A DNA stretch of 64,000 nucleotides from Gammaproteobacteria bacterium (GCA_965203125.1 CBDBBL010000013.1:18383-82382); one strand, 5' to 3'. Counted from the stretch's first letter, positions 1 through 64,000 are shown. Program-made: numbers and translations. The notes: generated by a model from the sequence alone, not told the origin.

Positions 1-234
1 TAATTGACAAAACTTCTTCACGCCTTCATCTGCAGTAATTCGTGATCCGTTAACGGATAAGTTTAACTGAGTTGCCAACGCCAAAGGTTCTCCTAAAACA
101 ATAGACAATTGACTTTCAGTCACATAATACACTTCAAGCCCACGTTGCTGCGCTTCCAACATCAGTGCTAACGAAGTGTCTTTTTCTGCAGATAGTGTCG
201 ACAACGGTTCAATTAAAAATAAAGCCTTCATCAT
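1..234 (-). CDS. gshB: glutathione synthetase, N-terminal part (runs off window)
   Basis: Manual translation MKALFLIEPLSTLSAEKDTSLALMLEAQQRGLEVYY matches the GshB N-terminus (KDTS..M.EAQ.RG); start overlaps the gshA stop. Confidence 0.85.
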   Translation of the reverse strand, partial: MMKALFLIEPLSTLSAEKDTSLALMLEAQQRGLEVYYVTESQLSIVLGEPLALATQLNLSVNGSRITADEGVKKFCQL

Positions 235-1469
235 ACGCCCAGCGTAGTTGGGCATACTTGGCAGATTTCTTTTCCAGCAGCAAGCAATGCTAAACGTGAA
301 AGTATTTGATTAAAATATCCACGCGGCGTACTCAACTCGTCCTGTGAAATCGATTGAAATGTCATTCCACTAGCATTCAAACTATCGTACCGTCCCTTCT
401 TCTCATGTGCTCGATAAAAACCACCGATCACCTGTGAGCCCGCCATATAAATCACTGGTTCAGCCGTATGATTGTTGAACACACGATCAATACTAGCAAC
501 ACCCTCTTGAATCAACACCCGTGCTACTTGTTGTCCATTCTTTCCTGAAGACATTTTTGTACGCTTCTTACGATTCAAAGCCAACACTTGTGATGCATCT
601 GTCACCATCGTCACCGCCATACCATAAGTGCCATTATCCGACTTAATCACCACAAATGGTTTTTCTTCAATTTGATAAGATTGGTAACATTGATGAATTT
701 GCTTGAGCATGGCATCAACGCGTGCTGCCAGCTCTTCAAACCCTACTTGATGCAAAAAATCCAAGGAATCACAATGATCACTTAAACTATTTAATAGCCA
801 AGGGTCTAAATCAAATTGATCTGCAAACCGCTCAGCAAATTGACGATTATACCCAAAGTGGATGGACTTTAAGCGATTTGACCAACCCAAATGCAAAGAG
901 GGTGTCAACGGCTGCTCAAGATCCTGCAAAATATCTGGCACCACATCTGATAAATCATGATTTAATACGATTAATTCTGGATCAAAATCATCGACAAACA
1001 ATCGAGCACCTTCTCTTCGCATGCCGTGTAAACGCAAGATATTTCTCGATGGCAACGTCATATCATGACGCATCGCATCGTCACCAAAATCCTCCAACAA
1101 AGAACCCACTCGCACATCACACCCAGCTTGTTGTAAAATAGACTGTAATACAAAAACATTCTCTAAATACATGAGATTACGTGTATGATTTTCTGGCACC
1201 AATAAGACACGATGCGGCGACTGATAATACTTAACTAAATTATCTGCAATAATTTGACTAGCGTCACTTCTAGCTTGTTCATTCAAGTTATTAAATCCTG
1301 CAGGAAATAAGTTGGTGTCCACAACCGCAGCCTTGAAGCCCGAGTAACGCAAGTCCACCGAACAGTAAAAAGGAACACAGCACTGTTTAATTTGCTGGTC
1401 GAACCAAGCTTCGACCTGATCTTTTTGCTGAAATAATTGATTAATGATGGACTCGATGATTGCTGGCAT
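231..1469 (-). CDS. gshA: glutamate--cysteine ligase (GshA, alpha/beta-proteobacterial and Legionella type)
   Basis: Motifs FYCSVDLR..G.K...VDTNLFPAGFNNL, PENHTRN, KSDNGTYGM, IQEGV; adjacent to gshB. Confidence 0.92.
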   Translation of the reverse strand: MPAIIESIINQLFQQKDQVEAWFDQQIKQCCVPFYCSVDLRYSGFKAAVVDTNLFPAGFNNLNEQARSDASQIIADNLVKYYQSPHRVLLVPENHTRNLMYLENVFVLQSILQQAGCDVRVGSLLEDFGDDAMRHDMTLPSRNILRLHGMRREGARLFVDDFDPELIVLNHDLSDVVPDILQDLEQPLTPSLHLGWSNRLKSIHFGYNRQFAERFADQFDLDPWLLNSLSDHCDSLDFLHQVGFEELAARVDAMLKQIHQCYQSYQIEEKPFVVIKSDNGTYGMAVTMVTDASQVLALNRKKRTKMSSGKNGQQVARVLIQEGVASIDRVFNNHTAEPVIYMAGSQVIGGFYRAHEKKGRYDSLNASGMTFQSISQDELSTPRGYFNQILSRLALLAAGKEICQVCPTTLGV

Positions 1470-1499
1470 CTGTTTCTCTCATATTAATTATTTTTATTA

Positions 1500-1663
1500 T
1501 ATACTCGAAACAGATGGAAATGTCGATTTTCTAACACAAGGAATTCGAGTGGAATCAGATTCAGAAGCTCGAGTAATAGCATCGCTATTGGGAGAGCTTG
1601 TGGAGCTGACTTCTGCCGAATTACTGCAGTTAGAATTCGACATTTCCATCTGTTTCGAGTCTA
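1500..1663. repeat. ERIC-like palindromic miniature element, copy E1 (164 bp)
   Basis: Arms TATACTCGAAACAGATGGAAATGTCGA / TCGACATTTCCATCTGTTTCGAGTCTA (26/27 complementary); central hairpin GAGTAATAGC-ATC-GCTATTGGGA. Confidence 0.9.
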
Positions 1664-1680
1664 GTTATAATAGCCACGTT

Positions 1681-2667
1681 ATGACAAAAAAAACTGGCAT
1701 TTTAATCACGAATCTTGGCACGCCAAGCGCACCAACAAGAACTGCCGTAAAACTTTATCTACAGCAGTTTCTCTCCGACTCTCGCGTCATTCGCCTGCCA
1801 CAACTATTATGGCAACCTATTTTACGTTTACTTATACTCACCACCCGACCACAAAAAACTGCTAAGAATTATCGTAAGATTTGGCTAAAAGATGGTTCGC
1901 CATTGCTGGTGTACTCCCAAACATTAGTCAATAAGCTACAAGACCAGTTGAACTTGCAAACAACTCAGCAACAACCAGTCTGTCAACCAAGCTATCAAGT
2001 TGCTTTAGGCATGACTTATGGTAGCCCAAGTATTGAAAAAGCTTTGCAACAACTCCAACACTGTGATCAATTAATCATATTGCCTCTCTATCCGCAGTAT
2101 AGCGAAACCACCACTGCCGCAACCTTGGATGCCATAACAAGTACGTTTAAAAATCAAGTCACATTACCCAGCTTCACCTTTGTACGTGATTACTATCAAA
2201 ACACCCTCTACCTAAACGCAATTGCAAAATCCATTGAGAGCCAGTGGGTGCAACGAGGCCGCAGTCAACAGCTACTCTTTTCATTTCATGGACTACCTGT
2301 TTCTCAAATAGAGCGTGGAGATCCTTACGAAAAACAATGCCAGTACACTGCCAACAAAATTGCACAACGCCTCAAGCTCAACAACTCACAATGGCAAGTT
2401 GTCTTTCAATCTCGCTTTGGTCCTAAGCAATGGCTAACACCCAGCTGCACTGATACCTTAAAAAAACTACCATCACAAGGAATCAAATCTATCGATATCA
2501 TTTGTCCAGGGTTTGCAGTTGACTGCCTAGAAACTTTAGAAGAAATCGCTTTAAGCAGTCGAGACGTTTTTTTGCAAGCAGGCGGGGAATCCTACCATTA
2601 CATCCGTGCTCTCAACGACAATCAAACTCATATTGATTTACTCACTAACATAATCGAGAACCCATGA
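1681..2667 (+). CDS. hemH: ferrochelatase
   Basis: NLGTP, PLYPQYS, SFHGLP, FQSRFG, DCLETLEEI; homology starts at ATG 1681, not at ORF start 1444. Confidence 0.95.
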   Translation: MTKKTGILITNLGTPSAPTRTAVKLYLQQFLSDSRVIRLPQLLWQPILRLLILTTRPQKTAKNYRKIWLKDGSPLLVYSQTLVNKLQDQLNLQTTQQQPVCQPSYQVALGMTYGSPSIEKALQQLQHCDQLIILPLYPQYSETTTAATLDAITSTFKNQVTLPSFTFVRDYYQNTLYLNAIAKSIESQWVQRGRSQQLLFSFHGLPVSQIERGDPYEKQCQYTANKIAQRLKLNNSQWQVVFQSRFGPKQWLTPSCTDTLKKLPSQGIKSIDIICPGFAVDCLETLEEIALSSRDVFLQAGGESYHYIRALNDNQTHIDLLTNIIENP

Positions 2668-3260
2668 AGAACCAACTTACACAAGGTCTGCAACGATTAA
2701 AATTATCGACAACTGATGAGACATCAAATCAGTTAATCCAATACCTTGAATTGTTGCACAAATGGAATAAAACCTATAATTTAACCGCAGTAAGAGATCC
2801 TGTTGACATGGTGAGCAAGCATCTACTAGATAGTCTTGCCATCAGCCCTTATTTACATGGGAATCGCATTATCGATGTTGGCAGTGGCGCAGGATTGCCA
2901 GGCATTCCGCTGGCATGCATTCATCGTGACAAACAATTCACCTTACTGGACAGTAACGGCAAAAAAACACGCTTTATGCAACATGCTGCACGTACTTTGG
3001 CTTTACACAACATCACCATAGTACAAGAGCGCGTGGAAAAATTTCAGTCGCAAGAACCCTTTGATTCAATCACATGTCGCGCCTTCGCTTCTTTAGAAAA
3101 AATCAAAACACTAACGAGCCATTTATTATCAAGCAATGGTAAAATATTAGCGATGAAAGGAGAAGAAGAGCTCACTAACAACGATGAGTGGAAAACCATT
3201 CAGCTTGATGTACCCTATTTAGCTGCCCAACGTCATGTCATGATATTAGGAGGCATATAA
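2664..3260 (+). CDS. rsmG: 16S rRNA m7G527 methyltransferase
   Basis: WNKTYNLTA, HLLDSL, DVGSGAGLPGIPLA, CRAF. Confidence 0.95.
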   Translation: MKNQLTQGLQRLKLSTTDETSNQLIQYLELLHKWNKTYNLTAVRDPVDMVSKHLLDSLAISPYLHGNRIIDVGSGAGLPGIPLACIHRDKQFTLLDSNGKKTRFMQHAARTLALHNITIVQERVEKFQSQEPFDSITCRAFASLEKIKTLTSHLLSSNGKILAMKGEEELTNNDEWKTIQLDVPYLAAQRHVMILGGI

Positions 3261-3345
3261 AACAACTTCCTTAGCAACTTGATATCACCCCACTTTCCAG
3301 CGATAATTCACGCATTCAAACTGAAGGCTCATTGAAGTTAACGTT

Positions 3346-4182
3346 ATGCTCAAAAAAGTCATCGCGATTACCAACCAAAAAGGTGGCGTGGGTAAAACAA
3401 CCACAGCAGTCAACCTGGCTGCATCATTTGCCGCTATCAAAAAACATACCTTATTAATCGACCTCGACCCGCAGGGTAACGCAACTGTGGGCAGTGGCTT
3501 ATCCAAATCAGAGCTAACTCATAGTGTCACCGAGTTATTACTCAAGGAATCAACCACTGAGCAAGTACTCCAATCGTGTGAGGCAGGTTATGATATTCTA
3601 CCCACTAATGGTGATTTAACCGTTGCAGAAGTTCGGTTACTTCAACAAGACAACCGTGAATACGCATTGAAACAAGCATTGGCAACGTTAGAGCATGAGT
3701 ATGATTTTATCCTAATTGACTGCCCGCCCTCACTCAACATGCTCACCATCAATGCACTGGTTGCTTCTCACAGTGTTTTAATTCCCATGCAATGCGAATA
3801 TTTCGCCCTTGAAGGATTAAAAGCACTCCTAGATACCATTAGGGAACTCCAACAAACCGTTAATCAAACACTCTCTATTGAAGGGTTGCTACGCACACTC
3901 TATGATGGTCGTAACAATCTCACTCAACAAGTATCCGAGCAACTGTTTACACACTTTGGCGATCAAGTCTATCAAACAGTCATTCCACGCAATGTACGCT
4001 TAGCAGAAGCACCGAGCCATGGAAAACCTGCGTTAACGTATGATAAAAACTCACAAGGTGCTCAAGCTTATCTAGCATTGGCTATGGAAATCATCCGTCA
4101 CATTGAATCAACCAATCCATCAAACAAAGAAAAAGGGCAGGATACCTTATACCCATCATCTTTCAAGAAATCGGAATTTTAA
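3346..4182 (+). CDS. parA: chromosome partitioning ATPase ParA/Soj
   Basis: NQKGGVGKTTT, DLDPQGNAT, DCPPSL, IPRNVRLAEAPSHG. Confidence 0.95.
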   Translation: MLKKVIAITNQKGGVGKTTTAVNLAASFAAIKKHTLLIDLDPQGNATVGSGLSKSELTHSVTELLLKESTTEQVLQSCEAGYDILPTNGDLTVAEVRLLQQDNREYALKQALATLEHEYDFILIDCPPSLNMLTINALVASHSVLIPMQCEYFALEGLKALLDTIRELQQTVNQTLSIEGLLRTLYDGRNNLTQQVSEQLFTHFGDQVYQTVIPRNVRLAEAPSHGKPALTYDKNSQGAQAYLALAMEIIRHIESTNPSNKEKGQDTLYPSSFKKSEF

Positions 4183-4310
4183 CAACATGATTTATTGTGG
4201 AATTGAATTTAAAAAGCTGAGCAATAGCAAGCTATTGGGAAGACTTTTAAATTTTAATTGCACCAAAATCATGCCGTTAAAAACCGGATTCTTGAAAGAT
4301 GATGGGTATA
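4148..4310. repeat. ERIC-like palindromic miniature element, copy E2 (163 bp)
   Basis: 22-bp perfect arms TATACCCATCATCTTTCAAGAA / TTCTTGAAAGATGATGGGTATA; centre GAGCAATAGC-AA-GCTATTGGGA; contains the parA stop. Confidence 0.9.
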
Positions 4311-4331
4311 AAAAACACAAGGAGCATGCAG

Positions 4332-5225
4332 ATGACTAAACGACATGGCTTAGGAAAAGGACTAAGTTCAATGGGCGTGGGAGAATTACTCAGCCACGTT
4401 AATCGTCCAGCAACACCACATACCAATGCAAGCAACCTGCTGAATGTCGATTTATTACAACGCGGTCAATATCAACCTCGTAAAGACATGAATTATGAGG
4501 CCTTAGAAGAGTTATCACAGTCCATCAAGTCTCAAGGCATTATTCAGCCAATCATTGTGCGCCCCCTAACTAATCAGCCTGAGAATAAACAGTACGAAAT
4601 TATCGCTGGGGAACGTCGTTGGCAGGCAGCCAAGTTGGCAGGATTACCACAAGTACCCGTTATTATACGTGATCTTACTGACGAAGCAGCCATGGCCATG
4701 GCACTGATTGAGAATATTCAACGCGAAGACTTAAATGCCATCGAAGAAGCCACCGCACTCGCTCGGTTATTAAATGAATTTGATTTAACCCATCAGGAAA
4801 TTGCTGATCATGTAGGAAAATCACGTACTACAGTAACCAACCTACTACGCCTATTAACGCTCAATGATTCAGTCAAAAAGCTGGTTGAACATGGTGATTT
4901 GAGTGCAGGACATGCCAAAGTATTACTGGCACTACCCGATGATAAACAGCAAGTGATTGCCAAACAAGTCGTGAGTCAAAACTTATCCGTACGTGATACA
5001 GAAAAACTCATTAAGCGGCTGAACCAATCAAAACCCTTAACCGAACCTACATCCTCTCAAGAACACGACACCGAAGCTACTTCACTAAAAGCATTGGAAA
5101 CGTCATTACAACAGACTTTAAATACAAAGGTACAAATTAAAACTGGGCGTGATGGGGGCGGTCAAATTGTGTTGCATTATGAGAATGAAGAAACTATGCG
5201 AAAGCTATATGCTCAACTCACGTAG
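4332..5225 (+). CDS. parB: chromosome partitioning protein ParB
   Basis: GLGKGL, YQPRK, GIIQPI, IAGERRWQAA, ENIQREDLN; AAGGAG 7 nt upstream of ATG 4332. Confidence 0.95.
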   Translation: MTKRHGLGKGLSSMGVGELLSHVNRPATPHTNASNLLNVDLLQRGQYQPRKDMNYEALEELSQSIKSQGIIQPIIVRPLTNQPENKQYEIIAGERRWQAAKLAGLPQVPVIIRDLTDEAAMAMALIENIQREDLNAIEEATALARLLNEFDLTHQEIADHVGKSRTTVTNLLRLLTLNDSVKKLVEHGDLSAGHAKVLLALPDDKQQVIAKQVVSQNLSVRDTEKLIKRLNQSKPLTEPTSSQEHDTEATSLKALETSLQQTLNTKVQIKTGRDGGGQIVLHYENEETMRKLYAQLT

Positions 5226-5365
5226 CAACACACTAAACCTAAAAGTCACAACATATCATATAATTACAAACTAATTCACACATCGCACCCTACCTTGGTT
5301 AATGTGGTCTATACTTGGACTGTGAGAGGATGAGAACTAAACTCTCTGACTGTAAGGAGTGTGTT

Positions 5366-5774
5366 ATGAAAAATGGGTTTTATACCAATAAGGTACTAGT
5401 GGCTTCCGCGATGATTCTAGCGAGTACAGTTGCGATTTCTGGAGTTAGCGTGAACATAACTGCAACCAATAAAGACGCAGGTAAAAAATGTCTGCTTTCA
5501 CCCAGAAAGCCTCCACTCAAAACATCAAAAGGTCTTTAAACATACCTCATTCAGTAGTAATCAAGCTACCACCACCTTGGAAGACATTGCCCCCAACGCA
5601 CCTATTGTTATTTATAAATGTGCTGGTATTTTGAAACATGATTTTGCAAGTAAACTCCGGTATAAAGCACCGTCGAATGATGGTGAAACTGGGTTCATCC
5701 ACATTGAAGTTGGCAAGAAGTTTCACATGAAGCATATCAGTAATAGCAGCAACATTCAGATTGACAACACTTAA
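5366..5774 (+). CDS. putative exported small protein (~135 aa), split by one extra base in the A6 run at 5483-5488
   Basis: TAAGGAG RBS; signal-peptide-like KVLVASAMILASTVAISG; removing one A joins ORFs 5315..5539 and 5577..5774 into one open frame. Confidence 0.6.
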
Positions 5775-5810
5775 GTGGTGCATATATGATCCCAAGTCGA
5801 GGAGAGTATA

Positions 5811-7001
5811 ATGAAACTAGTAGTCGTAGAGCTATTTGCTAAACCAAGCGTACAGCAAGAAACCGTAACTCGATTACAACGTCGAGAAAGAAGATTATCT
5901 ACAGTTTCCACGCCAACAGAAAGCACACAAGGAGGAGTAGCATTCGCCAGCACAGATCAACTTGCTGATGCCTTAGGACAATCTAGTGAAACGATAACTT
6001 CGCCTATTGAAGGAACAGTAACGGCGGCCAGTAGAGCACAAGAAACATATAGTAGTCTACAAAGAATGCAGGCTGCCATTGACGGAACCGAATATACACA
6101 TTGCATCAGAAATCATCATACAAACTTTCCACGGTATACACCTTGGAGATACCAACACACCCCCATACATACTCAAGTATTTAAGCTCGCCATTCCAGGC
6201 ATTGCGATGACTACAGCTGCTGTAACATGTAGCATCCTTTTTATTGGATCACTATCAACTTACCTCGCGGCTATTGGTGGTTCGGTTGGCATCACCCTCT
6301 TGGCAATACCACTAAGAAGGTTAAGCGGAAACACTCAGACAGCACTCAATGCAAATGGTGCTGCTAGCGCATTATACCAACAAAGTAGCATGATGCACTT
6401 CCCAACAGCAAGCTACCGACAATCGCCAATTGTAGACTCACTTGGAATACAGCAACAAGGGCGTCACTGGGAAATTTATCCACCCACTACCTCTCGATGG
6501 ATACCATTAGCTCCGCTATTAAAACAATCGGGATATAATTATAATTCAAGAAATATGAATCTAGCAGCAGATGACCCATTAAAAATATGGCGAACGTATC
6601 GACACGTAGCAAATCCTTTTAGGGATGGAGTGCGCCTATTAATTGTCATGAAAAACCCAAACAACATGGATTGCCGTGAACTATATTTCCACACTGAAAC
6701 TGTCAGCTCAAGTTGGAGTAGCGATGATATCATGCAATATGCACAACAAACATGGGAAAGAATATGGCATCACTGGTATGATCCTTCCTCACAAACAGCA
6801 AACACCCACCTACTAGAACAACAAGATCAAGCACCTGACTTTATATCCACTGTTGCAGAAAATGCTACTATAGACTTTGAAGCATTCTCCCAATACTCTG
6901 ATCCTAGAGCACTAGCGAGCGAAGAAATTGCACCATCACCATTAGCACAAACCGAAGGACTACCTCCCGTTGATTCTAATTCTGAAAGCGACTCAATCTA
7001 A
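5811..7001 (+). CDS. hypothetical protein with two central hydrophobic helices and an acidic S/P-rich tail
   Basis: 396-aa ORF with GAGGAG RBS; no family recognised. Confidence 0.7.
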   Translation: MKLVVVELFAKPSVQQETVTRLQRRERRLSTVSTPTESTQGGVAFASTDQLADALGQSSETITSPIEGTVTAASRAQETYSSLQRMQAAIDGTEYTHCIRNHHTNFPRYTPWRYQHTPIHTQVFKLAIPGIAMTTAAVTCSILFIGSLSTYLAAIGGSVGITLLAIPLRRLSGNTQTALNANGAASALYQQSSMMHFPTASYRQSPIVDSLGIQQQGRHWEIYPPTTSRWIPLAPLLKQSGYNYNSRNMNLAADDPLKIWRTYRHVANPFRDGVRLLIVMKNPNNMDCRELYFHTETVSSSWSSDDIMQYAQQTWERIWHHWYDPSSQTANTHLLEQQDQAPDFISTVAENATIDFEAFSQYSDPRALASEEIAPSPLAQTEGLPPVDSNSESDSI

Positions 7002-7006
7002 GTAAC

Positions 7007-8452
7007 TCACCCCACCCGTAACACCTTCATCGCATTCGACCCACCATCAACACCTTGTTGATCCCCCTTGGTTAAAATCACTAACTGGTCTTGCTGGATG
7101 AACTGATGCGCCCTCAATACTTCAATAGCCGCCTGATTTAGTTGTTCTCTCGCGATTGAGGTTGCGTCAAACCTCATCGGATAAACACCACGATACAAAG
7201 TCATCTTACCCCTTGAAGTAGCATTACGACTTAAACCAAAAATAGGAATACAAGTACGAATACGCGACATCCATAAAGGTGTTTTACCTGACTCGGTCAG
7301 TGCAATAATAGCAGCGATGCCTAAGTGATTCGCCGTATACATCGTTGCCATTGCAATCGCTTCATCAACACGTTCAAATTGGCACTCAACACGGTGACGA
7401 GAAACTTGTGTGCTCGGCTGTTTTTCCGCACTGACACAGATTTCACTCATCGCCTTAACAACTACAGATGGATGCTTACCGGCTGCCGTTTCTGCCGATA
7501 ACATCACCGCATCCGTTCCATCCAAAACTGAATTAGCGACATCAGAAACTTCTGCACGTGTTGGCACAGGGTTCTCTATCATCGACTCCATCATTTGTGT
7601 TGCTGTAATCACTGGGCGATCTAAACTGCGTGCAACACGAATCATGCGCTTTTGTGCGGCTGGCACTTCTACCGCGCCAATTTCCAATGCCAAATCACCA
7701 CGAGCCACCATAATTCCATCAGATGCCACAATAATATCTTCAATGCAATCCAAAGCTTCAGCACGTTCTATCTTTGCAATAATACCGATATCCGAGCGAG
7801 TACCTAACTGGGCATCTGCTTTCTGGATCAGTTGTTGTGCTTCTTTGATATCTGCTGTATTTCTTACAAAAGACAAAGCAATATAATTGACCTGCTGCGC
7901 TACTGCCAAGCGTAAATCAGCACGATCTTTATCGGTCAAGGCACCTGCGGATAATCCTCCACCAGCACGATTAATGCCTTTATGATTAGATAAACAACCA
8001 CCATTAATCACTTCACAATGAATCTGCGTATTCTTCACCCTCACAACTTTCATGCTTAACAAGCCGTCGTTAAGCAGTAGCGTATCTCCTGTAAATACAT
8101 CTTGATGTAACTGTTGATAGTCAACACCCACAATCGTTTGGTCTCCTGCATCAACAGGATGGGCCGTATCTAAAATGAATGATTGACCGACACTTAACTC
8201 AACCTGACTGTTCCTAAAACAAGCCACACGAATCTTTGGCCCTTGCAAATCAGCAAGAATACCCACCTCGATGGCAAGCTCAGCACACAATTTTCGTACT
8301 GCTTGAATACGATTGATATGATCCTGATGCGTGCCATGTGAAAAATTCAAACGTACCACATTCACGCCAGCCAACAACATAGCCTTGAGCTCACCTTCAC
8401 GATCACTAGCAGGACCCAAAGTTGCAACAATTTTAGTTCTTCTTAACATCAT
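7007..8452 (-). CDS. pyk: pyruvate kinase
   Basis: RRTKIVATLGPA, RLNFSHG, DLQGPKIR, MVARGDL, TATQMMESM, DAVMLSAETA. Confidence 0.97.
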   Translation of the reverse strand: MMLRRTKIVATLGPASDREGELKAMLLAGVNVVRLNFSHGTHQDHINRIQAVRKLCAELAIEVGILADLQGPKIRVACFRNSQVELSVGQSFILDTAHPVDAGDQTIVGVDYQQLHQDVFTGDTLLLNDGLLSMKVVRVKNTQIHCEVINGGCLSNHKGINRAGGGLSAGALTDKDRADLRLAVAQQVNYIALSFVRNTADIKEAQQLIQKADAQLGTRSDIGIIAKIERAEALDCIEDIIVASDGIMVARGDLALEIGAVEVPAAQKRMIRVARSLDRPVITATQMMESMIENPVPTRAEVSDVANSVLDGTDAVMLSAETAAGKHPSVVVKAMSEICVSAEKQPSTQVSRHRVECQFERVDEAIAMATMYTANHLGIAAIIALTESGKTPLWMSRIRTCIPIFGLSRNATSRGKMTLYRGVYPMRFDATSIAREQLNQAAIEVLRAHQFIQQDQLVILTKGDQQGVDGGSNAMKVLRVG

Positions 8453-9649
8453 TTATACTCTTTCATTCAAAATCGCTATTCCAGGCAGTGTTTTCCCTTC
8501 AATCATTTCTAAGAAAGCACCACCTGCCGTTGAAATATAATCAATCTGCTGAGCAATCTGAAATTGATCGATTGCCGCTATCGTATCGCCACCACCAGCT
8601 ACTGAGAAACCCTCATTATCGGCGATCAATTGTGCCAATTGTTGTGTGCCTTGAGAAAAAACTGGTTTTTCAAACACACCCACAGGACCGTTCCATAAAA
8701 TAGTGCTTGCCTGCTGCAGGTAAGGCTTTAACTGGGCAACACTCTGCATGCCAATATCCAGAATCATTTCATTGGCTTGCACCGTGGTATTTTTTAAATT
8801 AATCATACGCACCGTCGCCTCATCATCTAAGGATTGCGCCACAACCACATCTTTAGGTAAAGGCATCTTCACTTTTTTTGCTTGAGCTTGCCCCAAGATG
8901 TCTTTAGCCATCTCTATCAAATCAGGCTCATAAAGCGATGCACCTACATCAACCCCCGTTGCTGCCAAAAAAGTATTCGCAATGCCGCCGCCAACAATCA
9001 GCACATCCACTTTATCCAATAAATGAGTCAACACACTCAGCTTGCTACTCACCTTTGATCCCCCCACGATCGCAACCGTCGGCTTGCAAGGAGCTTGCAG
9101 TATTTTATTCAACGCTTGTAATTCTTGCATCAACAACAAACCTGCACAAGCAATAGGAGCAAACTGAGCTAAACCAACCACCGAAGCATGTGCGCGATGA
9201 CTGTTAGCAAAAGCATCCATCACAAAAACATCTGCTAATGCTGCCAATTGCTTCGCAAAAGCATCATCATTACTGGTTTCCCCAGCAAAAAAACGGATAT
9301 TCTCTAATAAAATGAGTTGCTGATATTGCCCTGCGTGATGAATATCATTTGCCTTGCTTTGTGCTTCTTCAATGGTTTTAACTAAAGTGACGGGCACATT
9401 AAGCTGATCACTCAACGCAGTTGCAACGGGCTGTAAAGATAACCCGATATTGTCTTCACCGACAACAGGTCGACCCAGATGCGAAATCACGGTTACAATC
9501 GCTTGCTGCGACAGCGCATGTTGGATTGTGGGTAATGCTGCTTTAATTCGTGCATCAGATGTAATCTTTCCTTGTGCTAAAGGCACATTTAGGTCTTCAC
9601 GGATGACAACTCGTTGATGCGCTAATGCAACAGATTTGATATCTAACAT
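8453..9649 (-). CDS. pgk: phosphoglycerate kinase
   Basis: [40 protein letters not shown]; likely start ATG 9649. Confidence 0.97.
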
Positions 9650-10647
9650 GTCATCATAACTTGTGCTGTTCTCAACATTTGGTTTGAAAAACCCCATTCA
9701 TTATCGTACCAAGAAAAAACTTTCACCGTATTGCCCAATACCTTAGTTTGCGTCGCATCAAAAATTGACGCTTCAATCGTATGATTAAAATCCATCGATA
9801 CTAATGGTCGCTCATTATACCCCAAAACACCTTTAGATTGTGCAGAAGCTTGTTTCATCAACCCATTAATCTCATCAACTGTCGTATTGCGTTGAGCAGT
9901 AAAGGTTAAATCAACCACGGACACATTGATCGTAGGCACACGAATTGCCAAACCATCTAACTTACCAGCCAGTTCTGGCAGTACCAACCCAACCGCTTTA
10001 GCAGCACCTGTTGTCGATGGAATCATCGATTGTGTTGCACTACGCGCACGACGCATGTCTTTATGCGGTACATCCAGTAAATTTTGATCGTTCGTATAGG
10101 CATGTACTGTATTCACCAACCCGTTATCAATTCCAATCGCATCGTTTAAAACTTTTGCGACAGGTGCTAAACAATTAGTCGTACAAGAAGCATTGGAAAC
10201 AATATCATCTGTCGCCGTCAATACTTGATGATTAACCCCATAAACAATCGTTGGTAAGTCATTACCAGCAGGCGCAGAAATTAATACTTTCTTTGCACCT
10301 TGTTGCAAATGAATGGCGGCTTTTTCTTTACTCGCATATTTTCCCGTACATTCCAACACCACGTCGACATCATGCTTTCCCCAATCAATTTCAGCAACAT
10401 TACGGGTGGTATAGCGGTGAATATGATCACCATCAATCACTAAATCTTCGTGCTCTTGATCAATCTCAACTTCATGAGTGAAACGTCCATGCGTGCTATC
10501 ATAACGAGTCAAATGGGCACTGACCTCTAAATCAGCAACATCATTAATGGCAACAATCTGCATGTGTTGGCGGAAACTGGACTCATAGAGTGAACGCAAC
10601 ACATTGCGCCCGATACGTCCATAACCATTAATTGCTAAACGAATCAT
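9643..10647 (-). CDS. gap: type I glyceraldehyde-3-phosphate dehydrogenase
   Basis: [33 protein letters not shown]; gap-pgk-pyk operon (epd not fully excluded). Confidence 0.88.
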
Positions 10648-10672
10648 GCAATCTCCTTAAAATTAAAGATAT

Positions 10673-10766
10673 TAGGGGATGTGCATGAAATAACTTCCAC
10701 AACTGATCACCTAAAATGAATTCATTTTATACGCCAGTTGCTGAAGTTATTTCATGCACATCCCTA
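10673..10766. repeat. 94-bp nested palindrome (possible MITE), unrelated to the ERIC-like family
   Basis: GGGATGTGCATGAAATAACTTC ... GAAGTTATTTCATGCACATCCC arms, inner CAACTG/CAGTTG, centre TAAAATGAATTCATTTTA, TA at both ends. Confidence 0.85.
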
Positions 10767-10823
10767 GGATTTTAAGTCAGTTGCGCTATAATTGCGAGTT
10801 CTTAACAAAACAATACCTCACCT

Positions 10824-11786
10824 ATGAACAAAGACGCACTCACATTTCAAGACATTATCTTCACTTTACAAAAGTTTTGGTCACAGCAAGGCTGTCTTAT
10901 CCGCCAGCCTTATGACATCGAAATGGGTGCAGGCACCTTTCATCCTGCAACATTTCTAGGTGCTATTGGACCAGAGCCAAGTCGAGTTGCTTACGTTCAA
11001 CCCAGCCGTCGCCCAACCGATGGTCGTTATGGCGACAATCCGAACCGCGGGCAGCACTTTCATCAATTCCAAGTGCTACTCAAACCTTCTCCAGATAATA
11101 TTCAGGATCTATATCTCGACTCATTAAAAACACTCGGTATTGATCAACAAATCCATGATATTCGTTTTGTCGAAGACAACTGGGAATCACCCACATTAGG
11201 CGCATGGGGTCTTGGTTGGGAAGTTTGGCAAAATGGCATGGAAATTACACAGTTCACGTATTTTCAACAAGTAGGCGGTTTGAAATGCAAGCCTGTCAGT
11301 GGTGAAATCACTTATGGATTAGAGCGGATTGCCATGCAGTTGCAAAACAAAGATTCGATGTATGACATCGTGTGGCATTACGACCATGATGGCAACGAGA
11401 TTAAATATGGCGATCTCTTTTTACAAAATGAAAAAGAACTCTCCGCCTACAACTTTGAGCATGCTAACTGCGATTTGCTGTTTCCACAATTTGATCAACA
11501 AGAGTCTGAAGCATTAGCGTTGATTGAAAAACAATTACCATTACCTGCTTATGAATTGATCTTAAAAGCATCGCACACTTTTAACTTATTAGATGCCCGT
11601 GGTGTAATTTCTGTCACTGAGCGCCAAGCTTATATTTTACGTATCCGAAAATTGGCTTTCAAAATCGCTGAAAGTTATTACAAGATGCGTGAATCATTAG
11701 GCTTTCCTCTTCTTAAGGAAAACACAAAAAAACAACCGTCGCTACAAAAGGCAAGCGCACCACTGAAAGAGCTTGAAGGAACATGA
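10824..11786 (+). CDS. glyQ: glycine--tRNA ligase alpha subunit
   Basis: [48 protein letters not shown]. Confidence 0.97.
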
Positions 11787-13867
11787 AGATTTTCTCTTTG
11801 AAATTGGCACAGAAGAATTGCCACCAAAATCTCTACAAGCACTGAGCAAATCACTTGAAGAGAGTGTGACAAAACAACTTAAAGAGACTGGATTAACGCA
11901 TGGTGATATCGAGTCTTTCGCAACACCTCGACGGCTTGCTATTTTAGTACGAAAACTATCAACACAGCAGCCCATGCAATCCATAGAACGCAAAGGCCCT
12001 AGTGTTAAAGCTGCCTTTGATGCTGATGGCAACCCTAGCAAAGCACTGCAGGGGTTCTTGAAATCTTGCGACTGTGTTCAAGCTGATTTAAGCGACAGAA
12101 GAAACACCCAAAGGTAGCTGGTTGTTTTATCGTGCAGAAAAATCAGGTGAAAAAGCCGATCAATTATTACCTAGCATCATCACAACTGCATTAAAGCAAC
12201 TTCCTGTAGGAAAAATGATGCGCTGGGGTGATCATGATTACCAATTTGTTCGCCCTGTTAAGTGGGTGTTAATGTTGCTGGGTGATCAGGTGATTGATGC
12301 TGAGTTTTATGGACAAAAAACCTCCAATGTGACTTATGGGCATCGGGTAATGTCACCAGAGGGGATAGCAATTGAATCACCTAAAAAATATCAGAGTGCT
12401 TTATACAACAAAAAAGTTATTGCTAACTTTAAAACGCGTCAAAAAGAAATCACACCGAAAATAACCGATGTATTTCTTGATCAACGTCTTATCAATGAAG
12501 TAACAGCACTCACAGAGTGGCCTGTCGTGCTTGAGGGGGAATTTGATGAAAAGTTCTTGGAGCTACCACCTCAGCTGATTAACATTGCCATTAAATCTCA
12601 TCAGAAAAGTTTTCTTGTCAAAAAATCTATCAATAAAAATTCATCTAATATAACTAAATACGAAGCAACCAGCCGCTTCAGGTTTTTTGCAGACATTGAA
12701 AGTCAAAACACCTCAGCTGTTATTCATGGCAATGAAAAAGTTGTCAACGCGCGCTTAAATGATGCACTTTTCTTCTATCAACAAGACAAACAAAAATCAT
12801 TACATGACTATTTGCCCAAATTAGACAAAATGCTATTTCATCAAAAACTTGGTAGCTTGACAGACAAAACAAAACGGATCGTTGCTGTCAGCGAATGGGT
12901 TGCAACACAAATTGGTGCCGATATTGAAAAAGCCAAACGTGTAGCGCAATTATGCAAAGCATCACTCGCCACCAGCGTGATCTTTGAGTTCCCAGAATTA
13001 CAAGACATTATGGGGTTTTACTACGCACTTCCAAAAGAAGATGCTGAAATTGCTAATGCTATTTGCGAGCATTACTACCCAAAAGATGAACAAAGTGACG
13101 TGCCAGGATGCATGGGAACTCCTAAAGAACTTGCCAGCAGTGTCGCCATTGCCGACCGCATCGACACTTTGGTTGGATTGTTTGGTGTTAATGAGAAACC
13201 TACAGGCTCAAAAGACCCATTAGCATTACGGCGTGCAATGTTTAGTATTGTGCGTATCTGCATAGAAAACCAACTGAGCCTAAGCATTTCTGACTTAATT
13301 GATCAGGCATTAGAGCAGTTTGAAGTAAAGACACTGATCAACAAAAACACCAAAGCTGATTTACTCAATTTTCTCAGCGATCGCATTGAGAGTTATTACA
13401 TCAAACAGGATTATCATGTACATTCAATCCGCGCCATCATTCACAGCAATGGTGACAACAGCAATTTATACCACTTCAACCAACGCTTAACAGCGCTACA
13501 AGCACTACAAGAAAATGATTCCATACAAACACTTGCACAAATCAACAAGCGCGTTAAAAACTTGATTAGGAAAAACCCCATTGATCACCCAAAAGTAATC
13601 GCAACCCAACTACAAGAACCTGCTGAAAAAACATTATATAGCATGTTGCTAACTATAAAAGAGCAGGTCAGCTCATCATTACAAAAAAACAACTATGCAA
13701 ACGCTTTAGAACAATTGACCCAACTAGCAACGCCTTTAGCACAGTTTTTTGATCAAGTCATGGTGCTCACAGAAGACCAAGCATTACGCCACAACCGATT
13801 ATCAATACTTTACGAAACACAGCAATTACTGTTAAAAATTGCCGACTTCAGCTACCTCAATGAATAA
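11773..13867 (+). CDS. glyS: glycine--tRNA ligase beta subunit (apparent extra base at 12090-12091)
   Basis: [45 protein letters not shown]; deleting one A gives [15 protein letters not shown]. Confidence 0.92.
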
Positions 13868-13888
13868 CCCAAGCCATAAAGAGCACCC

Positions 13889-15124
13889 ATGAGCTATCAA
13901 CAAAGCGCCACATTACTTTCCAAACTCATCAGTGACGGGAAACCATTGCACTTTGATGCTTTGCCGCAACAAGATCGCCCTCGAGTCATGGCACAATGCT
14001 ATGGTGTTTGTCGCCAGTTCTTTTTACTCGATGCACAAGCTGATGCACTGCTACGTAAACCTTTCAAAGAAAAAGATAGCGATATTCTTGCAGTCTTATT
14101 GCTTGGTTTATATCAACTACAACACAGTGACAAACCTGACTACGCTATTTTATCCACCTGCGTTGAAACCTGTCGTCACCTCAAAAAACCATGGGCAACA
14201 GGCTTAATCAATGGCGTACTACGTAACTTTCTCAGGAATCCACCATCATTTGAAAGCAATGAAGAAATACAACTACAAGCCCCTGACTGGTTAATTGATA
14301 CGCTAAAAGAAACACACCCTCAAGATTATCAAACTATTTTAACAACACTCAATCAACCCGCGCCATTAACCTTACGCATTAATCGACAACAAACGACACG
14401 CAAATCCTATGCTACTTTGCTCTGCCAAGAAAACATCGAACATCACTTATGCGAACACAGTGCGGACGGCATTCGCTTAACTCAATTTCACCCCATCGAG
14501 ACACTACCCAGATTCAAAGAAGGCTGGTTTAGCATTCAAGATGAATCAGCACAACGGTGTATTGAGTGGGTTAATCCACAACCTAACCAGCGCATTCTAG
14601 ATGCCTGTAGCGCACCAGGAGGGAAATTGTGCCACTTACTTGAGCATGAACCCACCTTGCAAATAACAGCACTAGATATTCATCAACGACGATTACAAAC
14701 GGTACAAGAAAATTTGCAACGCTTACAACTTCCCGCTGTCAATTGCATCACCGCCGACGCAACCAATCTTGATTCATGGTGGGATGGGGAATTATTCGAT
14801 ACCGTTCTGCTGGATGCTCCGTGCTCTGCGTCCGGTGTAATCAAGCACCACCCTGATATTAAATTGCGTCTAACACTGGATGAAGTATCACGATTATGCC
14901 AGCAACAATCGACTTTATTAGATCGTTTATGGCAAACACTAAAACCCGGTGGAAAACTCGTTTATATGACCTGCTCTATACTTCTTCAAGAAAATACGGC
15001 ACAACTCAACCACTTTATCGACTCTCAAGCACCCGATGCAACCCTGAAAAACGATCTACAAATTCAGCCCTCTCAACAGCATGATGGCTTTTATTTTGCA
15101 TTACTCACCAAAAACCCTCGATGA
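13889..15124 (+). CDS. rsmB: 16S rRNA m5C967 methyltransferase
   Basis: NusB-like N-terminus, QDESAQ, DACSAPGGK, LLDAPCSASG..KHHPD, YMTCS. Confidence 0.93.
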   Translation: MSYQQSATLLSKLISDGKPLHFDALPQQDRPRVMAQCYGVCRQFFLLDAQADALLRKPFKEKDSDILAVLLLGLYQLQHSDKPDYAILSTCVETCRHLKKPWATGLINGVLRNFLRNPPSFESNEEIQLQAPDWLIDTLKETHPQDYQTILTTLNQPAPLTLRINRQQTTRKSYATLLCQENIEHHLCEHSADGIRLTQFHPIETLPRFKEGWFSIQDESAQRCIEWVNPQPNQRILDACSAPGGKLCHLLEHEPTLQITALDIHQRRLQTVQENLQRLQLPAVNCITADATNLDSWWDGELFDTVLLDAPCSASGVIKHHPDIKLRLTLDEVSRLCQQQSTLLDRLWQTLKPGGKLVYMTCSILLQENTAQLNHFIDSQAPDATLKNDLQIQPSQQHDGFYFALLTKNPR

Positions 15125-15702
15125 AACACTCAGCAAAACCACGCTGTTTTGGCAATCAAGCGGGGCAATCAAATTACGCTGACTATCATGACTATGAATG
15201 GGGCATTCCTGTTTATGACGATCGACTTCTCTTTGAAATGTTGAGCCTTGAAGGAGCTCAAGCAGGTCTGAGTTGGGAAACAGTACTCAAGAAACGTCAA
15301 GGTTATATCCAGGCATTCCATAACTTCGATGTGCAAAAAGTTTCCAATATGCCCACTGAAGAATTAGATCAACTTTGTCACAACCCTAATATCATCCGCC
15401 ATCGATTAAAGATCTATTCCGTGCGTAAAAATGCTCAAATATTCTTATCGATACAGCATGAATTTGGCTCATTTTCTGAATATTTATGGCAGTTTGTTAA
15501 TCACAAGCCCATCATTAATCATTGGGAAACTTTCGAGCATGTCCCCACCAAAACTCAGACCAGTGATTTAATCTCCAAAGATTTAAAAAAACGTGGCATG
15601 TCCTTTGTCGGATCAATCATTATTTATGCTTATATGCAAGCAGTTGGTTTGGTCTGCGACCATTTAACAACTTGTTGGCGCTACGGAATAACTAAAAAAT
15701 AA
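15121..15702 (+). CDS. tag: DNA-3-methyladenine glycosylase I
   Basis: YHDYEWG, LEGAQAGLSW, IIRHRLKI, AYMQAVG...DH...C. Confidence 0.95.
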   Translation: MKHSAKPRCFGNQAGQSNYADYHDYEWGIPVYDDRLLFEMLSLEGAQAGLSWETVLKKRQGYIQAFHNFDVQKVSNMPTEELDQLCHNPNIIRHRLKIYSVRKNAQIFLSIQHEFGSFSEYLWQFVNHKPIINHWETFEHVPTKTQTSDLISKDLKKRGMSFVGSIIIYAYMQAVGLVCDHLTTCWRYGITKK

Positions 15703-15971
15703 AGCGCCTGATTGATCCTAACATCATCCTGAGAATTTGCATGGAATGGTGGGCAAGCAGTTGAAATAAAAACTCATATAAATCAATGAACACTTATATG
15801 ATAGGCTTATATCTCACACAATTAGTGTTGAATATCTCAAAAATATGTGCATAATACCCTCTCTGCCATGATCAGCTAACATCCATACTACATGACGGTT
15901 AATATCCTGCAATGAAATTGGATTTTTTCAGGGTCATATTCTACAGACGGGAAAAGGAAAGGGGGGTTTTT

Positions 15972-16325
15972 ATGAATTACAGGCAAGTCATTTTTTCTAC
16001 GGTTATCGCATTATTTAGCGTCCATTGTTTCGCCGATGTTACATTAAATTTTAATAATAACAAAAGAACCACAGTTTCAATCCAACAACATGGAGAAAAA
16101 CTGCACCAGCTAATCGTCAATAAAGACAAAGAAAGCTCTATCAACCTACCTACTCTGAAAAAGGGTGGAATTATTAATATCGTAGTACAGCAAACTGGTA
16201 AACATCCTTATAAAATTACAAACTCATCTGATCAGCCATATAATGGCGGTATTAATATTGATTTAACCCACCAACACGTGCAAGTGATGTCATCTCATGC
16301 GCTAAAAATATCTCCAAAAAACTAA
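15972..16325 (+). CDS. putative exported small protein (117 aa)
   Basis: Signal peptide MNYRQVIFSTVIALFSVHCFA; purine-rich RBS; beta-rich pattern. Confidence 0.7.
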   Translation: MNYRQVIFSTVIALFSVHCFADVTLNFNNNKRTTVSIQQHGEKLHQLIVNKDKESSINLPTLKKGGIINIVVQQTGKHPYKITNSSDQPYNGGINIDLTHQHVQVMSSHALKISPKN

Positions 16326-16335
16326 AAACTACCTT

Positions 16336-17451
16336 GTGAATTCAGAAATAACCAAGCTAATCGCCAGCGTTATCAGCGGGCTAAGTAGCACCTCATCTGG
16401 GTACAACGCCGCCCAAAATACAGGGGCTGTTTTTAGTGATCTCAACACCGCAGTCGTTAACTTAGATATCTTGGGTATTCCATCATATACCGCAACTGCA
16501 AATACAGCAGAATTGCAAGCATTAGTGACGCCAGCATCTCCACCACCTCATGGTGTTCAGCAAGATCATCACACGGCATTTACTTTAAAAGCTCAACGGG
16601 TCATGAAGCATTGCCTCGCTGCGCTCACAACCGCACCTAAAACCAGTCTAGCAGCATTCGGCGGCTTGCCTTTCGCACCAACGGCTGAAAATCAAATCCT
16701 AGCGGGTTTTTGTGCTTTTGGTCAGTATTTTGTCAACTGCGCGAGTATTGACAAAACCTTAAGTAAAGTTGCTGAGTGGAAAAGCAATCAAAGTGGAGCA
16801 TCAGCAACTGACAGATCACAATTCACTGTCGGTGTTGCACTTGCGCTTGCACTTGCCTTTGCGATCTCTATTCCAGGAGCAATCTCTTCAACCGCGATGC
16901 TCGCAACCTCCTTGATATATGGCTACGATGCGTTGAATGGTCAGCTCACTACCTCACAACTGGCTCTCATCAGCGGCATTGGTACGGCACTATCTTTGCC
17001 AGTCATTGCTGGAATTACCAGAGGAATCATTAGCTTGTATCGCAATCTTTGGAGTTGCAAAGCGACTTTGTCACAGCGTTGGCGAGAAGGTCGCTACTGC
17101 ATTATTCCCCTGCTATTAACTCTAGTCATTGCTTATTATCGTTTTCAAACAGATTTTTTTATTACTTATAATGCCATTATCTACATCAACCAATGGATTA
17201 CAGGCAACTTAGGTAAAATCATCAACTACGATTCGATCATTAAAATTTGTTGCTGGATCATCAGCTTGTTAGGTGCAGGCCGTTCTATCAACAATTATGC
17301 AACCATCGACTACTTATTGACGCTTTTATTTCAATATGGCGATAAAGTATGGAGCTGGATTACTCAACACTGGAAAGAAAAGCCAATGTATCAGGAGCTC
17401 AATTCACCACCAGTATCGATGGCTGGGGACTATGCTGACGACATGGTTTAA
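16336..17451 (+). CDS. hypothetical multi-pass membrane protein
   Basis: 371-aa ORF with several hydrophobic segments in the C-terminal half; no family recognised. Confidence 0.7.
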   Translation: MNSEITKLIASVISGLSSTSSGYNAAQNTGAVFSDLNTAVVNLDILGIPSYTATANTAELQALVTPASPPPHGVQQDHHTAFTLKAQRVMKHCLAALTTAPKTSLAAFGGLPFAPTAENQILAGFCAFGQYFVNCASIDKTLSKVAEWKSNQSGASATDRSQFTVGVALALALAFAISIPGAISSTAMLATSLIYGYDALNGQLTTSQLALISGIGTALSLPVIAGITRGIISLYRNLWSCKATLSQRWREGRYCIIPLLLTLVIAYYRFQTDFFITYNAIIYINQWITGNLGKIINYDSIIKICCWIISLLGAGRSINNYATIDYLLTLLFQYGDKVWSWITQHWKEKPMYQELNSPPVSMAGDYADDMV

Positions 17452-17454
17452 CGC

Positions 17455-18588
17455 CTAACCCAACTGCTCTAATCGATCCAACCGCTCCCAAGGAAAGTCC
17501 AACTCATCACGACCAAAGTGCCCATAACTGGCGCTCTGCTGATAAATAGGCTTCAGTAAATCTAGTTGCTCAATAATCGTTTTAGGCCTTAAATCAAACG
17601 TATCTTTTACTCGTGCAATAATCTCAGCCTCAGATATCTTAGCCGTGCCAAACGTCTCAATATATACAGAGGTTGGCTCTGCCACACCAATGGCATAAGA
17701 AACCTGAATTTCACAGCGATCGGCTAATCCAGCAGCCACAATGTGCTTGGCAACATAACGCCCAGCATAAGCTGCAGAACGATCAACTTTTGTAGGATCT
17801 TTACCAGAGAAACAGCCTCCGCCATGGCGCGCCATACCACCATAGGTATCAACAATAATTTTGCGCCCAGTTAAACCACAATCACCCATTGGACCACCAA
17901 TGACAAAGCGCCCTGTAGGGTTAATAAAGTATTGTGTCTCTTTATTCAGCCATTTCTCAGGCAGTACAGGCTTGATAATTTCCTCCATCACCGCCTCTAC
18001 CAAATCATGGTGTGAAATATCAGGAGCATGCTGTGTTGACAAAACCACAGCATCTATTGCAATGGGCTTGTGATTGTCATCATAACGAAAAGTCACTTGG
18101 CTTTTTGCATCAGGTCGCAACCACGGCAAGACTTTATGATGTCGCAGTTCTGCTTGCCGTTTCACCAATTGATGCGCATAGGTGAGCGGTGCAGGCATCA
18201 AAACTTCAGTCTCATTAGTTGCAAAACCAAACATAATGCCTTGATCTCCAGCACCCGTTTCTTCTCCATCAACGCCCTGCGCAATATCTGGAGATTGCTT
18301 GCCAATAGAAGTTAACACCGCACAAGACTCATTATCAAAACCCATCGCTGCATCGGTATAACCAATCTCACCGATCACTTGTCGCGCAATGGCCTCAACA
18401 TCCACCCAAGCATCAGTAGTAATTTCACCAGCAACCAAAACCAGACCAGTTTTAACCATGGTTTCGCATGCAACACGTGCACGTGGGTCTTTCGCTAATA
18501 AACCATCTAATACTGCATCAGAAATTTGATCAGCAATTTTATCTGGGTGTCCTTCTGAAACGGATTCAGAGGTAAACTGGTAAGCCAT
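17455..18588 (-). CDS. metK: S-adenosylmethionine synthetase
   Basis: [43 protein letters not shown]. Confidence 0.98.
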
Positions 18589-18630
18589 CACTCAACCGTT
18601 TGGTGTTTAAACTACCGAAATGCTATCATG

Positions 18631-18711
18631 GATACCCATCGCCTTTCAAGAAATTGATTTTTGACAGGCAGTGCGATAAACACGGGGTTTCACACAAAAT
18701 AACGGGGTATA
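18631..18711. repeat. short, internally deleted ERIC-like copy (81 bp)
   Basis: Left end GATACCCATCGCCTTTCAAGA matches E4 (24773) at 20/21 nt; degenerate right end AATAACG-GGGTATA. Confidence 0.65.
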
Positions 18712-18713
18712 TA

Positions 18714-18950
18714 ATGATCAATAAACAACATATTAAACAACTCGCCGAAGAATTATTCAGCAAACTGCCTGACTCTCTACAATATTCTCACCAAGCCTTA
18801 ATGGAAACTTTTCAGTCTGTATTGTCTAAATCTTTCCAAAAAATGGACTTGGTGACTCGTGAAGAATTTGATACTCAAGTCAAGCTGCTTCATCGATTGG
18901 AAGAAAAAATGATGGAACTGAATAAAACAAGCGGTGGAAAAAAATCATGA
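18714..18950 (+). CDS. ubiK: ubiquinone biosynthesis accessory factor UbiK (YqiC/BMFP)
   Basis: KMDLVTREEFDTQ motif; usual position upstream of comM. Confidence 0.85.
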   Translation: MINKQHIKQLAEELFSKLPDSLQYSHQALMETFQSVLSKSFQKMDLVTREEFDTQVKLLHRLEEKMMELNKTSGGKKS

Positions 18951-18956
18951 GGATTT

Positions 18957-20450
18957 ATGAGCTTTGCAACCGTCTTTTCCCGTTCATTAAACGGCATTCA
19001 ATCACCTTTAATCTCAATTGAAACTCATATTTCCAATGGTTTACCCAGCTTGTCTATTGTTGGACTACCTGAAACGACCGTCAAAGAAAGCAAAGACCGT
19101 GTTCGTAGCGCTATTTTAAATAGTCACTTTGAATTCCCTACTCGTCGCATTACGATTAATCTTGCTCCCGCTGATGTGCCTAAGCAAGGTAGTCGGTTCG
19201 ATTTAGCAATTGCGATTAGCATTTTAGCCGCTTCTGGACAAATACCCAACCAAGAACTCGATACCTATGAATTTGTGGGTGAGCTGAGTCTATCTGGAGA
19301 ACTGCGCTCATGCTTAGGGACACTACCACTGGCAATTGCCACTCAATCAGCTAAACGCAAACTCATTTTACCGCAAGACAATGCGCAAGAAGCCTGCTTA
19401 ATTGAGGGTGTTAATATTTACCCGGCAAGTTCTTTGCTACAAGTGTGTAATCACCTAGCTCAAAAGCAACCTATCCTCAACCAACAAGGTATACCACCTT
19501 TACATTCACCGTCTTTTCAACATGACATCAGTGACGTTAAAGGGCAAGCTCAAGCAAAACGCGCGCTAGAGATCGCCGCAGCAGGTCGTCATAATCTACT
19601 GATGTTTGGATCCCCTGGTATCGGAAAAACCATGCTAGCCAATCGACTACTCACCATTTTGCCTCAACTCAATAAAACTGAAGCGCTTGCCGCAGCCTCT
19701 ATTCAGTCTTTGCGCACCCCTATTTTAGCAGAACAATGGCAGCAACCTAGTTTCAGGGCACCCCATCATAGTGCATCAGCACCAGCTATTATTGGCGGCG
19801 GCAATCCACCACAACCTGGGGAAATCTCATTATCACATCAAGGTATTTTATTTCTTGATGAGCTTCCCGAGTTTAATCGGGTCGTATTAGAGGCATTGCG
19901 TGAACCACTGCAATCACATCATGTCACCATTTCTCGCGCTAAGCACAGCATGACATTCCCCGCAGATTTTCAGCTCATTGCGGCGATGAACCCATGCCCT
20001 TGTGGTTACCACCAAAGCAAAAGCAAAGACTGCTACTGTTCATCTATAGCTATTCAACGCTATCGTCAAAAGCTATCAGGTCCACTATTAGATCGAATTG
20101 ATTTACACGTCAGATTAACTGACTTAGGCCCTGAACTACTCCAACAGAAAACCTCAATCGATAACAGTGAGACTGTCAGAGAACGTGTTATCAAAGCACG
20201 CAGGTGCCAACTGAAGCGCAACGAATCATTACTCAATGCACGCTTGACACCCAAACAAATAGAACATAACTGTCAGTGTTCAGCACAAAGTAAGTTACTA
20301 TTGAATACTGCAATGGATAAGTTGAAATTGTCTGCCCGCGCTTACCATCGCACTCTCAGCGTCGCACGTACAATTGCAGATTTAGCAGATTCAGATATGA
20401 TTGAAGCCAATCATATTAGTGAAGCCTTGAGTTTTAGACAGCTAATATGA
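18957..20450 (+). CDS. comM: YifB/ComM family Mg-chelatase-like AAA ATPase
   Basis: VGLPETTVKESKDRVRSA, GSPGIGKTM, FRAPHHSAS, LFLDELPEF, AAMNPCPCG. Confidence 0.93.
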   Translation: MSFATVFSRSLNGIQSPLISIETHISNGLPSLSIVGLPETTVKESKDRVRSAILNSHFEFPTRRITINLAPADVPKQGSRFDLAIAISILAASGQIPNQELDTYEFVGELSLSGELRSCLGTLPLAIATQSAKRKLILPQDNAQEACLIEGVNIYPASSLLQVCNHLAQKQPILNQQGIPPLHSPSFQHDISDVKGQAQAKRALEIAAAGRHNLLMFGSPGIGKTMLANRLLTILPQLNKTEALAAASIQSLRTPILAEQWQQPSFRAPHHSASAPAIIGGGNPPQPGEISLSHQGILFLDELPEFNRVVLEALREPLQSHHVTISRAKHSMTFPADFQLIAAMNPCPCGYHQSKSKDCYCSSIAIQRYRQKLSGPLLDRIDLHVRLTDLGPELLQQKTSIDNSETVRERVIKARRCQLKRNESLLNARLTPKQIEHNCQCSAQSKLLLNTAMDKLKLSARAYHRTLSVARTIADLADSDMIEANHISEALSFRQLI

Positions 20451-20498
20451 TAGTGTATCGCTACCCCCTCGTCGTTCTTCGACTACACACAGAATGAC

Positions 20499-21944
20499 TT
20501 AGGAAGAACGCCCTTTAATCTCTCTCAAAACATCATAAATCAAATCAGGCATTTCAGCCGCTTGTGCTAACCAAAATGGCAAACGATCTTTGATTTTACA
20601 CAGCACTTGTTTAGGGTGTACTTCTGATTTCACCCAGCCTTCTAACAAAGGCTTTGCCGTAGTCCATAAATCAAGTTCAGGATATAACGTACGCCCCAAA
20701 CCTTCCACATGTAATAAGGTTTTCTGCAATAAAATCAATTGCGGTTGCACCTGCATATCAAAACGTTTAGCCACCTGAAATAACCGTAATAGCAACATGC
20801 CAAAAGAAATATCTTTTAACGGTCGTTCAAATATGGGTTCAGCAATAGACCTAATGGCACTTTCAAATTGTTCAATGCGTGTATTTGAATTGACCCACCC
20901 AGAATCAACATGTAACTGAGCTACTTTGTGATAATCGCGATTAAAAAAAGCAACCAAGTTTTCCGCTAAATAATATTGATCCTGCTTGTTCAACACACCC
21001 ATAATTCCAAAATCAATCGCCATATAAGTCACAGGAGATGTAGATACATCAACAAATACATTACCAGGGTGCATATCTGCATGAAAAAAACGATCTCGCA
21101 ATACTTGGGTAAAGAATATTTCAACCCCTCTCTCTGCCAGCTGTTTAAAATCAACCTGATGCGCTTTTAGCTGTTTAATATCATTGATCTGTATCCCATA
21201 GATACGTTCACTAACAAAGATGTTGCTATGACAATAGTCCCAGTAAACCGTGGGAACAAATAGTAAATTAGAATCTTTAAAATTACGCTTCAGTGTAGAC
21301 GCATTGGCTGCCTCACGCTGGAGATCAATCTCATCTAAAGTCGTTTGCCAAAATTCATCAATCACCGCTTTAGGCTTGAAACGACGAATGCTGGGAGATA
21401 ACCACTCAAACAACGTTGCTACCTTACGCATCCAACACATATCTCGATTAATCTGCTGTGCAATCTGTGGTCGCAATAACTTCACGATCACAGATTTCTT
21501 CTTACCATTGACCTCAATACTTGCCGTATGCACTTGTGCAATTGAAGCGCTCGCCAACGGTATCACTGAGAAATCTTCAAAAATTTCCGCCACTGGTTGC
21601 TGATAGGTTTTTTCAATCATCTGGATGGCTATTTCACCAGGGAACGGCGGCACTCGATCTTGTAAGTGACTCAGTGCATCAATAATATCCTCAGGAAACA
21701 AGTCATGTCGCGTTGATAAAGTTTGCCCAAATTTGATGGAAATAGGCCCCAGTCGTTCAAGTGTTTTACGTAAGCGTGTCCCACGATCTGTTTTTAGATT
21801 TGCTCTTTTATAAAACAAACAACAACTATAGTGCAATAATCTAAGCAAAGAACCTTTTCTGTCTCCCTTTTTTAGCACCTTGAGAAAATCAGCAAATAAC
21901 CCTGAACGCGCTAGAACAAAAAAGATAGTGAGTAGTCTTAACAT
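20499..21944 (-). CDS. ubiB: ubiquinone biosynthesis kinase-like protein UbiB
   Basis: IKFGQTLSTR, PLASASIAQVH, FFHADMHPGN, IDFGIMG. Confidence 0.95.
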   Translation of the reverse strand: MLRLLTIFFVLARSGLFADFLKVLKKGDRKGSLLRLLHYSCCLFYKRANLKTDRGTRLRKTLERLGPISIKFGQTLSTRHDLFPEDIIDALSHLQDRVPPFPGEIAIQMIEKTYQQPVAEIFEDFSVIPLASASIAQVHTASIEVNGKKKSVIVKLLRPQIAQQINRDMCWMRKVATLFEWLSPSIRRFKPKAVIDEFWQTTLDEIDLQREAANASTLKRNFKDSNLLFVPTVYWDYCHSNIFVSERIYGIQINDIKQLKAHQVDFKQLAERGVEIFFTQVLRDRFFHADMHPGNVFVDVSTSPVTYMAIDFGIMGVLNKQDQYYLAENLVAFFNRDYHKVAQLHVDSGWVNSNTRIEQFESAIRSIAEPIFERPLKDISFGMLLLRLFQVAKRFDMQVQPQLILLQKTLLHVEGLGRTLYPELDLWTTAKPLLEGWVKSEVHPKQVLCKIKDRLPFWLAQAAEMPDLIYDVLREIKGRSS

Positions 21945-22504
21945 AAAGCATCCACTTGATATTGCAATTGACGAATACGCTGAGAAAAATCAGTAAAAGC
22001 AGCTTGTTGTGGTAACAAGCCAATTTCTAGCTGAATATATTGCAACAACTGATCAATCCAGTATTTACGCCCACTTTTCACTTGTCCACAAACTTGGTTG
22101 AATGTCGTAGTCATCACTTCTGTTGCTGTATCTCCAATACAGCTTGCCAACAAATTCCCCCATGGCACTTGATGACGTTGTAGTAAAGCAGCAAATTTTG
22201 TCGCCAGCTTTAAATCTCCTGTCATCGAAAGTTCTTTGCTCACTGGCGTTTTACTGCCTACCCATTGATTCACGCAATAGTTCGCTGTCATTGCAATCGT
22301 TGCATCAGCATCTTCCGTGCGTTGAGACAATAGTTGATAGCGATCCGAGTGAATCACAATCGTATAGCTAATACTTAAATCTGTAATCTGCAAGCATACT
22401 TTTGCTGGTGCCAATAATTTAATCGCACGATCTATTTCATCATCTAAAACAAAATAACGATTACAACACTGCTCGACCCCGGCAGTGATTAGCTTCTTAA
22501 TCAT
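21938..22504 (-). CDS. ubiJ: ubiquinone biosynthesis accessory factor UbiJ (SCP2 domain)
   Basis: Lies between ubiE and ubiB; GD..LA..F..LL, L...IGD and YIQLE..LLP patterns. Confidence 0.75.
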
Positions 22505-23270
22505 TGCACTTATATCCTACATGTAACGCAACGACACCACCGGTTAGATTATGATAATCACAGCGCACAAAACCCGCTGTTTCCATCATCGTTTTTAACG
22601 TTTCTTGATCGGGGTGCATCTGTATCGATTCTACCAGATACTGGTAGCTGTCCTCATCATGAGTAATTAACTTTCCCAGTTTAGGTATGATATTAAAAGA
22701 GTAAGCATGATAAACTTTATTGAGTAGTGAATTTTTGGGCTTAGAAAACTCAAGCACAAGCAGACGTCCACCAGGCTTTAGCACTCGACACATTTCATTT
22801 AAAGCCTGTTGTTTATCAGTCACATTACGCAAGCCAAAAGAAATGGTCACACAATCAAATACTTGATCAGCAAAAGGTAATTGTTCAGCATTAATAAGCG
22901 CATAGTGAATATTAGTACATCCAGCATCAATCAGGCGATCACGCCCAACTGCTAACATCGATGCATTAATATCTGATGCCACAATCAACCCTGAATCACC
23001 CACTATAGGTGATAATTTTTTGGCAATATCCCCAGATCCTGTCGCCAAATCTAATACAGTCTGCCCTGATTGAACACCACTTTTTTCTAATAAAAAACGC
23101 TTCCACAAACGATGTACGCCAGCTGACATCACATCATTCATCACATCATATCGGCTCGCAACTGAGTGGAAAACTTCAGCTACTTTTTCGGCCTTCTCTT
23201 CACGTTCAACACGTCGATAACCGAAGTCTGTTGTACCATCAGAAGCGTTTCTTTTATCAGCTTCATTCAT
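22497..23270 (-). CDS. ubiE: ubiquinone/menaquinone C-methyltransferase
   Basis: [41 protein letters not shown]. Confidence 0.97.
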
Positions 23271-24553
23271 GGTTGTGGGTACTGTGCAACACAGTTAGTT
23301 TCTTTAATGAAAAAAAGGCTCATCACAACAGTCAACAAAGCACTTAGTGGTAAAATTACTAGAGCAAAATGATAATCTGATACTGCATAAATTGGCGCAT
23401 TCCCAATTCGCTGACCACTCCAATGTTGATTCAATAAGAATCCAACTAATGGTGATAATAAAACACCTCCAGCAACCACAGCCATATTGTTAAACCCAAA
23501 TGCAGTGCCATGTGTTCTTGGCAACATAATATCTTTCACCAACCCAAAACAGATCATTTGTCCACAAGAAGAAACACCCAATAAAAATAGTAACAGTACC
23601 ATCTGATACATCGATAAGTGTGGCAAGTATACAATCGCTAAAGTTGATAGCAAACTCAACCCCGCAGCCAACTGCAATGGCAACCTGCGTTGCCCAATAT
23701 AATCCGACCACCACCCAACCAGTGGGCTAGCAAACGCAACCCCTATCCATAAAAAGGCTACCATACTTGCTGAGCGTGTCACACTCAAATGAAAGTCAAC
23801 TTTTAGAAAACTAATTCCCCACACTGAACCAAATAAAGTAATCGGCGCCCAAATGCCAAAAGCATATAATGCAATCATCCACATTTGTCGATGCTTGATC
23901 ACTAAACTCAAACGCCCCAACTCACTTTTTCGAATTTGCTTTACTGTATAAAAACGCGCTTTCTTTGGAGAATCCTGTAACAACAAACAGTACAAAACAA
24001 ACAAAAGAACACCCACTGAAGCAGAATACACTAATGTCATTCTCCATCCCAAATGACCGACCAGGATCGCCATTGGGTGTTCTCCGCAAATTGCACCCAT
24101 ACATCCGAGCAACTGTACAATCCCTGCAATCATGACAAATCGTCGCGAGCTAAACCAACGAGAAGCCAACAAAAGTGTTCCAGGAAAAGCAAACGCAGCG
24201 GCAACTCCAATCGCAACACGTGTCACCCCCGCAAGCATCAAGCTTGTCGTATAAGCAAAAATCAGTGTACTAAAGGAACAAATAAGGACTGAAACAATCA
24301 ATAACTTTCTTGCTCCAAAACGATCAAGCAATAACCCAGCAGGAATTTGCATACTGGCATAACCATAGAAAAATAACGAAGCCAGCATGCCAAACCCTGT
24401 TGAGTCTGTATGAAAACTAGCCATCAGCTGCTGCATCATTGCACTAGGTGCCACACGCAGTGCATATTCATAGAGATAAAAAAGTGCAGCCAAGAAGCAA
24501 ACGATGAAAGGAAGCGCTTTCTTAAAATTAGATTGAGTGCAGACTTTACTCAT
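23267..24553 (-). CDS. MFS transporter (Legionella Pht-like)
   Basis: 12-TM pattern, [30 protein letters not shown]. Confidence 0.9.
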
Positions 24554-24581
24554 AAATTTCCATTATAACTGGGGTGGCGAT

Positions 24582-24745
24582 TATATCCATCGCAATTGAA
24601 GATTCCGTTTTTTAACTTCATACTTTTGGCGTCATTGACTTAAAAAACCTTCTTCATAGGCTGGCTATGGCTCAGATTTTTAAAGTCAATGCCACTCAAA
24701 ATCATTTTGTTAAAAAAATCGGAATCTTCAATTGCGATGGATATA
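24582..24745. repeat. ERIC-like palindromic miniature element, copy E3 (164 bp, reverse orientation)
   Basis: 26-bp perfect arms TATATCCATCGCAATTGAAGATTCCG / CGGAATCTTCAATTGCGATGGATATA; centre on minus strand GAGCCATAGC-CAG-CCTATGAAGAAGG. Confidence 0.9.
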
Positions 24746-24772
24746 CTACTTAAAAAGTGATAAAAAGTCGAC

Positions 24773-24962
24773 TATACCCATCGCCTTTCAAGACGCCAGA
24801 GTTTTAATAAAATGAATTTTAGTAAAATTAGATTTGAAAAATCTAGCCCTAGTCATATTCTGGGTGAGCTATTGCGAAAGTTTTTACCCTGCATATTATT
24901 CATAGGCAATTTTGCAAAACTCATGAAGTTAAAACTCGGTTTCTTGAATGGTGATGGGTATA
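24773..24962. repeat. ERIC-like palindromic miniature element, copy E4 (190 bp, internal expansion)
   Basis: TATACCCATCGCCTTTCAAGA ... TCTTGAATGGTGATGGGTATA; internal GCTATTGCGAAAGTTTTT. Confidence 0.85.
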
Positions 24963-25456
24963 TGAAAGATCAAACTGAATGGAAACCAGCAACACAGCAA
25001 CAGCGTCATCTACCCAAGAACACACAGTGGTGGCTCTCTACAGGCTCAATGAGTCTGCACTTAAAAACGCTTGGAAAGCTATCCATTCAACGTCATGATG
25101 AAGCAGTCATTCAAGCAACTGGTGAAATTGCACAAACCCTTAAATGTAAAGTCAATGCACCTGTTTGGAAGCGAACGACAACACTATCTGTCAATAATAC
25201 TCCAAAGGTAGCAGCAACCAGCTGGCTCTTACTAAGTAAAAAAAACAATCAAGAAAGCACCATACAACAACTAGGCGATACCCCCTTAGGAAGCATTTTA
25301 TTTCACCCCAATAGCACCATCAAAAGAACCCCTTTAAAGTTCAAATATGCACTGCATTTGCATCCTATCCTATCAAGTGATTCAAAGCGTTGGGCAAGAC
25401 GTTCTTTATTCTTAGACAAAGATCTCACTTTATTACTTGAGGAGATATTTTTATGA
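24962..25456 (+). CDS. ubiC: chorismate--pyruvate lyase
   Basis: WL..GSM...L, LGDTPLGSILF, WARRSLF, LLLEEIFL; overlaps ubiA; ORF-track extension from 24812 is repeat sequence. Confidence 0.8.
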   Translation: MKDQTEWKPATQQQRHLPKNTQWWLSTGSMSLHLKTLGKLSIQRHDEAVIQATGEIAQTLKCKVNAPVWKRTTTLSVNNTPKVAATSWLLLSKKNNQESTIQQLGDTPLGSILFHPNSTIKRTPLKFKYALHLHPILSSDSKRWARRSLFLDKDLTLLLEEIFL

Positions 25457-26301
25457 ATCCTTACTTACGCCTAATGCGATTTGATCGCCCCATTGGTATT
25501 TGGCTACTACTCTGGCCAACCTTATGGGCATTATGGCTTGCATCTGGCGGGGTACCAGCATTTCATTTATTGATGATTTTCATCAGCGGCACCATCATCA
25601 TGCGTGCAGCAGGCTGTATTATCAACGATATTGCTGATCGCAATATTGACCCACTGGTAAAGCGTACTTGTAACCGCCCACTCGCAACCAAAGAAATTTC
25701 TGTAAAAAAGGCGGTAATCTTGCTCATTATATTGGCAAGTGTCGCATTGTGGCTGGTATGGCAACTTAACCCACTCACTCGATTGCTCAGTATCGTTGGC
25801 TGTTTGCTAACGCTAATTTATCCATTTATGAAGCGCATTATTCCCACCCCACAGTTTGTATTAGGTATTGCCTTCTCATGGTCAGTTCCTATGGCATATG
25901 CTGCAATATTAAACAACATTCCTCACACTGCATGGTTAGTTTTCGCTGCAGCCGCTTTATGGAACATCATTTATGATACCTGTTATGCAATGAGTGATCG
26001 CGCTGAGGATCTAAAAATAGGCATCTACTCTTTCGCTATATTCCTAGGAAAATCAGATCGTTTGATCATTGGCTTACTACAATTAATACTATTGACGTTA
26101 CTCTATCAAATCGGAACCCAATACCAGTTGCATCACATTTACTTTATAACCATCATCATGACTGCTGGACTGATGATCTATCACCAATATTTAATTCGCA
26201 ACAGAGCAACGACCGACTGTTTCCAAGCTTTTCTTCATAACAGGTGGATTGGTCTTTGTATTTGGGTTGGCATTGTTCTGTCCCACTACATAAGGTTCTA
26301 A
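25453..26301 (+). CDS. ubiA: 4-hydroxybenzoate polyprenyltransferase
   Basis: RFDRPIGIWLLLWP, AGCIINDIADRNID..V.RT..RPL, YDTCYAMSD..ED. Confidence 0.96.
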   Translation: MNPYLRLMRFDRPIGIWLLLWPTLWALWLASGGVPAFHLLMIFISGTIIMRAAGCIINDIADRNIDPLVKRTCNRPLATKEISVKKAVILLIILASVALWLVWQLNPLTRLLSIVGCLLTLIYPFMKRIIPTPQFVLGIAFSWSVPMAYAAILNNIPHTAWLVFAAAALWNIIYDTCYAMSDRAEDLKIGIYSFAIFLGKSDRLIIGLLQLILLTLLYQIGTQYQLHHIYFITIIMTAGLMIYHQYLIRNRATTDCFQAFLHNRWIGLCIWVGIVLSHYIRF

Positions 26302-26303
26302 AC

Positions 26304-27257
26304 TCACTGGGGATTATATACCGATATTAAGGCATTAACTTTTTGCCACATTGACACTCCTTTTAAGCGTCGCCCACCAGCAAATTGTATTTCCAACAAC
26401 TCAATCATACCGTTTGATGCACAAACCAACACCTCACCAGTATCCGCACAAATCACTTCTCCACATTGACCTTGCGATGTCATGCTGTACTGCCTTCCTT
26501 CAAACACACGGATACGCTCACCCCTCCAATCAAAAAAAGCCACAGGGTATGGATTAAATGCACGAATCTGTCGCAGCATCAATTCGATAGGTTGATGCCA
26601 GTCCAGTTGTGCTTCTTGCTTGACCAGCTTTTGCGCGTAAGTTGCATTTTGATCATCTTGTGGGGTACGCGTTATTTTCTGCGCAGATAAAGCTTTCAAC
26701 GCATTCAGCACCGCCTTTGCTCCACACAAGGCCAAACGATCATGCAATATCTGAGCACTATCATTTTCATGAATCTCACAGGGGTGAATAGAACAAATAT
26801 CTCCTGTATCTAGCCCCTGATCCATCTGCATAATCGTAATCCCAGTCTCTCGATCTCCTGCCAAAATGGCACGCTGGATAGGTGCGGCTCCACGCCACCT
26901 AGGTAGTAGAGAAGCATGGATATTAATACACCCCAATTTAGGTGTATCCAATACTATTTGGGGTAGAATTAATCCATAAGCTGCCACAATCATCAAATCT
27001 GCTTGATGAGAAGCAAGTGTTTTCTGCACCACCTCATCTTTCAATGATATTGGCTGATAAACAGGCAGTTGGTGCTGTTGAGCTAACTGCTTTACTGCAC
27101 TTGCTGTTAAGCGACGACCACGACCAGCTGGACGATCAGGTTGGGTATAAACAGCAACGATCTGGTACTGTCCTTGTTGATACGCCTTAGAATCAAGCAC
27201 TGCCGCCAAAGCAACTTTAGCAAACTCAGGAGTACCTGCAAAAATAATCTTCATCAT
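26304..27257 (-). CDS. fmt: methionyl-tRNA formyltransferase
   Basis: IFAGTPEFA, YTQPDRPAGRG, NIHASLLPRWRGAAPIQRA, MDQGLDTG. Confidence 0.96.
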   Translation of the reverse strand: MMKIIFAGTPEFAKVALAAVLDSKAYQQGQYQIVAVYTQPDRPAGRGRRLTASAVKQLAQQHQLPVYQPISLKDEVVQKTLASHQADLMIVAAYGLILPQIVLDTPKLGCINIHASLLPRWRGAAPIQRAILAGDRETGITIMQMDQGLDTGDICSIHPCEIHENDSAQILHDRLALCGAKAVLNALKALSAQKITRTPQDDQNATYAQKLVKQEAQLDWHQPIELMLRQIRAFNPYPVAFFDWRGERIRVFEGRQYSMTSQGQCGEVICADTGEVLVCASNGMIELLEIQFAGGRRLKGVSMWQKVNALISVYNPQ

Positions 27258-27772
27258 TTGTTTTTGATACGATCTTGGTGCCACTTCTTGATTTTTTGCT
27301 CAGCACGTGTCCGTTTGAGTTTTGACAAATGATCCAAGAATACAACACCATTAAGATGATCCACTTCATGCTGAATCACCTTAGCCAAAAAACCATCTTG
27401 CTCAAAATCTAACACATTTCCATGGCGATCCTGCGCTTTTACTGTAATTGCCTCTGCACGCTTCACTTTTTCATAAATACCCGCAGGAACTGACAGGCAT
27501 CCCTCTTCTGTATAAGTTGTTTCTGTTGATTGTTGTGTGATCTCAGGATTGACTAAAATCAGCGGATTATCAGGATCTTCATCACCAATCACAGTAATTC
27601 GAAAAGGGATGTCCACCTGCACCGCAGCTAATCCAGCACAATTTTTTGTTTCTCGTACAGTCTCTAACAAATCATCAATCATTGACTGTGTTTGCTCGCC
27701 AAAGTCAACCACAGGAGCAGCGGCAACTGTTAGCTTGGTATTCGGATATAATAAAATAGGTAACACAGCCAT
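27254..27772 (-). CDS. def: peptide deformylase
   Basis: GLAAVQ, EGCLSVP, QHEVDHLNG. Confidence 0.96.
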   Translation of the reverse strand: MAVLPILLYPNTKLTVAAAPVVDFGEQTQSMIDDLLETVRETKNCAGLAAVQVDIPFRITVIGDEDPDNPLILVNPEITQQSTETTYTEEGCLSVPAGIYEKVKRAEAITVKAQDRHGNVLDFEQDGFLAKVIQHEVDHLNGVVFLDHLSKLKRTRAEQKIKKWHQDRIKNK

Positions 27773-27775
27773 AAA

Positions 27776-28225
27776 CTAACCTTCATCCTCTTTTAAGCGC
27801 ACAGCAAGCACATCACACTCGGCGCCATGTAACACACCATTTGCCGTCGAACCCAACACCAGTTGTAATCCATGGCGCCCATGACTGCCGAGAATAATTA
27901 AGTCGGCATCATGCTTTTTCGCCTCATCCAGAATAACCACTTTCGCAGGACCTGATTTAATGATTTGATGCGCTCGATCAGCACCAATATGTTTTGCAAC
28001 CTCTGCTAACTGCTGTTTCGCCGAATCAATCATGTTAGTTTCAATATCCATACCAATGCTAACACCATAACTTACACCGTATGTGCTGAGATACTCCACT
28101 GCATGCACCAAAAACAACTCGGCACCTTGATTGTTCTCAAGCACTTTCTTCGCTTTAGCAATCACTTGTTCATCACTATCATCAATAAGCTCAACAGCAA
28201 CAATAATTTTTTTATATTCACTCAT
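27776..28225 (-). CDS. universal stress protein (UspA family)
   Basis: YKKIIVAV, DLIILGSHGRHG..LLGSTA..VL..A.CDVLAVR. Confidence 0.92.
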   Translation of the reverse strand: MSEYKKIIVAVELIDDSDEQVIAKAKKVLENNQGAELFLVHAVEYLSTYGVSYGVSIGMDIETNMIDSAKQQLAEVAKHIGADRAHQIIKSGPAKVVILDEAKKHDADLIILGSHGRHGLQLVLGSTANGVLHGAECDVLAVRLKEDEG

Positions 28226-28285
28226 GAGTATCTCCTTGGTATGATTCATAGAATTCATATACTAATTATAGATTAAATCCTTCCA

Positions 28286-29212
28286 ATGACACAACCATTG
28301 CAATCAAATGAGATCAGCCCGCTTAAAACACGCCTGCATCCTAAATATTGGGGCGCATGGATTGCAACTGGGTGTCTTTATTTAATCAGTCAGCTCCCTC
28401 AGCATTGGCAGTTTAAAATCGGTGACGGTATCGGTCTTATCATGAAAAAAGTGCTGCCAAAACGCCGATATATTTGTGATCGGAATATCACCACCTGCTT
28501 CCCACAATTGACGCCGACACAACAACAGCAATTAACCACCGACACCTTCAAATCGGTTGGCCGAGGTATTGTTGAATTTGCAATGTCTTGCTGGTTCTCA
28601 CCACAACGATTAGCACAATTACTCACCATTGAAGGCGAAGGATATCTTGCTCAGGCACAAAATAACAAACAAGGGGTATTACTTTTAGGAGCACACCATC
28701 TTAGCGCTGAAATTGTCGGACGAGCACTGGGGGTATCACACCCTATCCACGCTGTTTATAGAGAACAGAACAATCTTGTTTTTGATGCCTTAATTAAACA
28801 AAAAAGAGCACGAACAGGCGCAGGAATCATTCATCGTTATGACATACGCAGCATCATCAAAGCACTTAGGAAACTCCAAATTGTCTGGTATGCTGCAGAT
28901 CAAGATTACGGTGCAGAGCATAGTATCTTTGCGCCTTTCTTTTCACAGCCTGCCGCAACCATTACCGCTTGGCGACGTTTAGCTAAACAAACCGATGCGA
29001 TCATCTTATGTGCAAATCATCATCGCCAACCCAATGGACACTATATCCTCAAGCTAACTCCTTTGGTGCTTACCGACAACGAGCTTAATGATGCCACTGC
29101 TTTTAATCGACAATTAGAGTTGTCGATTAAGCAACATCCCGAGCAATATTTATGGCTACATCGGCGTTTTAAAACGACCCCAAATTCAGAGCAATCGATT
29201 TATGAAATATGA
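28286..29212 (+). CDS. lpxL: lipid A late acyltransferase (LpxL/LpxP family)
   Basis: LHPKYW, H....E (HHLSAE), [29 protein letters not shown]. Confidence 0.88.
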
Positions 29213-31882
29213 CCTAATCCTTGTTGATGGCTCCAGCTATCTTTATCGTGCTTTTCACGCTATGCCATCACTGAGGAACCATCATGGTCAACCCACAGGT
29301 GCTATTTACGGGGTGATCAATATGGTTAAAAAACTCCAGAGAGGACTACCCAAACACCAACATTGTGATGATATTTGATGCCAAAGGAAAAACCTTTCGT
29401 GACGACTTATACGCCGATTACAAAGCACATCGCCCAAGTATGCCAGAAGAATTACGCCAACAAATCGAACCTATCAACCAAATAATCACCGCAATGGGAT
29501 TACCGCTATTACGGATTGAAGGTGTTGAAGCTGATGATGTCATTGCCACACTTGCATGTGCCGCCAAAGACGGCGGTCAACATACTTTAATTTCAACCGG
29601 TGATAAAGATTTAGCACAACTGGTTTGTTCTCATATCACCTTAATTAACACCATGACAGATACATTATTGAATGAAGATGCTGTCGTCGAAAAATTTGGT
29701 GTACGCCCCGATCAAATCGTCGATTATTTGACGCTGCTAGGTGATAGTGCCGACAATATCCCAGGAGTCCCTAAGGTTGGTAAAAAAACAGCAGAAAAAT
29801 GGTTGCAACAATATCAATCATTAGATGAGCTGCTCAAGCACAGTGATCAAGTCAAAGGAAAAGTGGGTGAGAATTTACGTGAACACCAACAGCAGCTCCC
29901 TTTTTTTCGCCAATTAATAGAAGTTAAAAAAGAGGTCGATGGGGTCTCTTTAACACAACTGATACCATCACCGATCGATGCAGCCGCATTGCTCGAACAT
30001 TACCAACATTTTGAGTTCAAAACTTGGGCAAGTGAACTGATGAACTCCTCAGAACCAGTCACTACAACACGCACAAAAGACTACCAAACAATCACCACGC
30101 TTGGTGAATTAAACAACCTCATCGATCAACTGATGCAAGCCGATGTGTTTGCCTTTGATACCGAAACCACCAGTCTTTGTGTTCAAGATGCACAGTTAGT
30201 TGGCATCTCTTTCTCCCTACAAGCCAATCAAGCTTACTATATTCCATTTTCTCACGATTACCTTGGAGCACCTGAGCAACTTGATCTGGCAACCGTGTTG
30301 GCCCGTTTAAGTCCTGTATTCACTAACACCAAAATCATTAAAGTTGCCCAAAATTTAAAGTATGATTTAAGCATCCTCGCAAGCTACGACATCACCCTTG
30401 CCGAACCGTTGCAAGATACCATGCTGATGTCTTATACCCTCAACAGTACAACCAATAGACATGACCTCGATACACTTGCACTCAAGTATCTTGATATTAA
30501 ACCCGTTTCATTCGAAACGATCGCAGGCAAAGGCAAATCACAATTGACCTTTAATCAAGTTGCCCTCGATATCGCCACTGACTATGCAGCAGAAGATGCT
30601 GACATTACCCTGCAACTATATCATCTATTCACTGAGAAACTATCCGCAACACCGCAAATACTTAACGTCTTAAACACTCTGGATATTCCACTGGTTAAAC
30701 TATTATCACAAATGGAACGTCATGGGGTACTCATTAATCAACAAAAATTACTGCAACAAAGCGGACAACTTGCCAAGCGCTTAACACAACTAGAAGAAGA
30801 GGCCTATATCCTTGCAGACGAACATTTTAACCTAGCATCACCCAAACAATTACAGCATATTTTATTTGAAAAACAACAGCTTCCTATCCAGCAAAAAACA
30901 CCCAAAGGACAACCTTCAACAGCGGAGCATGTCTTACAAGCACTGGCTTTTGATTACCCACTACCCAAGCTTATTCTAGAACATCGTTCATTGAGCAAAC
31001 TAAAATCAACCTATACAGATAAACTACCTCAGCAAGTTCACGCCACCACTGGTCGAGTTCACACCTCTTACAATCAAGCGGTCACTACAACAGGGCGCCC
31101 TGTCTTCATCAAATCCTAATCTACAAAACATTCCGATCAAAACTGCAGCAGGACGACAAATCCGTCAAGCATTTATCGCGCCTGAAGGCTACCAGCTACT
31201 CGCTGCAGATTACTCTCAAGTTGAATTGCGTATCATGGCTCACTTATCACAAGATAACGGATTATTAACGGCCTTTAAAAACGGTGATGATATTCACCGC
31301 GCCACCGCAGCAGAAGTATTTTCTGTACAACCAGTCGATATCACCACAGAACAACGTCGGCATGCCAAAGCCATTAATTTCGGTTTGATGTATGGCATGA
31401 GTGCTTTTGGTCTAGCCAAGCAATTAGAAACAGATCGAAAAACTGCACAAAGCTATATTGACTTATATTTTTCGCGCTATCCAGCGGTCGCAGATTATAT
31501 GGAACAAATGAAACAATTTGCCCATCAACACGGCTTCGTCGAAACCCACTTTGGCCGTAGACTCTACCTTCCTGAAATCAACAGCCCCAATAAGATGCGC
31601 CAACAAGCGGCAGAACGTGCTGCTATCAATGCCCCCATGCAAGGTACCGCAGCTGATTTAATCAAACGTGCCATGATTGATGTCAACCAAGCTATTATAA
31701 CCAGTCAACTAGACATCACGATGACGATGCAAGTCCATGATGAACTGGTATTCGAAATCGCCAACACAAACATAGACCCAGCCAAGACCTTGATTACACG
31801 AGCAATGATCAACGCAAGTGATTTAGACGTGCCAATGCTGGTTGATGTAGGGGTGGGTGATAATTGGGATGAGGCTCATTGA
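29202..31882 (+). CDS. polA: DNA polymerase I (apparent extra bases near 29340 and 31099)
   Basis: [20 protein letters not shown] from 29202; FDTETT exonuclease motif; [14 protein letters not shown] restored by removing one C; [16 protein letters not shown]. Confidence 0.95.
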
Positions 31883-32307
31883 TCATGCAAATATTGCTCA
31901 ACAATTAATACCGCAGACTGAGAGTCAATTGCCTTCTTCTTCAAGGCCTTGTAACCTTTCCTCTCAAACAACTCACTCTTAGCACTTTGTGTCGTTAAAC
32001 GTTCATCTACCTCTGCAACCGGTAACGCGCTATGGTGTTTCAAACGTTTTGCAAATTTTTTAGCACAAAGCGTTAAATGAGGAATATCACTACCATCCAT
32101 ATTAATCGGTATTCCAACCGCCAGTTCCTGTGGTCCCCATTGCTTAACCAACTGCAACAATTGCTCCCAATTTGGAATACCATCTTTAGCTTTCAAGGAC
32201 TGTAGCCCCTGTGCTTGCTGTGTAATTCCCGAGCCAACTGCAACACCAATATGTTTCATCCCAAAATCAAACCCAAGAATAGTTCCTACGTCTGTCACAT
32301 TAAGCAA
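31876..32307 (-). CDS. ruvX: YqgF/RuvX family pre-16S rRNA nuclease
   Basis: [31 protein letters not shown]. Confidence 0.92.
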
Positions 32308-32884
32308 TTCCAGTAAGCGGGTGAAGGTATTTGGTACTATTCGTCAATTGCTTTAACCCTTGTTTCCAGCGATCTTCTACAGGTGTTTCAAATAGTAACG
32401 CTAAATCAGCAGGACAAACCAACCAATCATTACGCTTGATTTCTGCTTCCAGTTTTTTAACAGGCCACCCTGCGTAACCTAAAAACACTATACTGTCTTG
32501 CTGTGCTGGCACCGATAGTTTTTCTAGCTCTTCCTTATCTGATGATAGCTTAACCTGCGTTTCACTCGTTCTTGTTAAAATAAACCCTCTTTCATTAGCC
32601 ACGGGGCCACCTCTCATCACAGGCGGGTCAACATCCATCACTGTACGACTACGATAGGAAAAACCAAGATGTTTCATCAAACGTTTCAGACCAATATTCA
32701 TTGGCTTATTAATAATAAAGCCACAGGCTCCTTCTTTTTCATCATGCTCAGCCACATAAATAACGGTCCGGCGAAAATAACGATCCTTTAGGTGGGGTGC
32801 TGCCAACAAAAAGCAGTTTTCAAATTGAGTAATAATATGAGTCATAATAGACAACATTGTAGCAATAGACTTTGCTTTTTTCAC
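32300..32884 (-). CDS. yqgE: YqgE/AlgH family protein
   Basis: [12 protein letters not shown]...GA.GFIINKP, GGPV, LGYAGW...LE.E...N.W; true start probably a downstream Met. Confidence 0.9.
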
Positions 32885-32931
32885 GGGTCATGTTACATTC
32901 TTTAATACTATGTTTTAGAGAGTAAACCCCC

Positions 32932-34497
32932 ATGTCATATCAAAGCCAACAATACATAGATTTAACACGTGATGAACTAATCACCGCCGCACTCGACCAC
33001 CATGAAGGCAAACTTGCAAACAACGGGGCTTTCTCCACTGAAACTGGCAAGCGCACTGGAAGATCACCCAAAGACCGTTATATCGTAAAGGATCACCTCA
33101 CTCAAAATACGGTTGAATGGGGAGCTGTTAATCAAGCGATGTCTGCTGTGTGTTTTGAAACGCTATGGCAAAACGCATCTAAGCAACTAAAAACAAAGTC
33201 TCAATTTGTTTCTCATCTCGCCGTTGGTGCAGACCCAAAACACCAGCTACGACTTAAGCTCACAACAGCAACAGCATGGCATAGTCTCTTTGCTAATAAC
33301 ATGTTCATTCGTGATGCCTACGACACTTCGCAGTGGTGTAAAAATAACGACTGGGAACTGCTTCATGATGACAGCCTAACACTCATACCCAACGAAACCA
33401 TTAATGGTGATACGATCAATGGTGATGGCGTTGTTGCTATCTGCTTTAGTCAACGACGTGTCTTATTTTGTGGCATGCGTTATGCAGGTGAAATCAAGAA
33501 ATCGATGTTTTCCGTGTTGAACTTTCTCTTAACCGATCGTGATGTCTTACCAATGCACTGTGCCGCTAATGTCGGAGAAAGCGGTGATGTTTCATTATTC
33601 TTTGGTCTATCGGGTACAGGGAAAACCACCTTGTCTGCAGATACTGAACGATTCCTCATTGGTGATGATGAACATGGCTGGAGTAGTCATGGAGTATTTA
33701 ACTTTGAGGGAGGATGTTATGCCAAGTGCATCGATCTATCACAAGAAAAAGAGCCTTTAATCTGGCAAGCAATTCGCCATGAAGCAATTCTTGAAAATGT
33801 CGTACTCGATGAAACTGGCAACCCTGATTACAAGGATGATCGCTTGACACAAAATTCACGCTGCTCTTACCCCTTAACACATATCAAAAAACGTGTTGCT
33901 GAAAATCGCGCTGGACACCCCAATGCAGTTATCTTCCTGACTTGTGATCTTTATGGTGTATTACCACCAGTTGCCATACTATCACCCGAGCAAGCTGCCT
34001 ATCATTTTCTCAGTGGCTATACAGCACTCGTTGGTAGTACAGAAATGGGTGGTAACAGTGGTGTTAAGCCAACTTTCAGCACCTGCTTTGGCGCACCATT
34101 TTTTGCACGCCCACCTGCAGTCTATGCAAATCTGCTAATGAAACGACTACAAGAAACTGGTGCGCAAGTTTATCTAGTCAATACAGGCTGGACAGGTGGC
34201 GCCTATGGTCAAGGTGGTACACGTTTTGACATCCCTGTCACTCGTACAGTGATTCATGCCATTCAGTCAGGGCAACTGTTAAATACAACGACACAAACCA
34301 TTTTAAACGGCTTTGATTTAGTCGTCCCGACAAAACTCGACGGTGTTGATAGTCAATTATTAAACCCTACATCAATTTGGAAAAACAATGAGGATTTCAA
34401 TACAGCACTAACAACATTACGCAACCAATTTGCTGACAACTTTAAACGGTTCGATGTCGATGACTCAATCAAACAAGCAGGACCACATCATGGCTGA
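32932..34497 (+). CDS. pckA: phosphoenolpyruvate carboxykinase (ATP)
   Basis: [45 protein letters not shown]. Confidence 0.97.
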
Positions 34498-34852
34498 GGT
34501 TACAGTCTATGGAATTACCAACTGTGATCAAGTTAAAAAGGCGAAAACGTGGCTCACTACTCATGAAATCAGCTACCAACTTCATGATTTTCATCGTGAA
34601 GGCGTCTGTGCTGAATTAATCACTTCATGGCTTAAGCACATCGATCTTCCGCAGTTATTAAACAAAAAAAGTACCACATGGCGCGGACTATCTGAACAAG
34701 AAAAGTTATTATCAGAATCAGCTGATTTAATTGCATTAATGATCAAATATCCAACCTTGATAAAACGCCCTGTGCTATGCATTAAAGATACCATACTAGT
34801 AGGATACCAACCTGATCGTTACGGAGAAATCATGGATACCCAAACCACTTGA
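34490..34852 (+). CDS. ArsC/Spx/YffB family protein
   Basis: [33 protein letters not shown]. Confidence 0.9.
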
Positions 34853-34998
34853 AGATGTCGAGGTTTTAACATAATGAGCTTGAACAGAATCAGATTTACA
34901 AGATTGAGCAATAGCACCGCTATTGGGAAAGCTTTTAGATTTGCATTCTGCCAAGCTCATGCCGTTAAAATCCGGCGTCCTCGGGTGGTTTGAGTATA
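34835..34998. repeat. ERIC-like palindromic miniature element, copy E5 (164 bp)
   Basis: GATACCCAAACCACTTGAAGATGTCG ... CGGCGTCCTCGGGTGGTTTGAGTATA; centre GAGCAATAGC-ACC-GCTATTGGGA. Confidence 0.88.
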
Positions 34999-34999
34999 G

Positions 35000-35806
35000 A
35001 TGGCAACGTATGCCATTGGGGATGTGCAAGGCTGTTTCAAGGAGTTAATGAGCTTACTTGAAAGCATTAACTACGATCAAAGAAAAGACAAACTGTGGTT
35101 TGTTGGTGACTTAGTTAACCGCGGCCCAGACTCACTCAAGGTGTTACGCTTTGTTAAAGAGATTAACGCAGGTGTTGTGCTAGGCAACCATGATTTACAT
35201 CTGTTAGTACAACACGATACAGGCGATACTAGATACACAGCCCCCTCTGATACTTTAGAACAAGTGTTATTGGCACCCGATGTTGACAAACTGTTGCGAT
35301 GGCTCAGGCATCAACCGCTATTAGCTTATTTACCACAGCATGCAACCCTGTTAGTGCATGCAGGCATCCTTCCAAACTGGACCCAAGAACAAGCACTAGC
35401 GTATGCAGAAGAAGCCCATCAAGCACTGACATCCGAGAACTATCAGTATTACCTGAAAGGTCTTTACGGAAATACTCCAAGCCAATGGGATGAGTCGCTA
35501 ACAGGACTTGATCGATTTCGAACGATCATCAATGTGCTAACCCGCATGCGAGCGATTGATCGTAAAACACATGCCTTAAATTTATCATACAGCGGTGATG
35601 TGGAAAATTGCCCTAAGGAAGATATCGCTTGGTTTCAAGCCCCCTCAAACATTCAGGAGAAAATTGTTTTTGGTCATTGGTCTGCATTAAATGGCGTCAC
35701 GCATATACCTGATAGAATTGCGATTGATACTGGGTGTGTTTGGGGTGGAAAACTGACAGCTTATGAACTTGAATTTTCAAGTGGATTTTCTTACGCTCAA
35801 GCATGA
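35000..35806 (+). CDS. apaH: symmetrical bis(5'-nucleosyl)-tetraphosphatase
   Basis: MATYAIGDVQGC, GDLVNRGPDS, LGNHDLH, FGHWSAL, DTGCVWG. Confidence 0.96.
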   Translation: MATYAIGDVQGCFKELMSLLESINYDQRKDKLWFVGDLVNRGPDSLKVLRFVKEINAGVVLGNHDLHLLVQHDTGDTRYTAPSDTLEQVLLAPDVDKLLRWLRHQPLLAYLPQHATLLVHAGILPNWTQEQALAYAEEAHQALTSENYQYYLKGLYGNTPSQWDESLTGLDRFRTIINVLTRMRAIDRKTHALNLSYSGDVENCPKEDIAWFQAPSNIQEKIVFGHWSALNGVTHIPDRIAIDTGCVWGGKLTAYELEFSSGFSYAQA

Positions 35807-35934
35807 TAACAAAATACGGTTCTGTCGCAAAAATGTGAGATGGTGAAGATATAATGCTACCAGATATTCGCACAAATAATTTGAGGTATAATTTCTAAAT
35901 GAGTAATGTAATTGATCATTTAGGAGATAAAAAA

Positions 35935-36150
35935 ATGACTAAACGAGGAAAAAGCTACACAGCAGAGTTCAAAACCAAAGTGGTTTTAGAACTGTTGGAA
36001 GGCGAAATGACGCTTAATCAAATCAGCTCAAAATATGAAGTGACACCAAAATCGTTAAAAGAGTGGCACAAAACATTTTTAACAAACGCTAGTTTAGCGT
36101 TCGACAAAAGTAAAGCAAAGGCAAAGATACACAGAAACAAGTACAAGTGA
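35935..36150 (+). pseudogene. IS3-family OrfA (HTH) fragment
   Basis: KSYTAEFKTKVVLELLEGEMTLNQISSKYEV; no OrfB follows. Confidence 0.8.
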
Positions 36151-37046
36151 GTCGACCACATGACCTATTCTGCAAAACAACCATGCAGAATATTCCTGCT
36201 GCTGTTGATTTTTTGAAACATCATTTACCTGCTGAATTTAGATCTCGCATTGATTTTAGTGAGATCGACATTGAACCAACTAATCTTGTCACTGCTGAAT
36301 TACGGGAATTTCACACTGACGTTGTTTATAGCTGTAAAATTGATGGTAGAACAGGCTATGTTCTCACCCTAGTGGAGCATCAAAGCACTCCTGACAAAAT
36401 GATGGCTTTTAGAAAATTACAGTACAACGTCGTCCTCATGGATAATCATCTCAAAAAAGGGAATAAAAAATTACCTGTGATCTTCAACCTCTGTCTGTAC
36501 AATGGCACGGATTCACCTTACCCCGAATCCACTTGCTTATTTGAATGTTTTGATCATGTTGAATTAGCCAAACAAGTCTTATTTTCACCATTTACATTGA
36601 TTGACCTCACCACCATACCCGATGATGAAATCAAACAACATGGCTTAGCTTCTACCATGGAAATGCTTCTAAAGCATGCTCGATTAAGAGATATGAGGTC
36701 AGCTATCACATCACTTATTAAAGATCATTTGATCCAAGATGCCATTGAAAAATTAGGTGAAAATTACCTCAAATCTGTGCTAACATACATGTTATCGGTA
36801 GGTGAGGATAAAAAAGACAATAGGGAAGCTGCCAAGGAAATTCTTGATAATCTTACCCATGCCTTACCTGAACAGGAGAATTTAATTATGACTTTTGCAC
36901 AAACTATGACTTATGACGCCAAACAAGAAGGTATGCAACAAGGTATACAACAAGGCGTTGATAGTGTACTTGAAGCATTAAAAAAGCAAGGTGTTGACCC
37001 ATCATTATTGGCACAAGCTAAAAACGATGCTTTGAAACAAGATTAA
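36147..37046 (+). CDS. Rpn/YhgA-family PD-(D/E)XK nuclease
   Basis: PHDLFCK, TDVVYSC, LVEHQSTPDKMMAFR, LPVIFNLCLYNG, C-terminal MTFA..EGMQQGIQQG. Confidence 0.92.
   Translation: MSRPHDLFCKTTMQNIPAAVDFLKHHLPAEFRSRIDFSEIDIEPTNLVTAELREFHTDVVYSCKIDGRTGYVLTLVEHQSTPDKMMAFRKLQYNVVLMDNHLKKGNKKLPVIFNLCLYNGTDSPYPESTCLFECFDHVELAKQVLFSPFTLIDLTTIPDDEIKQHGLASTMEMLLKHARLRDMRSAITSLIKDHLIQDAIEKLGENYLKSVLTYMLSVGEDKKDNREAAKEILDNLTHALPEQENLIMTFAQTMTYDAKQEGMQQGIQQGVDSVLEALKKQGVDPSLLAQAKNDALKQD
36888..37046 (+). CDS. putative internally initiated small Rpn C-terminal protein (RpnS-like, 52 aa)
   Basis: AGGAG at 36874-36878, 9 nt before the in-frame ATG of MTFAQ. Confidence 0.6.
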   Translation: MTFAQTMTYDAKQEGMQQGIQQGVDSVLEALKKQGVDPSLLAQAKNDALKQD

Positions 37047-37066
37047 TTATTAGGAATATTGCAAAC

Positions 37067-37351
37067 ATGAGCGAACCAAAAACAAAGATTTTCGTTGGTA
37101 GCCTAAGCTTTGATGTAAGAAGCAATCATTTGGAAGATCATTTTTCACAATACGGCAAAGTAGTTGATGCAATTGCACTGATGGAGAAAGACAACCCTAA
37201 TCGAGCTAGAGGGTTTGGCTTTGTGACATTTGCTGAGGAATCTTCAGCTCAAAATGCGATTAATGGCTCAAATGGTAAAGAGCTAGAAGGTCGAGCAATG
37301 AAAGTTAGCATTGCGGAGAATAAGCCTAAACGTAACAACGATGGCTGGTAA
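37067..37351 (+). CDS. single-RRM RNA-binding protein
   Basis: RNP2 IFVGSL, RNP1 RGFGFVTF, L.GR.MKV..A. Confidence 0.93.
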   Translation: MSEPKTKIFVGSLSFDVRSNHLEDHFSQYGKVVDAIALMEKDNPNRARGFGFVTFAEESSAQNAINGSNGKELEGRAMKVSIAENKPKRNNDGW

Positions 37352-37406
37352 AATATCGCTATAAGCCATATTTGGCGCGCTTTTATGCCATGTCCAGTAA
37401 TAATAT

Positions 37407-38324
37407 TTACCAGATATTTACTATTCTTCTATAAAAGAAGTCACTCTCTTCACAATCTTTAAATATAATCCTTGCTTCAGGAATACTTCTAGCTCTTCTC
37501 ATACGACTAATATCTGGAGAAGACGGACATGAATCACATTCTCTAGACTCAACGAGTAGAGACTTTAACCGTCTATGCCTATGTAATTGGGGAGAAAAAT
37601 AATTCGTCACATAACTGCTACTAATAGGACTATTCGAAGCACTAGTGTTTGGACTAACACATCCTTCTAGTTTTGCCGCAAGCTCGAAAAAAACACCCAT
37701 AGCAGCAGGTCTCAAATTTAAATACTCATTCACAACCTCCTTTAGCTTAGGGTGCATAAAAAACCCATTGGCTATCTCTCCACATAAATTAACGAAATCT
37801 CGAGGTAAAAACAACCTCAGCTCTGTTAAGGTATTTATAGTCTCCTTGAGAGAGTGCTGCCTATAAAATGAATTCATATATACATAAGAAATCCATTCAT
37901 TAGAAATAAGTTCACCAGAAAATGTCAAACAAGAAATTAATCTAAAAAACACCTGTTTGTCTGTTAACCCTTCATTTATACAACCGATATTCAGCGAATT
38001 ACCTAAAATACTATCTATCAATAACCAACAGACACACAATTCCTGCTTGTCATCTGAAAAACCACTCAAGAAAAGCGCATTCTCATCAAATAAACGCATG
38101 GATTCCATTTGGTATGCATTCAAATAATCACTTGCAGATGCTACAGGTATATTCTTATCATGCATATACTTGATAGAAGCTACGGCCAGCATGATTGACA
38201 GCTTGTCGAGCTTGAGCATTCCATCAACTAATACTTTGACGCTATCTAGCCTATTGTAATAATCAGGAAGAATAGAGCAAAAATAATGTACAGCCGCCTC
38301 TTGATTTTCAAACTTATTGTACAC
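37407..38324 (-). CDS. hypothetical effector-like protein, possible degenerate NB-ARC helical/winged-helix region plus Ser/Pro/Arg tail
   Basis: AAGGAG 6 nt before GTG; patterns LSI.LA...I...YL..Y, L.CL.F....I, FMHP.L.E. Confidence 0.55.
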   Translation of the reverse strand: MYNKFENQEAAVHYFCSILPDYYNRLDSVKVLVDGMLKLDKLSIMLAVASIKYMHDKNIPVASASDYLNAYQMESMRLFDENALFLSGFSDDKQELCVCWLLIDSILGNSLNIGCINEGLTDKQVFFRLISCLTFSGELISNEWISYVYMNSFYRQHSLKETINTLTELRLFLPRDFVNLCGEIANGFFMHPKLKEVVNEYLNLRPAAMGVFFELAAKLEGCVSPNTSASNSPISSSYVTNYFSPQLHRHRRLKSLLVESRECDSCPSSPDISRMRRARSIPEARIIFKDCEESDFFYRRIVNIW

Positions 38325-39699
38325 CAGCTACTCCTTCTATAATTTCTTCCACTTTGCAATAGAATCTTTCAAGCTTATCAGGGTTAAAACGAGAGAAACC
38401 TCTACAAATGAGCCATCTAAAATAAAAAACGGTCATATTCGGCACAGCAATTACTCCTAACCACTCTCCACCATCATATAAAACACACCCCTGTTCATCA
38501 AGTGTATATAACTCAAAACTTAGCATTCTATTAACTTGAACATCGCTAATAGAAGTAAAATTACTAGCTACCAGTCTCACTAAGGCATCTTTATCTTTTC
38601 TTTTTGCAAACGCAAGATCTTTCAATAGCTTCCTAACTTGAATATTGAAATGTTTCGATTCCAATATACTCACATCATCTAAATTATATATTTTAGGAGA
38701 AAACCACTGTCTTCCTTCTGGTTCGGATGGAAAATCTAATTGCCTATATTGTGCTGTCGCATATGCTACATCATCAACCTCTTCTCTATAACTACCATCC
38801 TCATTTAAATTGTATCTTTTCTCATGGCTATAAGAGTGAAATCTATTAGTTGCCTTATTCTGCCTAATTACTCCAAAAGATCGACCTAGGCATCCCTGCT
38901 TTTTGTTGAAATGCCAAGAGTCAACAGGGACTAAACGCGATAAAGTTAATGCGTAATCCCGATGAAATTCAGAGTAACGTATCATAGAATAAAGAGAATG
39001 TTTCGCCGTCGTTCCTTTACCCTCAAATAAAGTCGGCGCATAATAAGCATCCTGTGTGTGCTGGCAGGATGTATTAACTATGTTCGCTGGAAACATGACA
39101 TTGGCAATATCAGCTTGATGTATCCAATTCTCTGCCAATCTCCTAATATATTCCTCACTTAATCGATAACGATCCCGTTTTTTTATATTGTAACATAACC
39201 AACTCACGCAAGCCTGATAGGCTCCAGGACTGTCAAATGTGACAGCATTAACATGCAAAGAGTTTCTATTTATTCTCGTTTGATATAAATAAATTATAGC
39301 CATCGCCAACTCAGAATACCATCCACCCAACGAATGCCCCGTAAATGATAATTGAAAATTATTGCGAGCTGCATATTTTGAAACTTTGTCAATACAAGCT
39401 GTTAAGTCTTCAACTCGATGTTTCTGGTACGCATTCTCTGGTTTGAAGAATACAACAGCAAGATCAAATTTCAAGTCCTCACGAGGTATAGTTCCTCTGC
39501 TAGCTAATACCAGATGACGTTTAGACTGGTTAAGGTAAATCTTATAAACGTATCGACCATTTTCATGTTGATTGATATCACCACCCATGTCCTCTAACTC
39601 TTGCCAACCAGATGGAAGTGCAATATCTCCTCTACCATACACATGTTGGCTCAAAACCGCGTATTCCTTTATCATTGGTCTATTATCAGTAACAATCAT
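38314..39699 (-). CDS. class 3 lipase / phospholipase-like alpha-beta hydrolase
   Basis: VLASRGT oxyanion region, FTGHSLGG nucleophile elbow, VTFDSPG. Confidence 0.8.
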   Translation of the reverse strand: MIVTDNRPMIKEYAVLSQHVYGRGDIALPSGWQELEDMGGDINQHENGRYVYKIYLNQSKRHLVLASRGTIPREDLKFDLAVVFFKPENAYQKHRVEDLTACIDKVSKYAARNNFQLSFTGHSLGGWYSELAMAIIYLYQTRINRNSLHVNAVTFDSPGAYQACVSWLCYNIKKRDRYRLSEEYIRRLAENWIHQADIANVMFPANIVNTSCQHTQDAYYAPTLFEGKGTTAKHSLYSMIRYSEFHRDYALTLSRLVPVDSWHFNKKQGCLGRSFGVIRQNKATNRFHSYSHEKRYNLNEDGSYREEVDDVAYATAQYRQLDFPSEPEGRQWFSPKIYNLDDVSILESKHFNIQVRKLLKDLAFAKRKDKDALVRLVASNFTSISDVQVNRMLSFELYTLDEQGCVLYDGGEWLGVIAVPNMTVFYFRWLICRGFSRFNPDKLERFYCKVEEIIEGVAGVQ

Positions 39700-40054
39700 T
39701 GTTTACCTTAATGTTTGCGCTCTATTCACCATAACATATGTAGCATATAATATAAATAAGCAATAATACATAGTCGTATAAATATATAATCGTTTGGCAC
39801 ATGGATGCACTGGCTGATCTCTCAATGAAAATGAAGGGTTTTAATTTTATTAAGATACAATTATCTCTTGTGGTAATTTTAGATCACCAAACTCATTAGA
39901 ACTCTATATTGTAAACATTGATATGCAATACAGGTTTTTTGCTCAACTAAGAAGCTAAGCAAGTTTATTGCCAGAGGTTAGATACAACAAGTAGTTAGAG
40001 CTTTAAATTCTGGAATCAAACTTCCTCAAACGCGACACCTACCCTACTGTTTAC

Positions 40055-40115
40055 TTAAACGATCGTTTAAATGCACAACAAATTCAGAAACACTGCTTAA
40101 TAAACGTTCGTTTAA
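40055..40115. promoter_or_regulatory. pair of palindromic protein-binding sites (res-subsite-like)
   Basis: Perfect TTAAACGATCGTTTAA (40055-40070) and near-perfect TAAACGTTCGTTTAA (40101-40115), upstream of a resolvase. Confidence 0.5.
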
Positions 40116-40255
40116 GTTACAATCCCAATTTCACCTGAAATCCTTCGATTTTGTGTATCTTATCCCGTTCTTTTTTTATGACAACTAAAGGGATATCTCC
40201 AATAGATAAAGATACAGACTAATTTAACTAGAAACACCAATGCTCATTGATGTTG

Positions 40256-41123
<868 letters not shown>

Positions 41124-41151
41124 CAGTTATTAAAACTAATTGAAAGCAACG

Positions 41152-42339
41152 TCACCATTGCACTCCAATATGAAGAGTTTGGATTTGTTTCCATGTTCTT
41201 GTGGCACGATTTCTATTAAATAATCTAGTGCTTATATCCCTATGCTTCCTAAACAAATAATAAAAAATATCATCACAAACAAACTGGTATAGTTTATTTG
41301 CTACTCTTTGCTTCACGTATTGTTCACTTAAATTGGAGGGGACTCTAGCTTCCTTTATTAACCTCAAAATCACTTGATATTTTTCATAGCCATCTCTTCT
41401 AAAGAATGTAGAATTATGACAGGCAAAGAAAAAAAGTTCTAAAATGTTTGGAATGAGGGAAAATGAATACCTAGAAAAACTATTTATCACTACACTAATT
41501 AGCTCAAACAAATAAAAACTTAATCTTTCCCTGTATTTTTTTTCTTTAAGGTAAGATATCACACCTCTTGTCTCTCTTATCGCTTTAGTGGGAATATGTT
41601 CATTGTATTCTAAATAATTAATCATTCTTCGTTCTATGTAATCCAATACATCTAACATCATGTATGTATTATAATATCCCTTACTTCTTGCATCTCTCAT
41701 CTGATTTTGCATATGGTGCACATAAGGTGTTAATCCATTATGATTTGGACTAAGGCTAGGACGATAGTATAGAACATCACTGACAACAGAACCTCGTCTA
41801 ACTGCCTGCTCAGGGTCAATAAGGACTGATCCTCCGTCACCTGGAAATATAAAGTTTCCAGGAACAAGCGCATCTATAACAACTCTCCTAGTTTCTTTAT
41901 AAACATTTAGTATAGCTGACGCCAATTTAACATCATTATCACCGTAATATGGCAGATCTTCCCAATAGTTTACTCTATGAGCATCGTAAAAAGGAATTAA
42001 TAAACCTTCTCTATATTCGGAATTAATCCAGCACCTGAATACTATAGCATTGATGTTCAGTTCTTTATATATTCTTGCTGATCGCTCCACGGGATTGTCA
42101 ATAGAGGAGCAGATATTTTCTCTAAAAACAATATCTCCCTCTTCTGCTTTTATTGATTCTATATCAACTAATACTTTGACCTTATAAACATGATGAAAAG
42201 ATCCGCCCCCAATGTAAGAAACAACTTCTAGTTGCTCCGAATCGACATCACGTGATTTTAGTTTGCACGCTGGCGCTAATGGAATCTTTGTATTTCTCCC
42301 ACGGCTCATCCCCCCCCCTTTTTTTTCTTTATGATTCAA
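41152..42339 (-). CDS. atypical kinase-fold effector resembling the Legionella LepB N-terminal lipid-kinase domain
   Basis: Gly loop IGGGSFHHVY, ERSARIYKELN, LLIPF, LNVYKETRRVVIDA...GNF, LIDPEQAVRRGS. Confidence 0.6.
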   Translation of the reverse strand: MNHKEKKGGGMSRGRNTKIPLAPACKLKSRDVDSEQLEVVSYIGGGSFHHVYKVKVLVDIESIKAEEGDIVFRENICSSIDNPVERSARIYKELNINAIVFRCWINSEYREGLLIPFYDAHRVNYWEDLPYYGDNDVKLASAILNVYKETRRVVIDALVPGNFIFPGDGGSVLIDPEQAVRRGSVVSDVLYYRPSLSPNHNGLTPYVHHMQNQMRDARSKGYYNTYMMLDVLDYIERRMINYLEYNEHIPTKAIRETRGVISYLKEKKYRERLSFYLFELISVVINSFSRYSFSLIPNILELFFFACHNSTFFRRDGYEKYQVILRLIKEARVPSNLSEQYVKQRVANKLYQFVCDDIFYYLFRKHRDISTRLFNRNRATRTWKQIQTLHIGVQW

Positions 42340-42657
42340 TCGGAGCTAATCAAACTCAATATGCTTTCAAAAGTCAATTGATATCACGAATATTGCATAA
42401 AATATCCCGCAGCAAGGCTACGGGGAATATTTCCCAAAGAGATTCAATAATGCGGAAAAGGGGCATTTTCGGCAAAGTAACCTGAGCTACTTAAGCTTTC
42501 AATAACGAGCGCCTTTCCTCCCGTCAAGGTGTTTTCTTTGATAAAGTAATTTGTTTTGATTTGACATTTTCTCTTGATCGGGTATTTTCCATGAAAAGAA
42601 GAAAGATGATCAGTTTATGGAAAATGCAGGCCAGACCCCTTTAAGGGGTACCGACCT

Positions 42658-42760
42658 AATATCTTTTGGATAATTTCTTCCTGAAAAATCGATCGCCATT
42701 TTCTCTTTCCTGTGATTTTGATATCAGTTTATCACATCAACCGTTGTTTGCGACAGAACC
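42658..42760 (-). pseudogene. IS6-family left end with a 14-codon transposase stub
   Basis: IR, then GGAAAGAG RBS and ATG 42699 giving MAIDFSGRNYPKDI, then an abrupt junction. Confidence 0.75.
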
Positions 42761-42854
42761 AACCTATCTGGGCAAATATTAAACATCTACAAAAAAACTA
42801 TGAAACCACTGGAATCATGTAGTAATTTGAGTATATAATCTCGCCAACTTATTC

Positions 42855-44156
42855 ATGAGAAGACAGTTCATGAAAGACTCAAGCACTCTCAAATCCGTTA
42901 GCTCATCAGCTGCAGCTTGGACAGTTTGTTTAGTTGCTGCTTTCTATTTCTTTTACGAATTCATGCAAGTTACAATGTTCAATGCGATTAATCCTGCGTT
43001 GATGAAATCCTTTTCGATTAATGCCAATGAATTAAGTAATATTGCCATTTACTACTTCTACGCAAATGTTCTTGCCTTGCTCCCTGCAGGCGCAATCCTT
43101 GATCGGGTATCCACTAAAAAACTCATTATTGTCGCAATGATTGCATCCATTATCTGCACCTATTTATTTTCTCAGGCAACCGATGTTGCAACACTCAAAT
43201 CCTGTCGCTTTGTCACGGGTATTGCTGGTGCATTCGCTTTTCTAAGTTGTATTCGACTGGCATCACGCTGGTTTCCATCCAATAAAATGGCTGGCGTTGT
43301 TGGGGCAATTGTTACCATCGCCATGACTGGTGCAATGATAGCACAAAGACCGCTTACTTATTTAACAGCACATTTTGGCTGGCGTCACGCACTTACCTAT
43401 GATGCACTACTTGGTATTATTCTACTGACATTTATTGTTGGTTTTGTGAAAGACTATCCCAATACATTTTCCATCGAAGCAAAGCGAGAACATGATACAC
43501 TCAACCAACTTGGCTTATTAGAATCGATTAAAAGGGTTCTATTGTTGGGACAAAATTGGCTGGCAGGTTTATATATTTCGCTACTCAACTTACCTGTTTT
43601 CATCCTAGGTTCGATGTGGGGTTCCCTCTATTTGATTCAGTCACATCACTTATCCACCATACAAGCTTCATCTGCAGATACTATTTTCTTCCTCGGGTTA
43701 ATTATTGGCTCTCCTTTAATCGGAAAATGGTCTGATCATATACGCAATAGAAAAAAACCCATGCTACTGGCAACGATCGGTATTTTACTGAGCATGCTAC
43801 TTATCCTTTATACCTCCGCTTCCTACGAGGTATTATTATTACTGTTCCTACTCCTTGGTTTTTTTTCCGCAGGTCAAGTATTAGGCTATCCACTGATTGC
43901 TGAAAGTAATGATTTAGCACTCACAGCAACTGCTGAAGGTTTTGCCAGTGTTCTAATCATGTCAGGAGGGTTCGGTGAAAAACTATCAGGCTGGTTACTT
44001 AGCAGACACCATAATGAACCGGTGATTCATCATATTACTCACTACAGTCACAACGACTACCTGCAAGCACTTGCTATTTTACCTATCGCGTTTGCTTTAG
44101 CACTAGGCTGTGTGTACTGGATCAAAGAGACACATGGAAAAAGATTAAAAAGGTGA
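42855..44156 (+). CDS. MFS transporter (Pht-like), paralogue 1
   Basis: FYFFYEFMQ, AG.ILDR.S.K, RLASRWFP, G.WSD..RNRKKP. Confidence 0.9.
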   Translation: MRRQFMKDSSTLKSVSSSAAAWTVCLVAAFYFFYEFMQVTMFNAINPALMKSFSINANELSNIAIYYFYANVLALLPAGAILDRVSTKKLIIVAMIASIICTYLFSQATDVATLKSCRFVTGIAGAFAFLSCIRLASRWFPSNKMAGVVGAIVTIAMTGAMIAQRPLTYLTAHFGWRHALTYDALLGIILLTFIVGFVKDYPNTFSIEAKREHDTLNQLGLLESIKRVLLLGQNWLAGLYISLLNLPVFILGSMWGSLYLIQSHHLSTIQASSADTIFFLGLIIGSPLIGKWSDHIRNRKKPMLLATIGILLSMLLILYTSASYEVLLLLFLLLGFFSAGQVLGYPLIAESNDLALTATAEGFASVLIMSGGFGEKLSGWLLSRHHNEPVIHHITHYSHNDYLQALAILPIAFALALGCVYWIKETHGKRLKR

Positions 44157-44159
44157 ATC

Positions 44160-45440
44160 ATGAAAGAAGCACAACCGATCGATAGTCAAGCCAACAGTCA
44201 GGATGCAATCTCAACATGGAAACCTTGGATTGTATGCCTATCAGCCGCACTGTATTTTTTTTATGAATTCATGCAGGCCACTGCATTTAATGCAATTAAT
44301 GCACCGTTATCACATACATTTGGTTTATCTGCCAGTGAAGTCAGTAATATTTCTAGTGCTTTCTTTTATGCAGAAATTTTATTTTTATTCCCCGCTGGCA
44401 TTTTACTTGACCACTTCTCAACCAAGCGACTTATTTTAATTGCCATGGCAACCTCCGTAATATGCACTTATCTATTCGCCACAGCACAACATGTTTGGGT
44501 GCTAACAGCTTGTCGTTTTGTCACCGGACTTGCTGGTGGATTTACCATGTTAGCTTGCGTCCGTATTGCCTCTCGATGGTTTCCCTCACATAAAATGGCA
44601 CTCGCTATCGGCGTGATCACCTTCATGCCAATGCTCGGAGCAACGCTATCCCAAACGCCACTAGTTTACTTAATCAACCACGTTGGTTGGCGAGCAGGGT
44701 TACAGTACGATGCAGCATTTGGACTATTCCTCTGGTTTATTATTCGAGCTGCTGTGGAAGACTTTCCAAAAAACAATCAAAAAGAGAAGCAACGAGAAGA
44801 AAATCTGATCCATTCCTTAAGCATCCTATCCACTATAAAAAAAGTTCTGAGAAACAAACAAAATTGGTGCGCAGGTATTTATGCAAGCGCAATGAATTTA
44901 CCCATCTTCATCCTAGGATCACTTTGGGGTCAACGCTATTTAGTACAAAACTACCATTTAAGCAATATTCAATCCTCATGGGCAAACTCTCTCATATTTA
45001 TTGGCATGATGGTCGGATGTCCACTATTAGGAAAATTATCCGATAAATTAAGAAACCGTAAACAACCCATGGTGATTTGTGGCGTTTTACTTCTACTTGC
45101 TTTACTGATCACTTTTTATATCCCAAATCTACCCTTTGTAGTAGTGCTGTGTTTATTTTTCCTCACAGGCTTCTCCTCCGCTGGTCAAATTATTTGCTAC
45201 CCACTCATTGCAGAAAGCAACGATCTAGCATTAACAGGCACAGCCGAAGGTATTGCAGCAACCCTCATTATGGGTGCAGGCATTATTCAACAACTCGTGG
45301 GAGTTTTATTAGGTCAGCAAGCGCATTTGAATTTTATGCTTGGTTTTTCTGTGATGCCGATTTTCTTGTTGCTAGGATTTATTTGCATTGCTCAAGTCAA
45401 AGAAACTAAGGCAAAATCTATTGCCGGAGCTTTAACGTAA
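44160..45440 (+). CDS. MFS transporter (Pht-like), paralogue 2
   Basis: Same motifs; shares YPLIAESNDLALT.TAEG with paralogue 1. Confidence 0.9.
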   Translation: MKEAQPIDSQANSQDAISTWKPWIVCLSAALYFFYEFMQATAFNAINAPLSHTFGLSASEVSNISSAFFYAEILFLFPAGILLDHFSTKRLILIAMATSVICTYLFATAQHVWVLTACRFVTGLAGGFTMLACVRIASRWFPSHKMALAIGVITFMPMLGATLSQTPLVYLINHVGWRAGLQYDAAFGLFLWFIIRAAVEDFPKNNQKEKQREENLIHSLSILSTIKKVLRNKQNWCAGIYASAMNLPIFILGSLWGQRYLVQNYHLSNIQSSWANSLIFIGMMVGCPLLGKLSDKLRNRKQPMVICGVLLLLALLITFYIPNLPFVVVLCLFFLTGFSSAGQIICYPLIAESNDLALTGTAEGIAATLIMGAGIIQQLVGVLLGQQAHLNFMLGFSVMPIFLLLGFICIAQVKETKAKSIAGALT

Positions 45441-46717
45441 TGACCGCAAATTCGCTTACGACAAAACAAACTAAACAGGCTTGGATTGTTTGTTTAACCG
45501 CCTCTAGCTTCTTTTTCTATGAATTTATTCAAATGAATATTTTCAACGCCATCAATACAGATGTGATGCATGCTTTTTCACTCGATGCTGCAGGGCTTGG
45601 CCTACTTTCTTCACTTTATTTTTGGTGTAGCGTACTGTTTCTGATTCCAGCGGGAACCATTTTAGATCGATTTTCTGCAAAAAAACTCATGTTATTTGCA
45701 ATGCTGATTTGCATCATCGGCACTTTCTTCTTTGCACAAACACACAGCTTCTGGATTGCAGCTGTTAGCCGATTTATATGTGGGTTTGGCAGTGCCTTTT
45801 GTTTCTTAAGTAATGTTCGCTTGATCTCTCGCTGGTTTCCCGCATCAAAACAAGCTTTTATGATTGGGCTCCTCGTAACCATTGCGATGCTTGGTGGCAT
45901 CGTTGCTCAAACACCTTTAGTATTATTGGTACACCACCTTGGTTGGCGACCTGCTTTAATGTTAGATGCAGCCTTGGGTGTGCTGCTATCCATTTTCATT
46001 ATCCTCTTTGTACAAGACTATCCTAGCCATAAACAAAAAGAAATTACGGAGCAAGCAAATACACTTAATGAGATGGGCTACTGGAAAAGTCTCAAACTTG
46101 CACTATTTCGCTCTCAAAATTGGTTTGGCGGTATTTATACCTGTATGCTTAACTTACCAGTTGCATTGTTCGGAGGCATTTGGGGAACACTTTACTTAAT
46201 GTCCGCAGAAAATATTACCAGGGCACAAAGCTCCATTGCAACTTCAGCCATTCTATTGGGTACGATTCTAGGCTCACCAATCACTGGATGGCTATCAGAT
46301 CATCTTGGAAAACGTAAACAAATCATGATTGTTGGTTCTCTACTATCACTGGTTATCATTAGCTGGTTACTGTTAAATTCTGGCATGGGTTTTATTCCGA
46401 CTATCTTAATTTGTTTTCTACTTGGCTTGGTTACCAGCACACAAGTCATCAGTTACACGCTCATTGCAGAAACAAATCCTGCACACCTCACGGGCACAGC
46501 TGTCGCCATTGTCTCAATGAGTGCCATGGCTGGCTATGCCATCTTTATTCCCATCTTTGGCTGGCTAATGGATCTAGCAGTAACACATCAAACATTACTA
46601 CACCAAGCGACATACCACTATGTTTTAAGCGATTTCCGCTTCGCGATCTGGATTTTTCCTATCGGCTTTATACTCAGCCTGATTGCTAGCTTTAAACTAC
46701 AAGAGTCAAAATCATGA
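45440..46717 (+). CDS. MFS transporter (Pht-like), paralogue 3
   Basis: FFFYEFIQMN.FN, AGTILDRFS.K, RLISRWFP. Confidence 0.9.
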   Translation: MTANSLTTKQTKQAWIVCLTASSFFFYEFIQMNIFNAINTDVMHAFSLDAAGLGLLSSLYFWCSVLFLIPAGTILDRFSAKKLMLFAMLICIIGTFFFAQTHSFWIAAVSRFICGFGSAFCFLSNVRLISRWFPASKQAFMIGLLVTIAMLGGIVAQTPLVLLVHHLGWRPALMLDAALGVLLSIFIILFVQDYPSHKQKEITEQANTLNEMGYWKSLKLALFRSQNWFGGIYTCMLNLPVALFGGIWGTLYLMSAENITRAQSSIATSAILLGTILGSPITGWLSDHLGKRKQIMIVGSLLSLVIISWLLLNSGMGFIPTILICFLLGLVTSTQVISYTLIAETNPAHLTGTAVAIVSMSAMAGYAIFIPIFGWLMDLAVTHQTLLHQATYHYVLSDFRFAIWIFPIGFILSLIASFKLQESKS

Positions 46718-47955
46718 AACGAGCGATTGTCATTATTTTAGACTCTCTAGGGATCGGATACAGCGCAGATGCTGAGAAGTTTAATGACGTTAATGCCAAT
46801 ACATTTGCATCCATTGCAACTCATGCACATAAAGGATTGGCCAATAAAAATGGTGTTCGAAAAGGTAAACTCGAGCTTCCTAATCTCACGCAACTTGGCT
46901 TATATCACGCCCTATCTGACTCCAGTCAAATCAACTATGATTATGTTGATTACCAACAACATCCAATTGCCAGCTATGGCTTCGCACAAGAAAAAAGCTT
47001 TGGTAAAGATACCCCCAGTGGACACTGGGAAATTGCAGGTGTTCCCTGTGAATTTGATTGGGGATATTTTTCTGCCACTGCTCATAACCATGAAAGCTGC
47101 TTTCCACAAACCTTACTCAATGACCTGATTGAGCAAGGAGATATCCCTGGCATATTAGGGAACTGTCACGCTTCTGGCACAGAAATTATTGCACGCCTGG
47201 GTGAAAATCATATTCAAACAGGAAAGCCTATCGTTTATACCTCAGCAGATAGCGTCTTCCAAATTGCAGCACATGAAAAGTACTTTGGTGTCGATAAGTT
47301 GCACCAACTTTGTCAACTTGCAAGAAAATTGGTTGATCCTTACAATATTGGACGCGTCATCGCTCGGCCATTTGTTGGTGATTCAGCTGAAAACTTCAAA
47401 CGCACGGCCAATCGAAAAGATATTGCAATACCACCACCAGCACCCACCTTATTAGATCAACTAACCAATCAAAATGGTCAAGTCATTGCCATTGGCAAAA
47501 TTGCAGATATCTTCGCACATCGTGGCATCACTCATACATTAAAAGGAAAAAACAACACAGAGCATGTCAAACAAACTATTGAAGCTATGAATACATATCA
47601 ACAAGATAAAACTCTCATTTTCACTAATCTTGTTGACTTTGACTCAGAGTACGGCCACCGCAGAGACGTTGCTGGCTACGCGAATGCACTCGAGGAATTT
47701 GACACACTACTACCTAACATTTTGGCTGCCCTTGAACCTGATGATCTATTGATTTTATCGGCTGATCATGGCTGTGACCCAACCTGGCCTGGTTCTGACC
47801 ACACAAGAGAGTACATCCCTGTCTTGTGTTATGGTAAAAACCATCAAGCTAAATCATTAGGAAAGCGAAATACTTTTGCTGATATTGGTCAAAGTATTGC
47901 AAGCCACTTAAAGATGAAACCACTTACGCACGGCTCTAGTTTTTTGTATACTTAA
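46714..47955 (+). CDS. deoB: phosphopentomutase
   Basis: ILDSLGIG, GKDTPSGHWE, YTSADSVFQIAAHE, NLVDFDSEYGHRRD, ADHGCDP, HTREYIP. Confidence 0.96.
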   Translation: MKRAIVIILDSLGIGYSADAEKFNDVNANTFASIATHAHKGLANKNGVRKGKLELPNLTQLGLYHALSDSSQINYDYVDYQQHPIASYGFAQEKSFGKDTPSGHWEIAGVPCEFDWGYFSATAHNHESCFPQTLLNDLIEQGDIPGILGNCHASGTEIIARLGENHIQTGKPIVYTSADSVFQIAAHEKYFGVDKLHQLCQLARKLVDPYNIGRVIARPFVGDSAENFKRTANRKDIAIPPPAPTLLDQLTNQNGQVIAIGKIADIFAHRGITHTLKGKNNTEHVKQTIEAMNTYQQDKTLIFTNLVDFDSEYGHRRDVAGYANALEEFDTLLPNILAALEPDDLLILSADHGCDPTWPGSDHTREYIPVLCYGKNHQAKSLGKRNTFADIGQSIASHLKMKPLTHGSSFLYT

Positions 47956-48110
47956 CGAAGATGAAGATGTCAATTTTTTAGCCAAATGATTTTGAGTAGC
48001 ATTGGATTTAAAAAATTGAACCATAGTCAATCTATGTCGAAAGTTTTTACATTCAATGATGCCAAAAGCATGAAGCAAAAAAATCGACATCTTCATCTTC
48101 GTTGAGTATA
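47947..48110. repeat. ERIC-like palindromic miniature element, copy E6 (164 bp)
   Basis: TATACTTAACGAAGATGAAGATGTC ... GACATCTTCATCTTCGTTGAGTATA; centre GAACCATAGT-CAA-TCTATGTCGAAAG; contains the deoB stop. Confidence 0.9.
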
Positions 48111-48117
48111 GAACACC

Positions 48118-48612
48118 ATGATAAAAAAACCATCCTACCTACTTTTTGGTTTAAGCTTAGTCTGTTGCACTGCTGTGCTTCTTGGGCTATGGCTAGAAAC
48201 TACACAACACTTATCACCCTGTGTTCTGTGCTTGTTACAACGTTACTGTTTAGTTTTTTTAACAGCAATCTGTTTTATTCACGCATTTCACCACACCAAG
48301 AAATGGAGCTATTTCCTTTACTACCCCCTACAGCTACTAAGCTGTAGCTTTGGATTATGGTTTTCAGCTCGACAAATTTATCTTCAACACTTACCAAAAA
48401 CAGATATGACACAGTGTGCGCCTGGTTTAGAATTCATCTTACACTATATGTCATGGCATCAAGCATTACCTTTACTACTAGGAGGCACCTCCGAGTGCGG
48501 AGCCATTGACTGGGCATGGTTAGGCATTCCTCTATCTATATTTAGTCTTGCTCTATTTCTCACCGCAATGATCATAACTATCATCAAACTGCGACTTTCA
48601 CCTCAACAATGA
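48118..48612 (+). CDS. dsbB: disulfide bond formation protein B
   Basis: PCVLCLLQR, second Cys pair (CAPGL...GTSECG), 4 TM segments. Confidence 0.92.
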   Translation: MIKKPSYLLFGLSLVCCTAVLLGLWLETTQHLSPCVLCLLQRYCLVFLTAICFIHAFHHTKKWSYFLYYPLQLLSCSFGLWFSARQIYLQHLPKTDMTQCAPGLEFILHYMSWHQALPLLLGGTSECGAIDWAWLGIPLSIFSLALFLTAMIITIIKLRLSPQQ

Positions 48613-49661
48613 AGCAAACAAAAATAGCAATTCTTTGCCTGCATAACTTCAATGCAATGAAAAGCAAAACAGGTAATATGCTACTGCGTTATCGCCCTGA
48701 AGATGTTGTATGCATCATCAGCGCCAATCAAGCAGGTATGTCCGCTCAATCAGTTTTAGGGTTTGGAGGGGAAATCCCTGTTGTCGCAACCATTCATGAT
48801 GCATCAGCATACACACCAAATACTGTAGTCATTGGAGATACAGCACCGGGTGGAAAGTTAAGTGATGATGCTCTTAATATCATCAAAGCAGCCATTTCCT
48901 ATCATTATCATATTATTAACGGCATGCATCAATTTCTAACAGCTATACCGGAACTACAGTCACTAGCAGATCAACACAAAGTCAACCTACTAGATTTACG
49001 CCGACCACCTCAAATACACCACTTCCCAACAGCGGCTTGGAAGAACAGAAAAACACCTGTACTTCTAACCGTAGGCACAGACTGTAACACTGGGAAAATG
49101 ACAACAGCATGGGAATTAACCCAACAGCTACAGCAAAAAGGTTATCGAATAAAATTTGTTGGTACAGGACAAACTGGAATTTTGTTGGGAAATACAGGTG
49201 TTGCTGTTGATGCTGTCGTTGCAGATTTTCTTGCAGGAGAAATCGAACACGCCATACAGCTTGTTGATGATGAAAAAACTGACTTAATTATCGTTGAAGG
49301 ACAAGGTGCACTAACCAATCAATATTACTCTGGCGTATCACTCGGCCTACTCCATGGCTCCATGCCAGATTTTCTAGTCATGACGCATGATCTTAGTCGC
49401 ACACATGATGTGTCAAATCAACCCATAGGAACACTCAGTGATGCCATCCTCTTACATCAACAACTGATGAAACCTTTCAAGCCAATAAAATTTGTAGGTA
49501 TTAACTGTATTTCCGCTCAGCTCACCGAATTAACAACACAAAATACTTTAGAAGCTTTACGAAACACTCATCATCTTCCAGTTTCAGACATTGTACGATT
49601 TCATGATCAGGCCATAGCAAATGCCATCACACAACAATTAGGACAACCATGCTCACACTAA
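48609..49661 (+). CDS. DUF1611 family P-loop protein (DgcN-like)
   Basis: KTG.MLLRY, NGMHQFL, LTVGTDCNTGKMTT, TGQTGI, DAVVADF.AG.IE, VEGQG, LLHGS.PD. Confidence 0.88.
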   Translation: MKQTKIAILCLHNFNAMKSKTGNMLLRYRPEDVVCIISANQAGMSAQSVLGFGGEIPVVATIHDASAYTPNTVVIGDTAPGGKLSDDALNIIKAAISYHYHIINGMHQFLTAIPELQSLADQHKVNLLDLRRPPQIHHFPTAAWKNRKTPVLLTVGTDCNTGKMTTAWELTQQLQQKGYRIKFVGTGQTGILLGNTGVAVDAVVADFLAGEIEHAIQLVDDEKTDLIIVEGQGALTNQYYSGVSLGLLHGSMPDFLVMTHDLSRTHDVSNQPIGTLSDAILLHQQLMKPFKPIKFVGINCISAQLTELTTQNTLEALRNTHHLPVSDIVRFHDQAIANAITQQLGQPCSH

Positions 49662-51514
49662 CCGACATTGATTTGCAGTTTGGCCACAAACCAATTTTTA
49701 GAAACCTCAACTTAACACTACATAGTGGTCATAAAGTTGCACTTGCGGGAAAGAATGGTAGTGGAAAAACATCTCTTTTATCATTAGTCCTAGGAACAAA
49801 ACAACCTGATGGTGGAGAGGTTAGCGTCAACAAAGGTCATCGTATTAGCTATTTAGAGCAAGAGGTTGAGGCACTCAATGAAATTGCTATCGACTATGTC
49901 CTAGCAGGTGATCAACAACTCACTCAAGTCAACTCAGCCATTGAAGATGCCATCAATAACGAAGAGCATATGAAACTCTCTGACCTCTATCATCAACTAG
50001 AAGAAATTGACGGCTACACCGCTAATGCGCGTGCTGCTGAAATCCTCAATGGGCTCGGGTTTAGCCAAGAAGAAATGCAAAAGCCTGTACAGCAATTTTC
50101 AGGTGGCTGGCGCATGCGATTGAACTTAGCACGCTGTTTATTTGCACCCACTGAATTTATGTTATTAGATGAACCAACCAACCACTTAGATTTAGAAGCG
50201 ATTTTCTGGCTACAAAAGTGGTTAAAAAAATTCTCTGGCACTTTATTGTTAGTATCACATGATCGTGAGTTTTTAGATGAAATTGTAACAGGCATTGCAT
50301 TGCTTGAGCAGCATCAATGCACGATGTTTCAAGGAAATTATTCTTCCTATGAAAAACAACGTGCACAGCAACTTTCCTTGCAGCAAAGTAGTTATGAAAA
50401 ACAACAAAAGCATGTCACCCACATGATGGATTTTGTCAATCGATTTAAAGCCAAAGCCAGTAAAGCAAAACAAGCACAAAGTCGTCTTAAAGCCATTGAA
50501 AAGCTGGAACTCATTGCACCTGCTCATGTGAATTCTGGTTTTGAATTCAACTTCAAACCAGCACCTCCTGTATCCAGCCCAATTCTCACCACAAAAAAAG
50601 TGAACGTTTGCTATGGTGAAAAAACAATTTTAAATCAACTTGATTTACCGTTACCTCACGATGCCCGTATTGCACTACTAGGCGCCAATGGTTCTGGGAA
50701 GTCAACCTTACTCAAATTACTCGCCAAACAAACAGATCCTCATCAAGGTGTTATTGAATTTAACTCAAAATTAAAAATAGGTTACTTTGCGCAGCATCAA
50801 TTAGAATATTTAGAGCTTTCTCAGTCTCCATTGTGGCACCTGCAACAATTATGCAAAAAAACCACCATCAACAGCAGTAGTAACCAAGCTAGTGAAGGCA
50901 ACCTACGCAAATTTCTCGGACAATTCGGCTTTCGTGGTGATGATGCTTTATCATCGATTGAAAAATTCTCGGGGGGAGAAAAATCTCGCTTAGCACTCGC
51001 ATTAATTGTCTGGCAAGCACCCAACTTATTAATTCTAGATGAGCCAACTAATCATTTAGACATAGAAATGCGTGAAGCACTTGTTTTTGCCCTGCAAGAT
51101 TATAATGGAGCAATGCTGGTTGTATCACATGATAGACATTTACTACGTGCAGTCGTTGATGAGTTTTACTTATTGCACGAAGGTAACTTCACACCATTTG
51201 ATGGTGACTTATCTGATTATGAGCAATGGATAACACAGCAGAAACAAGCAGACAAACGATCACAGAAAAAACCCAAAAAAATCAATAAAAGCAACGACAA
51301 TAAAAATAAATCCAATATAAAACAATTAGAGAAAAAGATTACTCAATACAATACTAAAATCTCTGAACTACAAACACAACTTGAAAATCCAAAGCTTTAT
51401 ATAGATAGCTCTAAAAGTGATGACTATAAAACGCTTGAAAAAAAACTGGCTGAGACTAAAGCATTACTAGAAGCAACTGAAACACAGTGGTTAAAACTTG
51501 AAGATGATAGTTGA
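49649..51514 (+). CDS. ABC-F family ATPase (YheS-like)
   Basis: Two NBDs (GKNGSGKT, FSGGWRMR, LDEPTNHLD; GANGSGKS, FSGGEKSR), linker RFKAKASKAKQAQSR. Confidence 0.93.
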   Translation: MLTLTDIDLQFGHKPIFRNLNLTLHSGHKVALAGKNGSGKTSLLSLVLGTKQPDGGEVSVNKGHRISYLEQEVEALNEIAIDYVLAGDQQLTQVNSAIEDAINNEEHMKLSDLYHQLEEIDGYTANARAAEILNGLGFSQEEMQKPVQQFSGGWRMRLNLARCLFAPTEFMLLDEPTNHLDLEAIFWLQKWLKKFSGTLLLVSHDREFLDEIVTGIALLEQHQCTMFQGNYSSYEKQRAQQLSLQQSSYEKQQKHVTHMMDFVNRFKAKASKAKQAQSRLKAIEKLELIAPAHVNSGFEFNFKPAPPVSSPILTTKKVNVCYGEKTILNQLDLPLPHDARIALLGANGSGKSTLLKLLAKQTDPHQGVIEFNSKLKIGYFAQHQLEYLELSQSPLWHLQQLCKKTTINSSSNQASEGNLRKFLGQFGFRGDDALSSIEKFSGGEKSRLALALIVWQAPNLLILDEPTNHLDIEMREALVFALQDYNGAMLVVSHDRHLLRAVVDEFYLLHEGNFTPFDGDLSDYEQWITQQKQADKRSQKKPKKINKSNDNKNKSNIKQLEKKITQYNTKISELQTQLENPKLYIDSSKSDDYKTLEKKLAETKALLEATETQWLKLEDDS

Positions 51515-51657
51515 TTTCTCGATCAAATTTGCGGATGGTATTGAGAGGTATCTATGAATGAAATTGAACTGATAAACAGAAAACATACTTTATATTAACC
51601 TATTTTCTGATAGACCATGCTTTGATTGATAAGTACTTAAGGCTGAAACTAATAGTT

Positions 51658-53194
51658 TTATGATACCATTGTATTATTTCCCATCTTATAAGCTAACCAC
51701 AATTTCCTGGACGCGGCTTTTATTTTTATTGAAGCTAGAGGGTTATAATATGCTCTATGTATGAGTGTTTTAGCTTGATCTTTATTTATATTTTCTCCTA
51801 GATAAATTGATGCAAGAAGTACTTCTGCTTTAGGATCGTTAAGTTTTGTAGCTAAGCTTAATAGAGTGATGGCTTTTTTTTTGTCATTTAGTACGCCGTC
51901 TCCAGTTAAATACATCCATCCTGCCTGATAACAAGTTGATCCATAAATCTGTTTTGCTATTTTGCTGGTATTGGCTTTTACCGCTAGTAAACAAGATGAT
52001 TGCAAGAAGTTTAAAGCTTTTATTTTGTTTGGTTTTATCTTGCCTCTTCCAAAATATAGAATGTCTCCTATTAATCCCTTAGCTGTTGCTATATCTAATT
52101 TATTTTCAATCAATCCACTGTTTTTTGATATTTTATATAAGTATTGCAATGATTTTTTGTAATTTTTATTTATATAATAGGTTTTGCCAATATATAAGCA
52201 CGAGCTTGAAATCACATTATTATTCAATTGGATTAGATTTCTATCTTGATAGTTTGGCAGTGAAGAGAGTTCATTATCTGATAATGCTGGCAGTTCAGTA
52301 AAGTTTTTTTGACACAATTGTTTATTCAGTACCTGTCGTTCTATGTTGTTTTTGGAATCGTAATTATCGATGCAGGTAGTCATTAATCCATATCTTATTG
52401 AAAAATATGAATCTTCTTCACAAGATTGTTTTTTAGATACTAGGCAGTCCCATAAAAATCCATGCTTACATGCTTGTTTAGTGAAGTATAAGAACATTTT
52501 TTTAGCATTTATTGCTTTTCCAAACACACCACTATTTCGATAAAAATTACTGGCTATATCGCAGGAGTAAGCATAACCATATTTACACCCTTGCTTTAAC
52601 AAAGATAATCTTCTTTTATCTTTTTTCTGTATCAGTTAGTGCGCTAGAGTTAGCAAATATAATGGCAATAGATGCACGATAACAGGCTTTGCCATTTTTC
52701 TGGTTACATGCTTTAAGATACCATTGATATGCAGTGTTATCATTTCTAGAAATATTAGCAAATTTACTATATTGTATTCCATGATATAGGTTGCCTAATT
52801 TCATACATGATGTTGATTTGCCATTACTGCATGCTGTTATTAAAGGGTTTGTAACAATGTATATATTATAAGCAACAACAGCATAAATATAAGAACTCCA
52901 GATGCTTGGTATTATTAATAACGTTATTATTAGCCTGACCCATAATGGCTGTTCAATTTTCTTTGAAATAGGCGTGAGTCTGCTATTAAATAACCACCAA
53001 AATATTGAGAGGGTGGTCAACGATAATACAAGAAATAATGATGCGCATATAATTGAATATGAATATGCCATGTCATTTTCTCGAAGATGAAAAAATATTT
53101 CACATGTAAGATATAATGAACCTATACTTAACAACAGGTATAGTAAATAACTGAAAGATTTTTTATAATTTAATGTTAAGCTGCTATTTTGCAT
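51658..53194 (-). CDS. membrane-anchored Sel1/Hcp-like repeat protein, split by one extra base in the T6 run at 52621-52626
   Basis: Three N-terminal TM segments, then C..LG.LY..., A..WY.KAC and CY.AG.MY.TG.GV..D repeats; removing one base gives TEKDKRRLSLLKQG. Confidence 0.75.
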
Positions 53195-53466
53195 TAGGTT
53201 TCTCCATATAATTGCATAAGCTCTATCATCTATTCATTTATTCACTAAGTGCGTTTATAATTAGTTTTCCTGCCTATGAAGATCACTCCATTCATGAGGC
53301 ACAACCAACCTTAAAATAGTTCAGTGACAACACCTCTGTTAAGTGGCACAGGATGATCGATCTTGAATGCTTTTGGAAATTTTTATCCCACTGCTTAATC
53401 GTTAGCTTGAGAGCTGATTTTAAATTGGTATGTGTCAAGGATGTATCGCTCATAAAAATAGAATCT

Positions 53467-53781
53467 TTATTGATTGATTAGCAGATCATTAAGTGTTTTT
53501 GAGACTTTTGGTTTCACTACCTTATGAGCTGGCTTAGCAGCAATAGTAATAGGTTCACCTGTGGCAGGATTATGCCCTTGACGCTCTTGAGTTGCTGGTT
53601 TCTCATGAATTTTAAATTTAGCAATGTTGGGGAGATTAAAGGTAATCCCTGAGCCAATATGTTGATGAATCAATCCTGTCAGTTCACTGAGCATCATACC
53701 AGCAGTTTTCTTGGATACATCGCACGTACCAGCAATATGGTTGATGATATTGTCAGTGGTGTAAGTTTGATTAATTTTCAT
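53467..53781 (-). CDS. HU/IHF-family DNA-binding protein
   Basis: KPATQERQGHNPATGEPITIAAKPA..VVK. Confidence 0.88.
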   Translation of the reverse strand: MKINQTYTTDNIINHIAGTCDVSKKTAGMMLSELTGLIHQHIGSGITFNLPNIAKFKIHEKPATQERQGHNPATGEPITIAAKPAHKVVKPKVSKTLNDLLINQ

Positions 53782-53800
53782 TGAATTACCCTAGAATAAG

Positions 53801-54226
53801 TTAATTTTTAACCATGCTGATATCAAACTGGTTGGAGATGGGTGAATTAGGATGGTTGGCTACTAAAACACTGACTTTTATTGTATGAATGCCTAAAGGA
53901 ACATTGATACTGCCATTGTAGTTAATGATCAAATCATTAGTGTTAGAGAGATCGTGAGCGCGACTGACAAAGTAAAATCCTGTTGAGGCATGAAAATCAT
54001 TGCGTTTCAGGAGAATTTTTTGATCTAAAGTAACAGCAAGTTGTGTGATTTTAGCATGTGTAATACCTGCATTTTTAAGCATTTGAGCGACAGAAAATTC
54101 AACCCAGTTTGGAGATCCTTGGTAAAATTGTTTAATTGGCATCTGATTGTTGGCAAGTGCTACATTGACAAACAAACTAACAGCACATAAGATAGCAGTG
54201 ACGTAACGCTTACAGTGATGTTTCAT
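53801..54226 (-). CDS. putative exported protein
   Basis: Signal peptide MKHHCKRYVTAILCAVSLFVNVALA. Confidence 0.65.
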   Translation of the reverse strand: MKHHCKRYVTAILCAVSLFVNVALANNQMPIKQFYQGSPNWVEFSVAQMLKNAGITHAKITQLAVTLDQKILLKRNDFHASTGFYFVSRAHDLSNTNDLIINYNGSINVPLGIHTIKVSVLVANHPNSPISNQFDISMVKN

Positions 54227-54329
54227 GATGATTCCTGTCTAATAAAATAAGATGGTCATATTATAGAGCATTGAGCTAGATGATAAAGGAGAAAAACTTG
54301 CTGGGTATAGTGATATTTTTTGTACAACT

Positions 54330-54770
54330 CTAAACAATCTCACAACTTTTAACACTTTCAATTTGATACAAATGCTCTTTGCCATGTGTTTCACAGATTG
54401 CTTTTAATCGCTGATACGCCGCTCCTTCATATCGAAACTTAACCATTCGAATTGGCTGTGCCACGCAGTGTATTTCATTGCCATCGAGCTTTACATAGGT
54501 AATCTTAACTTTCTTTTGTATTTCAGTTGCTTCCTTGAGTAACTCAAGATGGCCAGAAGCTTCGCGTGATAAAATGATCGACTGGCTTGACTGATATGCC
54601 TTTAAAAAACGGCCAACTGCTTGGTCGGTTCTAATATGATGTCGTTTAATGGGTGTTTTTAGCACCATCCCTGAAAAAGTAGTGCATCGACTCAACGCTA
54701 CATACATTTGTTCTGCTGCAAAGGTGCCTTTGTCAACATCTAGCATAACACGATCAAAGGTTTTTCCTTG
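54330..54770 (-). pseudogene. C-terminal remnant of a PIF1/RecD-like helicase with a WYL-like domain
   Basis: QGKTFDRV, QMYVALSRC (SF1 motifs V and VI), then V.ITY...G......P and A.C...KE..Y.I..V; 5' part cut at the IS6 fragment. Confidence 0.7.
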
Positions 54771-55045
54771 GCTTTTAAGACAATTGACTTTATGCTCAGT
54801 GAAAAACGAGATAAAGAAGCAGTACTAAAGTTCTTCAAAAAAGCGATCGATGCACATGGAAGTCCTGAGACAGTGAACATTGATAAGAGTGGTTCCAACA
54901 CCTCAGCACTGAATCATATCAATGCACTATATTGGGTTTCTGGCTTATGGGTGCTAGTGATTAATATTAGGCAGAATAAGTATCTCAATAATATTGTAGA
55001 GCAAGACCACCGAGGAATTAAGCGAGTTTTGAAAACTTCCACTTG
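54771..55045 (+). pseudogene. IS6-family transposase internal fragment
   Basis: TIDFMLSEKRD, P..VNIDKSG, KYLNNIVEQDHRGIKR. Confidence 0.88.
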
Positions 55046-55410
55046 GGGGTACGACCTCATACGCGGAATAATAGGACATAGTGACGTTAAAACATGCTTG
55101 TATCCCTTTCCTGCTCTGTGATCTGAGAAGGTGGATTTAATAGGGAGTTATTTAAGGTGTCCCAAAAACAATAATTTGGTTAGTTTAGATACACTTGTGT
55201 TTTGGCACTAGTTTTAGAACATGATATAGTCGGTATCTGTCGTCATTTATGAGTATTTATACTTCATTCCAAAAACTAATGTTTTTGGGACAATTTGACC
55301 ATCATCGCATCAAATTTAAAGAGAATCTTCGATAAACCTTATCCAGTATGGGATAGGTCGCTATAAAATTTGCACTATATCCTAAAAAAACGCGTATGAG
55401 GTCGTACCCC
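55046..55410 (-). mobile_element. 365-bp non-autonomous element, copy 2 (inverted relative to 40256-40620)
   Basis: Reverse complement of copy 1; two substitutions noticed, both in one IR. Confidence 0.88.
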
Positions 55411-55851
55411 CAACCAGTGATGATAGAGCTCAAAGCATATTTTGATGAACAAGCAAAATTATTTGAGCCCAATAGCGTTCCTGCCGCCGCGATTAATTAT
55501 TCACTCAAACGCTGGACAGAATTGACTCAGTTTTTACGTCATGTCGATACGCCACTGGATAACAATATCACTGAGCGCGCATTGAAGCTCATCATCCAAT
55601 CTCGCAAGTCATCGATGTTTTACAAAACATTACGTAGCGCTGAAATTGCAGGATATATTCAAACTGCACTTTATACCGCAGCGCAAAATGACATCAATCC
55701 ACGTGATTATATGCTTGCCGTATTGCTGAATAAATCATTGGTTATGCAATCTCCAGAAAAATGGCTGCCATGGAATTATCATTTGGAACTCGCATTGTTG
55801 GAAGAGGGTAAAGCTCGCCATGCCGATGCAAGCTTGACTGCTTGCCCCTGA
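55411..55851 (+). pseudogene. IS66-family transposase TnpC, C-terminal fragment
   Basis: AINY.L.RW..L..FL, PLDNNITERALK, RK.S.F, WLPWNY. Confidence 0.85.
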
Positions 55852-56141
55852 TGCAGCAGCACCATTAAATCTATTGCGCAAATTTTGTCATTAGCAGAGC
55901 GAGGCCACTGACGCAGTTTTCCGCTGGAAAATCGTTTTTGCATCAGCCAAAATCCTGTGCCGTCATAACTCAGTAACTTAATGCTGATGCCACTTTTGTT
56001 GCGAAATGCAAAGATTGTACCGCTGTATGGGTCAAGGGCGATTAGACTACGACACAACCCTACTAATCCATCGATTCCTTTGCGGAAGTCGATCGGTTCT
56101 ATGTGAATATGTAACTGGTTCTGGGTGGTGATCTGAATCAT
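55779..56141 (-). CDS. IS66 accessory protein TnpB
   Basis: PIDFRKGIDGL, DPYSG..F.FRN, IKLL.YDG.GFWL..KR. Confidence 0.9.
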   Translation of the reverse strand: MIQITTQNQLHIHIEPIDFRKGIDGLVGLCRSLIALDPYSGTIFAFRNKSGISIKLLSYDGTGFWLMQKRFSSGKLRQWPRSANDKICAIDLMVLLHQGQAVKLASAWRALPSSNNASSK

Positions 56142-56548
56142 CTCAAGCCTCTGACGATTGATGATAAAGCAACATCTAATTTAGATTGGTTTATCTTGAT
56201 GGCCAGCTTTCCATGCTGACAAAGCACCTCAATCTCACAGGGCTGCTCCGCTTCAGAAGTCTGAGGTAGCGACACAGAAATGAACTCAGATTGTGGTTGC
56301 TCAATGCACTGTTCTGAGTTTTGCTGGCTTAAGCTGCTAGCCTGTGATGCAATATTTTCTAAAAACCAAGTGCCGTTTAGGTTGAGCTTGCTGCAAATCT
56401 CACTTTTTTTATATCGAGTGCATAATGTGGCTGTGAGTTGTTTCAATTTAGACGGCACTTTTTCTGATCGTGCTTGCTTATTTTGCCGCCACTGCTCATA
56501 TAATGCAGCAACTGACTCTAGACTGATATTGTTAACCATATGTGGCAT
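56138..56548 (-). CDS. IS66 TnpA-like HTH protein
   Basis: QWR..K....KVP..L, ICSKLNL, FISV; coupled to tnpB. Confidence 0.7.
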   Translation of the reverse strand: MPHMVNNISLESVAALYEQWRQNKQARSEKVPSKLKQLTATLCTRYKKSEICSKLNLNGTWFLENIASQASSLSQQNSEQCIEQPQSEFISVSLPQTSEAEQPCEIEVLCQHGKLAIKINQSKLDVALSSIVRGLR

Positions 56549-56615
56549 CTAATTTTGATAATCGTGATGTAAATGCTATTGGTTTATTTGTGAGTTGTCA
56601 CACAGGCTTGCCGAG

Positions 56616-57373
56616 AGGACACGATAAATTAGTGTGGCCACGAGCTTTTGAAATGTCTAATCCAGATAATAACCACTGGAGTTTGCACTCGTCTAACTGA
56701 TATGTCTCTCCTTCAAATGCTGGTATTTTAAAACGAGATTTTTCCAGTCTCTTGTAATACAGCACAAACCCATTTCTATCCCAGTATAATATCTTCACTT
56801 TGTCTTTGAGCTTATTGAAAAACAAATATAGACAGCCATCCATCGGTGATTTCTCTAGCTCAACAGAAACCAGTACGCTGAGGCTGTCGATGGATTTTCT
56901 CATGTCTACAGCTTGTGTCGCCATAAAAACTTTGTGATTACTCAGCAGCATGAGCTGGCATACTGATAGTGATTTGATATGGCAAGTGAATCTCAATGCG
57001 ATTACTCTGCTCTGTGGTTATATGGCCAAGCTTGGACTTTGCTTCATCAGATTCACTATCTAACTGCGTTTTCTTGATATCAATAGGTACAAATGATGGC
57101 TCTGTATTCATTTCAGCATAACGGTCATTTGGCCAATAGCTTTTAGATAATCCAGTTTTGATCAATTTGCTTCTCCATTGGGTAAACTGACCGTATGATA
57201 TTGATCGTTTCCAGCAGTATGTTTTTTGATCTTCCCCTGATTGCTCCCAGTCTGCTGAGATTTTTTGTATTTCATCTAATGATTTGACCATTCTCTATTC
57301 CCTCTGTACTTTCATAGGGATTATATTAGCACTGGATTTTGCTCATCATAGATGTACTTCATGGATCGCTTAC
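56616..57373 (-). mobile_element. second IS66 element, left end with tnpA and tnpB, truncated before tnpC
   Basis: GTAAGCGATCC terminus at 57373; TnpA 56938..57291 (W..SG..Q..YC); TnpB from about 56951 (DMRKSIDSL, KILYWDRNGF.LYYKRLE). Confidence 0.85.
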
Positions 57374-57494
57374 TTTCAATCAGTGGCAAACATGGGGTGA
57401 TATTTTACAGCAACATAAAATAAGCCCTCATATAACAACATGATATACAACACAAATAAAACATCAGTTCGCTTCTGCGTACAGAGTGCGAACT

Positions 57495-59036
57495 CTATCT
57501 TTGACCATCTTCAATATCACCTCTAGACAACCTTCCTCCTTGAGCCTGATGTCTTCTTGGATCACCAAATCCACCCTGCCTCATTGCTGACATATCTCTT
57601 GGCATGCCCATTGGTGCTCCAGCAAAGCCAATAGGTAACGCCGCCTGATGTGCGACTCCTGGAACCATTCCATTTTGATAACCTATTCCACCTTGCATCA
57701 TTGCTGGCATGCCTATTGGTGCTCCAGCAAAGCCAATAGGTAACGCCGCCTGATGTGCGACTCCTGAAACTGCTCCATTTGGTTGTAATAGTCTGCTACC
57801 TGTTGGACTATCAGTGCCATTATCACCTCCATGAGATCCTTGACCACCTAAAGATGGCGGCGTAACTGCGACCGCTCTTCCTCCTCCTGTTCTCCTTACT
57901 GTTACACTATCTTCAGGATGTACAACAACATCTTCCTCCATGCGACCTTCGTTACCTTGTATGCATAGTCTTCTATACAAATTACTAGCATCAGGCTGCG
58001 CATGAAAATTCCTAACAAATTCTCTGAAATTCGTTTTCTTATCGCGTCTCCCTCTTAACTCAGATATTTTACTACTTAAGATAGATTTAGCTTTTACAGA
58101 CTTTGTTTTTGACTCTTGAGTGATCAATACATCAGTCCAATTTACATTGAAGTATTTTAAATACTCTTGAAGCAAGTCAGTTCCTATATAATTACCAAAT
58201 GTTCCAATCATTGCAGATAGTATTAGTTGTACTTCTTTCTTACTAATTTGCATATATATAGGGTAATTAGGAATACTAGTTCTCGTATGATTCTCTTGCA
58301 AAAAGTTGCAAAAACAAACAGGAGAGCCTCCTAAATAAAGCTTCAGTTCTTTTGGGATTTTTGAGAATAACTCGTTACCCATAGCTTTCGATATTTTCCC
58401 AGACAACGCGGCTCGGAAATTCGATGACAGCCAATCCAACCCTTCTTTTTGCTCTTCTGTGTATCCTCCTGCTCCTAATGCAAGATTCAAATGCCTTCCA
58501 CAATAATATCCCTTGAATTGCTCTGAGCTACCCCAGATCCCTTCTATGACTTGCTTATTATGAGATGACAACGCGGCTCGGAAATTCGATGACAACTCTA
58601 ATAACTGCTCTTCACTCGGATTATCTCCATATCTTACTCCGTAAAAATAAGGCAATACATTAGAATTGTATTTTTGAATGAACTTTACTACTATCTTGAT
58701 CGATGAGATATTACCTGATAATAATACATCTCTTAAGTTATCCGACACCTTTTCAATATTTAATTGGTGACTATTTCTTCCTTCTCCTATACTCAGCCCG
58801 CAAAAATATTTTTTAAAATCAGGTAAACTATTCAAAATACAGTATTGAATGGCTGGTAGTACTTTTAGATTGTATAATAATTTTAAATTATTAAGTCTCT
58901 CTGGATAGCTTGCACCTGAATAAAAATGTTTTTGCTCTTGTTCATTTGCCTTCTTCCAGATAATAGATGCTAATGATTTCCTGCAAAAGTAGGGTTTTTC
59001 GATTAACCCTTGTAACTGGTTTAATAATGAAGTCAA
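57495..59036 (-). CDS. hypothetical repeat-containing effector-like protein with a Gly/Pro/Gln/Met-rich tail
   Basis: 513-aa ORF; LSSNFRAALS twice and GVAHQAALPIGFAGAPxGMP twice; start codon uncertain. Confidence 0.7.
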   Translation of the reverse strand: MTSLLNQLQGLIEKPYFCRKSLASIIWKKANEQEQKHFYSGASYPERLNNLKLLYNLKVLPAIQYCILNSLPDFKKYFCGLSIGEGRNSHQLNIEKVSDNLRDVLLSGNISSIKIVVKFIQKYNSNVLPYFYGVRYGDNPSEEQLLELSSNFRAALSSHNKQVIEGIWGSSEQFKGYYCGRHLNLALGAGGYTEEQKEGLDWLSSNFRAALSGKISKAMGNELFSKIPKELKLYLGGSPVCFCNFLQENHTRTSIPNYPIYMQISKKEVQLILSAMIGTFGNYIGTDLLQEYLKYFNVNWTDVLITQESKTKSVKAKSILSSKISELRGRRDKKTNFREFVRNFHAQPDASNLYRRLCIQGNEGRMEEDVVVHPEDSVTVRRTGGGRAVAVTPPSLGGQGSHGGDNGTDSPTGSRLLQPNGAVSGVAHQAALPIGFAGAPIGMPAMMQGGIGYQNGMVPGVAHQAALPIGFAGAPMGMPRDMSAMRQGGFGDPRRHQAQGGRLSRGDIEDGQR

Positions 59037-59235
59037 TAAAATAAAAGGGATGTCTGCGAGCTAACAATTAAATATTAAAAATGATCTTTTTGTTCTTTTA
59101 TATATAATCACGTTATTTATACCCAACTCCCCTCCCTCCAAGTGCATAAATGGACACAAATTATAATGGAATTCCACAAAATTTGCCATCATAATAAATG
59201 TAAAAATAAAGTATACTCTATCTTGACACCAACCT

Positions 59236-59433
59236 ACCCCGCTATTTGCGTAAGCGTCATTTCGCCTTCCAACAGTTCTAAAACCACTTTGGTTTTGAAC
59301 TCTGCTGTGTAGCTTTTTGCTATCAAATCTATTGCTTGTTCTATTGCTATTTGTTGTGTCGATTTTACCATTGTAAATTCCTCTTTTTTCCTTTCAGTTT
59401 AATTAGAATTTACACAGTTGTCTGGAAAGAGCC
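59236..59433 (-). pseudogene. chimeric IS remnant: IS256-like left end fused to an IS3 OrfA fragment
   Basis: GGCTCTTTCCAGACAACTGTGTAAA end, MVKSTQQIAIEQAIDLI, then 68 bp identical to 35949-36016. Confidence 0.65.
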
Positions 59434-59437
59434 TTTT

Positions 59438-61315
59438 TTAAGATTGAAGTTGTTCCCAACGTACATAAAGTTGCTCAACTTGATTCTCTAAATCAGCCAA
59501 AATCACTGCATGCTCTTTTGCTTTTTCAGGATGGTTTTGATAAATCGCTGGATCAGCCAGTTGTGATTGCTTTTCTTTCATCTGCTGCTCTAAACGTTCA
59601 ATTTTATTCGGTAATTTATCCAACTCTTGTTGTTCTTTATAACTTAATTTAACCACCTTAACTTTCGTAGTGATTTGAATATCTTCTATTTTATCCGTTG
59701 TTTTAGCTTTTACTGTAGGCGTTTTATTTTGTTTTTGCATACGCTCCCAGTCTTCATAACCACCTAAACAATTACTAATTCCTCCGCCTTCTTCTATCAC
59801 CAATAAGCTGGTAACCACTTGATCTAAAAAATCTCGATCATGACTGACCAATAGTAAAGTACCTTTATATTGCAACAAATAATCTGCTAGTAAATCAAGT
59901 GTTTCGATATCTAAGTCATTAGTCGGTTCATCCATTACCAGTAAATTAGCAGGTTGTAATAATAATTTTGCTAATAATAACCGACTTTTTTCACCCCCTG
60001 ATAAGGCTTTTACTGGTTGACGAATTCTCTCTGGTGTAAATAAAAAATCTTGCAAATAGGATATCACATGCTTCTTTTTACCATTAATTTCAACTTCACT
60101 CGCACCACCTGCTAAATTATCTTGTACAGAGTCTTCAAGGTTCAATGTGTCTTTTAATTGATCAAAATAAGCTACTTCTAAATTAGTGCCGTGCTTTACG
60201 ATACCACTTGTCGGAGCCAATTGTTTGAGTAGTAATTTCAGCAACGTTGTTTTCCCTGAGCCATTTTTTCCCACCAAACCAATGCGATCTCCTCGCAAAA
60301 TAAGCGTATCAAATGGCTGTAGTATTTGCCTATCGCCATAAGAAACACTCCCGCTTTCAACTTCAATCACAACATGACCCGATTTTTTACGCTCTTGTTG
60401 CGAAAATTGTGCCGTCCCCATTTGTTTGCGATATTGCGCTTGCTGTTTTCTCATCGCTTTTAAATCACGCACACGCCCTTCATTACGTGTACGTCGTGCT
60501 TTAATACCCTGCCTAATCCATACCTCTTCTGCAGCTAACTTCTTTTTAAAACGTTGTTGCTCATTTTCTTCAGCAAGTAATAATGCATCTCTTTGTTGCA
60601 AGTAACGTTGATATGATCCAGAAAATAATGTCAATTTTCCTCGATCTAGTTCTAAAATATCTGTTGCTAAACGTTGTAGAAATCGACGATCATGAGTGAT
60701 AAATAAAATGGAACCATTGAACTTTAATAAGCTATCTTCAAGCCACTCAATATTTTCAATATCCAAATGATTGGTTGGCTCATCTAATAGCAGTAAATCA
60801 GGTTTGATTACTAAGCTTTTAGCGAGTAATACCCGTCGTTTTAATCCTCCAGAAAGACTTGAAAACTCATCATCGCCATTCAGTTTTAGTTGACTTAAAA
60901 CTGTTTCAACTTGAGTTTGAACTTGCCATCCATCTTGTTGATCAATTTGACCTTGTAGTTTAGCCAATTGAGCTAGTTGCTCATCACCTTCAATATTCTC
61001 AAGTAGGTTTTGATATTGAATTAATTTCTCAGCAATATTGCCTAGTCCACTGGCAACAATTGAAAACACACTACCCGTAATACTTGCGTCAACCGTTTGT
61101 GATAAATCAGCAATTTTTAAGTGCTGCATTTTTTCTATTTTTCCAGCATCCAGTTGATGTTGTCCTAGAATGACTTTGAATAATGTCGATTTACCAACAC
61201 CATTACGTCCAAGCAATCCAATTCTCTGTCGCTTTTGAATAGTTAAGTTGACTTGATCTAGCAAAGGATGCCCTGCAAATTGTAAAGTCACATCCTGTAG
61301 TTTTAATAATGCCAT
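59438..61315 (-). CDS. uup: ABC-F ATPase Uup
   Basis: EEVWIRQGIKARRTRNEGRVR, two NBDs, C-terminal KLSYKEQQEL..LP. Confidence 0.95.
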   Translation of the reverse strand: MALLKLQDVTLQFAGHPLLDQVNLTIQKRQRIGLLGRNGVGKSTLFKVILGQHQLDAGKIEKMQHLKIADLSQTVDASITGSVFSIVASGLGNIAEKLIQYQNLLENIEGDEQLAQLAKLQGQIDQQDGWQVQTQVETVLSQLKLNGDDEFSSLSGGLKRRVLLAKSLVIKPDLLLLDEPTNHLDIENIEWLEDSLLKFNGSILFITHDRRFLQRLATDILELDRGKLTLFSGSYQRYLQQRDALLLAEENEQQRFKKKLAAEEVWIRQGIKARRTRNEGRVRDLKAMRKQQAQYRKQMGTAQFSQQERKKSGHVVIEVESGSVSYGDRQILQPFDTLILRGDRIGLVGKNGSGKTTLLKLLLKQLAPTSGIVKHGTNLEVAYFDQLKDTLNLEDSVQDNLAGGASEVEINGKKKHVISYLQDFLFTPERIRQPVKALSGGEKSRLLLAKLLLQPANLLVMDEPTNDLDIETLDLLADYLLQYKGTLLLVSHDRDFLDQVVTSLLVIEEGGGISNCLGGYEDWERMQKQNKTPTVKAKTTDKIEDIQITTKVKVVKLSYKEQQELDKLPNKIERLEQQMKEKQSQLADPAIYQNHPEKAKEHAVILADLENQVEQLYVRWEQLQS

Positions 61316-61344
61316 AATATTTGATATTCTTAATCAACTTAGTG

Positions 61345-61368
61345 TCGTCATTCCGCGTGGAATGACGA
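61345..61368. repeat. short REP-like hairpin
   Basis: TCGTCATTCC-GCGT-GGAATGACGA, a perfect 10-bp stem between mnmE and uup. Confidence 0.65.
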
Positions 61369-61397
61369 GTAAGTAGTTATGTTATATTTTTACTTTT

Positions 61398-62750
61398 CTA
61401 TTTTCCAATACAAAAACTAGAAAAAATCTTTCCTAGCAAATCATCATTGGTGAATTCACCAGTTATTTCATTCAAACAATGCTGTACTTGTGTCAAATCA
61501 GCTGCCAATAGTTCTCCAGCTTGATGCTGTGTTAATTGAATCAACCCAGTCATCAAATAAGATTGAGCACGTTTAATTGAATCTAAATGACGCCTTCTCG
61601 CAATAAACCCACTCTGCTCACTTGAGGTGATAAAACCTGCTTTTTCTTTTAAATGCTGTTTAAGTTCATCTAACCCTTGGTGATTTTTAACGCTTAAAAA
61701 TAGAGTTTCTTGATGATTGTTTTTCATTGCTTGATTTGTCATCAGATCAGTTTTATTAATCACCAAAGTACAAGGTTGTGTTAGGGTAATATCTGGAAAT
61801 AAGGTTTCTAAATAAGTCTGTTTGTCACATTGATTTAGACTTTGAGTTCCATCTACTAATAAGAGTATATAATCTGCTTTTTGACAAGCTTCTGTGGCTC
61901 GTTTTACGCCCTCTTGTTCAATCGGATCTGTGGTTTGTCGAATACCTGCCGTATCAATGATATGTAAAGGTAATCCATCTAATTGAATATAAGCATTTAA
62001 ACTATCTCTTGTTGTCCCTGGTATATCAGTCACAATAGCTGAGTTCTCACCAGTCAAAGCATTCAATAAACTTGATTTTCCTGCATTAGGTTGCCCAGCC
62101 AATACAACCGTAAAGCCTTCTTTTAATAAAGTGCCTTGTTGTGTTTTCTTTAATAGCTTATCGACCTTTTTAATGATGTCAGTGAGTTTTGTTTTTACCT
62201 GTCCATCAGCTAAAAAGTCAATTTCTTCTTCAGGAAAGTCTATGGCCGATTCAACATACATGCGTAAATAAATAACATCTTCAAGCAGTTGGTTAATTTG
62301 TGCAGAAAACTCACCTTTTAAAGATTTAAGTGCTGACTGCATTGCTTGTTTTGACCCTGACTCTATTAAATCAGCGATTGCTTCAGCTTGGGTCAAATCA
62401 ATCTTATCATTCAAAAAAGCACGTTGTGAAAACTCACCTGGGTTAGCCAAACGAGCACCTAAGTGAAGCACTTCACTTAACATGGTATCTAAGACGACAG
62501 GACCACCATGCCCTTGTATCTCAAGAACATCTTCACCAGTAAAGGAATTAGGGTTAGGGAAAAATAATGCGACGCCTTCATCTATTAAATTTTCATGGTG
62601 ATCTTTAAATGTCGTGAATATAGCTTGTCGAGGAGGTAAAACCTTGCCTGTCAATCTTTGAGCAATCGTTGCTACCTTACTTCCAGAAACTCTAACAATA
62701 CCAATGCCACCAATACCTGGTGCAGTTGCTATCGCTGCTATCGTATCCAT
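61398..62750 (-). CDS. mnmE: tRNA modification GTPase MnmE
   Basis: DTIAAIATAPG.GGIGIVRVSG, GQPNAGKSS, PGTTRD, DTAGIR, FCIGK. Confidence 0.98.
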   Translation of the reverse strand: MDTIAAIATAPGIGGIGIVRVSGSKVATIAQRLTGKVLPPRQAIFTTFKDHHENLIDEGVALFFPNPNSFTGEDVLEIQGHGGPVVLDTMLSEVLHLGARLANPGEFSQRAFLNDKIDLTQAEAIADLIESGSKQAMQSALKSLKGEFSAQINQLLEDVIYLRMYVESAIDFPEEEIDFLADGQVKTKLTDIIKKVDKLLKKTQQGTLLKEGFTVVLAGQPNAGKSSLLNALTGENSAIVTDIPGTTRDSLNAYIQLDGLPLHIIDTAGIRQTTDPIEQEGVKRATEACQKADYILLLVDGTQSLNQCDKQTYLETLFPDITLTQPCTLVINKTDLMTNQAMKNNHQETLFLSVKNHQGLDELKQHLKEKAGFITSSEQSGFIARRRHLDSIKRAQSYLMTGLIQLTQHQAGELLAADLTQVQHCLNEITGEFTNDDLLGKIFSSFCIGK

Positions 62751-64000
62751 TTATTTATCTGTTTTTTTTTGCTTTGAATTTTTACTTTTTTTAAGCTCAA
62801 ACTGACGCATAATATACCACTGCTGAGTGACAGAAAGTATGTTATTGGTTAGCCAGTAAAGTACAAGTCCTGCTGGAAAGTTTAAAAAGAAAACCGTAAA
62901 GATAACTGGCATTAACATCATCATCTTAGCCTGTGTTGGATCAGGCGGTGATGGTGTCAGTTTTTGCTGTAAAAACATAGTAAAACCCATTAATAATGGC
63001 AATACATAAAATGGATCTTTTGCAGACAAATCATGTATCCAAAACATAAAAGGAGCTTGTCTTAGTTGTACACTTTCTAAAAGAACCCAGTAAAGCGCAA
63101 TAAAAACTGGAATCTGTACAAGCATTGGCAAACAGCCACCAACAGGATTTACTTTCTCTTCCTTATAAAGTTGCATGGTCGCCTGTCCCATTTTCTGACG
63201 ATCATCACCAAAACGTGCTTTTAAAGCTTCTAATCTAGGCTGTAATTCCCGCATTCGTGCCATTGATGCATAGCTTTTTTCTGACAATTTATAAAAAATA
63301 GCTTTGATTAACAACGTGACTAAAACAATAGACCATCCCCAGTTACCTAATAAGTGATGTAACCAATTCATCACTTTAAAAATGATATCAGAAATAAACC
63401 ATAACCATCCATAATCAATAGTTAAATCAAGACCATGTGCTAACTGGTGAAGGTTTTTTGCAATTTCAGGTCCTACATATAATTGAGCACTCGTTTCTGC
63501 TTTTTGATGAGGTTTCACAATCAATTGAGGTGCTAAAAAACCAAGGGTATAACGCCCATCATTCACATGACTATAATAGTGATTATTTTGTTGCTGATTG
63601 GCTACCCAACTACTTAAAAAGTAACGCTGTTGCATTGCAACCCAGCCACCTTTAATCAATGAGTCTAAATTTGATGCTTTCATCGATTTAAACTCAAGTT
63701 TAGTATAGGGTTTATCAGGTGCTGAGTAAGCAGCACCTACGTAGTTATGCATTGCTAATAAACCATGTCCAGACTCTTTGGGCTGTTGTTGTAGCTGGGC
63801 ATAAAAACGCCCTTTCCATAAATGACGTCCTTGATTATTCACAATATACTTAACACCAATAGTATAACTATCAGGTTTGAATATATACTCTTTGGTCACC
63901 ATTAACCCTTGTTTATTCTTCCATGTTAAAGGAACAATCAACTGCTTATCATTATCTTTTAATTGATAATGAAGTTGCTTAGCACGATAAACAACTTGCC
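62751..64000 (-). CDS. yidC: membrane protein insertase YidC (5' part outside window)
   Basis: IDYGWLW, GNWGWSI, NPVGGCLP, WIHDLS..DP, GLVLYW. Confidence 0.97.
   Translation of the reverse strand, partial: QVVYRAKQLHYQLKDNDKQLIVPLTWKNKQGLMVTKEYIFKPDSYTIGVKYIVNNQGRHLWKGRFYAQLQQQPKESGHGLLAMHNYVGAAYSAPDKPYTKLEFKSMKASNLDSLIKGGWVAMQQRYFLSSWVANQQQNNHYYSHVNDGRYTLGFLAPQLIVKPHQKAETSAQLYVGPEIAKNLHQLAHGLDLTIDYGWLWFISDIIFKVMNWLHHLLGNWGWSIVLVTLLIKAIFYKLSEKSYASMARMRELQPRLEALKARFGDDRQKMGQATMQLYKEEKVNPVGGCLPMLVQIPVFIALYWVLLESVQLRQAPFMFWIHDLSAKDPFYVLPLLMGFTMFLQQKLTPSPPDPTQAKMMMLMPVIFTVFFLNFPAGLVLYWLTNNILSVTQQWYIMRQFELKKSKNSKQKKTDK

Follow-up and report, generated by a model that had tools for sequence, protein, structure and literature searches.

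The two arms of the palindromic repeats in this gammaproteobacterial genome co-vary far beyond chance, and genuine compensatory change persists within the subfamilies of the repeat, where it tracks lineage divergence and not decay in place. The repeats are not a new class of element; they belong to a superfamily of TA-flanked MITEs of 163-164 bp that are palindromic over their whole length. We consider them to be probably non-autonomous MITEs of the IS630/Tc1-mariner type, with the CCC end subtype, in which the pairing of the arms would be kept in the lineages that propagate.

Anatomy and abundance of the repeats

The unit reads TA-TACCC ... GGGTA-TA and measures 163-164 bp including both TA. 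It forms an imperfect palindrome from end to end and can fold into a hairpin of ~69 bp with a tip that is kept in sequence (AATAG-loop-CTATT); a listing of the ends shows no palindrome within the ends themselves. The same AATAG-loop-CTATT tip is also found at the center of MITEs with unrelated ends. The elements have a polarity, with 591 G:T against 187 A:C on one strand and with asymmetric flanks.

The first-pass annotation of the window (the whole stretch of 64,000 nucleotides that was analyzed) listed six full copies and a short one. All seven are present (Table 1), with the lengths that follow from their coordinates, and their N7 blocks read as given there. A matching complement in the opposite arm was likewise found in five of the six full copies; the exception is the copy at 24773-24962, which has N7 mismatches (U:U, columns 14/179) and a central insertion of ~27 nt. 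An inverted-repeat search of the window gave complementary outer arms of 21-51 nt in five of the six full copies. The outer arms of the copy at 34835-34998 were not among the matches listed, and their pairing is visible in the RNAalifold alignment, where the six full copies form a single hairpin of 69 pairs, in 31 of which both sides have changed with pairing kept. This copy ends 1 nt short of a start codon at its right side, and the copy at 47947-48110 overlaps the upstream gene at its stop codon. The short copy is a stump which retains ~22-35 nt of the left end, ~22 nt of it matching the B-type left end of other copies, and the terminal GGGGTATA; its interior is gone, and it was missed by the family profile at E <= 0.01.

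Table 1. Copies of the repeat in the window
Position	Strand	Length (bp)	Type	Location
1500..1663	.	164	full MITE copy, minor subfamily C	between divergent gshA / hemH
4148..4310	.	163	full MITE copy, small lineage (n=3)	parA-parB gap; parB start 21 nt on
18631..18711	.	81	B-type stump	between metK and BMFP-family gene
24582..24745	.	164	full MITE copy, small lineage (n=3)	first of pair in MFS transporter gene-ubiC gap
24773..24962	.	190	subfamily B copy	right end abuts ubiC start
34835..34998	.	164	subfamily A copy	between pckA and metallophosphoesterase gene
47947..48110	.	164	full MITE copy, lineage n=2	phosphopentomutase-like gene-dsbB gap

In the source genome (an assembly of 1.65 Mb, 97.9% complete), the family profile gave 336 matches at ~199 loci, 110 of them full length, and the end pattern matched 119 + 133 times, whereas its reversed control matched 1 + 5 times. 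The full copies range from 133 to 193 bp, and 79 are of 163-164 bp (43 of 164 bp and 36 of 163 bp). They cluster into subfamilies A (n=44), B (n=42) and C (n=5, every one of 164 bp) and 14 small lineages (n=19); subfamily E is additional, with 11 strict copies, each of 163 bp. The consensus of each subfamily is a single hairpin, with minimum free energies of -101.8 (A), -72.9 (B) and -85.1 (C) kcal/mol. Two length classes were observed, 160-166 and 179-185 bp, corresponding to ~10 bp extra per arm. The designation as a MITE-type family is borne out by the small size (<200 bp), the absence of coding sequence and the 110 full copies. However, the arms are not unique to each copy, as had been supposed. 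The N7 block differs in every window copy because the window sampled six different lineages; thus, among 110 full copies genome-wide, the copy-specific arms are a sampling effect. As for the choice between copy-by-copy arms and ordinary subfamilies, the latter apply in part, since the two main arm types hold 44 and 42 copies.

Nine copies of subfamily A lie inside open reading frames, according to crude longest-ORF gene calls, all in a single orientation and phase. Domains were recognized on both sides of the insert in murF, an enoyl-CoA hydratase gene, pepN and aroA; in the murF alignment a gap of 64 residues stands against one of 10, a net gain of 54 amino acids.

Covariation of the arms

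In the alignment of the six full copies, 89.5% of the cells are paired, against 77.9 +/- 1.2 after shuffling, and 31 pairs are changed on both sides, against 15.1 +/- 2.5; neither value was reached in any of 500 shuffles. When the partner was slid by 1-3 columns, only 35-43% of the cells were paired, with 4-8 pairs changed on both sides. The same holds within the subfamilies, where cells kept after change on both sides number 82 in A (28.8 +/- 3.9 shuffled, maximum 42 in 2000) and 43 in B (9.2 +/- 2.6 shuffled, maximum 19), with 2-15 for slid partners. The proposal that pairing and length are kept more than sequence thus stands, in the source genome and across eight genomes.

One possible explanation is correction in place: a mutation that strikes one arm of an inserted copy would be erased or transferred to the other arm, either through template switching in the quasi-palindrome as it is replicated or through mismatch repair once the hairpin is extruded; this would keep resident copies complementary without selection. 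Compensated pairs private to single copies are indeed in excess, 17 in A (0-8, mean 4.5, with slid partners) and 20 in B (4-8, mean 5.5). Pairs changed on both sides are complementary in 82 of 93 cells (A) and 53 of 62 (B), compared with ~40% for slid partners, 6-9 compensated pairs occur together in some copies, as expected if a single tract had been copied, and the core copies hold one (A) and five (B) private compensated pairs. However, the compensated pairs go with the lineage markers and not with the load of one-sided changes: private and lineage-shared compensated pairs correlate (rho 0.55, p = 1e-4 in A; rho 0.30, p = 0.05 in B), whereas private compensated pairs and private one-sided changes do not (rho 0.06 and 0.19). 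Furthermore, 18 of the 44 A copies and 20 of the 42 B copies have none despite 2-18 one-sided changes, including copies with 10-18 such changes. On average ~4-6% of the pairs are broken, and therefore correction in place, if any, must be slow. We regard this explanation as unlikely.

The pairing could also be selected by the host, if transcripts of the repeats form a long duplex that is used in mRNA processing, stability or termination. Co-transcription is inevitable for the many copies that lie in operon gaps (such as parA-parB and the gap before dsbB), the hairpins are very stable, and transcripts of ERIC and Correia elements are RNase targets according to excerpts of two papers (PMC3184786, PMC2229807). 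However, G:U pairs are as frequent in host sense as in antisense (307 and 303 in 85 copies), and private one-sided transitions are equally divided between G:T and A:C (17:17 in A, 12:12 in B). Copies in co-directional gaps point either way (10 same and 17 opposite in A, 24 same and 10 opposite in B), copies are also found inside genes, copies decay, and no Rfam family matched the 64-kb window at the gathering score. Selection on a long RNA duplex in place, which the first-pass annotation had suggested beside arm-to-arm copying, is thus unsupported and appears very improbable. Since compensatory change follows the lineages and there is no G:U bias, our results argue instead for a constraint, or for arm copying, during propagation.

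Ends, target sites and related elements

TA is present on both sides of 73 of the 110 full copies, and 11 tandem junctions (GGGTA-TA-TACCC) share one TA. In the flanking TA, the outer base deviates at 37 of 220 ends and the inner base at 5 of 220. Insertion may duplicate the TA; these data are explained equally well by a unit of 162 bp that enters between T and A and duplicates nothing. No empty TA site was found for the source genome, where contigs from public runs break at the copies and gave no empty-site joint.

The only DDE_3 gene of the genome (E = 4.8e-32) is located within a TA-flanked IS of 959 bp, in which an HTH_Tnp_IS630 ORF and the DDE_3 ORF overlap at G_GGA_AAG. The first 14 bases of this IS are identical to the end of subfamily E (14/14). 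This IS could supply the transposase for subfamily E. Neither an IS with CCC-type ends nor a second IS630 transposase was found in the source assembly, and subfamilies A-C are thus left in this genome without a visible transposase partner. In another genome (G139), an IS630-type IS ending in TATACCAATCACA occurs beside MITEs ending in TATACCCATCACA, with 12 of 13 end bases matching.

The covariance model of the family matched 16 of 150 other genomes, one genome being taken per family of the class; this model is structure-aware, so the pairing in these matches is partly selected for. TATACCC ends occur in the copies read from 11 of the 16 genomes. Elements of the 164-bp class abound in one genome of another genus (G020) and were not seen in its sister (G151). 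The family may be mobile at present.

The likeness of the ends to ERIC is confirmed. In E. coli K-12, elements of 127 bp (253339-253465 and 803322-803448), which we take to be ERIC from their length and core sequence, the record carrying no annotation of them, end in TATACTC-N7-TTC(A/G)AG, and TA-TAC(C/T)C-N7-TT(C/G)(A/G)AG is common to them and to the present repeats as the terminal sequence of ERIC/IRU (MITEEc1). However, the interior and the length are unlike those of ERIC, as had been noted: the repeats are 163-164 bp long against 127 bp, the interiors do not align, a blastn search of 5,426 E. coli genomes was negative, and the covariance model found none on K-12, so the repeats were rejected as ERIC proper. 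The N7 blocks, complementary here, are non-complementary in the K-12 copies read. In excerpts of the literature, ERIC is, like the present repeats, TA-flanked, non-coding, intergenic and able to form a hairpin, and it also occurs within genes (PMC3184786, PMC2229807).

Judged by sequence, the TA-TACCC ends match the CCC-type group of IS630 elements that, in an excerpt of PMC6267812, includes ERIC (MITEEc1) and MITEPlu5 of Photorhabdus luminescens; the family is thus of a kind already described, and not possibly undescribed as first thought. As excerpted, that study places a CCC trinucleotide adjoining the terminus in this group, with a TA target and its duplication, and relates MITEPlu5 to ERIC. 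It attributes to MITEPlu5 a predicted fold of extreme strength, a copy number in the hundreds with a single fixed length and few identical copies, mobilization in trans by IS630-type transposases (the CCC-type IS being ISPlu3/8/19), and mobility shown by 47 indels between strains (PMC6267812). The excerpted MITEPlu5 is 123 bp long, and its comparison with the MITEs of the source genome is by description only.

Similarly, RUP of Streptococcus pneumoniae was tied to IS630-Spn1 by the similarity of terminal inverted repeats and by TA targets, according to an excerpt of PMC2229807, and the same reasoning was applied here to link subfamily E with the resident IS. RUP is set apart by description (107 bp, Firmicutes, stop codons in all frames) and is presumably unrelated in sequence. 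The Rickettsia palindromic elements (RPE), also separated by description (Alphaproteobacteria, ~100-150 bp), are palindromic repeats found in frame in housekeeping genes in an excerpt of PMC10969869, as are our nine A copies in ORFs.

REPINs resemble the present repeats in that ends and length are kept, the interior is free but paired, and compensatory changes are common, as excerpted from PMC3116915, but their building blocks are REP palindromes and RAYT (HUH) enzymes move them, whereas the source MITEs have IS630-like ends. A search for Y1 transposase/RAYT (PF01797) gave no match in the 97.9%-complete genome and matched 6 of 14 control genomes; with no PF01797 match and no palindromic ends, REPIN/RAYT membership was rejected. 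Mobilization as a single strand (HUH/RAYT or IS200/IS605-like), in which one strand folds and moves as a hairpin as in REPINs, would account for ends that are conserved, an interior that varies freely yet stays paired, a length that is fixed and a strand polarity, here seen as 12 G:T against 0 A:C pairs on one strand of the consensus sequences and as flanks that are asymmetric by element orientation in the source genome and in G020; however, with no such gene, with ends that are not short palindromes and that match IS630-family elements and ERIC, it is extremely improbable.

Pairing and propagation

For non-autonomous IS630/Tc1-mariner-type MITEs, the following course may be proposed. A transposase supplied in trans would bind the conserved end, and the unit would be cut and pasted at TA sites of narrow intergenic gaps; subfamily A would also have inserted in frame inside genes (+54 codons). 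The family has split into many lineages, the arms of which have diverged yet stayed complementary, and complementarity would be kept in the lineages still propagating. Either only copies able to fold into a cruciform or hairpin may have moved efficiently, or repair linked to transposition may have rewritten one arm on the template of the other; arm-to-arm copying, if it happens, would occur mostly in propagating lineages. Once inserted, the copies would decay by uncompensated one-sided changes, and the host would keep no RNA structure.

The kind of element is known, and the repeats are a new form of it with unusual diversity. The ends on which a DDE cut-and-paste enzyme acts are double-stranded, and we know of no reason for such an enzyme to require pairing over the whole length. 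A bolder possibility, to which we give only a small chance, is that the whole-length hairpin is a working part of transposition and no by-product: the MITEs would be recognized or moved in folded, strand-specific form (as a cruciform or a single-strand hairpin), with the AATAG-loop-CTATT tip as a docking site and a stem length quantized by helical turns. If true, transposition of the folded form would explain why covariation is confined to propagating lineages, why consensus mismatches are G:T only on one strand with orientation-specific flanks, and why MITEs with unrelated ends have a common tip, and such a requirement would be new for a DDE cut-and-paste family.

Copies in the window and across the genome

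In the window, six full elements and one short element were read where the first-pass annotation had placed them (see table), and their variable 7-nt blocks (N7) near each end are as written there. Complementary outer arms of 21-51 nt were recovered in five of the six full copies by a repeat search; the 25 pairs that the search listed do not include the outer arms of the remaining copy, at 34835. RNAalifold placed the six full copies in one 69-pair hairpin, in which 31 pairs show a kept change on both sides, i.e. both partners differ and still pair. Paired cells amounted to 89.5% versus 77.9 +/- 1.2% in shuffles, none of 500 of which reached the observed value, and fell to 35-43% when the partner columns were slid. 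Thus, the arms co-vary beyond chance, as had been proposed, and the one exception that had been pointed out, the copy at 24773, also stands. The short element is a stump; it shares with other copies some 22 nt of a B-type end, and it was missed by the family profile. A comparison of the 64-kb window with Rfam models gave no family match at the gathering score.

Coordinates of the palindromic elements and associated features
Location	Feature	Length	Remarks
Window 1500-1663	full copy	164 bp	
Window 4148-4310	full copy	163 bp	21 nt before the parB start codon
Window 10676-10764	second palindromic family, short form	89 bp	unrelated ends (GGGATGTGCATGAAATAAC...)
Window 18631-18711	short element	81 bp	
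Window 24582-24745	full copy	164 bp	
Window 24773-24962	full copy	190 bp	N7 mismatches; about 27 extra central bases
Window 34835-34998	full copy	164 bp	1 nt before the phosphoesterase start codon
Window 40048-40117	small palindromic repeat		arms ACTTAAACGATCGTTTA / TAAACGTTCGTTTAAGT
Window 47947-48110	full copy	164 bp	
Source genome, contig C1, L011:1013-1971	IS630-family element	959 bp	TA-flanked
Source genome, contig C17:365-2569 (L095)	ORF across a subfamily A copy	734 aa	dUTPase domain and four-domain phosphoglucomutase
E. coli K-12 253339-253465	element bracketed by the end pattern	127 bp	
E. coli K-12 803322-803448	element bracketed by the end pattern	127 bp	

A profile made from the six copies, iterated once, was searched over the whole source genome (a 1.65-Mb draft in 19 contigs, about 40% G+C, in which the window is C13:18383-82382) and gave 336 matches at 199 loci, 110 of them full-length; the units make up about 1% of the genome. 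Measured from TATACCC to GGGTATA, 43 of the 110 are 164 bp, 36 are 163 bp, and the other 31 range from 133 to 193 bp. Clustering of the full copies at 25% distance yielded two large subfamilies, A with 44 copies (mode 164 bp, identity averaging 0.87) and B with 42 (mode 163 bp, identity averaging 0.85), a subfamily C with 5 copies of 164 bp each, and 14 small lineages with 19 copies in total (144-168 bp). Subfamily E has other ends (TATAGCTAACACGG...) and 11 strict copies, all of 163 bp. The consensus of each subfamily folds into a single long hairpin. The six window copies belong to six different groups of this clustering, which is why each of their N7 blocks looked unique; the suggestion that arms are unique to each copy does not hold for A and B, in which many identical copies share an arm variant.

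According to crude ORF calls, 75 of the 110 copies lie in co-directional gaps, 17 in divergent and 7 in convergent ones; 10 others lie within ORFs, and the last one is at the edge of a contig. The units occupy operon gaps (e.g., parA-parB) and touch start or stop codons, and gene callers stretch ORFs into them. In the window, longest-ORF starts such as 4299 and 1444 extend into the repeats, and the automatic start calls beside the copies at 4148 and 34835 are probably too long.

Two other repeats were noticed in the window. The second palindromic family has about eight other loci in the genome; its long forms are about 176 bp and carry a central CAATAGC-loop-GCTATTG tip, the same as in the main family. 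The small palindromic repeat has partial copies, 97-98% identical, on contigs C10 and C14.

Relation to ERIC, IS630 elements and other genomes

ERIC is a classic repeat whose origin, to our knowledge, is not settled. Neither blastn of a subfamily A copy over 5,426 E. coli genomes nor a covariance model of the six copies on the K-12 chromosome gave a match. The end pattern, in contrast to these searches of the full unit, recurs on K-12 at sites bracketing 127-bp elements that end in TATACTC-N7-TTC(A/G)AG and which, by their core and length, we take to be ERIC; the ERIC-type end architecture named in the first-pass annotation was therefore correct. The reported length of ERIC is 127 bp (PMC3184786). 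When the K-12 elements were aligned with the present copies, about 25 bases at each end corresponded and the interior did not, so that, judged from this alignment, the family is ERIC-like by its ends and is not an ERIC member. TA-flanked palindromic bacterial MITEs shorter than 200 bp are well described (PMC2229807, PMC3184786). Compensatory changes with fixed length are reported for REPINs (PMC3116915) and bcr1 (PMC3184786), and in-frame insertion for RPE (PMC10969869), which we set beside the family by description; the QMITE families of Coxiella are set apart by their size and their direct repeats (PMC5896051). No paper on this 163-164-bp family was found in open-access full text. The kind of element is already described, and the 163-164-bp family itself is new as far as the open-access literature shows.

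PMC6267812 describes IS630 'CCC-type' ends with a duplicated TA target, and a 123-bp, strongly folding MITEPlu5 as a relative of ERIC (MITEEc1); on that description, the present family is part of this group of IS630 'CCC-type' MITEs. The search for an autonomous IS with the same ends, which had been proposed, gave a candidate for subfamily E and none for the CCC-type ends, no IS of which was found in this genome. The sole IS630-family element of the genome shares its first 14 end bases with the subfamily E end, a motif that occurs 25 times in the genome. Its transposase is in two ORFs (135 and 159 aa), one with HTH_Tnp_IS630 and one with DDE_3 (E = 4e-32), which overlap at G_GGA_AAG. Frameshifting is used in the IS630 family, according to PMC5009743. 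Since the overlap holds a canonical -1 slippery heptamer, the two-ORF transposase gene may, from its sequence, be intact rather than broken. Among plasmid relatives, the closest are IS630-family elements of Piscirickettsia salmonis, with 65% nucleotide identity. In G139, another genome of the class, an IS630-type element with the end TATACCAATCACA stands beside MITEs with the end TATACCCATCACA. A subfamily B copy gave only chance-level blastn matches to plasmids, and no Y1/RAYT transposase gene was found in this genome. Two half-copies 2 kb apart on contig C18 were considered as an autonomous element and rejected, being stumps without relation to each other on either side of two ordinary genes.

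Exact patterns of the arm (present in 50 of the 110 copies) and of the centre (49 of the 110) had no match in 185,579 species genomes, which means no more than that these exact forms are private to the lineage; the covariance model found diverged relatives. With this model, the scan of relatives that had been called for covered 150 other genomes of the class, each from a different family, and gave matches in 16; copies were read from 15 of the 16 (G113 was left out). TATACCC-type ends occur in 11 of them (G139, G020, G060, G115, G083, G068, G086, G140, G036, G048, and G125); most full copies read from these have an AATAG-loop-CTATT tip, and their arms are unlike between genomes and paired in all. 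Four others (G107, G076, G047, and G100) have other ends and the same or a similar tip. By length, the copies of other genomes form two classes (160-166 and 179-185 bp), and a single copy has 216 bp. Within one genus, G020 has many members of the 164-bp class, and its sister G151, in which that class was not seen, has only 183-185-bp members. No copy of 167-178 bp was seen outside the source genome; between the two classes each arm differs by about 10 bp, equal to one helical turn. Seventeen representatives from eight genomes were aligned; of the 53 pairs predicted from this alignment, 42 have kept changes on both sides, and 88.2% of its cells are paired, versus 66.8 +/- 1.1% in shuffles (0 of 500 as high) and 35-45% with slid partners, although the pairing of these copies is partly selected for, because they were found with a structure-aware model. 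The family ties ERIC to a much wider IS630-type set in distant lineages.

Ends, target and insertion

The unit ends are TA|TACCC and GGGTA|TA. A TA at each side is found in 73 of the 110 copies, and 11 tandem junctions read GGGTA-TA-TACCC. Over the 220 ends, the outer TA bases deviate in 37 and the inner ones in 5. In element orientation, the right flank is TA in 30 of the 110 copies, often followed by C/T and then C; the first two right-flank positions are T in 51 and A in 65 copies, whereas the left flank has no such enrichment. The same asymmetry is seen in 9 of 11 copies from G020 (loci L118-L128). The near-palindrome is also polar in its pairs: the model strand has 591 G:T versus 187 A:C pairs, and the consensus sequences of A, B, and C together have 12 G:T pairs and no A:C pair. 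Nine subfamily A copies lie inside ORFs, in a single orientation and phase throughout. MurF has 64 unaligned residues versus 10 in a solved homologue (net +54), and an enoyl-CoA hydratase alignment has 61 versus 10. A net gain of 162 bp fits a 160-bp unit with TA duplication and a 162-bp unit between T and A alike. At L095, a single ORF runs through a subfamily A copy, which may link two genes in frame; alternatively, the ORF may be an artefact of gene calling.

Neither empty sites nor orthologous copies were found in the 20 nearest genomes available, which share only the class, and the repeat part was unmatched in all of them. In metagenome loci selected by ParA, the best identity was 63%, with one weak central match among 85 outside loci, and the flank in the sister of G020, at 67% identity, is too diverged for an empty site to be fixed there. 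Contigs from four public runs cover the window stretch thinly, stop at the copies and hold no empty-site joint; the joints listed connect different copies. Contigs of all runs end at copies, and the MITE family thus fragments assemblies. Two of the runs (X1-X4, window 18001-38000) are labelled 'sponge metagenome' and have short pieces identical to the window. None of the public runs listed is an RNA run holding the stretch.

Origin of the covariation

With the 3' letters permuted within each subfamily, kept changes on both sides numbered 28.8 +/- 3.9 in subfamily A (maximum 42 in 2000 shuffles) and 9.2 +/- 2.6 in B (maximum 19), versus 82 and 43 observed; pairs changed on both sides yet broken numbered only 11 and 6. 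Of the cells changed on both sides, 82 of 93 (A) and 53 of 62 (B) are complementary at the true partner (the B count is higher here because the consensus-pair filter was not applied), versus 2-15 with partners slid by 1-5 columns. Compensated pairs private to a single copy numbered 17 in A, versus 0-8 with slid partners (mean 4.5), and 20 in B, versus 4-8 (mean 5.5). They correlate with lineage-shared compensated pairs (A, rho 0.55 and p = 1e-4; B, rho 0.30 and p = 0.05) and are uncorrelated with one-sided changes private to a copy (rho 0.06 in A, 0.19 in B). Copies with lineage markers have 16 (A) and 13 (B) private compensated pairs versus 29 and 24 one-sided changes; among those without markers, the 19 A copies have 1 and the 25 B copies have 5, versus 24 and 34 one-sided changes (Fisher p = 0.003 for A and 0.03 for B). 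No compensated pair occurs in the copies that have 10-18 one-sided changes. We read these results as compensation arising in propagating lineages: pairs would be compensated, or one arm recopied from the other, in lineages that still propagate, and resident copies would then undergo plain decay. Correction in place in resident copies, to which the few compensated pairs of marker-free copies could be assigned, may be a minor component.

Another explanation is that the hairpins are kept for an RNA function in the host. Where the direction of transcription is defined (85 copies), G:U pairs are 307 in sense and 303 in antisense; private one-sided transitions to G:T and A:C are 17:17 (A), 12:12 (B), and 8:5 (C); and orientation in co-directional gaps is mixed (A, 10 same and 17 opposite; B, 24 same and 10 opposite). 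The evidence is against an RNA function, and the family shows clearly that covariation need not point to an RNA gene.

Selfish palindromes can show very strong covariation (0 of 500 shuffles) and can be mistaken by screens for structured RNAs. The balance of G:U and A:C relative to transcription, and the division of compensated pairs into private and lineage-shared ones, are cheap ways to separate the two. Furthermore, the many natural variants of arm, length, and tip are material to ask why MITEs are palindromic along their whole length.
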